Shown: positions 1 through 64,000 of the stretch, one piece after another
Numbering within the stretch: position 1 is the first letter of the stretch
How the letters are laid out: each line of letters begins with the position of its first letter
Source: Schmidtea polychroa
Taxonomy: Eukaryota
NCBI GenBank assembly: GCA_044892525.1
Contig: CM097887.1
Coordinates: 21,452,001-21,516,000, forward strand
DNA length: 64,000 nt
Direction of reading: 5' to 3'
Made by a program: the position numbers and the translations under genes
The notes under the pieces: model-generated
Told to the model about the DNA's origin: nothing
Database searches by the model: none
The model's input: only the letters and a program-made list of their open reading frames with translations

Positions 1-1110
1 ATAAATATCATGTTTAAATATATGATAATCGTCGAAATTCTCCGTAAACCCAACTGATTGAATAGAGCTTTTTATGTTTTGGATAGACATAGAGCTTCAA
101 GCATTACTAATTCAAAGATTTACAAGCCCTTGGCTGGGAGCCCTGGGATTTCCACATCTTGTGTATTCTATTGCCTAGGAGTTTTCCAAATATTAATGAA
201 ACTGGAAATTCTGTCTTTAAATTCTTTAAAAATTCCAATACCTCCCGCATGTAAATAGGAGGTTAATCCTCCAGGTATTACCACAAGTTTTATATTTCTT
301 TTTCTGCAGTGCTCTTTTACACGTTCTGATATATGAGCACGGCAAGAATCCCATACAATACATTTTCCTTGACTAGCATCAAACATTAGTAACATTAAAT
401 TTATCCATGCGATTATTAAATCTTGATTTACCCATGCTTTTTCTTGTGTAACTCTATAAATATTGTTGAGTGAATTAATATTTGCAAAAGAATTTTTTCC
501 TTTGTGAATAGCAAGAGGTACAGCTTTATTTTCTTTAGCCCAAACTGACACAATTACTGTTATTCGCATGGAAGAAAACCTTGTTTATTTAATTATTACG
601 TGTCTCCGTCCTTTTAAATCAACTGTATGGGTCCTATTATCTTCGAAATTAATAGCTGTTTCATCCATTAACAATGTTTTCGACAAGTCAACATTAGGGA
701 TCGTAACTCTTAAAAACCCATATAATTAATGGCATGGGAAATTAACGTATCATCTGATAAATTCATAAAGTTGGTTGATCTTCTAAGCGACAATCCATTT
801 CATTTCATGAAACCGTCAATCCAGCGGCCTGAAGCTTTGATGTCAATATTATTTTGTCTCCTAATGTAATAGCTCGATCGGATATGAAAATTCGAGTAAG
901 GCTTTCTTCAACCTCCAGACACTCTTTTCATTGATGCAGATTGTGCTCTAATCGTTTCTTTATTCTTATACCACTGCTGAAACATAGATTGACTATACGA
1001 GCAACTATCTCTGTAGCCGAAAAAGTGAAACATGAATTTCCAAGCTCCATATATGAAATCATTTCTTTCTTAAAAGCAATTGTAAATGTTCTTTTTTTCA
1101 TTGGGGTGAT
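1..1110 (-). mobile_element. Degenerate pogo/Tigger (DDE_1) transposase
   Basis: Fragments GLSLRRST, LMDETAINFED, RITVIVS, AWVNQD, VWDSCRAH and VIPGGLTSYL, interrupted by stops and frameshifts. Confidence 0.8.
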
Positions 1111-1222
1111 TTATAAGAAAAAATTATTATAAAAATTGTATTATTGATATAAAAGATCATGCGCATATTGAAAATAGAAAAATTATAATTAAAAACTTTT
1201 CAACAATTGTATTTGATAAATA

Positions 1223-1336
1223 TTAAATTAATGTGGTAACTTGATAAATATCGCCTCGCTCTTGTTTCCGTATTGGAATCATTGACCGAACTTCATCAAC
1301 AACATTCAAGTCCACAGAAAATTCTAACATTCCATC
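1223..1336 (-). CDS. NIT2: Nitrilase terminal exon 4 (missed by the ORF track)
   Basis: Branch-like gctaat, then tttag|DGMLEFSVDLNVVDEVRSMIPIRKQERGDIYQVTTLI*; resembles the NIT2 C-terminal pattern (DL..EVR..IP...Q.R.D.Y); phase 0 acceptor. Confidence 0.85.
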   Translation of the reverse strand, partial: DGMLEFSVDLNVVDEVRSMIPIRKQERGDIYQVTTLI

Positions 1337-4300
1337 CTAAATATAAATTAGCATCATCTTAATGTCAATTAGAACTTAATTTACCTATTTATTAAGTATT
1401 ATTTTTTGAGTGAGAAAATACATAAATTAAATTTTCTGATTTAATAATTTTCCAAGGATTGTTGAGTTGATTTAAAAATCATGAGACTTGTTGACCCCCA
1501 CTCAAATTATCCTTAACCCTAATCGNNNNNNNNNNNNNNNNNNNNNNNNNNNNNNNNNNNNNNNNNNNNNNNNNNNNNNNNNNNNNNNNNNNNNNNNNNN
1601 NNNNNNNNNNNNNNNNNNNNNNNNNNNNNNNNNNNNNNNNNNNNNNNNNNNNNNNNNNNNNNNNNNNNNNNNNNNNNNNNNNNNNNNNNNNNNNNNNNNN
1701 NNNAAAATCACATATAGCGTCGATTTCGTCCTTCGCAGAGAGTTCAATCTTTACTTGTAAGATTTTGGTGTCAGCTGGGAACCGTAGGAACGCTAAATAA
1801 AGTGAAAGATACTATTTTTACCGAAAATCGTCATTTTGAATACATCGTGTTATATTAGATGAGTCGATCAGAAATTAAGAAAATTCATAATTTTACTAAA
1901 AAAACTGGAATGTGGCATACCCGCATTTTTATATTAGAAACCAAATAATAAATGGTCCAAATTCCGGTAATAACTTTTAGCGTTAAACTATCCAAATAGA
2001 CCATTAAGGAGAACAGATAACTACATAAATGCTAACAATGGAGTTGTGTAATTTTTACGAATGATTATTCAATTCAGTAGAATTATATATTAATATTTTC
2101 TGTAGCAAATTAAAAAGAAATTGAAAATATAAATATGAATTTTTTAGATCGTCGCGGAAAGATAAAAGGAAGATGTTTTGTTAGAAAAAGAAAATAGTAT
2201 TACCAACATATACTTAAAATAAATTGACTGATTAAGATTCTTTTATTATTTCCCATATACATACCAAATTATTATCAGTAACTCCAAAAACAAAAAGCTC
2301 AACTGAACACATATCGACTGTATTAATCACTGGAATTTTGCTATCAATTTCGTCATTATCACATTCTGGTCATTGAAGCTTTTTAAAACGACTTTTGGAA
2401 TTAAAATTAATAACAAGTGACAAGTATAAAAAATTTTGATTTTGACAAGACTCTTTATTTCAATCATGATATTCAAAAACTCGATTACATGGAAGCATTT
2501 CCATTAGCAACAAGTTAAACAGCAATAAACAGCAATCAAACCATCTAGATATTTGTAATTCACTTTTATATTTCAAAGTTTTGGTGGGTTACTGGTACTG
2601 AAAAATCTTTACCTCCTCATGCTGTTTCCAGCGTAACCCAGGATACAATTTATAGCTGACCACTTGATACCCGTTGAGTAATCAACGTTGGTACTGTATC
2701 AAGGGTTGGGTACTAGCAAGAAGTGAGCATGCTTAGCATACTATAATTGTCTAGTACCCACTGGGGCTCACGGACTGCCGATAGAAGGCCTATGTCCGGT
2801 TTCTTTAGTCCCTATTCCGAAAATCAACATTATGACAAATTCGAAATGCCCAGATATGAATACACCCGTAATATTTATTCACAACACAAAATCAAAACTC
2901 ATAGGGTTATAGTCGGTTCTTTCGGTGCAGACTCTGACGAAGTAGCATTGAGCGTCACTTGGGCCTGACAGGCTTGGCGGATTCTCGCCCGCGCCGCTTT
3001 ACCCGGCCGGATCTTCTTCTTCGAGATCTTCGACGCTGCGCATTCCTTTCGTTGGTGGAGCAGCTCACTCATAGGGCGGATCCTGGAGATGGCCTCTCGA
3101 TCAAGGTTTTGTTGGTACGACTGGATCTCCAGCTCTCTCACTCTCAGGCGGAGGGCATGCAACTCAACATGATCTTGGGCGCTCTGGAGTTGCAATTGGG
3201 TGATGAGTTTCATCCGCTTCTTCATCTCTGTGGGCGGGAACCAGGTGCTCTCGAAATTTCGGCAATGGGCCTTAAGTCGCATTAACTTGGCCCGGCATTC
3301 TTCTACTTGTTGTTGCGCCCGCTCTCTATCTGCCCGCATTTCTTCCAGGAGTTTTAACACTGAAACAGACAACATTAGGAATCTTTACCTCAGCATTGAG
3401 TGACGCAAGTTAGTATGGTTAAATGAATTTCGCCCCTTCGTCACTACTCCCTTCTGCGCACATCTAGGCCTATTCTTTGGATTTCACCAAAGCTTATAGG
3501 GTGGTCGTAATGGCCAACGCTACGGAAAATTATAGTTGGTGGTAACAATGGCCCCCGTTACAGGAAAATCATTGAAATCAAAACGATGCACACAATGGAA
3601 TTAGTATTGATAATTAACACATACATAAATAATTGAACTAAGAAAATTATCATCAATAATAACACTGGTTAATGAAGATGATCAAAACGAAACAATATCA
3701 ATAATGAAATTAGTAGAGATGACCAGAACAAAACAGAGCAGTTAGATGGGCACGCACTGCCAAGAAGCACAAGGTACTATAAAAACATTCATCATATTAC
3801 AGGATTTGCACTGTGTATTAACAACAAAATCATTTCGGTTATATAATGTTTAATTATAAGTCTCCATCTTTGTCCGCCCGAATCTCCTTGGTGGAACTGG
3901 TGCCTTTTCGTGGTCGTCCTCGCCTTCTTTGCCGATTCGGTCCACGGCGAGGGCTTCTTGGATATTCCAGCCCACGTTGGAGAGCCGCAGTTCGTCTTGG
4001 GTGACATTGGGCTCGTGCGTACCCGTCACAGTCTTCCAACTCGCCGGCCAGGGTTGCTTCCTCGAGTCGGTGTAATCGGTCCACCGCCGCCTTTACCTCA
4101 TCAAAGGCGTCGATCAGGGCTAATGACGTGCCATTGATGTAAGGCTCTATCCTCGGTTTCACGGGGACCACATTCTGGTAGGTCCAATCGTGGATTTTAT
4201 ACCAGATCCACCTGGACCTCAGGCGAGTGAGTGCTTCCTCCTGGTCCAGTCTGGCGACTTCGTCTGCCTCCGCGTGGTTTAGGCTGAGTCTGGATGTAGA

Positions 4301-7300
4301 TGTCAAGGGATTCGCGTGACTGTCTTCTGGTCTAATATTAGGCATGCCTGTGAGATTAAGAGAACATATTAGTAGAATTCTATTCGCTCGTCTACGCCCG
4401 GTTACCCCAAGACGTTTGATACACTATTACATTTAAGTTCAAGCGTGACCCGTATTGCAATGATCTTTTAGGTGAAAAATGAACTTAATTAATTTCCCCT
4501 TCTGATTTCGATGTAATTTAAGTGGGCTAGAGAATTATGAAATTCAAGGTTTGTAAGTATCAGTTACAAAATTGCAGTTCGTATGTTTAAAGTGAAAATC
4601 CATAAGCTGTTTTTGACGAACTAATGGTTGATACAGTAAAAATGAGCGTTTAAAATTTTATAAACTAAATTTTCAATAGCGGTTGTTTAAATCATTTAAA
4701 GATTTAATTTAACTGTTTATAGCAATTTATGTTAATTTAAATATTAATTTTCCTTTAATAATTTTTAGAATTCCCTGTTAATAATTTTTGCAAAAATTTA
4801 TTCTACTAGGACCAACTATGGGAAGTGGATGTCGCACATTGTCTGAATTTACATTCAGCTCTTGCGAATCCCTGACCATAGTGGTTGTAAGTAGTTCCCT
4901 CATCAACTGATACTTAACGGGTAAATTAGCTTTTTAAATTTTTGAAGTTTGTATAATTTCAGGAATAAGTCTCCAAACTCTTCACTTTGAAGGTGACAAC
5001 TTAGATCATGGATTCGAGATGCCACTGTTTGATGGAAGTTCAAAATATGCCAGCGCTCTAACTTTGTGAGGATTTAGCTGGATAATATCATTTAGTTAGA
5101 TTTTTGATCTATGCCTTGGAGTTCTAAGTCCACCAATTTCACCCGAAGACGTCCAGCGATTTATCATTTGCTTTCGAGGATTTACCCTGATGGGAGTATT
5201 CAGTTATATAATTCTCGCAAAGCGAGCATTCAAAGGGACTTGTATGCATTGATTTATTTATGCCGTTTTCTGTTTTTTGAAGAGTATTTTGGTCAATAAA
5301 TCTAGCTCGATTTTTGAATCTTTGATTTCTTTACACAATCCTACTCGGATATTCAGTTTTTTTAGAGTAGCTTCGGCATGATTTTGTTTTTGCTGGGGTA
5401 GGTAAATGAACTAGAGTGTTCCTTCGTGCGATGATCCGAGGGACAATTCCATGAGGTTATTATTAATATAGGTATACACACGTACACTCACAAATGCACA
5501 TACGTAGTTATAACTACGTCAATTTACAAATTTAAGTTACTGATCCTGACGTCATTTACTGGGGGGTGTTACTAAAAATAGATCTCAGTAATTTTCCGGG
5601 ATTTTTATTGGAGGTACATAAATTTACAAATTTAAGTTACTGATCCTGACGTCATTTACTGGGGGGTGTTACAAAAAATATATCTCAGTAATTTTCAGGG
5701 ATTTTTATTGGAGGGTAGGGTCATTGTAACTAATAGGGGGATCCCAAAAATCAATAAAATTTTGGTTAAAGTTTTATTTAAGAAAATAATCCTTCCGATA
5801 ACGTAAACATAATGGTAATAATGACCAAGGTGAAAATTAATGTCGACAATACTAACAGTAGAAATAAATGATAACAATAATAATTTNNNNNNNNNNNNNN
5901 NNNNNNNNNNNNNNNNNNNNNNNNNNNNNNNNNNNNNNNNNNNNNNNNNNNNNNNNNNNNNNNNNNNNNNNNNNNNNNNNNNNNNNNNNNNNNNNNNNNN
6001 NNNNNNNNNNNNNNNNNNNNNNNNNNNNNNNNATAACGGTAAGGTAAATCATGATAATAAGTGTAAGTTTTATGCAGTGGGTAATAAATGTATAATTCGG
6101 AAGGGGGGTATTTATGAATATTTATAACTTATTAGTTTAACATTTTACAGACCAAGTATATGCTAGAATGAGTTAATTTAAGGCATTTATATAACAGGTA
6201 ATGAAGGTATGATTCAGGGGGGGGGGTGGTTATGAATATTTATAAGTTATTAGTTTACCATTTTACAGACTAAATATATATTAAATAAGTTAATTTAAGA
6301 TATTTATACAATAGATAATGAAGGTATGATTCAGGGGGGGTTGTTTATGAATATTTATAAATTAGTAGTTCAATATTCTATAAACTAAATACATAAAAAA
6401 TAAGTGAATCTAGGGTAATTAGGTAAATACATAACCTAGGGGCTAATTACGTAGATTTATCATTTTAACATTTTGTAAGTTAAATATATATCAAAATAAA
6501 TTAGGATATTTAAGTACTGGACGATAAGTATATAATTCAGAGGATCATCTTATGAAAATTTATAAACTATCATTTTTACATTTTATAAGTTAAACATATA
6601 TATCAAAATAAGTTAGGATATTTATGCATGAAAATTTACAACCTATCATTTTAATATTTTATAAGATAAATATATACATCAGAATAAGTTAGGATATTTA
6701 TGAATGAAAATTTACAAACTATCATTTTAATATTTTATAAGATAAATATATACATCAGAATAAGTTAGGATATTTATGAATGAAAATTTACAAACTATCA
6801 TTTTAATATTTTATAAGATAAATATATACATCAGAATAAGTTAGGATATTTATGAATGAAAATTTACAAACTATCATTTTAATATTTTATAAGATAAATA
6901 TATACATCAGAATAAGTTAGGATATTTATGAATGAAAATTTACGAACTATCATTTTAATATTTTATAAGATAACTATATACATCAGAATAAGTTAGGATA
7001 TTTATGAATTGGACAATAAATATATAATTCAAAGAACCATTTATGAAACTAGGTAAGTTGTACATATTCCAGTTGGGTTATAACCATGAACTGGTGATTC
7101 GACGACTTTACGGCATTGGTCAGAAAGATTGCCTTTTCTTTAAATTCAATATGCTGATATATGCAATTTCATACTGATGGTAATGACACACTCTCTATGA
7201 AGATAACGAGAAAAGGGTGGTGAGGATAATGATAATAATCTTGGAGGTGATATTACTATTAAGGCCAAATAGAATTTTTAAAGATTTCAATACCCATAAG

Positions 7301-10300
7301 GTAAGGATAAAGACTTGTAATTAATACATCATTGAACGTGATTAGATTATCTTTAAAATCGAACATAATTATGAATAATATCAATAAAATCTAATAACAA
7401 TAGTTAATATTGAGCATATTGAATAATAGTTTGTGCAATTAACCGACTACTTGATAACTTTTGTGATAATTTGAGTCTGGGATCTTTCCCGTTTAGATGT
7501 TCCTAATGATGTATTTCCTATAGAATATTTGAGTGTGTATTTTAGATATGTCGTTTACCGGAAGGTCGAATTAATTAAAATTTTCCTATTTTCCCGATTC
7601 AACTGAATACGGTACGATAGGCCTTATTGTAATATGTTTCCCACGATTACTTGCCCGCATTTTATTTCGTCCGCATAGTCCCTGCGACTATGCCAACTAC
7701 CTGGATGGATTTACCGCCCTACTCCTGGTTAGAAACCATTGGTTCGTGGCGACCTTCCGGTTAAAAAAAAAAGAATTTTAGTGCATGTGGGGTCGTAGAC
7801 CCGTATCGTGCAGATAAATAATTATTGGAAACAAGGCTGATCAGCGTCGTGGATGCAAACCGCTCACGACGACGCTGGTAACTCTTGTTGTAAATAATCG
7901 GATCATAATAAAAGGTGACAAGAATTAAAATCATTATAATATATCATAAAAATGAATAATAGTTATACAATAAATATACCATCCTTACTTTCAATATAGT
8001 TCGAAAATTCGGCAAAATTTTTGGCATACAAAAATATCACCTATTTTGTACACGTGTATGTATTGATGCATTAAAACAAACTCGAATTCTTTTTATTCCA
8101 GAAGTTTCTATTTTGTAATTTTGATATTTTTAATGGCGATTTTTGCGTCATAATTTTTATTTTTATTTTTAAAATTTTATTTCCTAAATATTTTTTGCTA
8201 ATTTTTCCTCCATGATGGATTTGGAACGGTTCCAGAACATTCCATATTACTTTTATTTCAATTTTTATTTTTAACTGATATTTTACGAATTTCTTTTTAA
8301 GATTTTTTATTTTTACTACTAATTTATTTATTTTTTCTAACTTTTATTGTTCTAAATGGCTTTTGTGATGGTCGTCGCCATTTTATGGAATGTTCTGGGT
8401 TTTTCTGGAATCTTTTTACTGTTTTTATCGTCTTTTAAGTTATTCGAGTTTGCTTTATGTAATTCTATGTTTATTTGGATATTTTGAGTTAGATTTTGCA
8501 TACCTTCTTGCTTTTGTATAATTTTATTTAATTTCTGTGTTTACATTTTTTTTGTTGTTTCTCTTCTAATTATTGTTTATTTGGTGTAGCTTTTCAATAT
8601 TTAACTATACTTTTTGCTTTTTTGCATGTTGTGTACCTACGCATTTCAGTCACAATTAGAAGTTTGGGTCTAGAAATCAGTTCTAGCCCAACAGTTTCAA
8701 TAACTGGAAATAAAGCAGCTGACAAATTTATATTTGAACATAATTGGGTTTTTAATTTATTTGCTGATATAAAAATAGGACCATCAGAATTAGAAAGAAT
8801 AGATCGTTCTGGTCAGGGCCGTCGAGAGCCAGGCCGGGCCTCCGATGCAATTTGTCTCTTTGCAATTACCGACTGATATATTTTTTAAAAAACATTAGTT
8901 TTAGTTATTCTATTTATTACTTATGAAAATCCATGATACATATAAACTTAAATTATCACAAACTTATATTTTTAAAATTATTTAATTATATTGTTGGGCT
9001 GAGTCGAAAATTTAAACGTCGAACGTCGAAAATGTAAACTTAGGAAATTTAAACTTAGAAGGTAAGACAAATAAGATACTAAAGAAAATAAAAACCAAAT
9101 AAATAACTTAAGAATAAAACGGAACAAGAAATAAGAAAAATAAGAATTAAAACAAAATAATAAAATAAGAAAATAGAAATAGGAAAATAGATCAACCAAC
9201 AAAAGGAAGGAAATTTAATAAATAATGAGGCAGTTAAGGAAATAAATAGAAAAACATAATAAAAACAAAGAAAATAAGGGAAAATAATCATAAAACAGAA
9301 AAAAATTAATTAAATAATTAAAATAAGCGGTACTCAAATCTGATTGGTCCGCATACACGCAAAAATACTATATATACAGACACAAGACCCATTACATTCA
9401 CTGTTAATTTCAAAATTACTACAGGTAAGATTAAGCGAAAAATTATGCACTGTTAATTTCAAAATTACTACAGGTAAGATTAAGCGAAAAATTATGCACT
9501 GTTAATTTCAAAATTACTACAGATATAGAGACAATCAGGACTCAAGAATCAACGAAACCTACTCAACGCATTCAACAGGAAATCATAATTCAAGGGAACA
9601 ACAGTATCGTACTCTACTAAATCAACGTTGCAGAGAGATAGCGTATAATTTTCGACTCGGCTCACAAAATTCGATTTATTAACTGCAGTAAGACGATTTT
9701 CTTCTTTAGATTTTTAAGTATTATGAGTAATTATTTAATGATTAAATTCTCAACTTAAGAAGTTTTTATTCCTTCATTTGATTTCCCAGTAATGAATTTA
9801 TTTATTTATTTCGGTTTAATTAGATATTGTGATGTAATACTCATTCATAAATAAACGATTTATTGTAGTAATTTATGCTTTATGTTTATGACTATTTTAT
9901 GAATATAAAATTTATTGAGAAACGTGGCGTTGAGATGGATGGCGTTCATGACAAGAGGTGCCTTCGGGAGCTCTATCGTTGGACGTACATCGTTTCAATC
10001 ACGCAGGGAGAATGGACCGTCAGGTGAAGGTTTCTTCACGGGTTCAATCGCTGAGGGCGACCAAAAATCTGATTTGAGTAACAGGGATTTGATCGCAAGA
10101 GTAATTTCAGACTTATAGTAGAATAGCTATGCGATACACAGTGAATGAGGTGGACACTTTATCTGTTTGTGTAAGGTTAACAGACGTTGAGTAGCTCTGG
10201 AAAAAGATTGTGAGCGTTAAAAATCGAAACCTTCAACATAACTACTGACTGTATTCTTGGTTCGAGACCGAATTTGTGCGAGAGTTAACCGCTAGTCACT

Positions 10301-13300
10301 CGGAAAATAACTACTTCGATCGATAGCACTATTATTTTCAATTAGAAATATTATCACGGTAGATATGAAGGAAAATTTCAATAACAAATTAAGACATAAT
10401 ACATTTTAGTTAAAACACGATTGTAAACTTAGCTTTCCGCCACGTGAACAGTTCCATCGTTGATTTGGATTTTTCGTAGTCATCTTTCATTTCATCCTTG
10501 AGGCATACTCGCATCTGGTACATCTACCGTAGGAAGTGTAAGAATTTCCAACAATAGGAAAAGTTAGACGAAAATCCAGTTTCAGATAGTGTTGTGTGAA
10601 CTAACAGGCCGTAGTAGCATCGCGAAATTTTCCAACGTAAATTGTGCAGATAAGCCACATTCAATTCATACTGATAAGACATATGAAGCGGGTTGATGAG
10701 AAATTACCAAATCGGTAGAATGAATCCAATTTTTTTTGTTTTTGCTTTACGTGCATGCATTGATAAGAGGCTCGTTAACAAACTCACGAATAGATAAGAG
10801 CTCATGAAAGAGATAGTTGATGAACCCGAGGAGTTTCAATTCACACGGCATTATATCCGATAAGTAGTGAGCAGAAACGAACAGCAATAAGCATGTGCAT
10901 CCGAAAATGACTCACATGTAGTAGGGCCCAGGTGGGTCATTCACAAGTATTGATTACCGAGATATGACAGTAAAGAGATAAGCCACCTGCTCTACAATTA
11001 TTCCGCTAAACATGAGACCCCTTTTAAAGTGCATTCATTAAGATTAATTTTCCTAAATTACGTAATTTAGATTATAAATGAATGTATCAGTGTGGTGTCC
11101 TGTTGATAATAACAAGAGATATTCGTAACCAAATGATAGAACCTTTTCCTAAATCGATGTAGAGTATTGTTATAGTCCAACCAAGTATAGTAAATGATAA
11201 TCACAACCTTAATCACATCGTTAAATTTGTCAGAGTTTTTCTAGCGTGAAATTTCTCCTTCCCATGAGAAGATTGAATTTAGATTTCTTAAACCCTACTC
11301 AAACTATGGATTATACTAAAAATTTAATAAGTTAATAAACTTTCCTGTATTTACAAATACCATTACAGTATGAAGGACTTCTGATGATCGTGTTAGAGGC
11401 ATATTTAGGTGATGATTGTGAAATGCCGACGGGGAGATAGTGGAAAATTTCGAGATGGACTTGAACTGATAAATGCGACCGGAGCATAGGCTTTTTACTA
11501 AGTGCGTTTCGTTCCAAATCTTAACTCAAGTAGGGAGTAAAATAGAATAATTAATCAACAAAGTTAAATCAATTAAGGGGAATAACGAATTAAACTAAAG
11601 TAAAAGTATAGAGATAGGTTCTAAACAGCCATAAGATAACTTTTTGGGGAATTACCTTGGTGCACGGAAAAGGAGAGATCCAAGGAGTAAAATTAGGTAA
11701 AGGACAGATAAACTTGTGATGATCGACTATACAGGGAGATAATTGATCTCATTAACTCATCTTGTCCTTCCTTTTGCCAGGTACTTCACGGCAAATAGAC
11801 CCTTATAGCTAACTGACGATTATACGTATCATTATCTTAATTTTCTTCGTTACAGCCAACCGACATGTTATCACAGAATAAGTCAGCAATACGACCCTGC
11901 TTCTCCTGCGCAGATAAAAACGCAGTGATAAAAGATCTACAAGCCCAGATCGGTCGATACAAGTGGAAGATCGACGAGCTGGAAGGCACATGGTTCAGCC
12001 CAGTGCAAATGAAGGAGATGCAGAAAAAGCTTCATCGCAGCGAACATTGATGGATTTGATGTGGGAAAAAATTCAAATGGATATTCATTGATGATTTTTC
12101 ATGTAAGATTTGATAGTCGCTCAAAGTTTTACTCGACATTGACAACAACAACGAAACGAACCGAGAGAAATTACAATGAATTGAAGAACTGATCAAATTT
12201 CCAGCATCATTTTCAAAAGTAAGTGTTCGAATTATTATTCCAATTGATAGACATGTTAAAATCAATAAAAAACAAATTCCGTTTTCGTTTTGTTAATCTC
12301 CTATAATTTCAATTTCATCTGAAGATTACAGTAAAATCCAAATCTAAAAGAAATGAAATCTAACATCGAAAAATAAATAACTGTAACACATCTCGTTTTT
12401 GATTGGCTGCTTTTCATGAACGTAGAAAACCAATACATGTACAAACCAATACACGCATTCAAATTCCACTTGGAATGCACACACCAATTTTCGAGTACAC
12501 ACTACTAATCCAATCGGAACAGAACACGCATGCTCACATGCCATGCCATGCCGCCGGCACACACACCAACCGACACCGCAATGTAAAATCATTAACATTC
12601 CGTTCATTCAACCATGCAACAAAAAAACACTTTGAAAGCTGCACCGGCACCACCCATTCCTCCACTCACCCTTATCATCAATACACTGCGGTAGTGCTCA
12701 AATGCGCGTCTGAACACGCCCCTGAGCTAAACCGCGCGTTGCGCATCACTGCGTTTCCTCGTTGAAACCAGTTCAGACGGGCAAAGCTTCTATGCCACCG
12801 CTGATACGAAAAACGTGTTGCCATACTCTGTCCCTTTTCAATCACAACTCCAAACTATCCAACCAAACAACGGCAATCACTTTCATCAATATTCTTGCAG
12901 TTATTTTGTTTTAATGGATGTCCAAATGAAATGACATAAATATATTTGCACTCAATACAGTAAATGAATAACAAATAATAATAAAAAAAAAAGATTGTAA
13001 TTCAAATGTAATATTCATAAAGTTGAATCTCTGAATGCATCCGTATAAATTCAGAAATTGTTTATAGTAAATCATATATCAGGCATAATTTTTAGGAAAA
13101 TAAAATATTTTATTAACAATTTATAAATTTTAATTGAAAAAAAAATTAATTAGGATTTGTGAACTGAAAAAAAAATTTCTAGGAATTTTCTAGTTAATTA
13201 AATTTTCCTTAATTTTCATTTTAATGGTATTTTATTTATTAACCTAAATTTTCCAAATTTTTATTTTTTGTAGTTAATTAGAAATTTTTTTTTCTAATCC

Positions 13301-16300
13301 AAGCAATTCTATTTCCCGAAACAAAAATAATTTTTATTTTTATTCATTTTAATTTTATGTGTTCGTTTGGTTCTTTTGCCCAAATTAATTTTATTTCTAG
13401 CATAATTCCTAACATAAGTTTCCCAATTTTCGTTCTACCTAATTTTCCGTTAACCATGATTAAATTTTATTTCTAAAACAATTTTTTCTTTAATTAATTT
13501 TAATTTCTAATTTTCTTAATTCAATATTTTCCTTTTTACACAATTTCTCATTTTGATGTTGAAGTTGAATTTTCCGAATAATTGCCATTTGTGAGTTCGA
13601 AAATTTATTGGTTAGTAATGCTTTTCCGCCACAAACAATTTATGAACCTAAATCCCGGCTGAGCCCCCAAAAATCATGTTGGGTACTTAGGGGTGTGTCA
13701 TTTTTAAATACATTAGGGGTAATCATATATATTCACTCGACTCTTTCCTAAGCACCTCTTAGTCACCAGTGGCTAAAATTATGGGATGTAATGGGTTAAA
13801 GCACTTCTTATTGACGAGATAGATTGGAATTTTTTGAAAAATTGACAAAAGATACTGTTTAATTCAAACATGTGGGGTATTGATTTTAATAAAACAAAAA
13901 ATGAAGAACCATTTTAAACATCACAAAATGGTGATTGATAGTAAAAACTCATTTAAAAATTATGACAATTAATGTTAGTAGCATAATTTATATTATTTGA
14001 TTTCCAGAAATTCGAAGTAAATGACGCTGCTATGTAAATATGAGCAGTGTTAAATCCTTGTTCGAATAGACTTAAGTCGTGGAGTTTTAGAAATATACTC
14101 ACCAATTTGAAGAAACCCTATTTTGTTGCAATGTTTAACATTTTTGTGGAACAACGCTTGTCAAGTGTCGAAAAAATTGAGCTAGGTTTTGGTGTTGTCA
14201 TGCCTTGAGATTGTGTTTTGTCTTAAGTTATTTTTGTACTATGAGTAGTAGGTGCGGTAGATCACTAGAAACGTACGATGGATTATTAGAAAGACCATTC
14301 TTTAATTTGTCTGATAAAATTTCAAAAGAATCCTTATCTTAATCAGAATAAGATTCAATCTCGTTCACATGACATGAATTTGAGTGTACCGGAAGTTGAC
14401 TTTTTGTTTCAAGTTGAAACGAGCAAATGAGCTTACCGGTCTTGTAATTGATTGTTTGAATATGTAAGTCATAACTAATAAAAAGTTTCAGCTGTTGTCT
14501 GAAAGAGTTGACAGATCTCCTGATTGCAAAAAAGTAAATTACCGTTATCAGGTAAAGGGAGTGAACTAAATCTATGGGTCTATGTCCTTAGAATCAGGAA
14601 GCGAAAATCCACGAGTGATCCTTTTACGCACAAAAAGTCCGAGCCCAAAATAGGAATGACATGTAAAGCAAAAATTCTAATTAGGTCTCGTCAGAGACGG
14701 ACGAAAGAGAATCGCTTAGAATCTAATGTTTCAATTACGCTACCGTTTGCTGCTTTAAGTAAAAAGACGGCACAATTAAAAACGAAAAAATATAAAAGAA
14801 CACAAACCAACCAAAAAGGTAGAAAAAGCAAAAAGAAACCAGACGAAATCAACAAAAAAAAACTTTCAAACGACAAACTCTCAAAACGACCAACTGTCAA
14901 CAACCACAACTACAAATCAAAGAAACCTAGAAGAAAAAGTCTCAACTGAACTAACCACAACTCTACTCAAGCTTAGACTCAACCACGGAAGAAACTTTAT
15001 CAACAACCTTACTTCAAACATCGTTATAACTAAAGTATCTTCTGTACTAAAGAATTTCCTATTAAAGCAAACTTAATGTTATAAATTGTTACAAAGTAAA
15101 TTAGATATCAATAAATAGATGATTAAATTTGCAATATAAATTATGCCGGATTTATAAAATAGTGTCAGTTTTGAAAATTTTTTTGGTAGATATTAAATAT
15201 TTTATCATCAATTTAACATTTTGACGAATAGATTTTTTGATTACAAATTAAATTATGTAACAAAATAGAGGATAAATTTATCTTAGAACTTAAAAATAGT
15301 GTCAAAATTAGAAATTTAATTTGTAATTATTGAAATTACGTTGTCAATATTTTACTCTCAGTGCAATATTTTCACCAAAAAATTTGTAAAAAATATTTAT
15401 TAGAAAATACGGCTGAATCATAAGATTGAATTTCATAGAATAAATTCGACCATTTTTCGGGTGTCATCTCAGTATTTATTTTGGATTAAACAGGACATAT
15501 CCGCAGTACGTACTGATGTGTCAACACCGAGTACTAGGATCCGAAGATGCTTTTTTGAAAGATTTTAAATTTTAACAATAATCTGAAAATTTATCACCAT
15601 AGAATAAATGAAAGAAAAAGATATTAGAAAAGAGAATGATTAGAATCTCTTATTATACGCATTATTGACTTATTCTAGATGTATCGTTTTCTGATTCAGA
15701 TATTGAACTTTATTTTAATGTGGTATAAACTGTAGGGCTAGAAACTAAGACCAAATAAATTCCTCTATCTAAAAAATTTAACTCCAATCAGTTTTATATG
15801 AAAACAATAGCGAAAAATTCCAGGCGATAAACACTTATTAATTAGCATAAATAATTATAACAATTACGACACCGATCATTCAATACTGAAACCAATTGTT
15901 AACGAGAGCTTATTGTAACACTTTCTGTGAGAAATAGCACTTTCGATAACAAGTTAAAATACACGACCAGTCAACTATCACTGATGAACTGATTGGTAAA
16001 AATTTATCTGGTTGTCTTTGTGGACAACAGTGACCACCAAAATAGGCTCAATGTTTTTTTATGTCTTTAGATAAATGTACGCAGCAAAGTTAATCATTCA
16101 AATTTTTGTAAGATTTTCACTAATTGTTTTTTGTGTATATGAAATAGTTTCTGTGTTACTGTTTAATACAATCTCCTCTACGATAATCTGGAGGCATTTT
16201 AATTCAATTTAGTCATTGAGGTAATTTCGACACTTCCATATTCATATGATATTTTAGTCTTATAAAAGCTTCTTGACAATATTCTACTGTTGCAATCTTA

Positions 16301-16819
16301 TCTAAAAGGCAAAAAATACTGTTGAAATGTAGTTTGCAATGTTGGTTTATGATTTATTTTATCTTGTCGATCCATTCAACCGAACTTCTGGAGCTCACTG
16401 ACGGCCATCTCATGCAAGTACATTAGTATCTACTCAATCATGAAAAATCGAACATTCAAATTTATTATTGAAAAATGATACTTATACTGTATTCTCATTT
16501 AAATATCCAAAAATTACTTTTGAACGAAATTACTAAGAATTATGTAACATATTATTTAAAAGGAAAAAAGAACGATTTCTTTGTAGATTAAATTATGTAA
16601 TTTTTAAATACATGTTATTACAAATATCTTACACCTGATGACATAAAAACTAAATAAAAAATAAAATGTACTATTAGTTCAAAGAATTCGGCTGCTACGA
16701 TGAATATGAAAAATGATTCTCGCTGGAACGGAAATGATTTGAAGTTCTCTACTGTGATATGTGTTCGCTGATTCCATGAAATAGTAAAAGATAGCATTTC
16801 ATAAACCGATCAAAAGGGA

Positions 16820-16863
<44 letters not shown>

Positions 16864-19800
16864 CGTGAATATACCCCGCATACGCGCATAACCCGCACAC
16901 GTGTATACCCTGCACAAATTACAAAATAAGTAAAAACAAAATCGTACGACCCGCACCCTTATATACCCCGCATGTGCAAAGTGAGACTTGCCGTAAACTA
17001 CCAGTACATAAGGTTGTTGCTTATCAGACGTCTGTCCCTCGAGACGCAATCGTGCTGCAGTTGTTGTTCCAACAAGCGATACATAGAGTGCAACTCGCGT
17101 GTGAAATACGATACGAGCCTACGACGTATCTGTAGTATGTTGTCTTGACAGAAAGTCGTTGACCTAGTTATCTGGTGATGGTAGGAGAAAGATTTGTTGC
17201 AGCAGCTGAGCTGGGCCCTACGATTGGCCTGATTGTGCATTGGCTGGTGCTCGGCCTTATTGTGTAGGCTATTAATTCCTGGGGTAATCAGCAGCACGGG
17301 TATTCTTGTAGTTTGAACTTCGTAGTGTATAGTGTGCAGCACGTGCAATTAAAGTGTATAAATTCTAATCAGTACTCAGTAAAGTCTTTTAAGCCTAAAA
17401 ATGCCAAAGCGTAATTCATATACAGCCGATTTTTAGCTGCAAGTTTGTGCAGTTGCTGCTACAAAGGGCAATAGAGCTGCTGGAAGACAGTATGACGTTG
17501 ATGAAAAGTCAGTTCGCGAATGGCGAAAAGACATTGAAAGTCTACAGCAAATTAATCCCCGCAAAAGAGCTCGTCGAGGGGGAAAGGTTAGATGGCCACA
17601 GTTGGAGACAAACCTCGCAGCATGGGTTCGCTCTCAGCGTGAAAACAACAGGGCAGTGTCAACTGTTGGTATCAAACTGAAGGCGAAAATAATGGCTGCT
17701 GAAATGAAGATGGATAATTTCACTGGTAGCAACAACTGGGTTTTTAAATTCATGACACGTAATCAGCTGTCGGTTCGTGCACGGACAACTGTTGGCCAGA
17801 AACTGCCAGAGAATTGGGAAGTGAAAGTTAACGACTTTCAGGAATTTGTTAGAAAGGATATCGTTGAACAGAATTTAAATCCTTCTGCTGTCTATAATAT
17901 GGATGAGGTACCCATGTCTTTTGATATTCCGGCAACTCGCACTGTAGCGGAAAGTGGTTGTAAAACGGTTGCTATTACCACAACTGGACATGAACGCACC
18001 TGCTTCACGGTTGTCCTGGCGTGCTCAGCTGCCGGTGAGAAGTTGAAACCATTGATTATATTCAAAAGAGTGACAATGCCACGTGAGAAACTGCCTCATG
18101 GAGCAATCGTACTGTGCAACAAAAAAGGATGGATGAACACGGAAGTGATGAAAGAGTGGACTGAACGATGCTTTCGTGCTAGACAGGGTGGATTCTTTCT
18201 GCCAAAGTCGTTGTTGATTTTTGATGCAATGGCTGCACACAAAGAGCCGTCTGTTCACAAACAGATCAATAAGACCGGTGCGCACATTGCTGTCATTCCG
18301 GGTGGCTTAACATGTAAGCTTCAGCCACTTGACATCGCTGTTAATCATCCATTCAAGTGTTTTGTCCGCAACGAATGGGAGAAATGGATGAGTGAAGGAG
18401 AACACACATTCACACCATCAGGAAAGCAGAGACGTGCTACGTACATTGAAGTATGCAAATGGGTTCTGGCAGCGTGACAGCAAATCAGCACTGAAACTAT
18501 TCGCAATGGTTTCAAGAAGGCTGGCCTGCTAACAGTTAGTGAAGCTAATTCAGAGCCAGCAGTAGAGGGCAGCTTCATTTCGGCCGACAATGTGAACGCT
18601 GATACTGACGATGATGATAGTGATGAAGAGTCAATTTATGACCCAACTGCTGTTGTCAACATGCTTCGCTTATTTGAAGAAGACAGTGAATATGATACGA
18701 GTTTCGATGGCTTCACTAACTATAGCGAGGACAGTGACATTAGTGAGACTGGCGATTGATTACGGCTGTATTGCATGCATTGTAGTCTATACGTTTCGAC
18801 ACTACTGGTATCGGCAAATTAGTTTAGTTGCTTACCTACTTGTTACATTTGATTACTAGTATATTAAAGATTCTCTGCCGCATCGGTACTATTTGTTTTC
18901 TTGAGGTTTATAATGAGATGTTCATAAAGCTTTCCAATGTACATTTCACAACCACACAGCGAACTATAGGAGGTATAAAGACCCACCGGTATGTCCATAG
19001 TTTCCGTTATGCTATGTTTATGAGTAAAATAAATTTTGTAAACCCCACACCTTTGTATACCCCGCACAGCTGCCATTCGTTTGGGAAAACTTGTATAACC
19101 CGCGGGTTATNNNNNNNNNNNNNNNNNNNNNNNNNNNNNNNNNNNNNNNNNNNNNNNNNNNNNNNNNNNNNNNNNNNNNNNNNNNNNNNNNNNNNNNNNN
19201 NNNNNNNNNNNNNNNNNNNNNNNNNNNNNNNNNNNNNNNNNNNNNNNNNNNNNNNNNNNNNNNNNNNNNNNNNNNNNNNNNNNNNNNNNNNNTTATTTTA
19301 ATGTGGTATAAACTGTAGGGCTAGAAACTATACCGTTCGAGTTTGTTTATTATCCAATCAGGATTGAGTATGGGTGCAAATTGGTAATTTTTTATTTTTT
19401 GCTTTTTCAAATTTTAAACAAAGAGATATGACTCATCAAGGTCATTTAAACAAATACCACGACTCATCCGAGGAAAACTATAATTTTAGGATAATTTTAG
19501 TAAAATATTTATTTATCAAGTAGAAAGGCAATAATTATTTATCTATTGACAATTTATTAGAACAAGATTTAATTTTTTTTAAATTTATTTTGGTGTTCTG
19601 TACATTGCCCACTCTGATTTTCAAAATGGTTATTTACTACGTTGCAGCTAAGATTAGCACTGATAAAATTGGACATCGGTCATACTAATTTATCAGAAAA
19701 ATTAGGTTTGCTATTTAGTTTTCCTTGGCATGAACTTAGTATAAGAATTATATGGTTACAATAATTTTGGACGAGCCAGATAATTACGTTTTCATCTCCA

Positions 19801-22800
19801 AACTGTCATCTCGTGATGTACGGATGAATGTATGATTTCAAGCGTTATCATATATTGTAAGCAAATGCGCAATATCACCAAAAGTTTGGTTACTATTAAG
19901 ATCTTATAACTTCGGAAAAGTTTATGTTCAAATATAAAAAAACAAATCTGAACTTCAAGTGGTTCGAGCGACGCTACAAAACTGTTTATCTGATATTAAT
20001 TATTAATTAATTATGAAAAGATCGCACTATTCACAGATACTTTTCCGTAAAATAAGATTTCATTGGGAATTGTAAACCGGGCTATAAGGAGAGAAAAGAA
20101 AATATTAATTTTTTCTATCCCAGGTGGCGCGATCATTTCAGTTACTGACCCGGTATTCGAAGAAAAACCATTACTTAACCGACTTTCACTCTGTCGGTTG
20201 ATGAGTTTCTCTAAATGTATTGGCATAGAGACATTTTCAATATTTATTGCCAGTGGGCTTATATTGTTCTATAAAGTGTGGTTTACGCCTGTCATCACTG
20301 ACACTATGTTTATTGCCTAAATTAACTTACCACCTTACTATTTGTTTGCACATTATATGCCTGGTTCTACTTCTGGGTTATTTTATCCGCTTCCCTCTAT
20401 TTTCTTCCGGATTACCGTGTAGTTCAGATATGTCAAACTTGCGGCCCACTTGATATATCAGTACAAAAAAAACAAAACAAAACTTAAAAAAAAAAATTTC
20501 TATGTAATCACTTCTTATAACTGTTACATTTAGTTTTTATCGTCCATTAAACAAAAAATTAAGGAAACGAACCCCAAAAATCTAGTTAGGGTGCGAAAAT
20601 AAATTCTGCTTTGTCGTACTATACCGAGGTATGTTTGTTATCCTGCTCCAAGGTTCTCAAACAATTTTGGGATTTGAAAGACGAAATATGTCAGTTTTTA
20701 ACATCAAAAAAACAAGACATCGCCTTATGGTTGATATAACGAAACACTTATCCGATTTAAATTTGAAACTGCAAGGAAAGGATCAAATCATTACAAACAT
20801 GTGTGACCAAGTTAATGCATTCAAATGTTNNNNNNNNNNNNNNNNNNNNNNNNNNNNNNNNNNNNNNNNNNNNNNNNNNNNNNNNNNNNNNNNNNNNNNN
20901 NNNNNNNNNNNNNNNNNNNNNNNNNNNNNNNNNNNNNNNNNNNNNNNNNNNNNNNNNNNNNNNNNNNNNNNNNNNNNNNNNNNNNNNNNNNNNNNNNNNN
21001 NNNNNNNNNNNNNNNNNNNNNNNNNNNNNNNNNNNNNNNNNNNNNNNNNNNNNNNNNNNNNNTAGTTTTGTTGAGTTTTTAATTAAATAAATATTAACTT
21101 CGGTGTTTCAGACTCCACATGTTCTGAAAAACAATTATTTATGTTGCGGCCCGCCGGCTCATGATACTAGTCTAATGCGGCCCGCAGGCCAGTTTGAGTT
21201 TGAAACCCCTGGTGTAGTTGCTCTCTCCTGTTACTACACTGAGGCTAGGTTTTAAATGATTCTATACTGGTATGATATTTCTACATGGATTCCGCCCTAA
21301 ATTAAACCCGGTCTTTATTACCCATTCTAAATTTAATTTATCTGTATTCCTATAATAAATTTAAGCAATATTTCTCTTTTACTTAATATTTTAATAAACT
21401 CAAATTATTGTTACGCCAACTTTAATATCCCATTAAATTTTAATAATAATTTCATGCTTTACTAAATTTACTTTATTTTAGTAATTGACTTGACTTTAGT
21501 TGAGTCTGATTGTTTTAAAATTTTATTTATTATATGAATATACGCGCGTTATTTATATAAACATATCGAAATGAATTTGTAATTAAATATTTCTTTTTCA
21601 TTTGTATAATGCCTAAACGATCAGTCACACTGTCGAAAAGTACTTGGACCAAGTTATATTTTCCTCAGTTGTGACTGCTCATACCGAGACAGGATTTTGG
21701 TCTCTGTGGATTTTAGCGAGCGGAAATTAGGATTGGCCTTAGGGTAATTCTATTTAATTAGTTTGCACTAACAGTTCCATAAGAAACATGAGGGAAATTG
21801 TTTCGTCGAACTGCAAAACCAGTCCCAAATAAATTAACGCGGTGAATTTTTATTAACTCACATTGGAGTTAATTTATCATTCATGTCGATAAGTGGCCAC
21901 ATATAGTTGAATCACAGATATTGTCATAAATTCAGATCAATTCAAATAACTATTGTTATGCATTTTGGTTACTACCATGCCTCATCCTGGTTCCGGTTAT
22001 TACTTGTTTGATGCCCTTATTGTAGTGTCGGCTATAGTAATTTGTTACGGAAGTGACTTATTCATCTCGCTCGACACAAATGTGTTTTTGATCACAAGGA
22101 CCCTAGATGGTTCATGTGCTCATATTAAAAAATTATTTTAATGTTTATTTGATGTTTTTATTATGATTTTTATTAAACTTTTTGCGTTATTTTTGCTTTC
22201 TCCAATCAGTCTCATCTTTTAATTTAATTTATTAATTAATGGCCTTCTGGCAAACACATGTTTGTATTCTTGGTTACGCTGGAAACAGCACGAAAGGTTA
22301 AAATGTGGATTACATGTAACCTACCACTAAGATAAAATCACAAGAGGAAAAATAAACTTTTAAAAAATAAATTTGGAAAGCAAAAAAATCCATTACTCAA
22401 AGATCTTAGCACTTTTAATGAAAAAAAATGAACTACAACATAGTAGAGATGTGATAGAAAGGTACGTTGACAATTCCGATTCCTTTGGTGACATATTATT
22501 TATTGTGAAAGTGCAAAAAGTTGTGTACAAATATACCGCGCGTGTAACGGGGGAATAAATTTTTGTTTTTATGATAAAATTATAGCTTCCCAGGAAAATG
22601 TTGGTAATTTTACAATTCGATTATGCAACGAGCACTGGCAGAACTATAAAGAACGCAACAAAACTTTGGGTAAGCTGGCGTACGCGGTTTGTATAACAAT
22701 AAAAGCTCGCATGTGACAGCCACTAGTTGTCTATGTCTGACTATTAGACCTAGAAAACGACGTGGCATTTGTAGCATGAAGTTTGAGCCCCGAGTGTACG

Positions 22801-25800
22801 GCTTACCACAAATGTTAAATAAAGATCATTGAGTACCAATAACGACTACAACGCGACCAATAGCGAAAAAGCCACAGATGGCTCGCGAGCCAGTGTTTGG
22901 CGACCACTGAACAAGAATGGTGATTTGTGTTCCATTCGAGCTTATTTCAAAACCATTAAGATTATAAAGAACTAAAACCCTTATTTAATTTATATTGCTT
23001 ATAATATACATTCACAAATATGAAATATGAAATAAAGTTCAATGACTGATTCGTAAATTTGGACTGTAAACTTGTCTGTCATATTTAACAATTCTTATTT
23101 GTCATTTGTTTCGATAAGTGGTCAGATATAGTCATAAATTCAGATCAAATCATTTTATTACATACGGATCAAAAATTCTTTGAATTTTAAGATCTGCTAA
23201 CGTTCTTTTCAAATATTCCACTGTGACATACATTGTACAACATACGTTTCCTTGTTAAATAAATGGACTGATTTTATATGACCAACATGTAAGAACGGTT
23301 GTTATGTACAATTCTTGTAAAAAAGCATTAAATTGTAACTAACTGTTTGAAATATATTTAGGCAAACAAATATTGTATTTATATTATATCTTTTAGTATT
23401 CTTTTCAAAAAATATCATAAATTTATTCATTTCTAGTATTTTAGAAATCTTATATTTCTTCGGATTTTTAGTGTGAAATATACATCTTAATGATCAAAAA
23501 CTTGAAATAGCCATGTTTAGCAATCATTAATAATTAATTTAACTCATGACGCTGTATTGTTATTCTACTTTAGATTTAAAAGTATAAATATCACAAAATT
23601 AAACTTAAATAGGAAATTTAAGATATAAAAATTATTTATATTTCGTTCGAAAGAAACTTTTTAAATACATTTTGTTTAATTTTATAATTTGTTAGGCGAC
23701 GCTCTAGTGTATGTCGCCCAAAATTTTAAATTATTTTAACTCAATAACTCAATAAATAAATTGATATGTATACACTTTTAACATACCCACCATGAAAGTT
23801 ACTGATATTTTTGAGTTATTCACAATTATAAATGACAATGAGCTTTTAATTCGATATCTACAAACGCATCACCTGATTTCTTCAACAAAAATTTGTCACT
23901 GTGGACGCAACATGTCCTTAATTAAAAGGGCACAAACAAGTGACGGTTTTGTATTTCAATGCCCGAGGAAATGTGGTCAGGTTTCTATTCGAAAAGGAAG
24001 TTTTTTCGAAAAAAGCAGAATGCCCCTTAAAAAACTGGTGTTATTTACGTATTTTTGGCTGCAAGACATTCCCACGAACAGGATACAGTCGATGATTGGT
24101 ATGGCTAACCAAACAATTTCTGATTGGAATAATTTCCTATGTGAGGTGTGCTCGGAATCTTTACTCGGAATGTCGGATGATGAAAGAATGATCGGGGGAG
24201 AAGGTGTGATAGTTGAAATTGATGAAACTTTGATTTCAAAGAAATGGAAATATTATCGCGGAAGAAGATATCCCGAAATATGGTTATTTGGAGGAACCGA
24301 ACGTGGCACAAAAAAAATGGTTTGGACAAATTGTTCTTGAGAGAAACCGAGAAAATCTAACTGCTTTGATTGAGAAGTTTATTAAACCGGGCAGTATTAT
24401 TTACAGCGACAGGTGGCCCGCGTATTGGACAGAAACTTATAACCTGGTACATTTAAGAAATCAAAATTATATCCACTTATCTGTTAATCATAAACTCTGG
24501 TTCAAAGATCCAGTAACCGGTGTCCATACCAATAAAATGGAAGGATGGTGGGGAAATATTAAGGTTGACACGAGGAAAAGGCAAGGAATGAGTGTTGAAC
24601 AAAAGATTAATTTTCTTGATTTTCGATTGTGGCTTTCAAGACAAAATGTTGATGAAGAAGATATTTTGATTATATTCTGGCGCTTGGTTGCTTCGAAGTA
24701 TAGTTTCGATGAATAAATTTTTAATAAACGTATTTACTTATATTTCATTTAAATATATTAATTTAATTTTAAATTAATTTAAAATTTTGGGCGACATACA
24801 CTAGAGCGTCGCCATTTGTTAAACGAATTAATTTTTATCATATAATAAAAACTATTATATTTTAAGATTCAAAAAATTCTCATTTCGGAGAAACTTAATA
24901 AATGGATTAAATTATAATCATTGAAGTGTCAAATAAAACAAACCTTATCATCCAGTGAAGATATTATTCTGCCCCAAGGATCTGTAGCTAGTGAGTGACC
25001 ATAACTTACATGATTTGCTTGATAATCCCGAGCTATGCTGCATAGGCCAACAAAACATTGATTGTCTAACGCGATTCCTCTACCAAGTAATTCCAGTATG
25101 CAGGTCCTGTAGCCATATTAAATGCTGCGGGATACAAAAGTAAATTGCATTTTTTGTTTCGAGTGTAGATTCCAGCTACTTCAGGAAATCGAAGATCGTG
25201 GCAAATACCAATACCAACAGTAACATTTCTATCTTTACATACAGGAATATTAAAGGAAAGAAATTCACTTCCTGGCACTGATGTCTCAGACTCGTTATAA
25301 ACTAAATTACAAATTCTATATATGTTGCAATATATATTGAAATTTATGAATTATTTATCTTATTACCAAAAATATGAAATCAACCATTTTATTTATCTTA
25401 TTTAGATAATTATTATAAATATATTTAAACAAAAATAGAACATGTCAAAAATTGTCGTTCATTTAAAAAATAAAATTCTTCAAATTTCTTTAAAATTTTC
25501 TTTTATCCAGAAATTTGATTTTCTAACAAATAATTAAAATGCAGAGTAATTTCATTAAGTATTTCTCAACCCAAAACTCACCATGGACAGCAAAATGGAT
25601 GCACGACAACTGGTTCACTGACAAATGGATCACCGACAAACGGATCACAATATTCAATTCACGACGTTCGGTTACGCATTTTTTTATTATCACTTAAAAA
25701 AATTGTTATTGAATTGTTTAATTAATTGAACCTGAACGCTGTACCTATTAGTCCAGAACTAATATATATATATATATATATTGGTGGGTTACAGGTAATC

Positions 25801-28800
25801 AAAAATTTTAACTCATCGCGCCATTTCCAGCGTAACCCAGAATACAATTGATGTCTTACCACTTGATACCCTCTGAGTGATCAGCGTTGGTATTTTATCG
25901 TATCAAGGGTTTGAGTACCAACAAAAAGTGAGCATGCTCCGCATACTATAATTGTCTAGTACTCCCATAGGTCCATGGACTTCCGATAGAAGGCCTGTGT
26001 CCGATTATGTCGGGTTCGGTTTTATTGTATCTGGGTTTACATCCGATATTTTGTGAAGGGTATGTTAATATTATTAGCCTGAGGATTCATTGCAAACTTA
26101 TTGGTCGAAATTGATTAGTAGTAAAAATCGATAATTTTAATTATTGAAAAAATTAAATCGATAATATGGATTACCCAGTTATAATTTCATCACGATAATA
26201 AAATTTGAATTCGTAACATAAGTTAGTTTGTAATTATTTTCAGAGGGTAGGGTGTTGATGATGCCATTAGCTAAATAATATAACTTGATAATAATAAGAT
26301 AAATTTATACGGGGTAGAGTAATGATGAGGATATACTTGGTATAGATAACATGATTTGAATATTATTTAAGTAGATAAGAATAAGTTTATATAACGTTAA
26401 TAGGACAAATCTAGTTGATAATAACAAATTGGCAAGGATATAAGTTAATTAGTGTGAATCATATAAGTTGGGTATAAGATAATTTGATAATAATGTAAGT
26501 TCAAAATATAAGGTTAATAAGATAAATTAAGTTAATTACATATAAGTTGATAATAATATAAGTGTTGGATGACTGGGGTCGACGAATTAAAGAATTCGAG
26601 GTGATAAAATGCTATAAGACCGGCCCAAACACATATCGGGTAAACATCTACGTATAGTCCGAACAATTCCAATAGCCAAGTCAAACAATCACGTCTCTAT
26701 CAATTCAAACAATCAATGTTCCATTCAACAGTGATTCATTCGTCGAAAAATACTCTATATATGTTGGGTTATTGGGTTGGTGATAAATTTAAATGTTACT
26801 CTAACTCCAAGCGTGTCTTTATACGATCCACAAATAATACTTGACAACAGAAATCTTTATTGATAATCACAAATAAACTTTCACTTTACACTGACAATCA
26901 ATTCAACACTCTGCTTGGTGACTATACTGTTAGGTTCGAGGAGTATGTAGTCGAACTAACACAAAAACGTTTTATCTGACTCCAAGTAATTAATTTGTGC
27001 GTGTAGGTAAATAAATAAATAAGATAATATGTTTTAAATATTTATTTAACGATAAAAAGTTAGTTACACGTTCGTTTATATATATTTTAACACGCTGCTT
27101 TCTATAAGTACAGAAAACGGTTATACAAACCGCCCTAAAGAGTATTACTAAGGATCAAGGCTGGCCCTAAATGCGCCAACAGCCCGATATAGGTGAACGG
27201 AAAAGAGATAGGGAAGTTTACCAAATATTACGCGATAGAGTCAACCCAGAAATTGGTTAACTCTTTTTCAAACAATTATTAATAGCGAAACAACACAAAA
27301 ATACGTGCTGACACTATGGTTTCCCTTATTTAAGTTTAATTTAATTTAAACAAATAAGCCTTTTATACAAATATTGATAATTATTTAGATAATGATAAAC
27401 TAACTAATTCAATCTTCTTCCCAAAATGGCTCCAAAGAATATTAAATTTAATTCACGAATAGTCAAAATTAATTCCTATTGATCGGTATATCCAATATCA
27501 CTTGGAATTCTCCAATCAGATTGAAGTTTTTGAATAAAGTAAAATTCCAAAATTGCATAATTAATTTTCTCTCGCTCGATGAACTTCTTACTACAGTTAA
27601 ATTCCTAAATTAGTTTTTTCCTTTTTTCAGAATCGAATTGATTTTTCCTATCTAAATTTAGCTACTGCGGTTTTCTTAAATTCGTCCGCTTATCTCAATT
27701 TTTCGTCCCTTCCATCTAATTTTTATCTACTATTTATATAAATTTATTTATTCTAATTCTATTAATAGTAATTGTTTAATTACTATTTTTATTATATATT
27801 TTTAAATAATTACTATTTTTGTTAGAAATCTATTTTTAGTAATTATTTATTACTATTTATATTTTAGTTCCAATTTTAGTAATTTTTAAATACTATTATA
27901 TTATAATTCTAATTTTAGTAATTAATTATTATTTAATTTCAAAACCTTTAATTCCGGTTCCTACTGAACCCCAACAATACCAAGCTTATTACAACAATCA
28001 GTGAGGAATAGCACTTGCGTATAACACCGGATTAAGAGATCACAAATTACTGATTGGTTTATCAACTGAGACATTGAGCTGGTTGTTTTTTTTACTTTCT
28101 TCACAAATTTATTCAAATACTCAAGTAACTTCTTTTCGTTTAATTTTTCAACTAATTCTTTTATTCAAATCTTCAGCAACAATTGTTCTTCACAATTATT
28201 TTCTTTACAATTCTTTTTCACAATAGTTTCTCCAACAACGTTTCCTCAGACGTTGTCTAATTTTTCTCTAATAATTTTATCTCTCAAATTTGTCTCTATA
28301 CTTGCCTCTCAAATTGTTTCACGAATTGTCTCTCAAATTGTCTGAATTTGTGTCCACCAGTTTCTGTTTATATAGTTATTTTATTTGTGGAACTGGCTAC
28401 AAATTCTGTTTTTAACTTTCGTTTTCCTCTACGTCAGCCTTATCTCTGACAGATATATAGATATATTTCCATTTTCCATTTTTGTTAAGCCGCCTTCTCC
28501 AGACAATTTCGCTATCTCTGACAAGCTGTCAAGCTATGGCTTTTCCACTTATTTTGTTTTTCTGGAATTTGGAATTCCACCTCTATTTGTACTTCTTAAT
28601 TAACAATGACGTTTGTTTTAATTTCTTGTTTGTTTCCTTTTATTTGATTTATCTTTCTCATTTTAATTTCTTTTTACTTCCGCTTTCTTTTCTGAGTTCC
28701 CATAGATCGTCCAGTTTGTCATGACGATCTTCCCAAAGGTAATTTATTTATTCATTATGTTATATATCATTTAGGTATCCTCAACATATATATTTATCTT

Positions 28801-31800
28801 AGACAATTACAAATATTTATGTGTTGGTTTTTTTGTAAATACTTTATATATCTTTATCGTAGATGAATATTTATGTTGTTGGTATTTTTGTAAACAATTT
28901 TATGAATTGTTTTGGTGTGTCCTTAATTATTTATTCTTTTATGTGTACATAATAATTTTCATAAAAATATATCTTAAAAACGGGGGAATTAATTAATTGT
29001 AATTATATAAATGGGGTTATTAATCAATTTAAAAAAATTAGCAGGTTTTAAAGATCAATAAAATATAATTAAATTTGAATTCAGAACATATGTTTTTTCA
29101 CACTTAAAAATAATTAGGAGTAAAACAATATGAAAATAACTAAGGTTATAGCAATATAATCACAATATAATTAAGGCTACTATAATACGTAAAAATAATA
29201 TAACAATATAATAATAATACTATATTAATATAGTAGAAATATAGTAAACAACTTCGAATGTCCTTAATATGATAAGAGAATAAAAGAAGTACAAAAAATA
29301 CGCGAATATATATAAATCGAGTAAATGGTCAACGAGACTATTTTAAAAATATTTCCATAATAGAGACAACTAAAAATATAAATTATTGGAAAAGTATTTT
29401 AGAGCGAATTGTTGAAGTAATTATTTTTTTGTCTTCGAGAGGATTGGCTTTTCGGGGCAGCAATGAAATTATTGGCAATAAAAGTAATGGAAATTATTTG
29501 GGATGTATAGAGTTACTAGCAAAATTCGATCCACTGTTACAGCAACATTTACTGGATTTTTAAAATAAAGGAAAAGGGACAGTATCATATTTGTCATCAG
29601 TAATTTGTGATGAATTTATTGAAATTCTAGGTAACAATGTTCGAAGCTCTATTATTGCAGAATTAAAGGAAGCCAAATATTTTTCTATCATAATTGACTC
29701 AATACCCGATATTTCACACTTAGATCAGCTCACAATTGTTGTTAGTTATGAGAACACTGTGGGAAATCTTGTAGAGATTTTTAAATTTTATTGAAAATGT
29801 CGGTCATAAAAGTGAAGAAATGGAAAAATGCGTAATAGGACTCTTAGAAAAATACGGAATTGATTTAGAAGATTGTAGGGGGCAATCTTATGATAATGCC
29901 TCTAATATGTCAGGAATTTATAGCGGACTTCAGGCACGAATAAAGTTAAAAAATAATTTGGCTATTTATGTACCATGTGCACCCCATTCCCTGAATTTAA
30001 TAGGTGAGTGTGCTGCAGAAAGTTGTTTGGAAGCCACGAAGTTATTTTTTTTCGTTCAGAGTATATATAATTTTTTCGTTGCTTCAACTGGCCGTTATGA
30101 AATATTGAAACATCGCTTATCTGTGAAATATAAGATGCCAAAATCACTGAGCAGCACTCGATATGAATATTTTAAGCATGCTCTTAATGATATATTTACA
30201 GATTTAACACAGAAATGTTCCACTAGAATTGAGGCAGAAGGTTTGGAAAAGCAGTTCAATTCTCTCGAAACTAGTTTTATGCTTTCATTTTGGAATGATA
30301 TTCTGGAAACCATGAATAAAATTAATGTTAGCCTCCAGAAAGTTGAAATTGAAATTGAAACAGTGGTTAAATTATACACTTCATTGGAAACATATATTGA
30401 AGAACGTCGAAATATAGATTCATTTAATTATTACAAAAAGAAAGGAGAAAATCTATCGGGTTGTTTTGAATTTAAAACTGCAGGAACTGTTAAAAGAAAA
30501 AAGCAGTTCGATGAAGGGACATCAGCCGACACACAATTTGATAAAAATAGTAATTTCCTTATAAATATTTTTTATGCAATTATTGATAAACTTTTGGCAG
30601 AAATAAAAAAACGGAAATCTGCATATGATCACATTACCACTAAATTTGGAATTTTAATGAATTTAAAACATTTCGACGAAATATGATACGAGAAAAAGCA
30701 ACTATTTTATATAAAGAATACCCAGATGATCTTGAAAATGGTCTAATCGAGGAATGTTTACATTTTAAACATGTAAATTTAATATCGTATAACTTAACAG
30801 CATTATCTAAATCTGAGCAAATTTTAAGAACAATAATTGAATCGCAAATTGAATGCACTTTTCCGAATATAACAACAGTTCTACGAATATATTTAAGTAT
30901 CACCTGTACAAATTGTAGCAGAGAAAGGTCGTTTTCAACTCTCAAGAGAATAAAAAATCATCTAAGATCATCTTTAGGACAATACAAATTAAATAATTTA
31001 AGTATTTTGTCAATAGAATCGGATGTCCTTGAGAAACTGGATCACAAGAAAATTATAGATATATTTGGTAAAATATAAATGCCGCAAGACATATTTAAAT
31101 TAAAAATTAATATTTAATTCACATACAGTAATACCCCGCACTTACGTACACTTTGGGATCGGAGCGTGTACCTAAAACAAAAATGTACGTAAAATGAATC
31201 TACTGCTTTTATTGATGAATAATATGTTTGAAATAAACTAAAACAATAAACATATAAATAAAAAGAAAAAGAAAAAGAGGGATATTATGCATGTAGTTTT
31301 ATACTTTTATTTTAGTGTACATAAAACGGGGTATTACTGTATTTATATAAATTTTTTGAATTTGGTTTTGCGTAAATACATATTTAAGTTTTGAATTTTT
31401 GAAAATAAAATTGAATTTTTATAATAAAAGTATGTAGGGGTGCAAAATTTTATTGGGCCCAGGGCGCTCAAACTTATTAATACGGCCATGTTAATATCCA
31501 CAATGAATTGTAAACACCACGTTGACGACAGTTAAGTAAACAACTAAATTACCAATAAAATAGACAATACTGATGATAATAACAACTAGAAAATTTGCGA
31601 ATAATGTTGATAACAAAACTGATTGACTGATTACTTCAGTCCTTCGACTACCTGGCGGAAAGGCTACTTGTGATTAATATCTTATCTTTTCAGAGAAATG
31701 TCCAAGTCAAACCCAACCGTAGCCAATCTCAAACCGTGCTTCTCGTGCGCGGACAAAAATGCAACTATTAAACAAGGGCATATAGATATAGGAGCGTCGA

Positions 31801-34800
31801 AAAAGAAAATCGATCATCTAGAGGGTACATGGTTTACTCCAGCCCAAATGAAAGAGGCCAATCGGAAAGTGTTAAGACTCGAGCACTGCCAGGATAGCAT
31901 CTTGGAAGAAAATCGAAATCTGCGCATCACCATCAAGTCGCAGTCCAAAGCTCTCCATCGGATATATACCGAATCCGAAATTAAGAAACGGGTCTCAGAA
32001 TGCCCGGTTCTCGATGAAACCAATGTGTTCCTGCACATCACATGCACAACGGTCTCTCGCATGTCACTAAATCTATCTGTACTAACGACGATGAAGAAGC
32101 TTCACGTCTCTCACCTGAAGTCATATACATTGGTTCCAGCAAGGCTCTTACTAAGACCAAAACTCCTACAATCCAGCCTTCGCTGGACACTAATCCACTC
32201 AGTACTATCAACTCTAACAGCCGGCCGAAGAGAAAACGTTTGATTCGTGCCGAGAAATCTAAGCGTCCGCAGAAGGCGTTTTATTTTCGGTCCCTCCAGT
32301 AGTTCCACCACTGATAGCTATGCCGACAGCGATGCAAATCCCTTCTTTCCGCATGATACCTGCGACTGCCACTCCCTGGCCCTATGATGATCAGCTAGTA
32401 GCGGACCTTGAACTTCTTCTCCAGGAGAGGGGTGATGTCTTTCCAGCTGACAATGCCACGGTGGAAATAGCATAGTTCTATGTAGACATGTTTCGCCACA
32501 ATCCTTGCGTTAGATTAGACGTGAACGACGATAGATGATTGCTAATAAATTTAGTGTTGTGGCGAATAGAATTTTGTTTTCTTTTAAGTTGTTATCGTAT
32601 AGTTTTTGTTGATTAATCTGCATGATGAGAGTTGATATTACCCTTCGGACCTAGGTTTGAATAATTCGTTGTATAAGTACTAATTCAGTTCATAAGGATG
32701 TAAGCCCTTCTATCGGTATTTCGTAACCCGTAAATGAGGAAGCTATGGAGAGTAGTTTTAACGCTCATCAAATATCCTCAGCTACTATGTGCAATACAAA
32801 CATGTTCGTCACCATGGGCACATGAGTAGTCAAAACAACAGTCACCTTAGTATCTAGGAAGGAGTCGGGTTGAGTCAGCCACAAATACCCCTACTTCCAT
32901 CTTATGAGCAAGACACACGCCTAGGCGCCAACAGTATTTTTAATATAATATCTTTATTTATGAATTTAGAAAAAATATTATTTATTCAGGAAATTTTAAG
33001 TGTTAACAAATGCTCACATAATGATTTTATGCATTCAACAAATCTTATGTAGGAACCATACGAAATTGATATGTCGAGCAAGAAACTTAAAGGGTTAGGA
33101 TGTTGTGTATGTATGTGTATAATCTTAGTAGATAGATGTGTGCACTCCCGATCCTATAGGAATCCTCGAATCTCAATTTTTTTTGATGGAATAGGGGAGG
33201 GGGGTACCTTTTTTAACAGGTAGAATTCAATTCCCTATAAGATGATTTGATTTTAAATTTTATATTTCGTTTTGTGTATGCAATACACATGTTTTCTTGA
33301 GTTTTTGCATTTTTCATCTAGTAAAAATAATTTCCTTGAGTTTTTACTGTAACAATGTAACGATGAAATTTATTTCTCTACAAATTAGTATGATAAAAAT
33401 TAAAAGTATTGGATTATTTTTTGTAATAAAATTTCTAGTTGAAATAATTTTATTGAGTTTTTAATGTAATGTCTATAAACTGGTTTGATCTAGAATTGAA
33501 AATGGTTGCAATAAATTATTACTTTGTTGCAATTCGATGATAAATCTATTTATTTGTTGCGATTCATGTCATTATTTTATTACTTTGTTTCAATATTTTT
33601 ATTATCTTGTTACATTTTGGATAAATATTTCATAACTTTGTGGAAATTTAACGAAATATGTTATTATTTTGTTGTAATTTAATGAAAAGTCACAATTTTT
33701 TGCAATATTTTTATTAATTTGTTGCCTTTCACCGAAATAATGTAATACTTTATTGCAATTTACTTACACTATTTTATTACTTTGTTGCAATACTTTTATT
33801 ATTTTGTTTTAATTTGATAAATATTTTATAACTTTGTAGAATTTTACCGAAGAATGTTATTACTTTGTTGTAATTTAATTAAAGATTTGATAATTGTGTT
33901 GTAATTTATTGTAAAATATTTATGAAATTGTTGCCATTCACCGAAATAGTTTCTTACTTTATTGCAACTTAATGAATACTTTATAACATTATTGTAATTT
34001 ATTGAAAGATTTCGCAATATTGTTGTGATTTATTGTAATATTTTTATTAATTTTATAACCATTAACTGAAATATATTATTTTGCTATAATAATATTTAGT
34101 GATTGATATAGTTTAAAATACTGCAAAATAAGTTATTATTTAAACTCATATGCAATAAAGATGCCATATCAATGCATGATTTCGATTGGTTGATATGTGC
34201 TTAACTTCTATCATTTGTATGTACGTATGTATGAAATAATATTAATGTGTGCGTCTGTATAAAATAATGTTAATATCAGCGTCTTTTTGTGTGTGAGTAT
34301 TACGTGAGTATTACACCAACATGTTGGTGTATTGTAAATATGTATGTATTAAAATATGTACATCTATTACACTAACATTTGTGTTACTTATTGATTCTAA
34401 AAACTTTCCTACTCCTTACTCGATTTTGATTGATTGACGTATGTGTAATTACTTGAAGAATAAGCAAATGCTTTAATTTTATTATAATTTATTGTATTTA
34501 ATAATTTTTCTTTTTTTAGTAAACCGATGCAATTTATATCAATTTGCGTAACTGAAATTCATAAAGATGTTAATTATTGCAAGTCTGCTACAACATCATA
34601 TTTCAAGATACATGATGATAGTTTATCGGGTTATGCATGTCCTGAAAGTCTCACCTTTACAGCGGGTTTTACGGCAATTTGGAGATATGAAGAGTAGTAT
34701 GATAGTGTTGGGCTAAACGGTTAGTGGCTGTGAACTGAGTAAACGAAGAAAAACAGAAAAATAATTAAGTTAACAACAAATAAATTAAGGACACAATAAT

Positions 34801-37800
34801 AACAAAATTTAGGAAATAATAAAAATGAAACCCAAAAATAAGGAAAAACGTAAATAAAAGTACGAAAATTTATTAGAATTTGAAGAAAAACTAGAAATAG
34901 GCCGTCACAAACCCAAAGACACCAAAAATAGGCGAAATAACGCAAAAATACAAGAAAAATAATAAAATAACTAAATAAAACAAAATAATACACAAGAAAA
35001 ACAATAGAAAATAAAGAATAAAGAAAAATAACCAAAAAAACAACCCGACTCATTTCTAATTGGTTAAAATTTATTATATAAGGCGGCCGCTAAGTCAGTT
35101 AGATAACTACTTCAAAATCAATTTAGGTAAGGACTTTTAATATAGAAAACTACTTCAAAATCAATTTAGGTACCAACTACTACCAAACCAAGCAACCATT
35201 TCGGAAATCACTAATTCAAAGAAAAATCTATCAGGAATCTATTATAATCGATAAATTTGAACCACACAAGGCTTATAGAACTATTCTATATTATTATATT
35301 AGCAAGCATCATTCAAGGATTCGTAGATCTCATCGAAGCTCTACTTACTGAATTACTAAACGAGAAAGGATTATTTAACCCCGAATTTCCTCTGTTCACT
35401 AGCAACTAATTGTTGAATTTCCAAGTAATTTAGTTGAATTTTATTTATGAAATTTGTTATATCTTCATGAATGGTTAATAATATTTAGAATTGTAAAAAT
35501 GTTATAACGAAAATATTATTTTATTAACAACCTGCCTTTCTCCTTCATGGAACCGGCGACGATGCCGTCTGAAAACCCCGAGTGTGATGAGTATGCAAAA
35601 TATTAGGCTTCACAATTATGATGTGAATTTCAACTATGCCATGACTTCGCATGCCAGATTTATGCAGTGAAGGGAGACGATATGAATTACGTGCTCAGAG
35701 TAGCCACCGGAATGGCTTAAAGATTAGTGTAGAAACATCAGTTATGACATCATACTCGGATTTCAAAGGGCATGGTCGCCGAGTAAATTTATTTCATTTA
35801 TTATTTAATCATTAAAAGTAGACAATTGATAACCACATGGAATGTTCTGTAACAATATTTATTTTTCATAACATTTATCTGATATTAGTATTTCGATTTT
35901 CATATTTCCTTATTATTACTAATAGCATAAATGCGGTGAACTCTGTCTATCAGGACGATCTAGAGAACAGTAGGTAGGGATACCGGTAGTATCTGGATGG
36001 TCCTGGTAAGCGGAGAAAACATGACTATATAATCCATCGAGGGCAATTACAAGTGTTTTCATCGAGAAGCAATAGAGGTCATTTTCGCGAAAGATTTTGT
36101 AACTCTAAACATCGTCAAATCTCATATGATTCTAGATTTTTTCTACTAGACAAATTCCAAGTGATCTAGGAAAATTCCGTTCGATAGAGTAGCTTCCGAC
36201 GCAGTTGTAGAGTTCACCTTCACTGAATTACGGAGAATTATCCATTTCTACTTCTTTGACCAGACAATCATTTTCCAATCGACTCGGAGAATTTGCATAA
36301 TTTACGACCGAAATATTTCCAACGTTTAGTAACAGTACGATTACGGTAATAGTCAAAACTCGATGTAGATTAAGATATACAGTTTTCTTACGATCGGAAA
36401 TAGCATCTCTGAATTCGCGAATCATCGCCAACGCTTCATTCACAAACGACAACGATTAAATTTTGCCGATAAACATCCGACTAGTAGAATCCCACCGCAC
36501 GACTGTAATGAGATTTTCACCAAACAAAGAAGATAATATAAACAAATTTGGACCAACGATCACTCGATTCGACTAAATCCGTCAGACTTGTTTATCCATA
36601 ATCATTATCCATAATCATCATAATGTAAACACTTGCAGTAAACTGGAATTAAGAGAATCTACTGGAAAAGCGCAAATATTTACACGTCGCCGAATGATAA
36701 GGCTCTGAGATGAATTTACAAAAATCAACTACACATCGGCAGATTGAAACGCTTGGCATAAATAATAAAAATGGTCGGCGAATAATACATCTACTATTGA
36801 AATAATTAAACTTAGAATCTCACATGAAAAATCTAGAATTAGTTATTATTATTTAGGTCTAACTATTTCTCTAAATAAGGAAATTAATACATTCAGTACA
36901 TAAAGACAATACAAATTTCACCTTAATCGAAATCCCAGCAAGATAATGATGACGAGTTTGATTCTGTTAATAAGTAAATTGACGGTATGAGGAGGGGAAC
37001 AGCCCTGAGGCTGAAATCCACCGAGCGGTCAGCGACTAGTCTTGTCTACCATAATATGTCGATTTAGTTTTTTTAACTACTTCATTTTCCAGAAATGTGT
37101 GATCCCAATCTGCCGCCGAAGGGACTTCAAACCTGTTTCCTTTGCGCGGATAAAAATGCCGATACCAGAAAACTACAAGAATATAAAGGCACGCTGAAGA
37201 AACGAATTGAGCATTACGAATGTAGATGGTTCTCTCCTCCCCAAATGAAGGAGGAGAAGACGAAGGTATTGCGGCTGGAGCACTGTCGAGACAGCCTCCT
37301 AAAAGAAAGCCGATTCCAACGGCTAACGATAAAAGCTCAGCCTGAAGCTTTGCATAAAGTCTACACCGAGACAGAGATTCAACGACGGGTGCGTGAGTAT
37401 CCCGATAAAGGACGGGACTAATGTATTCCCGGTTCATCATCGAGGAGACGAATTTCCACCAACAAAGACAGATTGTAGCAACCATGGAAATCATTTTCCA
37501 CCATTGAAGGATCCCATTCTATCCGGATCGAAAGAGTTAAACCAGGTATCTACTGATACCGCCACAACAGCCGCTGTATCCATATCCGGTTCTAATAGTA
37601 TCTCTCTCGTCTCGACGGCCAAGAAACGAAAGCGCCCATCGCGGGCCAAGAAAAATCTAAAACGAAGGGATGCGTTCGCGGTTCTAGAAGCATCCCTATT
37701 CGCTGCCCAAACCCATAAAGAACAAGCTCCAAGGATAACCGTATCCACTCCACAGGAGAATTTCTGCATAATTTCTACGAAAGCGTCCCGTTTGTGTAAT

Positions 37801-40800
37801 GATACTCAGCTTCAGGTGGACATCGACGCCCTGATAGCTGAGGGCGATATGATCTGATAAGTCAAAGCCAAATTCAACGAAACCAATTCCCTGTTCAAAG
37901 ATTTACCTTTCTAAACGTATGGTGTGACTGTATCCCGTCAATTTGTTAGATGATGAGGGTAGGCCCATCATTACATTTACCCTAGATAAATATTACAGAA
38001 TGGGGCCAAACAAATATAGAGTTAATGTGTTCGCTGAGGAACGGAAATAGGCAAAGCTCCAATGCTCAAACATACCCGCCAATCCAATTCCCAACAGTGC
38101 AATCCAATCCAATACAACCCGAAAAAACAATAATTATTCTTATCCTTTGTGATCCTATTAACAATGTATATATTTTATGTTTGACAATCATTATTTTATT
38201 GATTTTATTCATTTATTGTATATGTATATATTCTTACATTTATTGACTACATTTGGTTTATGGGTTAATTATTTTATATTGTGAATAAATTTTATCAACA
38301 AACTTAACATTATAATAAAAAGAAGGGGATTGAATAAAATTATTATATTATAAAACATTAATTATTATTATAAAAATATTAATTATTATTTAAAGTACAA
38401 TGTAGATTATACAAAAATATATTTAATTATGTTTTATCAGTAGAAAATTATACATTCCGTGCGTACAAGACGGAAATTAATATTTTAAAATTAATAGATA
38501 AAATAGATAATAACATCTGCTATAAGAATAGCAGGAAATAATAATTATAATAATTAAAAATGAATATAATATTCCGTGCGTATATGCCGGAAATTAAAAT
38601 ATTTTATTTTAACAGTATTAAAAAATAGTATATATACCACATCAAAATTCAGTAAATCTGCCCTAATTTTCTTAGGTTTTCCTGAATCTTAAAGAGGCAA
38701 TCTCTGCGAGATTTAAAAATAAGACAGCACAGAAAGTCTAACATATTTTGTTTACAATCAAAACATAACACGCACGATATACATTATAACTATACATAAC
38801 ACGCATCGTTGAATAGCGAATTATTGAGAAAGATCAAAGGATAAACTCTTGTAATTAAAAGGTTAATTTTATTTGTTAATAAATTTTGTTCAAACACTTT
38901 GTTTTTATTCAAATAATTATATAAGAACCAGCAAGTTGGGGTTTTAAAAAAGTGAGACCTCAACAAATTGATTTTTCAATAATTTTCTTACTTGTGATTC
39001 TTAAAGTATTTTGTGTTACTCAATAAAACTTATTGACGTCAAATTTATAAAGTTACGATGAATTATTTTAATGTATGTGTGAAATCCATAAGAATAATAA
39101 TGACCACGATTTGTTAAAGACGTCCCTTGGACCAGGACACCAGTCTGTGATTTGGAAACGAGGTAAGTCCTTCTATGGCACTCTTGAACCCGAACTGTGA
39201 ATTCTACCGGGAGAAGTTCTACCATGGGAGCTCACCTGCTGGTAGTTTCCGACCTGTGTATAAACTACCAACGTGTCACATCACCACGGGTATACATAAG
39301 GGGAGATGATTGCTAAGTCATGGAGATTACCCAAGCTAGTCTGTCTGAGCATGCGAATAATTTGTTTTTCTTTTTCCTCTTGGGTAACCAACAATAGCTA
39401 AGAGTAAGATTACTTATACTATAAACAATTAATAAATTTTGTTTTCCAGTACAATAAAACATGTCAAGACTACAAGATCTTAAGCAAATTGATGAATATG
39501 TTACAAGTAAAATTTTAATTATTTTAACATTGTTTAAACATTGTTTAACAAAATACTGGTTCAACTAAACGAAAGCATACCTCAAGCGAAAGTGGAGTAA
39601 TAAAAAAGGAAAATTATATCCGCCGGGAGTTTAATTAACAAGGTAGTCGCTTTGAGCTGACGAGTGATGTATCACAAGATACTTCGCAGGAAATAGTCGT
39701 ACCGGATAGCCTTATCAGAAAAATGAATGAAAATATTGAACAAATGGGAGTAGCTAAAGTTCAATTTAGACATTGTGCTGAATTAACCAAAGAAGATGGT
39801 GAACTCAAGCAATGGCGCTTGTCGAATAAAGCAGTGATAATGTACCCATCATTTATTGAAGATGGAATTGAGATTTTAAAGGAAAAGTTGGAGAAATACA
39901 CTCAACAAAGAGGTTACAATAATTGTAACTTAAATATCCAATATAATACAGGTATCTGGTAAGTTTTAAATATTATTATATATTATTAGGTTCAGGTTAC
40001 ATTAAAACTCAAAAATATCTAAACATGTGCCAAGCTTTAATTAATGTTCAATGATCAATTTTACCTTTTATATATCATATCTTAACCTCAATAGTTTTTA
40101 CCACGTTGTCTACCAGTATAAATTTCCAACTTGAACCCTGTGCTATTTCTTTTTTTATTTGTTCTATTATCTATTTTGTTCTGTATTATCTTTTTGCCAC
40201 TTATTATCTTCAGCTTTTTCCATCGTGTTGATTCTTCGGGTTTTCATTCTTTCCACTTTTCCGTCTTCGTGTGCCGATAAACATTGTGTGCATGTTCCAC
40301 ATGTACTCCATGACAACATATCTGCATTTGCATGATCAGTACCTTTTCTATACTCTATTTTAATATCCAGACTACTGAGGTAGTTAATCCATGTGTGAAA
40401 TTGCGTTGTTATTGGTTTCATTGTGGATAACATAAACGTGATAGCTTTATGGTCCGTTCTCAAAATGAACCGTTTTCCATATAAATAATGATTGAAGTGT
40501 TTACAAAAATAATAGATGGTCAGTAACTCTTTCCTTGTTATGCAATATCCCTTTTCATGATTGCTCATTGCATGAGAACCGTATGCTATAACCTTTTCGC
40601 ATCCGTTGTCGTTTTTCTGTGATAATACTGCTCCAATCGTGTCAAAACTCGCATCAGTATCCAGAATGAATTCTCTTTCGAAACCTGGAAATCCTAGAAT
40701 AGGTGAGGACACTAAAGCATTTTTCATATTTTTGAATGCGATGTTGCTTCCGTCAGTACAAATTAATTTTTTGTTGTTTAATCCGCATAGCTCTTCTAAA

Positions 40801-43800
40801 ACTCTTGCCTTTTTTGAGTATTCTTTTATAAATCTTCTGTAGTAATTGCATATTCCTAGGAAGCTTATCAGATTCTTAACACATTTTGACTTCTCAAATG
40901 ATTTAATCGCGTCTAGTTTTGATGGGTCCGTCTGTATTCCATCTTTGTTGATTATGTGACCTAAAAATTTGACTTCCTCTTTAAGGATATGGCACTTTTC
41001 CCATCAGTTCCTGAAACGTACCTGGTGCTGCTGCATTTGTAAATGGCATTCGGTTAAAACAGTATTGCCCTGATTTGGTTGAAAACCTGCATCATTCATA
41101 ATAGATGCAAGAATCATTACTGATTTTCGAATGCTAGTATTGGTTCAATTCAATACTTTGGAAATTGTTGTAATGGTGTCAGGCTGTCATTTAGATTGAA
41201 CGCTTACTAACATTAAAAGCACTTGACGTACTCATAAAGCCAGTATCAGACTCATCTCCACCAGTGTTACCATCTGATTCGTTGGAAGTACAATTCTCAA
41301 TTGAGGTGACTGTGGGGCTGATGCGGCCATGCAGCGGGTATGAATACGCTGTGACAATCTCTTACGTCATTCAGCTGATCGCTTCTCTTTGGCTGCAAGC
41401 TGTCTGTCAACTGATGTCATCGATCCAACGCGTGCTATGCCTTGCAGTCTTAGAAATTCTGTCTTCATCATTCTTTATCATCTGCTCTGCTCTGGCATGA
41501 CCGATGTCAAACAGTGGATCGAGCTTCTTGGTGTACTTGTGTTGGTTCAGTTTGTCCGCTGCATTGCGTTGCTTCTGATGCGGTGCTTTGTAATGGCTGA
41601 ATCATCGTCATACACTTGTTTCTACATAACGTGATGTTCATTCTTGTAAGAATTCTTGATTTCTCCCAAAACAGCATCACCCGAGCAAACACTTATTATG
41701 CACTGGCGTTAATCGTCAGCTTTTGAGATCGGTGGTAGAAGACAGCGTTTCTCATAACATCACGACCAGGCAGCAGACGTGCACCATTGATTGACTCAAG
41801 AGGATATCCAATGAGCCAAACTCTATCTTTACTTCTAGTATGTTCAACAGGATCACTTAGTGTAGCAATAGTTTAATCACAAATACTGGCATACACTGTA
41901 AAAATACACATTTGTCATAAAAATTATACGTAATGTCACAATACCAGACTTTACAAAATGGACAGTGGACACAGTAAACAGACATGTCACAGCAGGCTCG
42001 CAATAAATGAAGCAGTTCGACAGCAAATATTAAAATATTAAAATACTTCCAGTCAACCAATTCACAGTAAATGTTACACCTCGTAAGGATAATGATAACT
42101 ATGCCCACTATTTCAATAAACGCAGCTCGCCTGTCTCCGACCGACTCCCAGAAAATGTAACCCCTCCTAACTATAAGAACAAATGTTTAACACAATGTTA
42201 GTCATAAGAATATTATTAGATCACCAAAACCCCACTATTCAAAGCCTATATTTTGTAGTAAAATTTTTGAACCCAAAACCGAAATAATTAATAATCTACT
42301 AAGACCTCACTTCTCTCAAAAAATTCCTAAAAGAGACGACATGATACTGATTGCTGCTAATGAAGTACCCTTATCTTTTAAACCTTTGACCGACCAAGAA
42401 ATTTTTGAGCGCCGTAAAAAAAAATTAAACGAAATATGCGATACGAAAATACCCTTATAATACTTAAATACCTAACTATGCAAACTGACAAGGAGATAAA
42501 CATAAGAACAAATACAGATGACGAAGTAATAAACCACAAGACTAAAATAAACGCTTACTTTGACATCTGTTGTACTAAGATTAAAATTAAAGACTACAGG
42601 TACATTAATCACCTTAATATTAACGAACAAGTAACTATTTTGGTCAATTATTAGATAGGCGTAACCTAACAACCGAGTATATTAACCGAAGGAATTATAA
42701 GTGCCAAACACCAAACCTATCTGCACCCAGAAAATTTCACCTTTACATAATTTGTGGGACACCCTAAGATATATGAATATCTTTTTAGCCATTATTCGCA
42801 TATCAGTATAGCTGATAATAGAGTTAACTATTTTATTTTCAGGTATGAAGAATCACAGCAATTATCAGTAATTATCAGTAAGATGGTGTATTGGGCTACT
42901 GGGAAGCTTAGAAACTCGAAAAATACCACAAAAAGTGGCCAGGGAGAACATGGTGATACATCCCGTGATGTGGCAACATCTCAGACAATTACAACCTATC
43001 AAACAAACATCTTGCCAGACGACTCCAAATCTGACAAACTGTTGTGATTGCAATGCCCTCACAAACTTCAAAGCAGAATCCATCCTGAAAATACCCATAA
43101 GGGCTTAGGACGGAGTGCTGATGTCGCAATTATGACAATTACAGACTCTCCCGAGGGAAAAATCATATATGAGTATATTGAGTCATCAATAAGTGGTCAA
43201 TTAGCAACAGGTTTGTATATGACGTAATTAGCACGCGAGTGGGCAGTTAGTAACAGTGTGTTTATTACGTAATGAACACGTGGCTGGTCAGTTAGTATCA
43301 GTGTGTGTATTCCATAAAGGTCACACGTGAGGTCAGTTAGCAACTACATTTATAATACATAATAGCCACGCGAATGGTCAGCTAGCAACAGTGTGTATTA
43401 TGTAACCGTAATACCCCCCCACCTGTATCTGACGGGCTCACATCCTTCTACTCCAATCATTTTTTTGATTTAACTTTTAAAACAACTTTTTACAATTTTG
43501 CCATTTTGAAGATTTTTGTATTATTTTTATTTCAATTTATTTTTAGTATTATATATTTTATAGGTACACTAATGACGGACTTTTTATAATACTTAATAAA
43601 ATAAAAATCTTAACTATGGAGCAGAAATCTGATTATTTGCCTAAAGTAAAACTTTCAAATGATGAGCTCTGGCATCATGAAACCTGCACAGCTTCTTTGA
43701 ATGAAATTTCTAGATCTATACAACTATTTTCAGTTCGCAAAGTCATTTTCACAATGACCTATGGAGCTTTGAAATATCGATTTTACAAGATAACCAAATG

Positions 43801-46800
43801 TTTGTTCTAACCAGCACAAAGTCATTCACATGTCATTAATGTATCAAAATTTGCTATTACAATGAATGTCGAAATAATGACACAATAGAAAGATGGTAAT
43901 TGTGGTATTGTTACTATAACTAGCGGTCACCTTAGTAGCTAGATATTTACCATTGCGAATGAGATCCCCTGGAGATATGAGTTCCAGAAAGATAATATCT
44001 GTAACATATAGTCCTTGCAAAATTCCTGGTCAAAAAAAGAAAAATGTTGTCAAATTGTGAAATATATATATATAAAAAAGTTCGCTGGTTGTCAAAAGGC
44101 GTTTGTTTAATTAACCACGTTTTTAGACACTGAACAGGGTATCTATGCTGACAGGGCAACTCGTACACTTCATCGGCCAGCTCATAGTCTGACAGACAAA
44201 TGGAACCTGTATCATTAGCTTCGGTGATTTTCTTGACTTGTAATTTCTCAATATCTGCCTCATTTGCTGTGTTGGAGGACCACTCTGTTCAAATTGATTC
44301 ATAATTCTCGTTACAAAATTGTCGAAACTTTGATCTGAAAATATGTAATCTGACGAATCTGATCTAAAATCTAGAGGTAGCAATCCACCAAATAAATTTG
44401 ATATTAGTTGGCCAAAAACACTATTTCTGTTATCAGGAGTAATAAAAAAGGAACCATCAGTTTCGTTTGTAGTACTTCCACCAGGAATATGACGAATAAT
44501 ATGAAAAACATTCAAGGCATCATCATCACTTTCCATTGAGTTATCAGATTCAATTCTTTCAATCAATCCATCAATGCACGTCACACATTTACCATCCTGA
44601 GATGTGTGAACGTGCCTGTTGCATTTATGATAATAGTAATTATCTTTATTAATCGTAGTCATTGAACAAATTTACAAAAATCTATTTTCAAAACAATCAA
44701 AAACCTACCAAAATTTAAACAACTGATATAAAATCCAAACATCATAAAAAATCCAAAAATTCGATATAATATCCGAATAAATCCCCAAAATTACACTGAT
44801 CGCGTCTGTGTGCGCATAAAAAACCCCAAATGTCATAGCAAAAAACGCACACAGACACGAAACATAAACTCACAATTCACCAGTGTTGAAGCGACTTTTT
44901 CACCTTAAAGTACTTACTTTCCTTGAAAATGAGGATCATGATTTTGAAAGTTCAATTCCTAACCGATTTATTCAAATAATAAAATTCTTTGAAATTGATT
45001 AAAATGTTATTAATTAAAATGTTATTGTGGAAAATGAAAATATCGAAAGGAATATTTGACTGCTTTCCGACTGTCGATCAATCTCAATACAAGAAGAAAA
45101 TCGTCCTAGAAATTTTGAACTCTCTCAGCGAGCTACAGTCGGCAGTACAACATTACTTTCCCTCGCTTGGTCTCGACGAATATGAATGGGTGATAAATCT
45201 ATTCGCAATCAGTGAAATATGCATCTTGACAACTGAGGAAGAGGAACAGTTGATTTATTTAAAAAATGACAAATTCTATCAATCAATATTTACTGATACG
45301 AACTTGGAAGAGTTCTGGTTTTCAGTGAAAAAATCTTATCCTGTAATCAGCATAAAAGCATTAAAAATTCTGTTGCGATTTTCATCTTCGTGGTTGTGTG
45401 TTTGGCTTTTCAGCATTAACTGAAATCAAGTCTAAAAAGAGAGAGACTTCTAAGAATTGATGATGAAATGAGGGTTTGTTTGTCGACTTTGGAGTCCCGA
45501 TGGAATATTATCTGTTCAAGTAAGCAATCTCAACCTTCACACTGAAAAAAAAGTTTCCTTCATAATTTCTTGAAAATGTTTGGTGTACAGCGATCCAAAA
45601 ATGATTAGAGTGGATGATACCGAGGAAGTAGTAAAAAAGTTAGTAAATAAAACGACTTTAAAACCAAGTAAAAAGGAAAGAAAGTCAACAATGTCAATAA
45701 TAATATTAATTATAACATTGTTGTTAGATCTAATAAAATGGAATAATGCGAAAATTGCAAATGATTGTCAAAACCCAAAGTGGAGACAGAAATATTCATC
45801 ATTAGACATAGAACTTAAACAACTTCAACAACTTCAACAACAACCAGAAACAACTTCAACAATGATTATCGAAACAAAACCAAAGATTTTTCATATTTAT
45901 CAGAAATCAGTTTTATGCACACCGAAGCAAGAAAGTGTATAGTAAAGTTCTCGTAGGAAAATTTTGTCTGTAATAAAATAGTAAGTACAATATTGACACC
46001 TATGTGAGCACCAGAGTGATTGATAATAACGCCAGTAGAGAGCAAAAATGCATTTAGAACCAAAAAAATCAGAACATCTTATGGAATTGAATTAAATGCA
46101 CAAGTAAAACAATCTGTAGACGTTGTTGGATAGACATCAGTCGGGTGATATTGCGAAAGATGAAAGATCAGAAAAGAAAGACAACAATTATCCAAGAAAA
46201 AGATACACCAAAAATATATATGGATGAATCAGAAACAGAATCTATGAAATTTGTCGGGAAAGATGAAAGTGTTAAATGTGAAAAAAGCAGTTAAACTAAT
46301 TATGAGGGTATATAGATCAGTAAATATGAGATTAAAGATACGAAGCAAAATGTAGATAAATTCGATGTTAAACTATCGTCATATTTTAATAATCAAATTG
46401 CCTATTTCTACCATCATTAACTTGTACAATTAGACAAGGTATACCATGAAACCATTACAAGTGATCGTAAACTGAAAATCGTCGAAGAATCACTGAATAA
46501 GAATATTATGGCTTTCTGCAAGGAGAAAATTTTGGATTTACGATTATTTCGTAAATGGCGAGAAGAGCATGATCATCTTAGCAATGAGGTGGAGGTAAAT
46601 GTTAAGAACCACGAGTTAGGATCAGGTCGGCAGCGTCATTCCCAGAACTAGAAGACATCACAAATGATTGGATCGCGAACATAAGATCAAGAGCTTTAGT
46701 TGTACACAGAGCGGATATTCAAGCATTTGCTATTGAAACATAACCAAATTTGGATGTATACAGAGAGATATTCAAAGCATCAAAAGGATGGTTGCATAAC

Positions 46801-49800
46801 TTCTTTCAGCGATATGAGCTTCCTTTCCTCATCTTTGTTGATACTATCAACTTTCCTCAATATACTCGTTGTGGATGAAACTTCAGTATACATGGCCCAT
46901 GAAAACAGGGATGCCTCGTCGAATCTACGTTTCTTAATCAGGATACGAAAGTGCAAGAGTTACTCGTTTTATGGCAATTCGTCATGGAGGAACGAAAGTC
47001 CCACCACTTATAATTACAAAAAGCAAGAGAGACAAAATAAAAAGAAATAAAGAATACTTTTCCCCGTATAATTTCATAAAAAAATGTAAAATTAAATAAA
47101 TTCATTTTAGTATTAGACTTTATTAAATAAATTAAACAATATTATTAATATCAATATTATATTGCAATATTTATCGGTCGTAATTGAACCATCTAGTTCC
47201 CAATACCGCCTTGAAGCGCGGCGTATATATTTGCTTATAAAAAGTGCATATTAATAAATTTTGCAGCCATTTATTTGCCCGGATACAGGCTATTACATTA
47301 GGAACAACTTAAACGGTATATAGCGTTTGATTTACCTTAGACGTAAGTTTGTACTCAAATTGGACGTGAATTCTAAATTGTGTTATTAATATTTTGGTAC
47401 TAGAGTGCTAATATATTAGTTTTTCAGCTGTTTATCAAATTTATCAAGTGTTTGTACTATTATACAATTACTTCACCATAGTTTTGACCAATTAGATAAC
47501 ATAATAATTTTAATTTTTGAAAAATCTTAATTATTTTTATTTCGAATACAAATAACAGAAATCGAAAGTTCACAATAATTATTCATTATACTCTTGCTTC
47601 TTGTTTTTATTTGAGCATCAAACTCAATAAGGTCTAGTAGACAATTAAAAAATGATATGTCCATTTATTTCCTGGTAATTTGTCAAATGGCCGGAAGTTG
47701 AAAAAGTTAAGCATTATTTTTAAAAGGCAAATTTACCCATGTGAAATTAACCCATTATTTGATAACGAAATTACATGGAAAACCATTTATAATTTATGTT
47801 TTGTTATGAAAATAAACTTTATCATTTGTTGGCTTGTGCTTTGAATTCATAAAATGACAAAGAGAAACACCTGAAATTGATCAAGAAAAAATCATCAAGT
47901 GAAAACTCTACAAGTTGATCAAGAATAAGTTACAGGGAATTCAAATCGTATAAAAAATCATTAAAATACCGGAATTTCGAAAAGCACAAGATTAAACAAA
48001 GAGAATTAGAAGAAATTCAGGAATAAGAGGAAGATGACTTATGTTAAATGGGTCTGGTTCAATTTCCCGACAATCACTTGCCCGACAAACGGTTTAAAAA
48101 CTAAAAGAAAATTAATTCAGGTAAAACAAGTTTATTAAATAAATAGAAATTATTTAAGTTAAAAAATTTAATAAATAAATAAAAAAATAAAAAAATAGAA
48201 ATTATTTAAGTTAAAACTAGTTTAAAGAAAGAAAAAATTAAGGTAAATTTTTTTTAATATAAGTAAAAAAAATAATTATTTAAGGTAAAAAATAATTAAT
48301 AAATATAATTTAATTTTGAGTCATAAGATTAAATTGAAAATAAGTGAATAATCAATGAAAGCATTAAAATTTAATTTTCACACTTCTGTTTTGAAATTCA
48401 TATTCATAAAGGTTTTTATAAAAATTAAAGCTTGAGGCTAAGCATTATAAAAAAATATCAAAAAAAAATTGTCTGTTAAAAAACGTAAATAGAATAATTT
48501 AGAAAACTAAACATAAATTTAAAACATAAATAAATTAAAAATGTTGATTTTTTAACTAATTTTTAAACTAAAAGAAAATTAATTCAGGTAAAAAAAGTTT
48601 ATTAAAACCGTTTGTCGGTAAAGGGATTGTCGGGCAAGTGATCATGTCGGGAAAGTGATTTTCGGGCAAGCGATCATGTCGGGAAAGTGATCGCCACCCA
48701 TATTAAATATGAGATGCGATAACGAATTAAACTGACTTACAAGGAGATGCTGAGGGAGATTATAAATTTTCACATGGATCGATGGGACAGGACTACGGAC
48801 TTAACTTACCTGGATGGTGTTCGAAATCAAGGAGAGATAGCACGGAAGAATTGGGAAAATGACAATTCTGGTGAAAATATTCGCGCAGTGTATCGGGTGA
48901 AATTATTTCTTTCTATTCTGATTTCTTTTATGTGATGAATTGATGATTTAAATTTTAATTTCTTATAATTATTTTGTGATTTTGAAATTTTATTTATTTA
49001 TTTAACAAGAACTATTTCCGGTATTTGCAGCATTAATAAAGAGACTGCCAGTATCAACGCCTGAAGCAAATAAGCCACCTAAGCCTCGTCCGGGCAAGTA
49101 TGAAAGGAAAAGAATCAAAATTTTGAAGGCAGTGCGATATGCGAAAACTAAAAATTGATTGTGTTGATTTATTTTTTGTTGTGTTTGTTTGCTTTCAATT
49201 ATAATATATATTGTCAATTTATCCAATTTTCTGCTTTGAAATACTAAGTTTATTGACATATATGGACTGAATTGACAATAAGTATGGGAATTAAAATGAA
49301 TTCAGTGAGCTAAGTTGCATCGTAGTATTTTTCGACTAAAATAAATTTTCATAAAATTTCGTATTTTCACATCTTCGTTAGATAAAAATGCTTGACAGAG
49401 AGATCCGAAATGTAAATTGAGGACAAAGAGTCAAGATAGATAAAAATGATAATTGGGCTGAGATATGTGAATATTATTAATAATTTATGGCTCAGCTTTT
49501 GTTGACAGCCCCCGCTAAATTGCAATACCAACGTTGTTTATAAAATATTATGTACAGTTGCAAATGGGAGAAAGTAAGATCGATAATAGTGACAGAAGAG
49601 GTAAGAATTGTTTCCCTATGCGTAGCCCACCAAGGGTATCAATGGACATCATAATGGTAAGCTAATTTGGAATAAAATATTAGAATTGCTGGAGAAATGG
49701 GACATTGATGTAACCTTCGTTCATGAAACTGAGTCTACTATTGTCAAGGCCGCTAATGTAGCATTATTGCCAATTCTGGGTTGCTATACACACGCTATCC

Positions 49801-52800
49801 AGAGGGCTGTCATCGATGCAGTTGAAGCTTCCCACAATATTGCTAAAATCTTCCGGAATTCTCCGTTAGACAATGATCTATTGGAAGAGATTCAAAAATC
49901 AGTTCAGTTGGATTCAACAAGTTAAACGATTATTCCAAGTATTCCAAGTAAAAGAAATCTAGAAGTAGTACACGTTGACTACTAATTCAACTGTGTTATA
50001 CAGTCTGTGTGATTACAAATACAAGAGAAATGCTAAATACTTCCTTAAATTTAATTATCTATTTTATAAATGTCATCATTATTTTAACAAATACGTTTAA
50101 ATAACAAATAGTATTAAATAATATATAATGAACTCATCATACAATACAATATTTTGTTCCTTCTATTTACTCACTCACTTAAGTCGCTCTATCTATATTA
50201 AATTTTGTGATTCAAAAGACAGCAAAATGAATACGAGGCTTTTATAGATTTTTAACATTAATTAAAATTGTTATAATTATTAATAGATCTTGGTTATTTC
50301 GATAATAATATCATTTTTGTTAGTTTGTTTCATTTATTGGTATTTGCATAAATTGTAACCGTAATCTCTGTCTGGAAGCTAAGTGTATTATGGGTATCCT
50401 TGAAGGGACTACAAAATTCATAAAAAAAGTTAAAATCTTTCGCGTTCCGACTACTTGATTCGACTTCGACAAAGGATTTGGCAAATAGTAATTTTAAATG
50501 AAATGCAAGATAAACAACTATATGACGATTTGATATTTTTCCCAAATGCCAGGAGAAATTTATTCTATTTTTTTCTCTAAAAAAACTAAAGATTACAATT
50601 GAAATGGAAAATAAAAACACATTCCGAGATGAGCGTAGAAGTCAGAGAAGGAGATAAGAAAATCTCAGGAGAAATCAAATTAGAAATTAGAATATTGATT
50701 ATAATTTCAGTCGAGGTAAAATATTTAATTGTGAGTTTTGGTTTGAAGGATAACTATTATCCTTGTGATTGTTAATATAATTTAAGTGAACACAAAGTAC
50801 CGATAGATACTTTCGTGTTTCCTGGGAGCCCCAAAATCAGCCCACTTACTTTATCATTCTTTCAATTGCATCGCGATCGTTGTGCTACACAGGAGCCAAC
50901 GATTTCTTGCAGGCTGAGATAAACAGCAGGGATTAATAAATTCATTGTCTTGAGTTTTTCTGTACATTAGTAAAATTGTAATTTGTAAATTATTAATAAA
51001 AGTTTTAAAAAGAAAGAAATTGGTTTTGTTTGTGAATATTTAATAAATACGCGCAACCACATTGAATATCGTATATTTATATTTTATATAGGGTTGTTAA
51101 TATCGGTTTTTCGAGCAATCCGATTATCGTTTGTATAAATCCGATTTTAAACCGATTATCGTTTGCACTTTGCATAACCAAAGCTACTTACATTATTACT
51201 ATTCACGCACGTGTATAGTATAATTAGTTTTATTCAAAGTTTATACCACACACAAGGAGAATATGAACTGACTGTTTATGTAAAAAGTTAAAGCATATAA
51301 GTAAATTTGTTTTCAATTTCTTCGGTAATTTTCCCTGTATATACTAAAGTATAAATCAAAATAAAACTTTCCGGTGCTGCGGCGGCCTTATTTTAAAATT
51401 AAACATAAACATATCGAAACCATAGATATCAAAAACAAAGATTCCAAAGTGTAAACATTTAAAAGTAAGTACTAAATTCAATTTTATTTTTAAATATCAG
51501 ACAAGTCCTGGTTCATATTCAAAAAGACCAAAGATTCTGCATGATCTGGAAGAAGCCAGTTACGAAGCTTGGTTATCAGACGTCCAGTGGCCGAAAATAA
51601 TCGTTCCGATTGCACTGAGGTTGCAGGAATGCATAAGAACTTCCGGGCAAGAATAGCTGTTTTGCGGAAAAGTTTCATATTATGTTTCCACCACTCCAGG
51701 GCTGTTTCACTTGAGTTTGTCGACCATGATGATTTGACGTAATATTCAAAGTCGGATTCCTCTGGCGCCTGTTGTGCTGCACTATCACCAAGGAGAAACA
51801 TAACTGCATCATGATTTGGTCGTGATCTTTTAGTTGGTGGGATCATGTTATCTTCATCCCGACTCGTCTTCGGCTGTTCGGGGCAATCTGGCAGCTGTCT
51901 GATGAGATGACGGACATTTTCATACGCCAGCTTTTTGAAATCGTCCGGAAATCCAGGAAGATGCTTATACATCGGATCGAGAATTGATGCAACAACGCAT
52001 TCGTTTTTTGCTGTTTCATTATTTTCTAATCCAAAACGACGTGAAATATTCTTAGCAAGATCTCTCTTAAATTCACCCATAATGTCAGAATCTTCTTCTT
52101 TAATGGTTAAATGATTTTTCACGAGTCCCCATAACATGGGAAAAACACAAGAGGCTGATGGCTGGCTTTCGGCTGACATGACGGACGTCACGATCTGCAA
52201 CGCTTTTAAAACAGGGAGCAATTCAGTCATCAGTTGCCAATAATCGTCCTTCATGCCCAACGTTTTGGCATCGTTCAATTTCACCACGTTTTTGTCGCTC
52301 AATACTGCAACTACTGGCCATCTCAGTTCTACTAGTCGTTCAAACATGTCATAGACGCTGTTCCAACGAGTCTTACAGTGCTGAATAAGTTTTAGTGGCG
52401 TTTTATCCTTGTCCATGGACAACTGTCTTTTCAGGAGCTCCCCCGTTGCCATTGGGCTATGTGAGAAATGTCCGACTAGTCGTGCTGCAGCTGATATACA
52501 TTTGGAAATTTGATGATCCGTGACAACATGGGAGCCCATTGCATTATTGATGCAAAGTTGCAATTTATGCGCCGCACAGTGAACGTCAAACCATCCATTG
52601 AGATTGCCTGCATGATTGATGTTGGATGCACCATCATGGACACATGCATCAATTTTTTCTTTTATTGACCATTCATCAGCTATACTACATAGATGGTCAG
52701 CAATGACGGCTTGTGTGTGGCGTTGAGTCATCAGAATTGTTCCAAGAACAGGCGTCATCATATTCCAGTCTGTATCAATGTAGCTTGCAGTAAAACTGAG

Positions 52801-54238
52801 ATAAGCTTCATTGGTGACACTAGTCCAGATGTCGGTAGTGATCGCAATGTCCTTGACATTTTCATGGATATATTTCGACATTTTGACCACTAAATTATTT
52901 TTCATTGCTGTTAGTCGTGCTGTCATCGTCTGACGACACGGAGGACGATATCCTGGCTCCACTATCGCCATCAATTCACGGAAGGATTTCGATTCCACGA
53001 GCGAAATTGCCAACATATTTTCGGAAATCAATCTCGCAACAGCAGCCGTAATTTTTTCCTGTTTACTACTCGGACAATTTCTTTGTGTTGTAATCAATGC
53101 AGTCAATCGTGTTTGAGTATTTGAAGATGTTGTTAATCCACCATGTTTGCTACGCAAATGTGCATGCAAACCAGTCGTAGTACCTCCACTCCTACTTATT
53201 TGCTGTGCACAGAGCTTACATTGTGCCATCGTCGCCGAAATTTTATCAAAATTGTCCCAGACGTCAGACTTATTTATACGGAAACCCATAAATTTAAACT
53301 GATTCCATTCGGATTNNNNNNNNNNNNNNNNNNNNNNNNNNNNNNNNNNNNNNNNNNNNNNNNNNNNNNNNNNNNNNNNNNNNNNNNNNNNNNNNNNNNN
53401 NNNNNNNNNNNNNNNNNNNNNNNNNNNNNNNNNNNNNNNNNNNNNNNNNNNNNNNNNNNNNNNNNNNNNNNNNNNNNNNNNNNNNNNNNNNNNNNNNNNN
53501 NNNNNNNNNNNNNNNNNNNNNNNNNNNNNNNNNNNNNNNNNNNNNNNNNNNNNNNNNNNNNNNNNNNNNNNNNNNNNNNNNNNNNNNNNNNNNNNNNNNN
53601 NNNNNNNNNNNNNNNNNNNNNNNNNNNNNNNNNNNNNNNNNNNNNNNNNNNNNNNNNNNNNNNNNNNNNNNNNNNNNNNNNNNNNNNNNNNNNNNNNNNN
53701 NNNNNNNNNNNNNNNNNNNNNNNNNNNNNNNNNNNNNNNNNNNNNNNNNNNNNNNNNNATTAAAGATATTGATAGTCATAATGATAAATAAGTGCTAAAA
53801 ATTGAGAGAAACAATAGAAAATTATGATAATCTCACTTGGTCTAGTGCTATCAAATAAATGCATTTTCGAAAAGGTCCCGATTAACTGGCCATTCGGATT
53901 AAAAACCATTGACGAATTGTAAATTTTATTCGACCTAAGTTCGGGAATAGATCCACCAACTATCCAAATGGCGCATTCTCTACAATAGTTTGTAAAATAC
54001 ATTTCACATTAAAATGTTACTTTGACACTTTAGACAGCATTTGGCAAGTTTCTCCATTGGGAATATTTTCACTTTGCTGCATAAGATCTTCACTTCCAAA
54101 TGGACAGTTGAAGTATTCGGGTAAGCAGACTAATTTAACTCCTCTTTGTGAAACTAACTTAATTTTCGATTCAACATTAGATAGATTATAAGCTTTGCGA
54201 GAAGAAACGATATTTTGAATTAAAGCTACTTTAAGCAT
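1223..54238 (-). CDS. NIT2: Omega-amidase NIT2-like nitrilase, 4-exon model: 54238-54021, 53979-53837, 25301-24944, 1336-1223 (about 277 aa; 1-nt deletion in exon 3)
   Basis: Catalytic triad motifs are distributed across exons: LPEYFN (E), FSKMHLFD (K), GICHDLRF (C). Later motifs include YPAAFNMATGPAYW, ALDNQCFV, YGHSLATDPWG and VDEVRSMIPIRKQERGDIY*. All three junctions are GT-AG with matching phases (2, 1, 0). Exons sum to 834 nt once one base is restored. Confidence 0.8.
2583..2797 (-). ncRNA. Conserved multi-hairpin structured element of unknown class (copy a)
   Basis: Four stem domains; homologous to 25783-26002 with compensatory and G-U changes that pair only on the minus strand. Confidence 0.5.
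2899..3375 (-). CDS. Unknown coiled-coil ORF, diverged member of the WFxPx(Q/E)MK family (copy 1)
   Basis: FESTWFPPTEMKK matches LEGTWFSPVQMKE in other copies; heptad-rich region followed by a basic patch. Confidence 0.55.
   Translation of the reverse strand: MLSVSVLKLLEEMRADRERAQQQVEECRAKLMRLKAHCRNFESTWFPPTEMKKRMKLITQLQLQSAQDHVELHALRLRVRELEIQSYQQNLDREAISRIRPMSELLHQRKECAASKISKKKIRPGKAARARIRQACQAQVTLNATSSESAPKEPTITL
3854..4345 (-). CDS. Unknown 163-aa ORF with an Arg-rich tail and AT-hook-like RRRGRPRK
   Basis: Open GC-rich frame; a polypyrimidine-cag acceptor lies 2 nt before the ATG; C-terminal PRSPRRGPNRQRRRGRPRK. Confidence 0.5.
   Translation of the reverse strand: MPNIRPEDSHANPLTSTSRLSLNHAEADEVARLDQEEALTRLRSRWIWYKIHDWTYQNVVPVKPRIEPYINGTSLALIDAFDEVKAAVDRLHRLEEATLAGELEDCDGYARAQCHPRRTAALQRGLEYPRSPRRGPNRQRRRGRPRKGTSSTKEIRADKDGDL
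4810..5270 (+). pseudogene. Degraded spliced ORF (ORF-A) divergent from the copy 1 ORFs
   Basis: 42-nt GT-AG intron candidate at 4921-4962; CLNLHSAL and DGSSKYASA resemble YLNLHRVL (about 36370, minus) and QSSPKYASN (about 11400, minus). Confidence 0.35.
5521..5714. repeat. Direct repeat, 2 x 100 bp, each containing TGACGTCA
   Basis: aatttacaaatttaagttactgatcctgacgtcatttactgggggg begins at 5521 and 5621. Confidence 0.95.
6590..7010. repeat. Minisatellite, 76-bp unit, about 5.5 copies
   Basis: gataa(a/c)tatatacatcag recurs at 6665, 6741, 6817, 6893 and 6969. Confidence 0.95.
8992..9666 (+). mobile_element. Solo-LTR-like or MITE-like element
   Basis: TG...CA ends with imperfect inverted termini (gctgagtcgaaaatt / aattttcgactcggc), an A-rich segment, an ATTGG box, a TATA-like motif and an internal 49-bp repeat (9399-9522). 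No TSD found. Confidence 0.45.
11865..12050 (+). pseudogene. CxxC-coiled-coil family ORF, truncated (copy 2)
   Basis: PCFSCADKNAVIKDLQ...KIDELEGTWFSPVQMKE...RSEH*; a 30-nt GT-AG intron candidate (11826-11855) lies just upstream of the ATG. Confidence 0.6.
16822..16859. repeat. (TA)n microsatellite
   Basis: Uninterrupted TA run, seen directly. Confidence 0.95.
16858..19110 (+). mobile_element. POGK/pogo-like DNA transposon, near-intact transposase (about 17401-18720) with a 5' frameshift and a premature stop; right end in gap
   Basis: N-terminal DNA-binding region (GNRAAGRQYDVDEKSVREWRK), CENP-B-like HTH (GSNNWVFKFMTRNQLSVR), DDE_1 motifs NMDEVP, IFDAMAAH and QPLDIAVNHPFK; TGA at 18475-18477 where a W codon is expected; ataacccgc-type terminal motifs. 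Confidence 0.9.
20425..21211 (+). mobile_element. Internally deleted SPIN/GTF2IRD2-like hAT element with 8-bp TSD GTGTAGTT
   Basis: TSD at 20417-20424 and 21212-21219; imperfect TIRs cagatatgtcaaact / agtttgaaacccctg; transposase fragment VDITKHLSDLNLKLQGKDQ. Confidence 0.85.
22860..22909 (+). mobile_element. Buster/Charlie-type hAT right end
   Basis: aaaagccacagatggctcgcgagccagtgtttggcgaccactg matches the recalled 3' terminus of these elements; left end not found. Confidence 0.5.
23695..24813 (+). mobile_element. Complete Merlin/IS1595-type DNA transposon; transposase 23792-24716 split by one extra A
   Basis: 39-bp perfect TIRs (ggcgacgctctagtgtatgtcgcccaaaattttaaatta); 8-bp TSD ATTTGTTA at 23687-23694 and 24814-24821; motifs VEIDET, IYSDRWPAY and HTNKMEGWW. 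Confidence 0.93.
24944..25301 (-). CDS. NIT2: Nitrilase exon 3, with a 1-nt deletion at about 25093
   Basis: tttag|TT TAT AAC GAG gives (I)YNESETSVPGSEF...GICHDLRFPE...TGPAYW. After a frameshift it reads LLGRGIALDNQCFVGLCSIARDYQANHVSYGHSLATDPWGRIISSLDDK|gtttgt (phase 0 donor). Confidence 0.88.
25783..26002 (-). ncRNA. Conserved multi-hairpin structured element (copy b), abutting a (TA)n tract
   Basis: Same four stems as 2583-2797; loop and bulge differences are confined mostly to unpaired regions. Confidence 0.5.
26563..28786 (-). mobile_element. Nested solo-LTR-like elements (inner 26762-27976 within outer 26563-28786)
   Basis: TGTTG...CAACA termini; ends shared with 59224-60066 (tgttgaggatacctaaa and ccaa(a)taacccaaca); no clean TSDs. 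Confidence 0.45.
29340..31491 (+). mobile_element. Degenerate ZMYM1-like hAT transposon (DUF4371 plus dimerisation domain); left end missing
   Basis: RGLAFRG, NGNYLG, YFSIIIDSIPDISHLDQL, RGQSYDNASNMSG and ERSFSTLKRIKNHLRS; 3' terminus ...atacggccatg. Confidence 0.88.
31126..31339. mobile_element. Tc1/pogo-type MITE nested in the hAT 3' end
   Basis: TIRs cagtaataccccg / cggggtattactg flanked by TA on both sides. Confidence 0.85.
31698..32475 (+). pseudogene. CxxC-coiled-coil family ORF (copy 3), full length but frameshifted
   Basis: PCFSCADKNA...LEGTWFTPAQMKE...LRLEHC; S/T-rich linker; RPKRKRLIRAEK; C-terminal DDQLVADLELLLQERGD. Confidence 0.65.
34706..35410 (+). mobile_element. Solo-LTR-like element
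   Basis: Starts tgttgggct like 8992; A-rich segment; ATTGG and tatataa boxes; imperfect inverted termini. Confidence 0.4.
37095..37857 (+). pseudogene. CxxC-coiled-coil family ORF (copy 4), one frameshift near 37410
   Basis: TCFLCADKNA...YECRWFSPPQMKE...LRLEHC; KKRKRPSRAKK; C-terminal DTQLQVDIDALIAEGD. Confidence 0.65.
40167..41003 (-). mobile_element. Ty3/Gypsy pol fragment (RT C-terminus plus RNase H)
   Basis: VKFLGHII, SFLGICNYYRRFIKEY, ILDTDAS..IGAVLSQ, YCITRKELL, RTDHKAI and YRKGTDHANAD. Confidence 0.92.
41004..41830 (-). pseudogene. Degraded transposon-associated ORF
   Basis: FWEKSRILTR and EFLRLQG.ARVGSMTSVDRQLAAKEKR resemble a recalled uncharacterised DNA-transposon protein family (Cc8K15.2-like); many stops. 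Confidence 0.4.
43210..43405. repeat. Imperfect tandem repeat of about 50-55 bp
   Basis: cacRYG...(g)tcagttag(t/c)a.cagtgtg recurs about 4 times. Confidence 0.7.
44060..44662 (-). pseudogene. Intronless RNF115/RNF126-like RING E3 ligase copy, disrupted
   Basis: N-terminal YYYHKCNRHV...CVTCIDGLIERI; FDNFVTRIMNQFEQSGPP; frameshift near 44270; then SICLSDYELADEVYELPCQHRYPVQCLKTWL with several RING ligands lost. Confidence 0.75.
44880..45545 (+). mobile_element. Buster/ZBED5-like hAT transposase C-terminal remnant
   Basis: HYFP, EEEEQLI, LEEFW.SVKKSYP, KILLRFSSSWLC.GFSALTEIKSKKR; cagtgtt at 44881. Confidence 0.8.
48050..48699. mobile_element. MULE-like MITE with 9-bp TSD
   Basis: Termini gggtctggttcaatttcccgaca / tgtcgggaaagtgatcgccaccc with subterminal cccga repeats; flanks atgttaaat / atattaaat. 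Confidence 0.8.
49686..49960 (+). pseudogene. ZBED4-like hAT transposase fragment
   Basis: LEKWDI...STIVKA...LGCYTHAIQRAV...IFRNSP. Confidence 0.55.
51089..53315 (-). mobile_element. Ac/ZBED1-type hAT transposon with an intact 599-aa transposase ORF (53289-51490); 5' end in gap
   Basis: BED finger (VWDNF...CKLC...TTGLHAHLRSKH), ITTDIWTS, HCAAHKLQL, CKTRWNSVY and IPATSVQSERLFS; taggg terminus at 51089. Confidence 0.93.
53837..53979 (-). CDS. NIT2: Nitrilase exon 2
   Basis: (K)ECAIWIVGGSIPELRSNKIYNSSMVFNPNGQLIGTFSKMHLFDSTRP; ends CCA A|gtgaga (phase 1 donor). Confidence 0.9.
54021..54238 (-). CDS. NIT2: Nitrilase exon 1
   Basis: MLKVALIQ...VKLVCLPEYFNCPFG...GETCQMLSKVS; ends TCA AA|gtaaca, followed by a 41-nt intron (54020-53980) ending tgtag. 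Confidence 0.9.
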
Positions 54239-57200
54239 GCTAAATTCTTCAATAAATATTAATATATATCAAAATGAAATTAGTTGGAAATATTTTTTAA
54301 TTTTAAGAATAAATGTCAATATACAAATAATATTAATAATTCTATGACCTTTAAAAATCATTCAACAAAACAGCGGATAAGTACTAAATTTCTTGTTTTA
54401 TAAAAATAAATTTAATTTTAATGTAGTATTAAAAATAGTTGAAATTATAATTTTAAAAATATGTATTATTCATATTGGAATTAATTACTAACAACAAGGG
54501 TTTATTTTATAACTTTTATTTGAAGAATGATAGCATATAGAAATAGCCCAATTAAACGAGTGTTGCAACCATAACTCAATTTATTTTCAGGCATCAATTA
54601 AACTGTAATGGCTGTATATCTTTTACTAATCTCCTTATTGAATAAATAAACCTGTATCTTTATATTTATAATTTGTTGACTTATCACATTTATAACATTT
54701 AAACTATAATATTTATAAAAAGGAGTTTTGATGTTTTTTATTTCAAAAGACGAACTCACTTCCCACAATGAATTATTAACATAATGATGCATCTTTTCGG
54801 ACCCCACAGCCAACTGCATTAAGAATTAAACAAAATGAACTAATAACCAGAAGTAATGGTTGAACTGAACTGTTCATACGGAACAGTTTTACCAATCGGT
54901 TTATCTAGAGCTTCTTGGTGACAGTGTGAACAATGAACAATATCGGTGTTGTCTACATGTGTTGTTAAAAATAAAAAAGTAAATCAACCTAGCCCACGGC
55001 GTAGCTCAAAGGTTTTGACATCACACTAAGATTTTACCGTATCCGAGTCCAGTGGGTAGTTGCGATGGACAATTTTAATAACTAATATAACAAACTCTGC
55101 GCATAACGACCACATACTGTAATCACATTTTAATACTTAGATTATAATCATCACCACATACAATGAAGACTAGAATTGTTTCAATATTACTGAAGATAGG
55201 GCAGCACATTGTGCTATAATAATCAAGAAATAAGAGCAGATCCCAGTCAAAAAGAATTAAGCCATCAATTTTAACTTCGATTTTCTGGACATATGCTCGG
55301 GAAATAAAAACGGAACCTTGCCGAATTTTTACAAAGGCATATTGTACCTTTGAAAATTCAAGGAATGAAGAGATCAAATAAGGGCAGATCCTTGACCAGT
55401 ATTTTAAATTCCGTTTTGTTGGGTATTGATGCAAAGTCGGTATCACTGTCGACTCCTTCGTGTCCTTTGAAAACAAATTAAATACCAAACACAAAATATT
55501 TATTTTTGACTAAAACAATTACACTTTTGTTACACCTTTACTGATTCCACTACATTTGATACAACCACTTTTTGTACCTTTCAAATTGAAAGTTTCAATA
55601 CTACTGCAAATCTCACGTAGGGATGAAACTTCCAATGGGAGATGTAGCTTTCTGGTTCGTTTGATTTAAATTATTCAACTGAAACTAACTTCAAGGTTTT
55701 TATTGTTACTCTGTCTAAATTTCTAGCTTTTATTCGACCAACTGGCGGCTTGTTCACTTCTGAGGTCTCTTTTTATACTTTTATGAGAGACCAATTATCT
55801 AGAAAATTGTGCTAAATTTTTTCCTTGGGACTCAAAATCAATATTTAATGATTTTTAGATAATTGAAATTTATTTATCCTTCATTAGAGCTCAACATATT
55901 TCTTCTTTTTATCTTGTTGCTCGGGTCTCATTGCGCACCGGGTTTTCTACAGCGCTCAGGTTTACCATAAGCTCGGGCTTCACATTAGCTCGGGATTTTC
56001 ATTACTGATTAATTAATTTGTTTTTCGCATTAACTTGCCCTGTGAACATCTTATTAAATTTTTATCATAATTTCTGAATTCGTCTATCAATTTGCCGTTC
56101 AGCCATACCCGATACCTCCGTTCAATATTGATTTTTGATTTTTATTAAATTTTAATTAATTTTGGATCTTTAATGATTTTACCCATTTTTGTTATGCTTT
56201 CTTTTTATATATGAATTTTTTGGTTTTCACTCTAACTCCAACAATTTTAAACTTTAAATTTAAAGGAATACGTGAATAAAATAAGGACAGATCCCGGTCC
56301 AAACATTTTAAGAGTCAATTTTAACTTTGATTCTAAAGAAATAACTGAATAAAAAAGGGGGAAATCAGTTCCATAAGGTTAAATGAGTAGTTATTTTATG
56401 AAATTATTAATTCCAAAACTTACCTGAATTAGAAGTAGTGCAGCAATGTTGGCTAAAGGTGTTTTTCTCTTAAACAGTAAATCATTGAGTATATATTGTT
56501 GATAAAATAGTTGATACTTAACAACAATTATTAATCGATTGATCGATAAATATGTAAGGAACGATGGAAATGTTTACTTTATATTATATTCTATTATCTT
56601 ACCGTATTTCATATTGTGATAGATGGTGAGGTTTGGTGTAGTATGCAGAAATTGAAATAATAATCGTGGTAGCTCAAGTTTATGCATTGACTGAGGAGAA
56701 CAGATACCTGCTAAATTTTCCAAGCCATCAATCTTAACTTTACATTTAAGGAGATGTATGAATAAAGGCAATGAATATCACCATTAAAATTTTCTAAAGG
56801 TCATTTTGACCGAAGTTGAGAAAATGGGCGGATGCAACAAGGACGATTTCCGATTCAAAATCTGGATCACATAACAATGAAGGGAAATTTTTGTTAAACT
56901 ATGAAACTAATGCGATTGAATGTCAAGTTTCCAGCTCAGATGATGTAGCAATTAACCGTTTCAAATTTTGACCGGACACCCATCCGGTGACGGACACACC
57001 AGATATCACAACCAAGATAAGCATGTGCATCCGATGACACATACTTAGGCAATATATAATTACCTGAGACTGAGGTTATTTTGAATGTCTATTAAACTAG
57101 ACAAGAAATTGCAAACTTCGAGTCAAGAACCAGGGCCCTCGTTCAGAGGAATCGAAACGACTCGCGAGGAGGACCGATGCTTAAAAGGCTAATAAAAATA

Positions 57201-57899
57201 AACATAACGACTCAATATTTGGATTCATAATAATGTTACAAAAATGAAATAATCAACTCATAATGATGTAATTGTTCTTGATAATTTGAGGTTGATAAAT
57301 AAACCCAAGAGGTAGTTTAAGACGACAGGTTATTGACTTCGAGATGAAGGAACACACATCAACTAAGCGTTTTTTTACAAAAACATTTAACTATAATTTT
57401 ATCTAACCATTAAAATAGTCTTATTATTTATTTACATTTATCACTGCAACACATAGATAGTATAAATATTATCGTGCCATTAATATTTTAATAAATTTAA
57501 TTACAGTAGACAAAATGAACAAATTTAGCGAGGATGTAGGTTGATATACGTAGGAAGCGGCGTGGCATGCATTTCGAGCAGAATCGATGGTACGGGAGTG
57601 CGTCGAATGGAAGCGATATGATTGCTTTGTAGAGAAGCATAACGAAAGTATCGAATAGACAAACTTGCGATAGTGAAAAGTTACCGCACAGGTAATCCAC
57701 CACTTATTTCAAGCGACAATAGCAATTCCTAACAATGCTCATGAATTATTATCTTTCCATTTGGTCAAAGACCAAAATTAATTTCTAATAAAAAAATTAA
57801 TCCTCCAGACTGCAAAATACCTTACAATTCTTTTTATCTCTACGATCATTATCCCTACGATTTCAAACAATTGTTAATTTTTATAGTTCTAAATAATTT

Positions 57900-58086
57900 A
57901 GAGATACTCTTAGAAGGTAACAATGATACAATTTGTACCGACTGTATTAAAAATATTTCTGCTGTGTCACTTGTCACTAAGCGTAATTTCTTCTCAGACA
58001 CAGATGTGGTTTCCAACACTTGGTCGCTCAAGCACAAATCCGTATGTTTCTTTTACTCAGAGAACTATTTCAATCACTTTGCATGA
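57900..58086 (+). pseudogene. Possible highly diverged CxxC family member (copy 5)
   Basis: ICTDCIKN..A...SNTW has spacing similar to CFSCADKN..A...EGTW; an upstream 18-mer is shared with copy 2. Confidence 0.3.
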
Positions 58087-58987
58087 AAATGGAGGTTTTC
58101 GGCAGTCTCGATTGAATAACTGAGTCGCTGTTCAGGTGAAAACCTTTTGAAGCTTAACAAACAAAATTCTAATACGTATTGCTTAATAATATTCAAATCA
58201 TGATTTGTTGTGAATGTGGTAGAATGTGATGGAAACTCCCTATAGAACCTTAAGTTCTCGCCCTGTAGGAAAAATTTACACCTTTCTGTATAAGATTAGA
58301 TTAACAGGGCCGTAACAATATATGTGGTGCGAATTGAAAACACCCTACTATAATAATTATAATGTTCATCTTGCTAACAATCTATTCATCTCCTGATATT
58401 ATAATAAGTAGTAATGCTCTTAAATTTCTGTAGCTAATCTTGTGGACTAACATTTTACAAAAAACACTTGTCGTGACAGGCTATTGAACCAGTCCAACCA
58501 GTAATGTTAAAGATAGGCTAGTTATGATGTCGTTTCTTTTCGTACATTTCATTTAATAATCATTTTTTACATTTTTTGGTAACATAAAAAAATATTACAT
58601 GCCAATTTTGCGCCCTAATTAATGCTTAAGGCAGCATTTAGGATAAACCAGATATTTTACTACAATGTCAATTGACTTGACCACAATATCCAAGTAAAAT
58701 ACTTACGATCACAGTGAGCTTTTATGATAATGATCAAGAAGGCGTTTGAGGATGACCAACATCAATATATAATGCCACGCCTCTCTTGTCGTGAAAGAAG
58801 CCCTTAAGTGAAAACCTTAAAATAGCTTGCGAAGGGTAATATAGATCAAGAAGCATCCAATAAAATCGATATTTAAAGGAAACATTAACATAAATAAAAT
58901 AATATTTGAAAAAAAATTATATTTATCAAAGTTTCATTAAAAAATCTATTGAAATAATATTACAAGAAATTGCAATATATGAATAAG

Positions 58988-59104
58988 CTAAAATTTCTCA
59001 GTGGCCACAGTATAGATATCCTCTCGTCTTTGCTTACCGATTGGAATCATTGATCTGACACTATCAACTTCATCGAGGTTCACAGTAAATTCCAAAATAT
59101 CATC
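58988..59104 (-). CDS. Terminal exon of a second, paralogous nitrilase gene
   Basis: tag|DDILEFTVNLDEVDSVRSMIPIGKQRREDIYTVATEKF*; clearly homologous to 1336-1223 with the same intron position and phase. Confidence 0.85.
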   Translation of the reverse strand, partial: DDILEFTVNLDEVDSVRSMIPIGKQRREDIYTVATEKF

Positions 59105-59223
59105 CTATACCGAATATTGATAACACTTAATTTCCAATTTATTTAACATTAATAAATATCAATGTGAATTTTAGAAAGAAATTATAATTAGTCCATATGA
59201 AATCAAGGGTTTTTAAATTATTA

Positions 59224-60066
59224 TGTTGAGGATACCTAAACAATAAATATAATAAATAATTAGAATAACTTGGGGGGCGGGAACCGATAGGGTGATTGGA
59301 ATACCGCTCTGAATCTTAAAGAAAAGAGAAAAGCAAAAATATGAGAAATGAGGAAGAAATAAAATACAACAATAAAGCATAGAAAGGTCACTTTTTTTTA
59401 AAAAGTGCAAAAAAGCAAAAAGGAATTCCAAAATTGGAAAACTAAAACAAAACATGAAAGCAAAATCGGCATTTGGAAATAGGGAAATATATGCAAAATG
59501 GCAGAAGCAGAAAAAATGACAAACTATCCTGACTGCCAAACTACGGGAGCTATTCACATTATGGAGACAGAAATGGGGAAAATGATTTATCAAAAGTGTC
59601 GGAAAAGTGCAGACTATAAAAGCAAGTCTTCTTAATGGAATCAGAAAAATTAAAAGAAATAATTCGAAATCATAGAAATTAAAAGTGAGAAATTAGTACT
59701 TTGAGAAAATATTGGAACTAAACGGTGTCACAAAATTGAGTTCAATAAGAAAGGTTTAAACTTTAAAATATACTGAATAAATTCAAGTCAAAGCAATTGA
59801 AATTCAATTCAATTTACCAAACTATTGAGTCAGATAAGCGGCTGGTGATTGCTTAATAATTGAGAATTTTACAAGTAGAGCTATTCCTCACTTAGTGTCA
59901 TAATAAGCTCTGTGTTTTTCGATAGTGTTGTTATAATTCGTGTAATCAATAGTGATAATCAATAAATGTTTATATTGTCTAAGAATTGTTAATTTGAGTA
60001 TCAGATAAAGAGTCAGAAATTTGATTAGTAACCTTTATATATTACCACCAACCAAATAACCCAACA
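59224..60066 (+). mobile_element. Solo-LTR-like element
   Basis: TGTTG...CAACA ends, A-rich U3-like region, TATAAAA at about 59615 and AATAAA at about 59961; homologous to the 26563-28786 elements. Confidence 0.55.
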
Positions 60067-60132
60067 GTAGGTAGTTAGTAGCCACAGCAGCACGACCATT
60101 CTGTAGGGGGGGGGGGGGGTCTGCTGCCGTAT

Positions 60133-60193
60133 TTTTTTTTGCTTTTTGGTTACGTAACTGCTGCTGTAGTAACATAACCAAAAAGCAAAAAAA
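60133..60193. repeat. Short inverted repeat (about 19-bp arms)
   Basis: tttttttgctttttggtta ... taaccaaaaagcaaaaaaa. Confidence 0.85.
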
Positions 60194-61340
60194 TTTCTTC
60201 CGTGGGCTACTAACCTATTAAACCTATTAAACAGCTACTGAGAAATGAAAATTTTTCAATGACAAATTTACTTGAAAATTAATGGCTAAAATTTTCAATG
60301 AAGTTAATCAATGGCGAAATTTTAAATTAAAGTAATCAACAGGCTCAAATAAGTAAAGTAAAGTTAATTAAGATAAATAGGTAAATGAAGAAGTAAATTT
60401 TAAAGTTAACTAAATAAGGTCTAAAATTTTCAATTAAGTAAATCAATGGCAAAATTTTAAATTGAAGTAATTAATAGTTTATATTTCAAAACTTCAGTAA
60501 ATAAAGGATAAATGGGTAAACTAAGGTTTAAAATTTTCAATTAAGTAAATTATGGGTCTAACTTTAATTTATTGAATTTTTCTCTATTTTGCTGTTTTGT
60601 TGATTAATACATCAATGAATAATTATAATTTTCTAGAAGATTTGTCCATCAAATATCTAATGTATTCTCTATGACATATATCTTGGTTTAATTATTGTAA
60701 TCTTTAATTTAATAATTTTAGTTTTATTATGTCTTTGTTAAATAAGTCAACTTTATCGTCAAAATGTTTTTTTAAAATATATATAAATTTTAAAATACCG
60801 CAACGTAATATATTATTTTTTCCCTACCCCTTCCTTGATTTTGATTAGTCAGAATTTGTTCGTGTTTATTATCTTCAGTTTATAAACAATAATCTATCAT
60901 AAGTCACATTTAACAATTAGTTAACCTTTAAAAATGAATTCTTTAATAAAAAAACGTTATGAATCTCCAAGGAAAAATTCAGAAATTTGGTAAATTTTAA
61001 TTTATTGATTAATTAATTTAGATAATATTAATGAAGACAATTTGAAATCGAAGATTGAAAGAAATTCGAAAAGAAAAAGTAAACATAATTTTTTATTTAT
61101 TGATTTAATTAATTAATAATTTAGGTAATACGAATAAAGAGAAAATTTATGTCAATATGTCAATAAATGGAAATGAAAATTTACAATGTAAGTATTGATT
61201 AGTTTCTATGATTTAAAGGAAATTTAATATAATTTATAATTTAAGCAAATGTTATTATTTTTAATTTAGTAAATATTTATGTAATAAATTTTGTAAAAAT
61301 TTATTGTAATAAATAATAATAATTTGAAAATTTTCGTGTA

Positions 61341-61891
61341 AACATTAATTTCATCAAATTTCTTTAATATTATTTAGTAATAATAATTATATTTTGAGTA
61401 ATAATCGAATTTCTTTTATTTTATATTTAAAAAACTTGAATAATTTTAATGGTATTTTATAATTAAGGTAACCTTTACCCGAATTATTGTCAATGTAAAG
61501 TCCACGATGACAGCAATTGCCATGAAATAATGAAAAAATACTATTGACATGTGAATAAACGAGTCAACTTCTTTATATGTCCCATTTGTAACAGCTCCCA
61601 AAATAACTTTTTCTGACTTTTAACATTAATTTCATCAAATTTCTTTAATATTATTTAGTAATAATAATTATATTTTGAATAATAATCGAATTTCTTTTAT
61701 TTTATATTTAAAAAACTTTTGAATAATTTTAATGGTATTTTATAATTAAGGTAATCTTTACCCGAATTATTGTCAATGTAAAGTCCAAGATGACAGCAAT
61801 TGCCATGAAATAATGAAACATGTGAATAAACGAGTCAACTTCTTTATATGTCCCATTTGTAACAGCTCCCAAAATAACTTTTTCTGACTTT
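61341..61891. repeat. Tandem duplication (281 bp plus about 270 bp)
   Basis: aacattaatttcatcaaatttc starts at 61341 and 61622; near-identical apart from a short deletion. Confidence 0.93.
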
Positions 61892-62169
61892 TATAGTGAA
61901 CAACAATGTGCACATTTAAATCAATTTTCTTGTACAAAGAAACTTTTTGTATCTATTCATTTAAATAAAAAACGATTTGTTATTGTTTGTCCACAACTAT
62001 CGAAACTATTCGTAATTTCCGATGTTGAAGATGTTCATTCATCAAATGACGAAACTATAGTTCAATATGGTGGTTTTAATGAACGTTATTTAAATTTAAT
62101 TTGAATAAGGCACATACTATTGTTAAAATGGTTTCTTTAAATTTCAATAAATTAATTATGCCTGCCCCT

Positions 62170-63214
62170 TTTATTAACTAAATTAAATTCTGTTATATCC
62201 GAAATGGGATATGTTAAAATTTAATTCTGCATTGATGTAGAATTTGAAAAAGATGGACAATTTCAGTTTTTTATAATATCTAATTCGGCGAAACCCATGA
62301 GTGATACCTTTTTAGATGACAGTATTGCTCTTTTGAATGAAAAAATAACTGAAGTCTGCGAAAATGGTAGCAACTGGTCAATAATTAAAATTAAGGAAAT
62401 TAGTTTTAAATTGACAAAATATTCACAAATAAGTAGATTAAGTAGATAAGTAGATAAGTGGTCACGGATGTATTGAGAATAAAGGTCTTATATATGTGGG
62501 TTTTTCTTAGACCTAAATGTTATAGTTTGTTAGATGATGACGAGACTAAAAAAACCAAAGGAGTAACATTGAAAGGTAGTGACTTAAAACATCTGTCATA
62601 CCTGAATTGTTACAATACCAAACAAATTTTTTCGGTACCGCAAACTAGAATAACTAGCAAAAATTACCGATTCCCGGTAAGTTTATCGAAAACGAGTTTA
62701 TCGAAAGCGAGTTTATCGAATGATCAATTGATCGAATGACGAGTTTATCGAAAAATATTATTTTTAAGGAACTTACGAATTGTGGATTTTATCTCAAAAA
62801 AGCATGTCTCTTTTTAAAAAATTAAAAACTTTTAAATACTTTAATTATATACAGAAATTTTAAATATTTTATTCGATTTTATTCGCTTTCGATAAACTCG
62901 TTTTCGATAAACTCGTCGGCTACCATTATTTCAGTATTTTTTGCCTTAAATCTTTTTTCAATATTTTTTACCCAAAACGAATTTTTTGTAACAAATGCTA
63001 TTATAAACACATTTTAAGTTTCTGCGTATAAAGAAAAAAATTTTAAAGTTTTTAATTCCTTAAAAATAATATTTTTCGATAAACTCGTTTTCAATAAACT
63101 CGTCGGCTACTAAAATTACCAGTTATTCACCATAAAAAAATGAAAAAAACAGCACTTACCAACGCAGATGATAAAAGTGTTTGGGTGGGGAAAAATACTA
63201 GTTATGGGCATTAA
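62170..63214 (+). mobile_element. Internally deleted Polinton/Maverick (adintovirus-like) protein-primed DNA polymerase B remnant
   Basis: N-terminal-type ENGSNWSIIKIKEI..KLTKY joined to C-terminal FLRPKCYSL...KKTKGV and ALTNADDK...YGH*. Confidence 0.65.
62669..63111. mobile_element. MULE-like MITE inserted in the polB remnant, 9-bp TSD AAAATTACC
   Basis: TSD at 62660-62668 and 63112-63120; inverted arrays of gagtttatcgaaa / tttcgataaactc; excision restores TSKNYQLFTIK. Confidence 0.8.
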
Positions 63215-64000
63215 TATTGCTAAAAACAGCAAATTTAAACAAAATAAAGAAATAGACAAATCAAAATTTCAGATCAGAAAATAAAAATAAAATGCGATCT
63301 AAAACACACATGATCGATCTTGATTGATCGAAGGCATGCAGAACAAAACTATATAAAAGTCCGCCTCAGTAGCCACTTTACTACTTATTCTATTAAAAAC
63401 GCTTTTACCTTTTTAATGTAAATTTATTTTCGAAAGTTAGCACCTAAAATTTAGACTCTCAATTTTGTTTTTTCGAAACTGAATTACTATTAATCAGCAA
63501 TCGTTTCCGTATTTGTATTACCAGAACTACTATTTCAACAGTTTTGTATTTTACTGTCATTTGTTAGCTTTAACTACTAATTTTTGTCTCAATTAGATCT
63601 GCTTGTGTTAACCCAGTAGCCGTAAGGCAAATTTTGTTGAATACTTGTTAAAACCAGTTACATTTTGAGTTTCTGAAGATTCTGAAGTCTTTTACTAATT
63701 TTACGTTATCGATTGTTGGAATTTACGTGAAATTTTTCAACCGAAATCAGAATCTTGTAACAGGGGTAATTTTTTATGATTTGATTGTGTTATATGATAA
63801 TAATTTTGATAATGATATTGTACATTTTGATTTAAAATTAAATGATTTGATTAAATATTACTTCATTCTCCTTCGTTATGATTAATGTAGATGAACTTTT
63901 CAGGATTTTAGTAATATAATTGATTTTTCTCGATTTAGCATTATCAAATTGTTTTTTGTGGTCAATTATTAGTGGATAAGCTATCATGAAGGGACGGAAG

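Follow-up and report, generated by a model that had tools for sequence, protein, structure and literature searches.

Introduction

In Drosophila, a short-intron mode is combined with very long introns. Fly introns of more than 40 kb are often removed by recursive splicing (PMC6110457). Schmidtea mediterranea has sharply bimodal introns, of about 57 bp in one class and 1-10 kb in the other (PMC4978528), and in Gyrodactylus salaris intron modes of about 32 and about 58 bp are found together with introns of up to about 20 kb, the short mode being concentrated at the first two intron positions (PMC4040987). For Schistosoma mansoni, introns of up to 33.8 kb are given with reference to the genome paper (PMC7924807). 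That a tiny intron at the 5' end precedes giant ones towards the 3' end is already well known from animals.

Within the NIT2 family of carbon-nitrogen hydrolases, the gene of the monogenean Cichlidogyrus casuarinus (KAL3314859.1, L003:6001-6910) offers a compact term of comparison, as the whole gene occupies 910 nt. Its first intron, of 31 nt, matches intron 1 of the locus described here in both codon and phase, and its second intron, of 48 nt, lies within 1-2 codons of intron 2 of the locus. The encoded protein also has a shortened loop after HLFD. The two genes differ in that the Cichlidogyrus gene has no third intron, and in that its second intron is about 600-fold shorter.

The locus described here lies in a window (the whole stretch of DNA that was analysed) of 64 kb, with 32% GC and five N gaps. 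Like the genes of animals with bimodal introns, it would combine a micro-intron with introns of tens of kb and carry the small intron at the 5' end, but its ratio of intron to coding sequence is extreme (52 kb vs 0.83 kb). The four exons are read here, at slightly better than an even chance and on the evidence of the DNA itself, as one locus with real giant introns. The probabilities attached in words to this and the other readings overlap and are not meant to sum to one.

Structure and family assignment

The initial annotation had described a NIT2-type gene made up of four exons on the minus strand. Their order, strand, coordinates and GT-AG borders hold on re-reading of the letters and agree with the tiling by Pfam and tblastn matches, and the sizes of the three introns are exactly those claimed (Table 1). 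GT and AG stand at the borders of all three introns, so that all six splice-site dinucleotides are present, and none of the five N gaps falls inside an exon. The further claim, that the four exons form one gene whose second and third introns measure tens of kb, is a structural reading that fits all the sequence evidence. As for the size of about 30-42 nt that had been given for other intron candidates in the window, no second host gene was found there with which to compare it.

Table 1. Features of the NIT2-type locus, of its paralogue and of the mobile elements within its introns (window coordinates)
Feature	Position	Strand	Description
Exon 1	54238-54021	minus	218 nt; ATG at 54238-54236; phase 2 at 3' end; residues 1-72
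Intron 1	54020-53980	minus	41 nt; GTAAC..TGTAG
Exon 2	53979-53837	minus	143 nt; phase 1 at 3' end; catalytic Lys111 (SKMHLFD)
Putative intron 2	53836-25302	minus	28,535 nt; GTGAG..TTTAG; 25302-53315 gap-free
Exon 3	25301-24944	minus	358 nt; Glu124 and catalytic Cys154 (GICHD); 1-nt frameshift
Frameshift site	25091-25095	minus	TGG (Trp190, 25095-25093), then only AA (25092-25091) before TTA (25090)
Putative intron 3	24943-1337	minus	23,607 nt; GTTTG..TTTAG; only 21063-24943 contiguous with exon 3
Exon 4	1336-1223	minus	114 nt (111 nt plus TAA); C-terminal 37 residues
Paralogue terminal exon	59104-58988	minus	38 codons and a TAG stop; AG acceptor placed at the same codon as in exon 4
hAT transposase ORF, intact	51490-53289	minus	599 aa; intron 2; BED zinc finger and hAT dimerisation domain (Pfam)
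hAT transposase remnant, degenerate	29820-31078	plus	intron 2
Gypsy-type LTR-retroelement RT-RNase H fragment	40167-40727	minus	intron 2; PF17917, E=3e-29
Pogo/Tc5-type transposase fragment (HTH_Tnp_Tc5 and DDE_1)	17602-18477	plus	intron 3; adjoins gap 19111-19292
Merlin/IS1595-like DNA transposon	23695-24813	plus	1,119 bp; intron 3, 130 nt downstream of exon 3 donor; PF12762

The similarity of the exons to a NIT2-type carbon-nitrogen hydrolase is far beyond chance. In Pfam searches, the pieces match the CN_hydrolase profile (PF00795) in order, at profile positions 1-69 (exon 1, E=9e-8), 74-116 (exon 2, E=6e-8), 134-172 and 189-236, and three of the four pieces exceed the gathering score individually. 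Exon 1 alone finds mouse Nit2 (PDB 2w1v, E=5.7e-10), and exon 4 is recovered by tblastn with NIT2 homologues (E=2e-4). The conceptual protein, with an X placed at the frame break in exon 3, aligns end to end with animal NIT2 proteins. Exon 1 carries the catalytic Glu41 (LPEYF), and this residue, K111, E124 (YNESE) and C154 align with the corresponding family columns; the Glu-Lys-Cys triad and the second Glu are therefore kept. The best named relatives are all animal proteins annotated as omega-amidase NIT2, with 44-47% identity, a label that they carry by homology only.

Compared with NIT2/omega-amidase as represented by PF00795 and 2w1v, the locus is collinear over the full length, would give a product of about 277 aa and has the Glu-Lys-Glu-Cys residues. 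It departs from the family in that the frame is broken as assembled, in a loop shorter by 3 residues where exons 2 and 3 meet, and in a small insertion, VCKDRNV, before the catalytic Cys, which is common only to one relative (P0214, described below). When the window was searched by tblastn with the exon peptides and 30 homologues, the four exons and a paralogue of exon 4 were found and nothing further; copies of exons 1-3 elsewhere in the window were not among the matches.

Close relatives and their gene structures

The searches returned no transcript or protein from the organism of the window, and the nearest records are two. Exon 1, searched against 1.8 billion representatives, gave one close relative, P0001, a UniParc-only entry of 127 aa that is 86% identical to the focal copy and contains the equivalents of exons 1-2 only. 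It joins these two exons exactly as proposed here, then continues past the donor of exon 2 and ends within the intron. Such a truncation is the signature of a gene model without a nearby exon 3, as would be expected if exon 3 were far away in that genome too, and it was counted in favour of one gene. The second record, P0214, comes from another organism and was found by a profile search seeded with the exon pieces. It is a protein of 285 aa encoded on a 982-nt intronless, mRNA-like contig (L004) from a JGI environmental sample, and it is 60% identical to the conceptual window protein over the full length.

In the P0214 transcript, the counterparts of all four exons follow one another directly and the 3/4 junction shows no indel, which also speaks for a single gene. 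Its residues 1-72, 74-120, 125-190, 195-243 and 244-278 are tiled by the window pieces at 56, 62, 65, 65 and 57% identity, and this evenness, together with the ordered tiling of PF00795, was weighed on the same side. Against a single gene stands a length difference located precisely where exons 2 and 3 meet: there the window protein lacks 3 aa relative to P0214. Intron 1 is crossed continuously by both P0001 and the P0214 mRNA, and a metagenome contig (L002), 51% identical, has a 46-nt GT-AG intron that agrees with intron 1 in position and phase; the intron positions shared with this contig and with Cichlidogyrus were counted in favour of one gene as well. Of the 80 loci returned by a metagenome scan with P0214, none exceeded 46% identity to the window protein.

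A maximum-likelihood tree makes P0214 the sister of the window protein (100/98) and puts the pair outside the neodermatan flatworm clade, but does not resolve its place among animal NIT2 proteins. The branch of the window protein is long (0.62 vs 0.22 for P0214). At columns that are at least 93% conserved among 111 relatives, the window protein departs at 15 of 71, the maximum elsewhere being 7 and the count for P0214 being 3, and this was weighed against the reading as one gene. Most of the departures in exons 1-2 are common to P0001, a sign of a divergent subfamily and not of simple decay.

The reading frame and the state of the copy

The initial annotation had presented the locus as a gene of 277 aa with exon junctions in matching phases (AA/A, A/TT and AAG/GAT). 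The GT-AG junctions stand, but the three phases are not all compatible with an exon 3 of 358 nt, and as assembled no full-length ORF is left. The coding sum of the exons (218+143+358+114 = 833 nt) is no multiple of three. Within exon 3, one frame runs to ...GPAYW and a second one starts from the TTA at 25090 (TTA-CTT-GGT, LLGRGIALDNQ...); relatives have W-E-L at this site, written TGG GAA CTT in the P0214 transcript. The assembled ORF stops at TAG 25068-25066 after 198 aa, which counts against the reading as one gene. Apart from the missing base, exon 3 is open and conserved in both of its parts, of 67 and 49 codons, and the splice phases 2, 1 and 0 are compatible once the one-base deficit of exon 3 is allowed for.

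A small intron inside exon 3 was also considered as a means of restoring the frame. Every GT..AG removal within the exon that gives a complete frame was enumerated, and the only small ones, of 29 and 38 nt, lose the YPGAFN or the RAxDNQ core; the idea was rejected. At this site, either one base has truly been deleted or base calling went wrong in a short G run; in the former case the copy would be a very young pseudogene, in the latter an intact gene. If the four exons are granted to be one locus, these two states are about equally likely.

One alternative is that the locus is dead: an unprocessed pseudogene that is no longer spliced to a functional mRNA, its 'giant introns' being decaying spacer between relic exons. 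The premature stop caused by the frameshift, the excess of substitutions at family-conserved sites (R197I and P210I among them), the branch longer than that of the sister P0214 and the redundancy with at least one paralogue all favour it. Nevertheless, there is just one disabling lesion, and the missing base sits at the short G run, where a base-calling error is possible. By an estimate made for this analysis, stops would make up about 8% of random codons at 32% GC, yet the exons are otherwise open, including the 119 codons of exon 3. The catalytic residues and the splice-site dinucleotides are all intact, the deviations in exons 1-2 are common to P0001 and hence maintained, and the terminal exon has a dN/dS of about 0.2 against its paralogue. 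A dead gene is considered unlikely, though it deserves to be kept in view. The stronger statement on the opposite side is itself doubtful, namely that the copy is intact and expressed, the frameshift being a base-calling error and two TE-filled introns of 24-28 kb being accurately removed from a coding sequence of 0.83 kb by an organism with default introns of about 40 nt.

Composition of the long introns

The two long introns had been called TE-packed. This description holds as far as the presence of hAT, pogo, Merlin and gypsy remnants is concerned (Table 1), but recognisable, Pfam-supported TE coding sequence amounts to only about 5.6 kb of the 52 kb of intron. Pfam searches with 30 further ORFs (at least 65 aa) added just a pogo fragment and the Merlin match, ORFs in the program-made list that cross N runs are artefacts, and the self-comparison of the window shows few dispersed repeats. 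The remaining intron sequence, AT-rich and with several tandem arrays, was assigned to no class. By tblastn, NIT2-like sequence was not found within intron 2, and Rfam and tRNA scans of the window gave no matches.

Two of the elements are genuine insertions, a point counted in favour of one gene. The Merlin-like element has 45-nt TIRs (98%) and a perfect 8-bp TSD (ATTTGTTA), its transposase being frameshifted. The intact hAT ORF, whose nearest relatives are 76% and 61% identical and lie on metagenome and Logan contigs, possibly belongs to a recently active element; it starts 27 nt from the gap that follows exon 2, and the 5' end of the element is lost in this gap. A second pogo/Tc5-type DDE fragment (168-569, minus strand) lies just downstream of the focal gene.

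Other repeats were observed in the window. A dispersed, rather GC-rich repeat of about 225 nt (81% identity) occurs at 2581-2801 and 25781-26006, with an inverted piece at 22262-22304; the first two stand 0.5-1.3 kb upstream of exon 4 and of exon 3, and the short inverted piece is on the far side of exon 3. This arrangement, in which the repeat flanks exon 3 in inverted orientation, raised the idea that the exon had been captured by a transposon. The idea was set aside: the inverted arm measures only 43 nt, there is no second exon 3, and the third copy, near exon 4, differs in spacing. Tandem arrays (100 nt x2, 115 nt x2.8 and 76 nt x6) occupy 5515-7083, beside the gap at 5887-6032, and each 115-nt unit contains a run of 7-10 G. 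At 61341-61893, a unit of 281 nt is present as a tandem duplicate (94% identity) with near-identical short ORFs of 51 and 47 aa, for which no family match was found.

Contiguity and the isolation of exon 3

The exons fall into three groups, each on its own contig: exons 1-2 (53759-64000), exon 3 (21063-53315) and exon 4 (1-1525). The gap that divides exons 1-2 from exon 3 (53316-53758) starts 78 nt past the exon 2 donor; its 443 nt are unread and its size is an estimate only, which counts against one gene. Exons 3 and 4 are separated by four gaps (20830-21062, 19111-19292, 5887-6032 and 1526-1703), the last of them ending 190 nt ahead of the exon 4 acceptor. The linkage of the exon groups thus consists of scaffold joins beside repeats, in a family with tandem paralogues, and this too was counted against a single gene.

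The position of exon 3 within its contig is independent of the scaffolding. In this gap-free stretch of 32 kb, no NIT2-like sequence besides exon 3 was found, over at least 28,014 nt on its upstream side and at least 3,881 nt on its downstream side. Should exon 3 have any splicing partner, a giant intron is real, and the isolation of the exon was counted in favour of the reading as one gene. The possibility of an exon 3 hidden beside exon 2 was followed in the letters that were read: the 78 nt before the gap hold a 42-nt GT..AG candidate, after which a stop follows, and the candidate was rejected for this sequence.

A second terminal exon

An intact-looking paralogue of exon 4 lies 4.75 kb upstream of the ATG of focal exon 1, on the same strand, which shows that the NIT2 family is tandem here. 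The two terminal exons share 66% aa and 69% nt identity, with dN 0.27 and dS 1.27, and their differences are mostly at third codon positions. The pair is an old duplication, both copies of which have been constrained for most of the elapsed time; the resulting dN/dS was counted in favour of one gene. An exon 3 equivalent was not found from 59105 to 64000, within the gap-free contig that also holds focal exons 1-2. The rest of the paralogue gene must lie beyond 64000 or be missing.

The paralogue bears on the long introns in two ways. It shares the position of intron 3, and at least 4.9 kb ahead of its last exon are without any exon 3, both of which were counted in favour of one gene. The argument cuts both ways: a long intron at position 3 is a family trait independent of scaffolding, yet a scaffolder could confuse paralogues. 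In an unrelated animal, the EukProt entries P0213 and P0217, with adjacent gene numbers (16766, 16767), are tandem NIT2 genes as well; their sequences group with the jellyfish Rhopilema, and one of the models is a fused 1.5-copy artefact. These entries suggest that tandem duplication of NIT2 and its mis-annotation are recurrent.

It could be argued that exons 1-2, exon 3 and exon 4 come from two or three members of the NIT2 family and that scaffold joins flanked by repeats make them mimic one gene or, in a variant, that the true exons 3-4 of the focal copy lie in unread sequence. Each exon group does occupy a separate contig, a repeated hAT element borders the gap behind exon 2, and the paralogous terminal exon in the window proves a tandem family. 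Moreover, exon 4 and its paralogue are 66% identical, whereas exons 1-2 and P0001 are 86% identical, which implies at least two old lineages. On the other hand, order, strand and phases are all consistent with a single gene, the identity to P0214 is even over the exons, and the window holds no spare exons 1-3. The 78 nt that follow exon 2 before the gap resemble exon 3 or its flank no more than shuffled controls do, and exons 3 and 4 (at least 472 nt of exon alone) together with their introns would exceed the gap, if its estimated size is right. Exon 3 would in any case still need an intron of at least 28 kb to any upstream partner. A mixture of paralogues is considered rather improbable.

Proposed removal of the long introns

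The homology, order and borders of the exons are established, as are the TE content, the frameshift, the existence of the paralogue and the isolated position of exon 3 in a single contig. The splicing of the three exon groups to one another, and its manner, are inferred. The preferred reading, one locus with real giant introns, would run as follows. The locus would be one copy of a tandemly duplicated NIT2-type (omega-amidase-like) gene in an AT-rich, animal-like genome. Intron 1 would have stayed in the micro-intron class, at 41 nt, while introns 2 and 3 would have been inflated to about 28.5 and about 23.6 kb by insertions of hAT, pogo, Merlin and LTR retroelements. If the gene is expressed, the long introns would be removed by ordinary cis-splicing. 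Exon definition would pair the splice sites on either side of each short exon, and recognition of the 41-nt intron would take place across the intron.

The initial annotation had gone further, taking the long introns beside a tiny one to suggest exon definition, recursive splicing or trans-splicing. Nothing in the sequence supports this, and a special mechanism is not needed: known genomes with intron modes of about 32-57 nt also contain introns of 10-34 kb. Recursive splicing at internal ratchet sites, or trans-splicing between separately transcribed pre-mRNAs, is extremely improbable as the way in which the exon groups are joined. Only the intron lengths speak for it (recursion being common in fly introns of more than 40 kb, PMC6110457, a class below which the window introns stay), while introns of 20-34 kb leave by ordinary cis-splicing in many animals and neither a promoter-like nor a leader-like feature was seen ahead of exon 3 or exon 4. 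Over the whole window, the recursive splice-site consensus of the fly type, YYYNYAGGTRAGT (polypyrimidine-AG/GTRAGT), had 0 matches on either strand, a weak test, as 0.17 would be expected by chance.

Implications

For annotation, the locus illustrates how gene finders tuned to micro-introns cut such genes short, as in the 127-aa model of P0001. Because of the frameshift and the tandem paralogue, it should not be annotated as an intact gene of 277 aa without transcript support. The copy is either an ordinary TE-bloated gene or a young pseudogene. For biology, it opens no new splicing question and adds another case of transposon-driven intron inflation beside conserved micro-introns. If the copy were intact and expressed, it would be a compact natural test case of how a micro-intron spliceosome deals, by exon definition, with long introns rich in cryptic sites.

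Follow-up and report, generated by a model that had tools for sequence, protein, structure and literature searches.

The 64,000-nucleotide window analysed here, from Schmidtea polychroa, is a eukaryotic stretch of 20-45% GC that is dense in transposons. The original prediction described a bidirectional cassette repeated at four loci, in which a degraded ORF-A and a CxxC/coiled-coil ORF point away from each other across an AT-rich spacer. Self-comparison of the window supported the repetition for the CxxC ORF, which recurs at 11865+, 37095+ and a fifth site, 31698+ (48-62% identity, E 1e-12 to 4e-34), while the ORF-A half was not borne out. The AT-rich spacers and minisatellites that had been claimed are both present. 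The features are as follows, LTR denoting long terminal repeat and TSD target-site duplication.

2582..8693, minus strand: solo LTR of family 1 (locus 1), 6.1 kb including minisatellites, TG...CA ends, TSD GTTT at 2578-2581 and 8694-8697
2902..3339, minus strand: LTR ORF b, 146 aa, open, a distant relative of the CxxC ORF without CxxC
3857..4345, minus strand: LTR ORF a, 163 aa, open, basic C-terminal RRRGRPRK, CAG directly before the ATG
4803..4894, plus strand: conserved hairpin antisense to the LTR (fold and alignment), the start of the earlier "ORF-A"
4921..4962, plus strand: intron-like GT...AG 42-mer, retained across subfamilies
5295..5318, plus strand: AATAAA, then a poly(A) loose end 18 nt on (2 contigs, one run guessed to be RNA)
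5521..7009, strand not given: minisatellites in the family-1 LTR, units of 100, 115 and 76 bp
8992..12049, plus strand: 5' part of a family-2 LTR (locus 2), ending inside the CxxC ORF
9342 (ATTGG), about 9369 (TATA), 9425 and 9474 (donor-like GTAAGA), 9850 (AATAAA), plus strand: signals at locus 2
11865..12047, plus strand: CxxC ORF, first 61 codons only (249 aa in the relative L144)
12117..13758, minus strand: LTR end, tRNA-Pro primer-binding site and leader of a related shorter-LTR element adjoining locus 2
13655-13676, minus strand: primer-binding site of that adjoining element, including spacer
31491..32933, plus strand: 3' part of a further LTR, CxxC ORF from 31698, end CCAACA
34706..39393, plus strand: solo LTR of family 3 (locus 3), TG...CA ends, TSD ATAG
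37095..37854, plus strand: CxxC ORF with one frameshift near 37400-37420
54726..57227, minus strand: middle fragment of an old LTR in two pieces (54726-55387 and 56241-57227)
about 57485..57700, plus strand: decayed homolog of a coiled-coil-family ORF (the ORF occurs in L274, where its profile match is weak, E 7e-5)

Two of the copies are likely intronic, lying between carbon-nitrogen hydrolase exons at 53763-54268 and 25069-25350, in agreement with the predicted location in intron space. Locus 2 comprises the 5' 3 kb of an LTR whose start, TGTTGGGCTGAG, is common to 10 of 11 relatives, and is cut at 12049, where oppositely oriented sequence of a related element starts. No 5' part was found for the LTR at 31491..32933, hAT-like sequence lying upstream instead. 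The family-3 LTR contains about 1 kb (~37943-38966) that is absent from its relatives and is likely an insertion. At locus 1, where two CxxC ORFs had been read, the ORF at 3339- proved to be a distant relative lacking CxxC and the one at 4345- a separate protein. The CxxC ORF proposed for locus 4 at about 57900+ was not confirmed, as profiles of the three ORF families match nothing near 57900 in the window; a CTDC near that position is not retained in relatives, and neither a CxxC ORF nor LTR ends were found for the fragment at 54726..57227. Locus 4 reads as a patchwork of old fragments.

Termini, junctions and full-length elements

The ends of the repeated unit were defined from related copies. 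Five young copies have about 4.05 kb in common, starting with TGTTGGG and ending with CCCAACA, and a 4-bp TSD flanks all four that retain both ends; the fifth is without its 5' half. TSDs were found at 22 of 29 family-1 loci (both ends being present in 25) and at 6 of 20 family-3 loci, where a 5' terminus was detectable in 7. Family-2 relatives yielded no TSD pair; their 3' ends probably lie beyond the fetched range. Among the other family-3 loci, 27 of 29 finish in register at ACCAACA and one runs on into a primer site. Shared sequence either halts sharply at the LTR termini or enters Gypsy internal regions, and nothing of the pPolB/capsid, Rep-Hel or EN-RT with poly(A) tail type was attached to the unit. 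The window copies at 2582-8693 and 34706-39393 each consist of one LTR between matching TSDs (GTTT/GTTT and ATAG/ATAG), with TG...CA ends and no primer site behind, where the original prediction had recognised no TSDs or TIRs. An exact junction of LTR end and TGATTTTTGGGGGCTC occurs 617 times in the genome and the exact family-1 junction of LTR and primer site 392 times, while the reversed control of each gave 0. The primer-binding site is complementary to the 3' end of the genome's own tRNA-Pro(TGG) genes.

Five primer-site loci (J, K, M, N and O) were each followed for 30 kb, and the full-length elements recovered have internal regions of 20-25 kb between LTR pairs that are 98.7-99.8% identical. 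K and M are duplicates of a single insertion (LTR length 4.2 kb, identity 99.8%, TSD CTAC; K spans 30.6 kb), and O measures 28.6 kb (LTRs 4.2 kb, 99.7% identical, TSD ATAA). The CxxC ORF is present in each LTR of K, M and O, and is missing from the 1.6-kb LTRs of J. N, one of the five, showed no second LTR within the 30-kb range. A further element, P (G000:C1 ~135919326-135956190), is 36.9 kb long with an internal region of 25.3 kb, LTRs 98.7-99.5% identical and TSD TATC; both of its LTRs share 93% identity with the LTR of locus 1 over the latter's 3' 3 kb. When four pairs (F, G, H and I) were chosen by distance alone, F, H and I were ruled out as LTR pairs on examination, and G was found to hold such an internal region, but inside a larger duplication. 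For families 2 and 3 no full-length element was found; one 80% relative (L106) has a primer site behind it.

Pfam searches of the internal regions returned Retrotrans_gag, zf-CCHC, Monjiviricetes_fusion, RVP, RVT_1, RT_RNaseH, rve, Ank, MATH/TRAF and RING. The pol order is PR-RT-RNase H-IN, and ahead of RVP/RT lies an env-like PF24664 domain, which shares their frame in K (E 4e-72) and is also present in G and P. In K, M, O, J and P the 3' LTR is preceded by a conserved GC-rich tract that does not amount to a simple purine run.

The cassette of the window is thus the 4-6 kb LTR of a giant Burro-like Gypsy retrotransposon, the assignment to the Burro type being by anatomy as described. The prediction of a dispersed, high-copy, mobile and virus-like family holds, while the idea of a non-canonical element family does not. 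Likewise, the reported absence of a mobility enzyme is accurate locally, as expected of solo LTRs, and wrong overall, as the genome search that had been suggested turned up intact copies (K/M, O and P) whose internal regions encode gag, an env-like protein, protease, reverse transcriptase, RNase H and integrase. Both observations that the original prediction named as counting against itself were made in substance: the unit runs into a known class, though Gypsy and not Polinton, Helitron or LINE, and the ORF-A similarities lack significance. We consider it very probable that the units as a whole are LTRs of giant env-bearing Burro-type Gypsy elements that are copied by their own enzymes, become solo by recombination and carry one or two conserved genes each, predicted to be spliced. 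This reading draws on directly observed features: LTR-internal-LTR structure, 4-bp TSDs, a tRNA-Pro primer site, gag-env-pol domains and selection on the LTR ORFs. Full elements would likely retrotranspose by means of their own reverse transcriptase and integrase, with priming by tRNA-Pro and 4-bp TSDs made by the integrase, and recombination between LTRs would likely leave the solo copies, a single LTR between TSDs being the expected product of such recombination.

Two other accounts of the solitary copies were weighed. That the cassette is a two-gene bidirectional element of a non-canonical kind, autonomous and with no known mobility enzyme, would accommodate the LTR ORFs without homologs and the fact that most examined copies stand alone between TSDs; this is extremely improbable, as near-identical direct repeats of these units surround gag-env-pol and a primer site, exact junctions between LTR and primer site number about 1000, and ORF-A is not a conserved ORF. 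The full-length copies already refute it. We also regard it as highly unlikely that single Burro-type LTR units move as non-autonomous elements mobilised in trans in addition to arising by recombination. Solo copies do dominate, with a primer site behind only 1 of 29 family-3 relatives and 1 of 29 family-1 loci, and young solo copies are 88-95% alike, but they are without the primer site and 3' tract needed for reverse transcription, and a single LTR between TSDs is what recombination of a full element would produce.

Genes and a possible antisense RNA of the LTRs

A genome search with the CxxC ORF gave 5958 first-look candidates, of which 150 were scored, and ORF a gave 2019 first-look candidates genome-wide. 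Profile comparison related ORF b to the CxxC ORF (hhalign probability 84%, E 7e-6) and found ORF a unrelated to it (probability 0.2%). Selection was evaluated from pairwise dN/dS in sets that were picked for open frames, partly by protein similarity, and whose pairs are related and non-independent, so that dN is biased downwards. The median dN/dS was 0.06 for the N-terminus of the CxxC ORF (13 of 78 pairs unsaturated), 0.28 for its C-terminus (25 of 78 pairs), 0.16 for ORF a (51 of 55 pairs) and 0.24 for ORF b (26 of 28 pairs), and every counted pair was below 1. Third-position bias in a DNA-selected set (p=1e-4 and 1e-3) agrees with these values. The orphan proteins of the LTRs are under purifying selection and make up at least two unrelated families.

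No relatives of these proteins were recovered. The CxxC ORF had no homolog at E<=0.001 among 489 and 3351 candidates of near lengths, neither it nor ORF a matched a Pfam family, and no relative turned up in viral contigs. A search of 1.84 billion representatives gave one match, a tandem-repeat plant-like protein aligned in 7 stretches, which was set aside as a repeat/coiled-coil artefact. An Atlas search returned one weak row at 0.84 for the CxxC ORF and a blank for ORF a. AlphaFold predicted the CxxC ORF product to consist of helices only (pLDDT 63.5, pTM 0.33), with a basic patch, and ORF a reached a pLDDT of 52; for the predicted CxxC ORF product, Foldseek recovered nothing at E<=0.001 from either PDB or BFVD. 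The RRRGRPRK end of ORF a is one that we take to be AT-hook- or NLS-like. From composition and by analogy with accessory proteins of complex retroviruses, we tentatively suggest that the products, with their CxxC-helix-WxxP-long helix arrangement and basic patch, might act in the nucleus to regulate transcription of the element itself or export of its RNA. No title or abstract retrieved from the literature dealt with genes inside Burro LTRs; the 2018 genome paper with its supplements, or Repbase, may note LTR ORFs. The gene content of the LTRs of this known element class is apparently undescribed.

The ORF-A zones differ from these ORFs. By tblastx among the four zones no cross-locus match was obtained at E<0.05, and the proposed sharing of SS(P)KYAS and LNLH.(A/V)L was at the level of shuffled sequence: shuffling equalled the best shared 7-aa words (5/7) 95-99 times in 100 and one pair at 6/7 13 times in 100, and the locus 1 motifs lie in two frames. 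Similarity between ORF-A copies is therefore not significant. Changes at the three codon positions numbered 118/122/146 in family 1 (27 sequences after 5 short or redundant rows were dropped; p=0.18) and 54/43/39 in family 2 (12 sequences; p=0.26), revealing no third-position bias, and none was seen in family 3, where the scan is weak (8 partly chimeric sequences). These data mark ORF-A as non-coding.

In family 1 the zone has a different kind of conservation. The block at 4801-4985 is present in 34 of 49 loci, and in an alignment of 20 diverse loci from those 34, a hairpin of 34 pairs, formed by the strand antisense to the LTR, had 96.7% of cells paired. Double changes occupied 23 cells, a number reached by 0 of 500 shuffles; counted by pair they affected 8 pairs, 3 of them from one clade, which 70 of 500 shuffles reached and which is not significant. 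The antisense strand folded more stably in all 4 copies folded on both strands. Rfam gave nothing usable by E-value in window positions 2500-14000 and nothing at gathering score in the window, and the ideas that the hairpin might be a hammerhead, HDV or SECIS element were dropped on inspection by eye. In the one run guessed to be RNA, 2 contigs have the poly(A) loose end 18 nt behind the AATAAA and 1 contig has a poly(T) end at 3599, corresponding to poly(A) on the minus strand; this is a weak hint of polyadenylated antisense RNA in the family of locus 1. Whether the family-1 "ORF-A" would be a structured antisense RNA is, in our estimate, evenly balanced. The claimed bidirectionality accordingly fails for a pair of proteins and leaves a trace at locus 1 as the conserved antisense hairpin.

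Predicted expression of the LTR genes

The spacing of ATTGG, TATA and donor is kept in 5 of 5 CxxC-type LTRs, with a donor-like site 52-56 nt after the TATA. Four of the five also have a clear AATAAA at about 850-900, and the family-3 copy of the window lacks one in sense orientation at 850-900. Of the CxxC ORFs, 45 of 49 have a YAG no more than 14 nt from the ATG, as do all 42 copies of ORF a; for ORF b the figure is 2 of 39, its acceptor-like site occurring 22 nt upstream. For CxxC-type LTRs we lean towards a layout in which a U3 of about 0.5 kb with CCAAT and TATA would be followed by a splice donor 52-56 nt after the TATA, R would be closed by the poly(A) signal at about 850-900, and splicing from the donor to the acceptor before the ATG would skip the poly(A) site and reach the ORF in a 3 kb U5. 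At 2583-5500, contigs of runs guessed to be RNA revealed no splice joint, contigs being unable to show absence, and one contig crosses the intron-like 42-mer. Neither the family-1 LTR nor the short LTR of J showed the ATTGG-TATA-donor pattern, so the family-1 ORFs may use another promoter and an internal one stays a rival.

According to that rival, the ORFs lie in U3 and a promoter inside the AT-rich spacer fires both ways, giving the sense ORF and an antisense RNA without splicing from a donor in R; MMTV sag and the internal promoter of foamy virus provide analogies. The missing pattern in family 1, the poly(A) loose ends on both strands around the spacer (5318 on the plus strand in 2 contigs, 3599 on the minus strand in 1) and the start of the conserved antisense hairpin beside the spacer make this a real if lesser possibility, against which stand the canonical promoter-donor arrangement 2.3 kb upstream in CxxC-type LTRs, the acceptor-like sites that abut the ATG and the origin of the RNA hints in a single run whose type is uncertain. 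The antisense side could also be explained if ORF-A were an ancient protein gene already decayed in the master elements, with the intron-like GT...AG kept at locus 1 and the coding-like GC content of the zones as its remains; we judge this improbable given a 1-nt indel between subfamilies inside the block, stops shared in all frames, no codon bias and conservation that fits base pairing.

On a bolder reading, which we hold possible but less likely than not, a Burro-type LTR is a self-contained cassette of promoter, donor, acceptor and an orphan regulatory gene in a 3 kb U5, opposed by a structured antisense RNA in one family. Each solo LTR left by recombination would then stay a potential transcription unit, and the thousands of solo copies would make up a dispersed multigene family able to supply a regulator of the retroelement in trans. 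If true, this solo-LTR gene family may also act on host cells.

Comparison with known retroelements

Burro and GYPSM1 are giant planarian Gypsy LTR retrotransposons, as set out in part of a review (PMC6431247); Burro elements also figure as abundant giant repeats in passages of PMC11410931, and BURRO1 transcripts rise on smedwi-2 knock-down according to a section of PMC8532177. The elements described here resemble Burro as characterised in that part of the review in their total length of ~29-37 kb, CCHC gag, env-like fusion gene between gag and pol, PR-RT-RH-IN order, accessory ORFs with ankyrin repeats, MATH/TRAF and RING, and thousands of candidate copies (PMC6431247). They differ in that BIR, SUMO-like and dUTPase domains had no Pfam match and Bcl-2 fell below the cut-off (E 0.059), the published calls being partly by HHpred, and in having genes inside their LTRs, of which the available review text makes no mention (PMC6431247). 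Plant Ogre retrotransposons, with LTRs of 1.9-6.5 kb and extra ORFs of unknown function, share the very long LTRs and extra ORFs, whereas the extra ORFs of Ogre are internal and the same text describes no env in its polyprotein (PMC6431247). What had seemed a new element class is removed, the cassette being the LTR of a known giant retrotransposon type, and gene annotators are warned of thousands of LTR-borne ORFs.

Complex retroviruses have LTR-encoded or spliced accessory genes, among them MMTV sag, HIV nef/rev and HTLV HBZ. Those encoded in LTRs lie in U3, while the genes described here would lie in a 3 kb U5, and Foldseek comparison of the predicted CxxC ORF product with PDB and BFVD found no sequence or fold relation to proteins of complex retroviruses. 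The LTR of foamy virus contains the major splice donor, placed ahead of the poly(A) signal, as stated in part of PMC3694450; the layout proposed here would share the donor-before-poly(A) order and accessory genes reached by splicing (PMC3694450). The LTR ORFs are testable candidate regulators of an env-bearing Gypsy element that resembles a complex retrovirus.

Like the solo LTRs of other LTR retrotransposons and endogenous retroviruses, those studied here are single, have TG...CA ends and a short TSD, and far outnumber full copies. Solo-LTR formation is usually taken to silence the coding capacity of an element; here it would leave intact genes behind, as these solo LTRs, unlike ordinary ones, measure 4-6 kb and retain whole open genes under past selection. 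The apparently new part is therefore the presence of selected orphan genes, and perhaps of an antisense structured RNA, in multi-kilobase LTRs that survive as solo copies.

Mosaic structure and coding content of the giant-element LTRs

Within the family-1 LTRs (the type of the window copy at 2582-8693, minus strand), identity among L187-L205 and the full-length element P was found to be mosaic, reaching 95% in one segment and falling to 40-75% in the neighbouring one, which suggests that the subfamilies recombine often. A decayed ORF-b-type ORF and a decayed CxxC-type ORF lie 2.3 kb apart in the same old LTR, L158/L182, hinting that the gene was duplicated within the LTR. Another LTR copy, L175, carries an inserted telomere-type CCCTAA repeat at approximately 5720-5800. 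A strong sense-strand hairpin was also identified at LTR positions ~1190-1320 in the full-length element K and in locus C, as well as at window 35926-36025 (z of about -4 to -6, from a rough shuffle). This hairpin lies directly behind the inferred R end and is a possible packaging or export signal.

Probable primer tRNA genes and a related short-LTR element

Genes for tRNA-Pro(TGG), the likely primer of the giant elements, form a tandem array with a 475-bp period on G000:C1 from about 130901000, and the tRNA-end pattern has 2164 exact matches genome-wide. The primer site of element J (L113; G000:C1, about 5728807-5744373), which has 1.6-kb LTRs without a CxxC ORF, is identical to that of the related giant elements. 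Among the ORFs listed for its 12-kb internal region there is a single long one in the sense direction, and J is possibly non-autonomous.

Other transposons and probable host gene sequence in the window

The window also contains the following features:

168-782 (-), pogo/Tc5-type DDE transposase
17437-18477 (+), pogo/Tc5-type DDE transposase
22262-22329 and 25781-26006, isolated family-1 LTR 3' ends, 81% to 2581-2801
23695-24813, ISXO2-like transposase flanked by 45-bp inverted repeats
25069-25350 (-), carbon-nitrogen hydrolase (nitrilase-like) exon, profile positions 122-190
26762-27976, 1.2-kb unit, TGTTGGG...CCCCAACA
29276-31078 (+), hAT-type transposase
40167-41003 (-), ordinary Gypsy RT/RNase H fragment
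43947-44671 (-), RING-finger gene fragment
51490-53313 (-), hAT-type transposase, a single long frame with BED finger and dimerisation domains
53763-54268 (-), carbon-nitrogen hydrolase (nitrilase-like) exon, profile positions 1-121

One of the two pogo/Tc5-type transposases retains a mostly open frame. The two hydrolase exons, separated by ~28 kb, likely belong to a single host gene whose intron has been filled by transposons. The RING-finger fragment is perhaps a gene piece transported by a repeat; pieces resembling it are present at loci G and I. The 1.2-kb unit is probably an LTR from a different Gypsy family, and the pol of the giant elements shares only 39-44% identity with the ordinary Gypsy RT/RNase H fragment.

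Follow-up and report, generated by a model that had tools for sequence, protein, structure and literature searches.

A retroposon whose enzyme recognises its 3′ end is expected to have a structured tail there. Such 3′-tail recognition is an established mechanism in the 'stringent' LINEs and the SINEs that partner them (PMC3747384), and the R2 protein binds its own 3′ UTR (PMC11194090). In stringent non-LTR elements, such as R2 and those with L2-type stem-loops shared with SINEs, the sense-strand 3′ end is folded over ~50–250 nt into several hairpins; copies end precisely at the last base, have no need of poly(A) and are frequently shortened at the 5′ end, while the stems are kept by compensatory changes and some loop or flanking nucleotides are fixed (PMC3747384; PMC11194090). 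Non-autonomous retroposons owe their mobility to an enzyme supplied in trans through a shared LINE tail, and tailless retropseudogenes of tRNA-derived RNAs are formed without a poly(A) tail (PMC3747384). Among the traits of Penelope-like elements are 5′-shortened copies, the retention of splice signals and a characteristic 'tail' at the 3′ end (PMC11167929).

The locus considered here lies in a 64-kb stretch of Schmidtea polychroa DNA (the window), where an earlier note had placed a structured element at positions 2583–2797. The element is present, though its 3′ end lies one base further, at 2582, in the trinucleotide CCA. It is repeated within the window. Copy 1 (2582–2801, minus strand, its limits taken from homology with copy 2) is a 3′ module of domains D1–D4 plus the terminal CCA, joined to an ORF-bearing body. 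Copy 2 (25782–26006, minus strand) is the module only, with no ORF upstream; it is 81% identical over 227 aligned positions, has sharp limits and is followed by (TA)n. Copy 3 (~22262–22326, plus strand), which had not been noted before, comprises D4 only and is the shortest of the 5′-shortened copies, with 78–81% identity to copies 1 and 2. In all three, CCA is the exact 3′ terminus (2582, 25782 and 22326) and unrelated DNA lies beyond it; the base that follows is A in two copies and C in the third, poly(A) is absent, and there is no terminal microsatellite save the (TA)n behind one copy. The 5′ ends are nested, extending >1.7 kb in copy 1, 225 nt in copy 2 and ~65 nt in copy 3, a truncation pattern drawn from three copies within the 64-kb window. 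Outside the module, copies 2 and 3 have nothing in common with copy 1. The exact common 3′ terminus and the nested 5′ ends thus suggest a reverse-transcription signal at a 3′ end of retroposon type. From the functions that had been proposed for the element (ribozyme, packaging signal, replication signal or 3′-end element), this retains the replication signal, placed at the 3′ end; nothing supports a ribozyme.

Other classes of mobile DNA were considered on the basis of these limits. An ordinary MITE terminal inverted repeat had been named beforehand as one of the outcomes that would speak against a selected structure; no inverted repeats bracket copies 1–3, and no direct repeat of at least 7 bp flanks copies 2 or 3, so a MITE or other cut-and-paste transposon was rejected. 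The same result bears on the variable-length target-site duplications of retroposons, although ones below 7 bp cannot be judged in flanks that are AT-rich and diverged, with the copies themselves ~19% diverged and their 5′ limits uncertain. An LTR or solo LTR was also rejected, as a single module lies beside the ORFs and no second copy was seen upstream as far as the run of N at 5887.

The complete module of copy 1 folds at −72.4 kcal/mol (z −3.5), and D2, D3 and D4 are far more stable than their shuffled counterparts. D2 (2707–2760, minus strand) is a 54-nt three-tier hairpin with an outer stem of 9–10 bp, a middle stem of 3 bp and an apical stem of 7 bp closed by a UAA loop, with z-scores of −5.4 in copy 1 and −4.6 in copy 2. 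The outer stem in copy 2 carries one compensatory change, from G-C to A-U, together with two new G·U pairs, and the apical loop changes from UAA to GGA while the apical stem, which holds one U·G pair, is invariant. D3 (2657–2706, minus strand) is a hairpin too, its outer stem of 8 bp enclosing an inner hairpin of 6 bp (z −2.6 in copy 1 and −2.9 in copy 2). Its internal loop has a 5-nt insertion in copy 2, where the inner hairpin shows a compensatory change from U-A to C-G, absent from the earlier note, next to a broken pair. D4 (2582–2641, minus strand) is a three-way junction, its fold lying at 2585–2640, that leads into the single-stranded CCA at the end of the element. It consists of a 7–8 bp closing stem (GGGUUAC/GUAACCC), a GNRA-type hairpin (GCUG-GAAA-CAGC) and a second, poorly conserved hairpin arm, with z-scores of −3.8, −1.5 and −2.6 in copies 1, 2 and 3. 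Copies 1 and 2 have identical closing stems, and that of copy 3 has one U·U mismatch; the change to GCUG/UGGC in the hairpin of copy 2 gives two G·U pairs.

D1 (2772–2797, minus strand) has a 4-bp stem, GGAC..CCUUCUAUCGG..GUCC, around the conserved motif GGCCUUCUAUCGG. The motif is unchanged in copy 2, and the stem is not significantly stable in either copy (z −1.0 in copy 1 and −0.2 in copy 2), an instability that had not been remarked upon. D1 is a conserved, single-strand-rich sequence motif rather than a stable hairpin. The description of the element as a four-domain structure therefore stands for D2, D3 and D4 but not for D1. When each statement about the minus strand was re-checked, the sequences and stems of D1–D4 proved to be as described, and the differences listed for copy 2 (the G-C to A-U and G·U changes of the outer stem, the altered loop, the 5 nt in D3 and GCUG/UGGC) are all present.

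The substitutions that separate copies 1 and 2 largely spare the pairs, as they fall on 13 of 124 paired nucleotides and on 23 of 94 unpaired ones (p = 0.009). The fold predicted from the sequence of copy 1 only has 62 pairs, of which 51 stay the same, four become G·U on the ORF-sense strand, two change in a compensatory manner and four are broken. On the minus strand, 6 pairs are broken, against a mean of 12.7 when the 36 substitutions were placed randomly (p = 0.002); on the plus strand, 11 are broken against a mean of 15.0 (p = 0.06). All four one-sided changes in stems yield G·U pairs on the minus strand, and two changes are two-sided and compensatory. The pattern supports the earlier proposal of a strand-specific structure, probably maintained by selection, in sense orientation to the upstream ORFs. 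The accompanying claim of covariation holds less firmly: strict covariation amounts to the two two-sided changes only, and since two to three sequences leave formal statistics and a shuffle control without power, the agreement between copies is suggestive of covariation rather than a statistical demonstration.

The asymmetry between strands is by itself no proof of RNA over single-stranded DNA, because G·T wobbles would stabilise the latter too. DNA hairpins tolerate such wobbles, and rolling-circle elements, too, have copies that coincide at the 3′ end and vary at the 5′ end, so that the structure could in principle act as single-stranded DNA, for example at the terminus of a Helitron-like transposon. 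We nevertheless consider this very improbable. By eye, the canonical terminus and insertion context of these elements appear to be absent, the unit ending in CCA before a variable base; a 215-nt four-domain array that contains internal loops and a tetraloop of GNRA type is characteristic of RNA; and no Rep or helicase ORF was noticed in the window.

Searches against known RNA classes gave no assignment. Rfam 15 covariance models, applied to the whole window at the gathering threshold, returned no matches, nor did the region 2400–3000 at E up to 10; copy 2 and the region of elem3 (a distant ORF-B-family gene described below) gave chance matches only, with E above 1 and far below gathering. These searches bear out the earlier statement, made from sequence patterns, that the element could not be matched to hammerhead, twister, HDV, tRNA or snRNA. 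ARAGORN detected no tRNA genes in the whole window, and neither program revealed tRNA, 5S or 7SL similarity in the module. The end of the module is nonetheless of acceptor type, in that all three copies finish with single-stranded (A)CCA immediately after the 7–8 bp stem that closes D4, a feature that was noticed after the fact and is weak. Plant-virus tRNA-like structures and fungal mitochondrial retroplasmids have tRNA-like 3′ ends that finish in CCA. D4 with its CCA could similarly be a tRNA-like 3′ end defined by a tRNA-processing or CCA-adding enzyme, with the CCA then copied into DNA; alternatively, the module could be a self-cleaving ribozyme. The lack of poly(A) and the size of D4 (~60 nt, about that of a tRNA) would agree with the former. 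Even so, D4 has two arms, one of them poorly conserved, and not a cloverleaf, no tRNA, tRNA-like, mascRNA or ribozyme family of Rfam matched at E up to 10, ARAGORN was negative, and a terminus of three nucleotides spotted in hindsight carries little weight; we regard either version as improbable.

Upstream of the module in copy 1 are two intact ORFs on the same strand. ORF B (2899–3375, minus strand) encodes 158 aa with a predicted coiled coil and a basic tail, and ORF A (3854–4345, minus strand) encodes 163 aa, helical with a basic tail, at a GC content of ~55% in DNA of ~28% GC. ORF A has no homologs, no Pfam family and no PDB match; its AlphaFold2 model (pLDDT 54) has two long helices and is too poor for a fold search. 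For ORF B, no Pfam family reaches the score cut-off (the only match, RH1, has E 0.048 and 14 bits against a cut-off of 24), and comparison with the PDB gave chance matches only. Its closest relative in a word-index search, P0001, is 78% identical and occurs in ENA metagenome contigs; dN/dS is 0.28 at a dS of 0.44, which places the ORF B family under purifying selection. Neither ORF resembles known retroelement proteins in the Pfam, homolog and PDB searches. Nothing pointed to an endogenous viral element: protein-based locus searches with ORF A and ORF B found no relatives in IMG/VR, and the RNA motif patterns are absent there.

The ORF B family is dispersed over four loci in the window, three of which are broken. 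Apart from ORF B itself these are elem3 (31698–32302, plus strand; 31% identity to ORF B over 75 aa), which has at least one frameshift and carries the N- and C-terminal parts of the family in two overlapping frames; elem4 (37095–37857, plus strand; 52% identity to elem3 over 103 aa), also with at least one frameshift; and elem5 (11865–12050, plus strand; 62% identity to elem3 over 53 aa), a fragment of the N-terminal part only with one premature end. Splice-acceptor-like sites stand directly before the start codon in four of the five family ORFs tested, as they would with ordinary exons. Together with the purifying selection on ORF B and the contrast of GC-rich exons with an AT-rich background, these sites would fit a module that regulates or stabilises transcripts from within the 3′ UTR of a multi-copy, fast-evolving family of host genes, with the short copies being decayed remnants of gene duplicates and not insertions. 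That explanation is hardly likely in our view. It is difficult to reconcile with short copies that share only the module with copy 1 and all end at the same base, or with three of four ORF-family copies being broken and six family fragments occurring in 64 kb of otherwise transposon-filled DNA. An exhaustive profile search with ORF B, moreover, found three proteins, two of them chimeric gene models in which the ORF B family forms the C-terminal part and the N-terminal part is a calponin-homology protein or a neurotransmitter-type transporter; members of the family thus occur in other genomes as fusions with unrelated host proteins.

Whether the ORFs and the module form one unit bears on a further alternative. 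A D1 motif, consisting of an exact 11-mer with flanks (21 of 27 positions identical), lies behind elem3 at 32696–32723 on the plus strand, and a search for the D1 19-mer with up to three mismatches gave 3 matches in the window where 0.01 were expected. The occurrence of D1 after elem3, a distant relative of ORF B, and in the same orientation as its ORF argues that the ORF body and the 3′ region are linked. The 3′ region of elem3 has no detectable similarity to D2–D4 and folds no better than shuffles, and the D1-like stretches behind elem4 and elem5 are too weak to use. Between the ORF B stop and D1, ~70 nt upstream of the latter, is an AATAAA, which leaves room for the module as a separate insertion behind the ORF unit. 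The 220-nt unit might then be an independent short non-autonomous retroposon, SINE-like but with no recognisable polymerase III head, that inserted behind a foreign ORF unit by chance or target preference; it would still be a reverse-transcription handle. This would account for copy 2, which stands alone and starts 3–6 nt before D1 and is therefore a unit with sharp limits of its own, for the two ENA contigs that contain the close relative of ORF B, each of which ends 21 nt past the stop and short of the module, and for the spacer between ORF and D1, which is not significantly similar in copy 1 and elem3. We consider it unlikely, since two independent insertions behind family ORFs on the same strand are hard to explain; in addition, copy 3 is even shorter, so copy 2 need not be full length, and tRNA, 5S or 7SL similarity is absent.

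The explanation that we prefer, with about even confidence, is that the module acts in cis as the 3′-terminal RNA signal of a retroposon of non-LTR type, or of a non-autonomous element that rides on one. The element would be transcribed in the sense of ORF A and ORF B, and its RNA would fold into the hairpin domains D2, D3 and D4 behind the D1 motif. A reverse transcriptase encoded outside the visible sequence may bind the module, and cDNA synthesis, presumably target-primed, would initiate on nicked target DNA, precisely at the stem-CCA terminus of the RNA. Where synthesis stopped early, the resulting copies would retain the 3′ end and lack a variable amount of 5′ sequence, such that copy 1 would be a long copy with its coding body, copy 2 the module alone and copy 3 only D4; the ORFs and the module would belong to one element. 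Against the retroposon reading stand the lack of a reverse-transcriptase partner (no reverse-transcriptase or endonuclease element with the same tail occurs within the 64-kb window), the absence of a duplication of at least 7 bp, the number of copies, only three, and the absence of any outside copy, as an exact D2 22-mer and a gapped D4 pattern had no matches in metagenome contigs, IMG/VR or prokaryote genomes.

If the 3′-handle reading is correct, the module would be a further case of mobility that depends on folded 3′ RNA, and it would aid the repeat annotation of a repeat-rich genome and the prediction of the enzyme-encoding element that drives it. Three features would then go beyond the routine: ORFs without known relatives that are yet under purifying selection, acceptor-like sites before four of five start codons tested, which suggest exon capture or trans-splicing, and a terminus made of a helix and CCA instead of poly(A) or a microsatellite. 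Taken jointly, the ORFs at splice-acceptor-like sites, a deeply conserved D1 motif and the terminal helix-CCA might describe a promoter-less retroposon family devoid of its own reverse transcriptase, a reading that we put forward as a long shot. Just as speculative is its mechanistic part, in which the ORFs would be expressed through capture by host transcripts or spliced-leader trans-splicing, and the CCA would be matured by tRNA-end enzymes to serve as the start for a foreign reverse transcriptase. Such a family, if real, would rely on the RNA processing of its host at each of its two ends, a strategy that would be new among mobile elements.

Each of the closest known systems shares part of this anatomy. 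tRNA-like CCA ends are alike in the terminal helix, the single-stranded CCA and the lack of poly(A), but the likeness is confined to a single helix and a trinucleotide; neither a cloverleaf nor a pseudoknotted mimic of an acceptor was detected, and Rfam and ARAGORN gave no match. Penelope-like elements are similar in their 5′-shortened copies, splice signals and 3′ tail, whereas the locus described here has no hammerhead ribozyme (Rfam), no reverse-transcriptase/GIY-YIG ORF and no partial tandem arrangement. Like SINEs and ORF1-only or deleted LINEs, it combines a non-coding unit of ~220 nt (copy 2) with a longer form that carries ORFs other than a reverse transcriptase; in contrast to SINEs, the module has no tRNA-, 5S- or 7SL-derived head, and no partner LINE was found in the window. 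R2 differs in that the module has no match to the Rfam R2 element and the flanks of the copies are not rDNA. With stringent non-LTR elements in general, the module shares the folded sense-strand 3′ end, the exact terminus and the 5′-shortened copies, although a reverse-transcriptase or endonuclease ORF is replaced here by two short helical ORFs without known relatives. The signal is most likely of a familiar kind, a reverse-transcriptase handle at the 3′ end of a retroposon, in an unclassified family of interspersed repeats.

The helices described in the earlier note are present in the minus strand at window positions 2801-2582, where a module of about 220 nt is divided into four domains (D1-D4) followed by a terminal CCA (copy 1). 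A second copy, at 26006-25782 on the minus strand, is 81% identical to the first over 227 aligned positions, with the similarity ending sharply at either side, and a sensitive BLAST comparison of the window with itself revealed a far shorter third copy on the plus strand (~22262-22326) that comprises D4 alone. All three end in ...GUAACC(C/U)A-CCA; the first base past the CCA is A, A and C in copies 1, 2 and 3, respectively, and the DNA beyond is unrelated between them, being A/T-rich in copies 1 and 3 and (TA)n in copy 2. There is no poly(A) after this terminus in any of the three, no direct repeats of at least 7 bp flank copy 2 or copy 3, and metagenome, viral and prokaryote sequence collections yielded no further copies. 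The second and third copies are probably dead insertions whose divergence is in part neutral decay; this would account for the handful of pairs that break in them, among them a U.U in copy 3's closing stem.

When each domain was folded alone and compared with dinucleotide shuffles, D2 proved outstandingly stable (z = -5.4 and -4.6 in copies 1 and 2, respectively) and the stability of D3 was good (-2.6 and -2.9). D4 scored well in copy 1 (-3.8) and less well in copy 2 (-1.5) and copy 3 (-2.6, with a shifted fold), and D1 was not significantly stable against the same shuffles (-1.0 and -0.2 in copies 1 and 2). The entire module scored -3.5 and -2.3 in these two copies on the minus strand, and -3.0 and -0.65 on the plus strand. 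To avoid circularity, 62 pairs were predicted from copy 1 only and then scored in copy 2: 51 are identical, four carry a one-sided change, always to G.U, and two have changed on both sides with pairing kept (G-C to A-U in D2, U-A to C-G in D3), the remainder being broken (four) or in a gap (one). Substitutions between the two copies affect 13 of 124 paired nucleotides, compared with 23 of 94 unpaired ones (Fisher p = 0.009). Random re-placement of the 36 observed substitutions on the same kind of base broke a mean of 12.7 minus-strand pairs versus the 6 observed (p = 0.002; p = 0.007 with copy 2 as reference); the corresponding plus-strand values were p = 0.06 and, with copy 2 as reference, 0.045. 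If read on the plus strand, the four new G.U pairs and one invariant U.G in the apical stem of D2 become A.C mismatches. These results support the module structure and favour the ORF-sense strand; the covariation itself is suggestive rather than proven, because the formal pair-counting tool, which returned the same pair counts, relies on a shuffle control that has no power at two or three sequences. We regard the module as a real structure, in all likelihood selected, that probably acts at the RNA level.

Two intact ORFs in GC-rich islands precede copy 1 on its strand: ORF A (3854-4345, minus strand, 163 aa) and ORF B (2899-3375, minus strand, 158 aa). ORF A has no detectable relatives and a helical structure model of low confidence, and ORF B resembles a coiled coil carrying a basic tail. 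A 78% identical relative of ORF B occurs on two short ENA metagenome contigs of low coverage from different samples (L001:1-638, ERZ2271643; L002:1-549, ERZ2270917); since dN/dS is 0.28 at a dS of 0.44, the protein is under purifying selection, and the 143 nt upstream of ORF B are likewise conserved. When 1.84 billion proteins were searched exhaustively with a profile, only two further family members (P0002 and P0003) emerged, both as C-terminal appendages on unrelated host proteins, one a calponin-homology protein and the other a neurotransmitter-type transporter; both look like chimeric gene models. Three more distant loci in the window are all broken, elem3 (31698-32302, plus strand) and elem4 (37095-37857, plus strand) by at least one frameshift each and elem5 (11865-12050, plus strand) as a truncated fragment. 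Given these chimeric members and dispersed broken loci, ORF B belongs to a family that behaves like a mobile, dispersed gene. A pyrimidine tract with AG stands 2-9 nt before the ATG of four of the five family ORFs (ORF A, 4345(-); elem3, 31698(+); elem4, 37095(+); elem5, 11865(+)), against a background of 6.4% of all window ATGs, and ORF B has a weaker acceptor-like site before 3339(-) that is conserved in the ENA relative. These sites suggest that the ORFs are expressed as captured terminal exons or via spliced-leader trans-splicing, which would fit the two chimeric database proteins.

A 19-nt D1 pattern, allowing up to three mismatches, has three matches in the window, where 0.01 would be expected: in copies 1 and 2, and a few hundred bases past the elem3 gene on the strand of elem3. 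This motif is the putative link between the ORFs and the module, and it speaks against our main rival reading, that the module is an independent short retroposon sitting behind the ORF unit. We retain that reading because AATAAA occurs past the ORF B stop and before D1, the spacer is without detectable conservation, and both ENA contigs, whose 5' ends differ, stop exactly 21 nt past the stop codon, an end that may mark the edge of a repeat or a fall in coverage where the sequence is AT-rich. Past D1, elem3 has no similarity to D2-D4, and its 3' region folds no better than chance. The 3' regions of elem4 (38040-38070, plus strand) and elem5 (12775-12803, plus strand) are alike and loosely D1-like (GGC..CUUCUAU-like), too weakly to call. 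Were the module an independent retroposon, the borders of the element would change, but not the module's mode of action. Tracing of the 5' end of copy 1 is limited by the N run at 5887-6032, one of five in the window (the others at 1526-1703, 19111-19292, 20830-21062 and 53316-53758).

The surrounding sequence is AT-rich (~30% GC) and crowded with pogo/Tc5-type, hAT, IS1595-like and LTR-retroelement remains. An intact hAT transposase of 599 aa (51490-53289, minus strand) has a BED zinc finger and a hAT dimerisation domain, its nearest database relative being 76% identical. A second hAT-type transposase spans adjoining ORFs at 29820-31078 (plus strand) and 31109-31356, with a weak DUF4371 match and a hAT dimerisation domain; past it, a pair of 30-nt inverted repeats 188 nt apart may constitute a small insert of the foldback or MITE-like kind. 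DDE_1 transposase remnants of pogo/Tc5 type lie at 17602-18477 (plus strand, also with a Tc5 DNA-binding domain) and 168-569 (minus strand). The second of two overlapping ORFs at 23792-24716 (plus strand) has an IS1595/ISXO2-like transposase domain, which is unusual outside bacteria yet known as a eukaryotic repeat. Tandem or near-tandem repeats at 6476-7083, 5515-5714 and 61341-61893 include a 76-nt period array, a 100-nt duplication (95%) and spaced direct repeats of 271-283 nt (91-100%). The sole reverse-transcriptase-associated domain seen is an RNase H of an LTR-retroelement polyprotein (40167-40727, minus strand), unrelated to the module, and no reverse transcriptase carrying the module's tail is present in the window.

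Jointly, the fixed 3' end, the nested 5' losses and the apparently selected sense-strand fold are the signature of target-primed reverse transcription from an RNA 3' end. The element RNA would be copied from its 3' end in this manner; by analogy, D2-D4 would form a binding scaffold for the enzyme, the terminal helix and CCA would mark the cDNA start site, and D1, more deeply conserved, would provide a sequence-specific contact. The most economical explanation, to which we give about even credence, is that the module serves as 3' handle to a retroposon-type repeat, a familiar kind of element whose family may already be in repeat libraries. More novel but unlikely is the joint proposal that the ORFs are expressed through the acceptor sites directly before them and that the CCA end is matured in tRNA style.

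The earlier note could not match the module to hammerhead, twister, HDV, tRNA or snRNA patterns. No Rfam family matches it, with E values of up to 10 allowed, and the window yielded no tRNA. A MITE is ruled out by the lack of inverted repeats around any of the three copies and an LTR by the lack of a second module upstream of the ORFs as far as the N run at 5887; no viral sequence was detectable. The helix and CCA end resemble tRNA-like 3' ends, the only tRNA-like feature encountered. For ‘stringent’ LINEs and the SINEs partnered with them, what the enzyme recognises is a folded 3' tail and not poly(A), and such tails typically show compensatory stem changes alongside fixed loop or flank nucleotides (PMC3747384); in R2, the protein binds the element's own RNA at the 3' UTR, positioning it for cDNA synthesis (PMC11194090). 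Although it could be assigned to no clade, the module would work much as a stringent-type LINE/SINE tail does.

What the first reader, a model, noticed from the sequence alone, without database searches (positions are those of the whole stretch)
31698..37857. Novel protein family: CxxC-ADKN, coiled coil with WFxPxQMKE, basic patch and acidic C-terminal helix
Seen: copies at 11865, 31698 and 37095 share C(F)xCADKNA, (L/Y)ExxWF(S/T)PxQMKE and (L/S)EH; copy 1 retains ESTWFPPTEMK. Copies 3 and 4 also share E(S/T)EI..RV.E.P, TNVF, an NLS-like KRKR and a terminal DxQLxxD(L/I)xxL(L/I)xE(R)GD. Amino-acid motifs are retained despite strong nucleotide divergence, which suggests past purifying selection. 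Inference: a nuclear oligomeric protein, possibly ORF1p- or gag-like, or a small transcriptional regulator.
Basis: partly seen in the sequence, partly recalled or inferred. Interest (0 to 1): 0.72.

Follow-up and report, generated by a model that had tools for sequence, protein, structure and literature searches.

The report
Protein genes inside giant flatworm transposon ends
These four decayed genes encode an undescribed small coiled-coil protein carried inside 5-6 kb mobile DNA units, probably the lone giant end-repeats of a flatworm retrotransposon, which suggests such end-repeats can be small self-contained genes and not just switches.

Summary
The motifs are real and the copies diverged under purifying selection (pN/pS 0.28-0.43). 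Copies 2-4 are broken; copy 1 is a distant relative.

All four sit in one kind of mobile unit. It starts TGTTGGGCT, ends CA after a shared ~220-nt block, and two complete units (6.1 and 4.7 kb) carry 4-bp target duplications. Splice acceptors precede the ORFs; two units have CCAAT, TATA and a donor near their start.

The 18 database relatives are all chimeric gene models; 17 are fused to 17 different unrelated domains, as expected of a dispersed repeat. By hand comparison, the published probe for the planarian transposon GLT2 encodes a family member (18 of 63 residues identical to copy 1, no gaps).

Best reading: an accessory gene inside solo giant LTRs of planarian GLT-type elements, encoding an oligomeric, basic, probably nuclear regulator. 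CxxC-ADKN and QMKE are subfamily traits only. No Pfam, PHROGs, PDB or fold match was found. The LTR status and the function are inferred.

The parts
2582..8693 (-). Unit E1, 6112 bp: starts TGTTGGGCT, ends GTAACCCACCA, flanked by the 4-bp direct repeat AAAC; holds tandem arrays (periods 76, 100, 115), ORF A and copy 1
3854..4345 (-). ORF A, 163 aa, open, 55% GC, acceptor 2 nt before the ATG, Arg-rich tail; second gene of E1; no family match
2899..3359 (-). Copy 1 coding exon, open from an acceptor to the stop; distant member; the copy that matches the GLT2 probe frame
2582..2801 (-). Shared 3' block of E1 (CCTTCTATCGG ... TACCAACG ... CA end)
8992..9480 (+). 5' end of unit E2: TGTTGGGCT, A-rich block, ATTGG 9343, TATA 9369, donor-like CAG/GTAAGA near 9425 and 9474; its 3' end was not found
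11865..12050 (+). Copy 2, 61 codons then a stop and unrelated AT-rich DNA; acceptor 9 nt before the ATG
31698..32475 (+). Copy 3, broken (frame changes near 32030 and 32260); acceptor 4 nt before the ATG; a hAT element ends at 31490 and the unit's 5' end was not found
32706..32933 (+). 3' block after copy 3: CCTTCTATCGG, with a CCAACA end 227 nt downstream
34706..39393 (+). Unit E4, 4688 bp: starts TGTTGGGCT, ends GTAACCAACA, flanked by ATAG; ATTGG 35059, TATA 35075, TCAGT 35095, donor-like 35127, AATAAA near 38283, 3' block 39169-39393
37095..37857 (+). Copy 4, broken (frame change near 37400-37420); acceptor 2 nt before the ATG
25782..26006 (-). Orphan copy of the 3' block, 81% identical to that of E1
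22262..22326 (+). Orphan last ~65 nt of the 3' block

Best explanation
The family is an accessory gene of a planarian mobile element related to the published transposons GLT2 and GLT. It lies inside a 4.7-6.1 kb unit inserted by a retroviral-type integrase, most likely a solo giant LTR left after the gag-pol interior was lost by LTR-LTR recombination. Shown: common termini, target duplications, acceptors, past selection, decay. Inferred: in E2 and E4 a promoter about 370 nt inside the unit fires, a short leader is spliced over about 2 kb to the acceptor before the ATG, and the RNA ends at an AATAAA ahead of the 3' block. The ~250-aa product self-associates through two heptad helices kinked at W-x-x-P and uses an Arg/Lys-rich helix to enter the nucleus and bind nucleic acid, with an acidic tail as a partner surface. 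I commit to a trans-acting regulator of the element's own expression: RNA export or splicing control in the manner of Rev/Rex first, transcriptional activation in the manner of Tas second. Odds: mobile-element gene 0.9; GLT-related 0.8; solo LTR 0.65; self-regulator 0.45.
For: 5' 9-mer TGTTGGGCT occurs 3 times (0.23 expected), each 2.4-4.3 kb upstream of a family locus and on the same strand. CCTTCTAT(C)GG occurs 4 times (0.07 expected), each about 205-230 nt before a CA end; three follow copies 1, 3 and 4. E1 and E4 3' blocks align (score 50.5, best of 40 shuffles 29). 2 of 2 complete units have 4-bp duplications (4-mer frequencies 0.008 and 0.004). Acceptor within 12 nt of the ATG: 23 of 2187 ATGs, including copies 2, 3, 4 and ORF A. 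17 of 18 relatives are joined to 17 different unrelated Pfam domains. The GLT2 probe (PMC8532177 supplement), read by hand on its reverse strand, is open for 79 codons after an acceptor-like site, fits the family motif, and matches copy 1 at 18 of 63 positions without gaps; the best non-self score among 135,873 windows held here was 15, from a family member. The GLT probe, by hand, matches the second part of relative P0018 at 14 of 27 (best unrelated 9 of 136,737 windows). Multi-kb LTRs are implied for planarian Burro elements (PMC6431247 section 7).
Against: No paired unit flanking gag-pol, no primer-binding site and no purine tract were seen. E1 shows no ATTGG or TATA in its first 900 nt. 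E2 has no 3' end and copy 3 no 5' end. I searched for E4's end using its duplication and only then checked it by homology. A transcribed, spliced part several kb long is odd for an LTR. The probe matches are hand counts on cells cut at 400 characters. That GLT2 is an LTR element is recalled, not seen in any call. ORF A versus the P0018 tail is not significant (p 0.085-0.37). The 3' block folds well in E1 (z -3.65) but not in E4 or after copy 3 (z 0.06 and 0.58), so no conserved RNA target is shown. There is no functional datum.
Confidence: 0.6

Rival explanations
1. The 5-6 kb unit is the whole element: a non-autonomous DNA element (Ginger/TDD-like) with very short terminal inverted repeats, moved by an integrase encoded elsewhere. 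The ORFs are its cargo or helper genes.
For: TG(T/G)TGG ... CCA(A/C)CA ends and 4-bp duplications fit any Gypsy-type integrase. The unit is a complete transcription unit with introns. No interior was found next to any unit.
Against: The inverted repeat is only about 9-10 bp and imperfect, as at LTR ends; Ginger repeats are recalled as 40-270 bp. No integrase match in the sense-strand frames scanned within E1 and E4.
Confidence: 0.2
2. The protein is structural, a Gag- or ORF1p-like coat or RNA chaperone that packages the element's RNA.
For: Long coiled coil plus a basic tail, a make-up shared with ORF1p and foamy Gag (recalled); strong past selection.
Against: No knuckle; no Pfam match to Gag or ORF1p families; no pol downstream; it is the last gene before the 3' block. 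Burro already has a canonical Gag.
Confidence: 0.1
3. The protein is an anti-silencing factor that protects its own element from nuclear piRNA/H3K9me3 silencing, like VANC proteins of Arabidopsis VANDAL elements (recalled).
For: GLT2 is repressed by SMEDWI-2 and de-repressed in neurons on knockdown (PMC8532177 passages). Deep divergence into subfamilies would fit a conflict with the host. Internal tandem arrays in E1 could be binding sites.
Against: No direct evidence; the tandem arrays are not shared by E4; selection between copies is purifying.
Confidence: 0.12
4. A host multigene family (like planarian prog genes) or a domesticated gene cluster.
For: Four copies in 64 kb, introns, purifying selection.
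Against: Copies 2-4 are broken; the units have integrase-type ends and target duplications; relatives sit in 17 unrelated gene models; there is no N-terminal hydrophobic signal by inspection, whereas prog proteins have one (10.1101/179986 passages).
Confidence: 0.04

Closest known systems
GLT2 and GLT transposons of Schmidtea mediterranea (probes in PMC8532177; that paper maps transposons with Repbase consensus sequences)
   Same: By hand, the GLT2 probe encodes the family motif after an acceptor-like site, in the same intron phase as copy 1. The GLT probe encodes the ORF that is joined to a family segment in P0018.
   Different: About 29% identity to copy 1 and less to copies 2-4, so these are related families, not GLT2 itself. 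The passages I saw describe no protein or structure for GLT2.
Burro/GYPSM1 giant Gypsy elements of planarians (PMC6431247)
   Same: Same host group (inferred); LTRs of several kb implied; accessory ORFs and tandem repeats are reported.
   Different: The accessory ORF described there lies upstream of the polyprotein and has a known domain (MATH). No LTR-internal spliced gene is mentioned in the section read, and no link to Burro was tested.
LTR-overlapping genes of complex retroviruses: MMTV sag, foamy virus tas/bet, HIV nef; and Rev/Rex/Rem (all recalled)
   Same: Small spliced accessory genes in or next to the LTR; an Arg-rich motif plus oligomerisation helices (relatives carry P-N-R-x-R-R-R-type patches, 11 of 18).
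   Different: No sequence or fold match. Those genes lie in U3; here the ORF appears to be downstream of the unit's own promoter.
Ginger/TDD integrase DNA transposons (recalled)
   Same: TGT start, 4-bp duplication, introns.
   Different: No long terminal inverted repeat and no integrase found.
LINE-1 ORF1p (recalled)
   Same: N-terminal coiled coil, basic character.
   Different: No ORF2, no poly(A) tail, TG...CA ends; the tail is low-complexity rather than RRM-like.

Membership tests
Solo LTR of a Gypsy-type element | TG...CA ends with a short imperfect inverted repeat | tested here: met
   E1 and E4
Solo LTR of a Gypsy-type element | 4-6 bp target-site duplication | tested here: met
   AAAC (E1) and ATAG (E4), 2 of 2 complete units
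Solo LTR of a Gypsy-type element | Promoter and poly(A) signals inside the unit | tested here: inconclusive
   ATTGG, TATA and initiator-like sites in E2 and E4, none in E1's first 900 nt; AATAAA after the ORF in E1, E4 and copy 3; motif matches only
Solo LTR of a Gypsy-type element | The same unit occurs as paired repeats around gag-pol with PBS and PPT | not testable with these tools
   No eukaryotic genome collection; none seen in the window
GLT2/GLT-related elements | Homologous ORF | tested here: met
   Hand comparison with the probes; empirical null
GLT2/GLT-related elements | DNA identity to the family consensus and shared termini | not testable with these tools
   Repbase is not held; probe cells are cut at 400 characters
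Burro/GYPSM1 | Gag-Env-Pol polyprotein between multi-kb LTRs | not testable with these tools
   No interior present; Grohme 2018 not held
LINE-1-type ORF1p | RRM and CTD folds after the coiled coil | tested here: inconclusive
   No Pfam or PDB match; the model covers only residues 1-111 and matches generic coiled coils, Z at most 5.6
LINE-1-type ORF1p | First ORF of an element with ORF2 and a poly(A) tail | tested here: not met
   E1 and E4 end in CA plus duplication; no ORF2-sized frame downstream
Gag | CCHC knuckle and position before pol | tested here: not met
   A single CxxC, subfamily only; no pol follows
Gag | Capsid fold | tested here: inconclusive
   No Foldseek match with E at most 0.001
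Polinton/Maverick accessory gene | Long terminal inverted repeats, 6-bp duplication, core genes alongside (recalled) | tested here: not met
   4-bp duplication, TG...CA ends, no long inverted arms at the units
Ginger/TDD | TGT start and 4-bp duplication (recalled) | tested here: met
Ginger/TDD | 40-270 bp terminal inverted repeats and an integrase ORF (recalled) | tested here: not met
   About 9-10 bp only; no integrase match in the frames scanned
DIRS/Crypton (tyrosine recombinase) | Recombinase ORF; no 4-bp duplication (recalled) | tested here: not met
   By-eye motifs upstream of copies 1, 2 and 4 had no Pfam, PHROGs or PDB support; duplications are present
Rev/Rex-like regulator | Arg-rich motif plus oligomerisation helices | tested here: met
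   Motif and charge profile; oligomerisation inferred from heptads only
Rev/Rex-like regulator | Conserved structured RNA response element and export signal | tested here: inconclusive
   Fold z -3.65, 0.06, 0.58; 3 of 53 pairs compensatory in two copies; export signal not tested
Planarian prog family | Signal peptide, secreted | tested here: not met
   No hydrophobic N-terminus by inspection; no predictor was run

The most novel reading that the evidence does not exclude
Planarian giant LTRs are self-contained spliced genes that encode Rev/Tas-like or anti-piRNA regulators. Each solo LTR would then be a dispersed expression cassette, and the neuron-enriched, SMEDWI-2-repressed GLT2 RNA would be an mRNA for a nuclear protein that could contribute to the piwi-knockdown differentiation defect.
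Probability: 0.25. Interest if true: 0.82.

Novelty: new variant of a known kind. Interest (0 to 1): 0.58.

Why it matters
The carrier appears to be related to named planarian transposons, but its protein matches no family or fold library searched. I found no description of it in ten literature searches; Repbase and Grohme 2018 could not be read and may already note these ORFs.

If the units are LTRs, this is an invertebrate parallel to LTR-encoded genes of complex retroviruses, with the gene downstream of the LTR's own promoter. It gives a concrete protein to test for an open point in PMC8532177: cells lacking SMEDWI-2 lose identity without extra DNA damage, and neither BURRO1 RNAi nor RT inhibitors rescued them.

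In practice it also flags at least 17 public gene models as chimeras with this repeat.

Tried and rejected
Searches with no or no usable hit:
- Single-sequence homolog search: 0 of 1 candidate. Profile at 33-216 aa: 0 of 1755 candidates, so no stand-alone member was found.
- Pfam (best E 0.04-0.09), PHROGs (0 of 9 rows), PDB profile (best E 0.084).
- Foldseek PDB 0 matches; viral best E 2.6. VIA-align generic coiled coils, best Z 5.6. ESM Atlas nothing usable.
- Phages none. Prokaryotic genomes 0 of 190 pattern hits. Rfam: one AT-rich mir-9 hit below threshold. No tRNA.

Readings dropped:
- By-eye RT, recombinase and env motifs in the flanks had no library support. One antisense frame upstream of copy 4 has few stops (8 versus 17, p 0.01 before correcting for the frames tested) and stays unexplained.
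- A first guess that E4 ends at 38096 failed: no duplication, rank 65 by profile.
- A CACTA/Transib-type end was not enriched.
- ORF A homology to the P0018 tail, or to a relic at 35547 (p 0.02 of 16 tests), is not established. The ORF A model was too poor to search (pLDDT 55).

Not available: complex prediction, so self-association is untested.
Full report
OBSERVATION. The window is 32% GC and packed with transposon relics: pogo, Merlin, three hAT, a Gypsy RT/RNase H piece and a broken RING-finger gene. Copies 3 and 4 are 52% identical over 103 aa, copies 2 and 3 62% over 53 aa, and copy 1 is a weak match (E 3e-4). Copies 2-4 are broken: copy 2 stops after 61 codons, copy 3 changes frame near 32030 and 32260, and copy 4 near 37400-37420. 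Copy 1's exon is open, but its start and upstream exon are unclear. Selection was real: pN/pS is 0.32, 0.28 and 0.43 with saturated synonymous sites, against 1.05-1.78 in shifted frames. GC3 is 0.44-0.63, against 0.23-0.42 for the other ORFs measured.

RELATIVES. phmmer over 1.84 billion representatives gave 6 hits. A profile gave 16 of 8000 scored long candidates, 12 of them new, and 0 of 1755 short ones. All 18 are unnamed single-member records. In 17 of 18 the family segment is joined to a different unrelated domain (MCM6, FBPase, actin, furin-type peptidase, hAT transposase and others; one of these, PI-PLC-X, is below its cut-off); P0018 has no Pfam match. That is what gene predictors produce when a dispersed repeat offers a strong splice acceptor. 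A profile from the relatives alone recovers copies 3, 4, 2 and 1 (E 2e-15, 5e-13, 3e-4, 0.054) and the basic patch of copy 4 in register. ADKN and QMKE are in 0 of 18; T-W-x-x-P-E-x4-L-x3-I/M-x2-L is in 15 of 18, an N/D-I/L-I-P-x-x-H motif (the TNVF position) in 13, and an Arg-rich patch in 11. A tree of all 21 aligned rows plus copy 1 puts copies 2-4 apart from the relatives, with copy 1 on a long, unreliable branch. A planarian origin of the window and the relatives is inference from base composition and the probe matches below.

PROTEIN. AF2 with 21 sequences gives helix 15-43, a kink at W-F-x-P, helix 48-89 and short helices to 106 (mean pLDDT 79.5, pTM 0.43); both long helices show heptads. 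A Ser/Thr/Pro linker, a basic block (+6 to +8 per 20 residues in most members) and an acidic tail follow. No family or fold match was found. The lone CxxC cannot make a zinc finger by itself; it might bridge two chains, which is a guess.

GENE STRUCTURE. Only 23 of 2187 ATGs have a pyrimidine-rich CAG within 12 nt upstream. Copies 2, 3, 4 and ORF A are among them, and make up 4 of the 6 that open 60 or more codons. Copy 1 has an acceptor at 3360.

THE UNIT. TGTTGGGCT occurs three times (0.23 expected): 8693 minus, 8992 plus and 34706 plus. Each is followed by an A-rich block and lies upstream of copies 1, 2 and 4 on their strand. CCTTCTAT(C)GG occurs four times (0.07 expected), about 205-230 nt before a CA end; three follow copies 1, 3 and 4 and one is an orphan. 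E1 (8693 to 2582, 6112 bp) is flanked by AAAC and E4 (34706 to 39393, 4688 bp) by ATAG. I found E4's end by looking for its duplication, then confirmed it by alignment to E1's end (50.5 versus at most 29 in 40 shuffles). E2 and E4 have ATTGG, TATA and a donor within 500 nt of the start; E1 does not. E2's 3' end and copy 3's 5' end were not found. No pol, integrase or recombinase matched in the frames scanned; these covered all six frames upstream of copy 2 and at 35900-36700, but only the sense strand elsewhere in E1 and E4.

LINK TO KNOWN ELEMENTS. The probe table of PMC8532177 (cells cut at 400 characters) lists GLT2 and GLT. Read by hand on the reverse strand, the GLT2 probe is open for 79 codons after an acceptor-like site and fits the family motif. 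It shares C-R-x-x-E-x-T-W-x-x-P with copy 1, opens in the same intron phase, and matches at 18 of 63 positions without gaps. The best non-self score for that stretch among 135,873 windows was 15, from a family member. The GLT probe matches the second part of P0018 at 14 of 27 (best unrelated 9). These are hand counts, not tool scores. ORF A resembles that second ORF only by eye (p 0.085-0.37). The paper reports GLT2 as neuron-enriched and de-repressed on smedwi-2 knockdown (passages). Its class as an LTR element is recalled.

MECHANISM. Shown: integrase-type ends, duplications, acceptors, selection, decay. Inferred: the unit is a solo giant LTR; its promoter makes a leader spliced to the ORF; the protein oligomerises, enters the nucleus and binds nucleic acid; it regulates its own element, most likely at RNA level. 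Against: no paired LTR, PBS or PPT was seen, and RNA structure in the 3' block is not conserved (z -3.65, 0.06, 0.58). Rivals: whole non-autonomous DNA element (0.2), anti-silencing factor (0.12), Gag/ORF1p-like (0.1), host family (0.04). The first concerns the carrier and the others the protein, so they are not fully exclusive.

LITERATURE SEEN. PMC6431247: passages and section 7 in full. PMC8532177: passages and the supplementary table; its supplementary PDF was too large and may classify GLT2. PMC10954484: one passage and supplement hits. PMC11410931, PMC3212892 and 10.1101/179986: passages; the preprint's supplements were not seen. PMC6884822: passages, and 0 supplement hits. Grohme 2018 was not held. 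Other papers: search listings only. Ten searches found no description of the protein. Statements on retroviral accessory genes, Ginger, Polinton, DIRS, VANC and ORF1p are recalled. The metagenome and viral contig collections stayed unchecked.

VERDICT. A real, previously selected and apparently uncharacterised protein family, related to that of named planarian transposons, in an unusual gene-bearing terminal unit. New variant of a known kind; interest 0.58.

Noticed in passing
window 37943-38050 (+) and 26562-26660 (+): A short peptide (DDxG ... GPNxYRVN) is shared between the region after copy 4 and a region between two orphan termini (E 1e-5); possibly a further small exon or gene of these units.
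   Followed up: partly
window 26762-26870 (+) and 59952-60066 (-): A second repeat family with a related TGTTGGGTTA terminus, 73% identical over 118 nt.
   Followed up: partly
window 49526-49632 (+), 27976 (-), 57702 (+), 42671 (+): More termini of the same type: TACCAACG plus a GCCCACCA end at 49632, an A-rich 5' end at 27976, and weaker ends.
   Followed up: partly
window 8693 (-) and 8992 (+): Units E1 and E2 start head to head, 300 bp apart.
   Followed up: no
window 35950-36720 (-): An antisense frame inside E4 has few stops (8 versus 17 expected); no Pfam match.
   Followed up: partly
window 35547-35600 (+): Possible relic of an ORF A homolog upstream of copy 4, in the same order as in E1 (p 0.02, uncorrected).
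   Followed up: partly
window 39639-39960 (+) and 62186-62400 (+): Two related decayed ORF pieces (36% over 55 aa) that look by recall like the N-terminal part of Maverick-type DNA polymerases; no Pfam support.
   Followed up: no
window 43947-44671 (-): Intronless broken gene with a RING-H2 match, RNF115/126-like by recall; probably a retrocopy.
   Followed up: no
window 23695-24813: Merlin/IS1595-type element with 45-nt terminal inverted repeats, 98% matched.
   Followed up: no
window 51490-53310 (-), 29775-31490 (+), 17437-18477 (+), 168-782 (-), 40167-41003 (-): A BED-finger hAT with a long open frame, a second hAT, two pogo transposase pieces and a Gypsy RT/RNase H piece.
   Followed up: no
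P0001-P0017: Public gene models of unrelated genes that are chimeric with this repeat's ORF.
   Followed up: yes
window 60134-60193 (+): AT-rich hairpin scoring 35.6 bits against mir-9 (threshold 58.6); probably chance.
   Followed up: no
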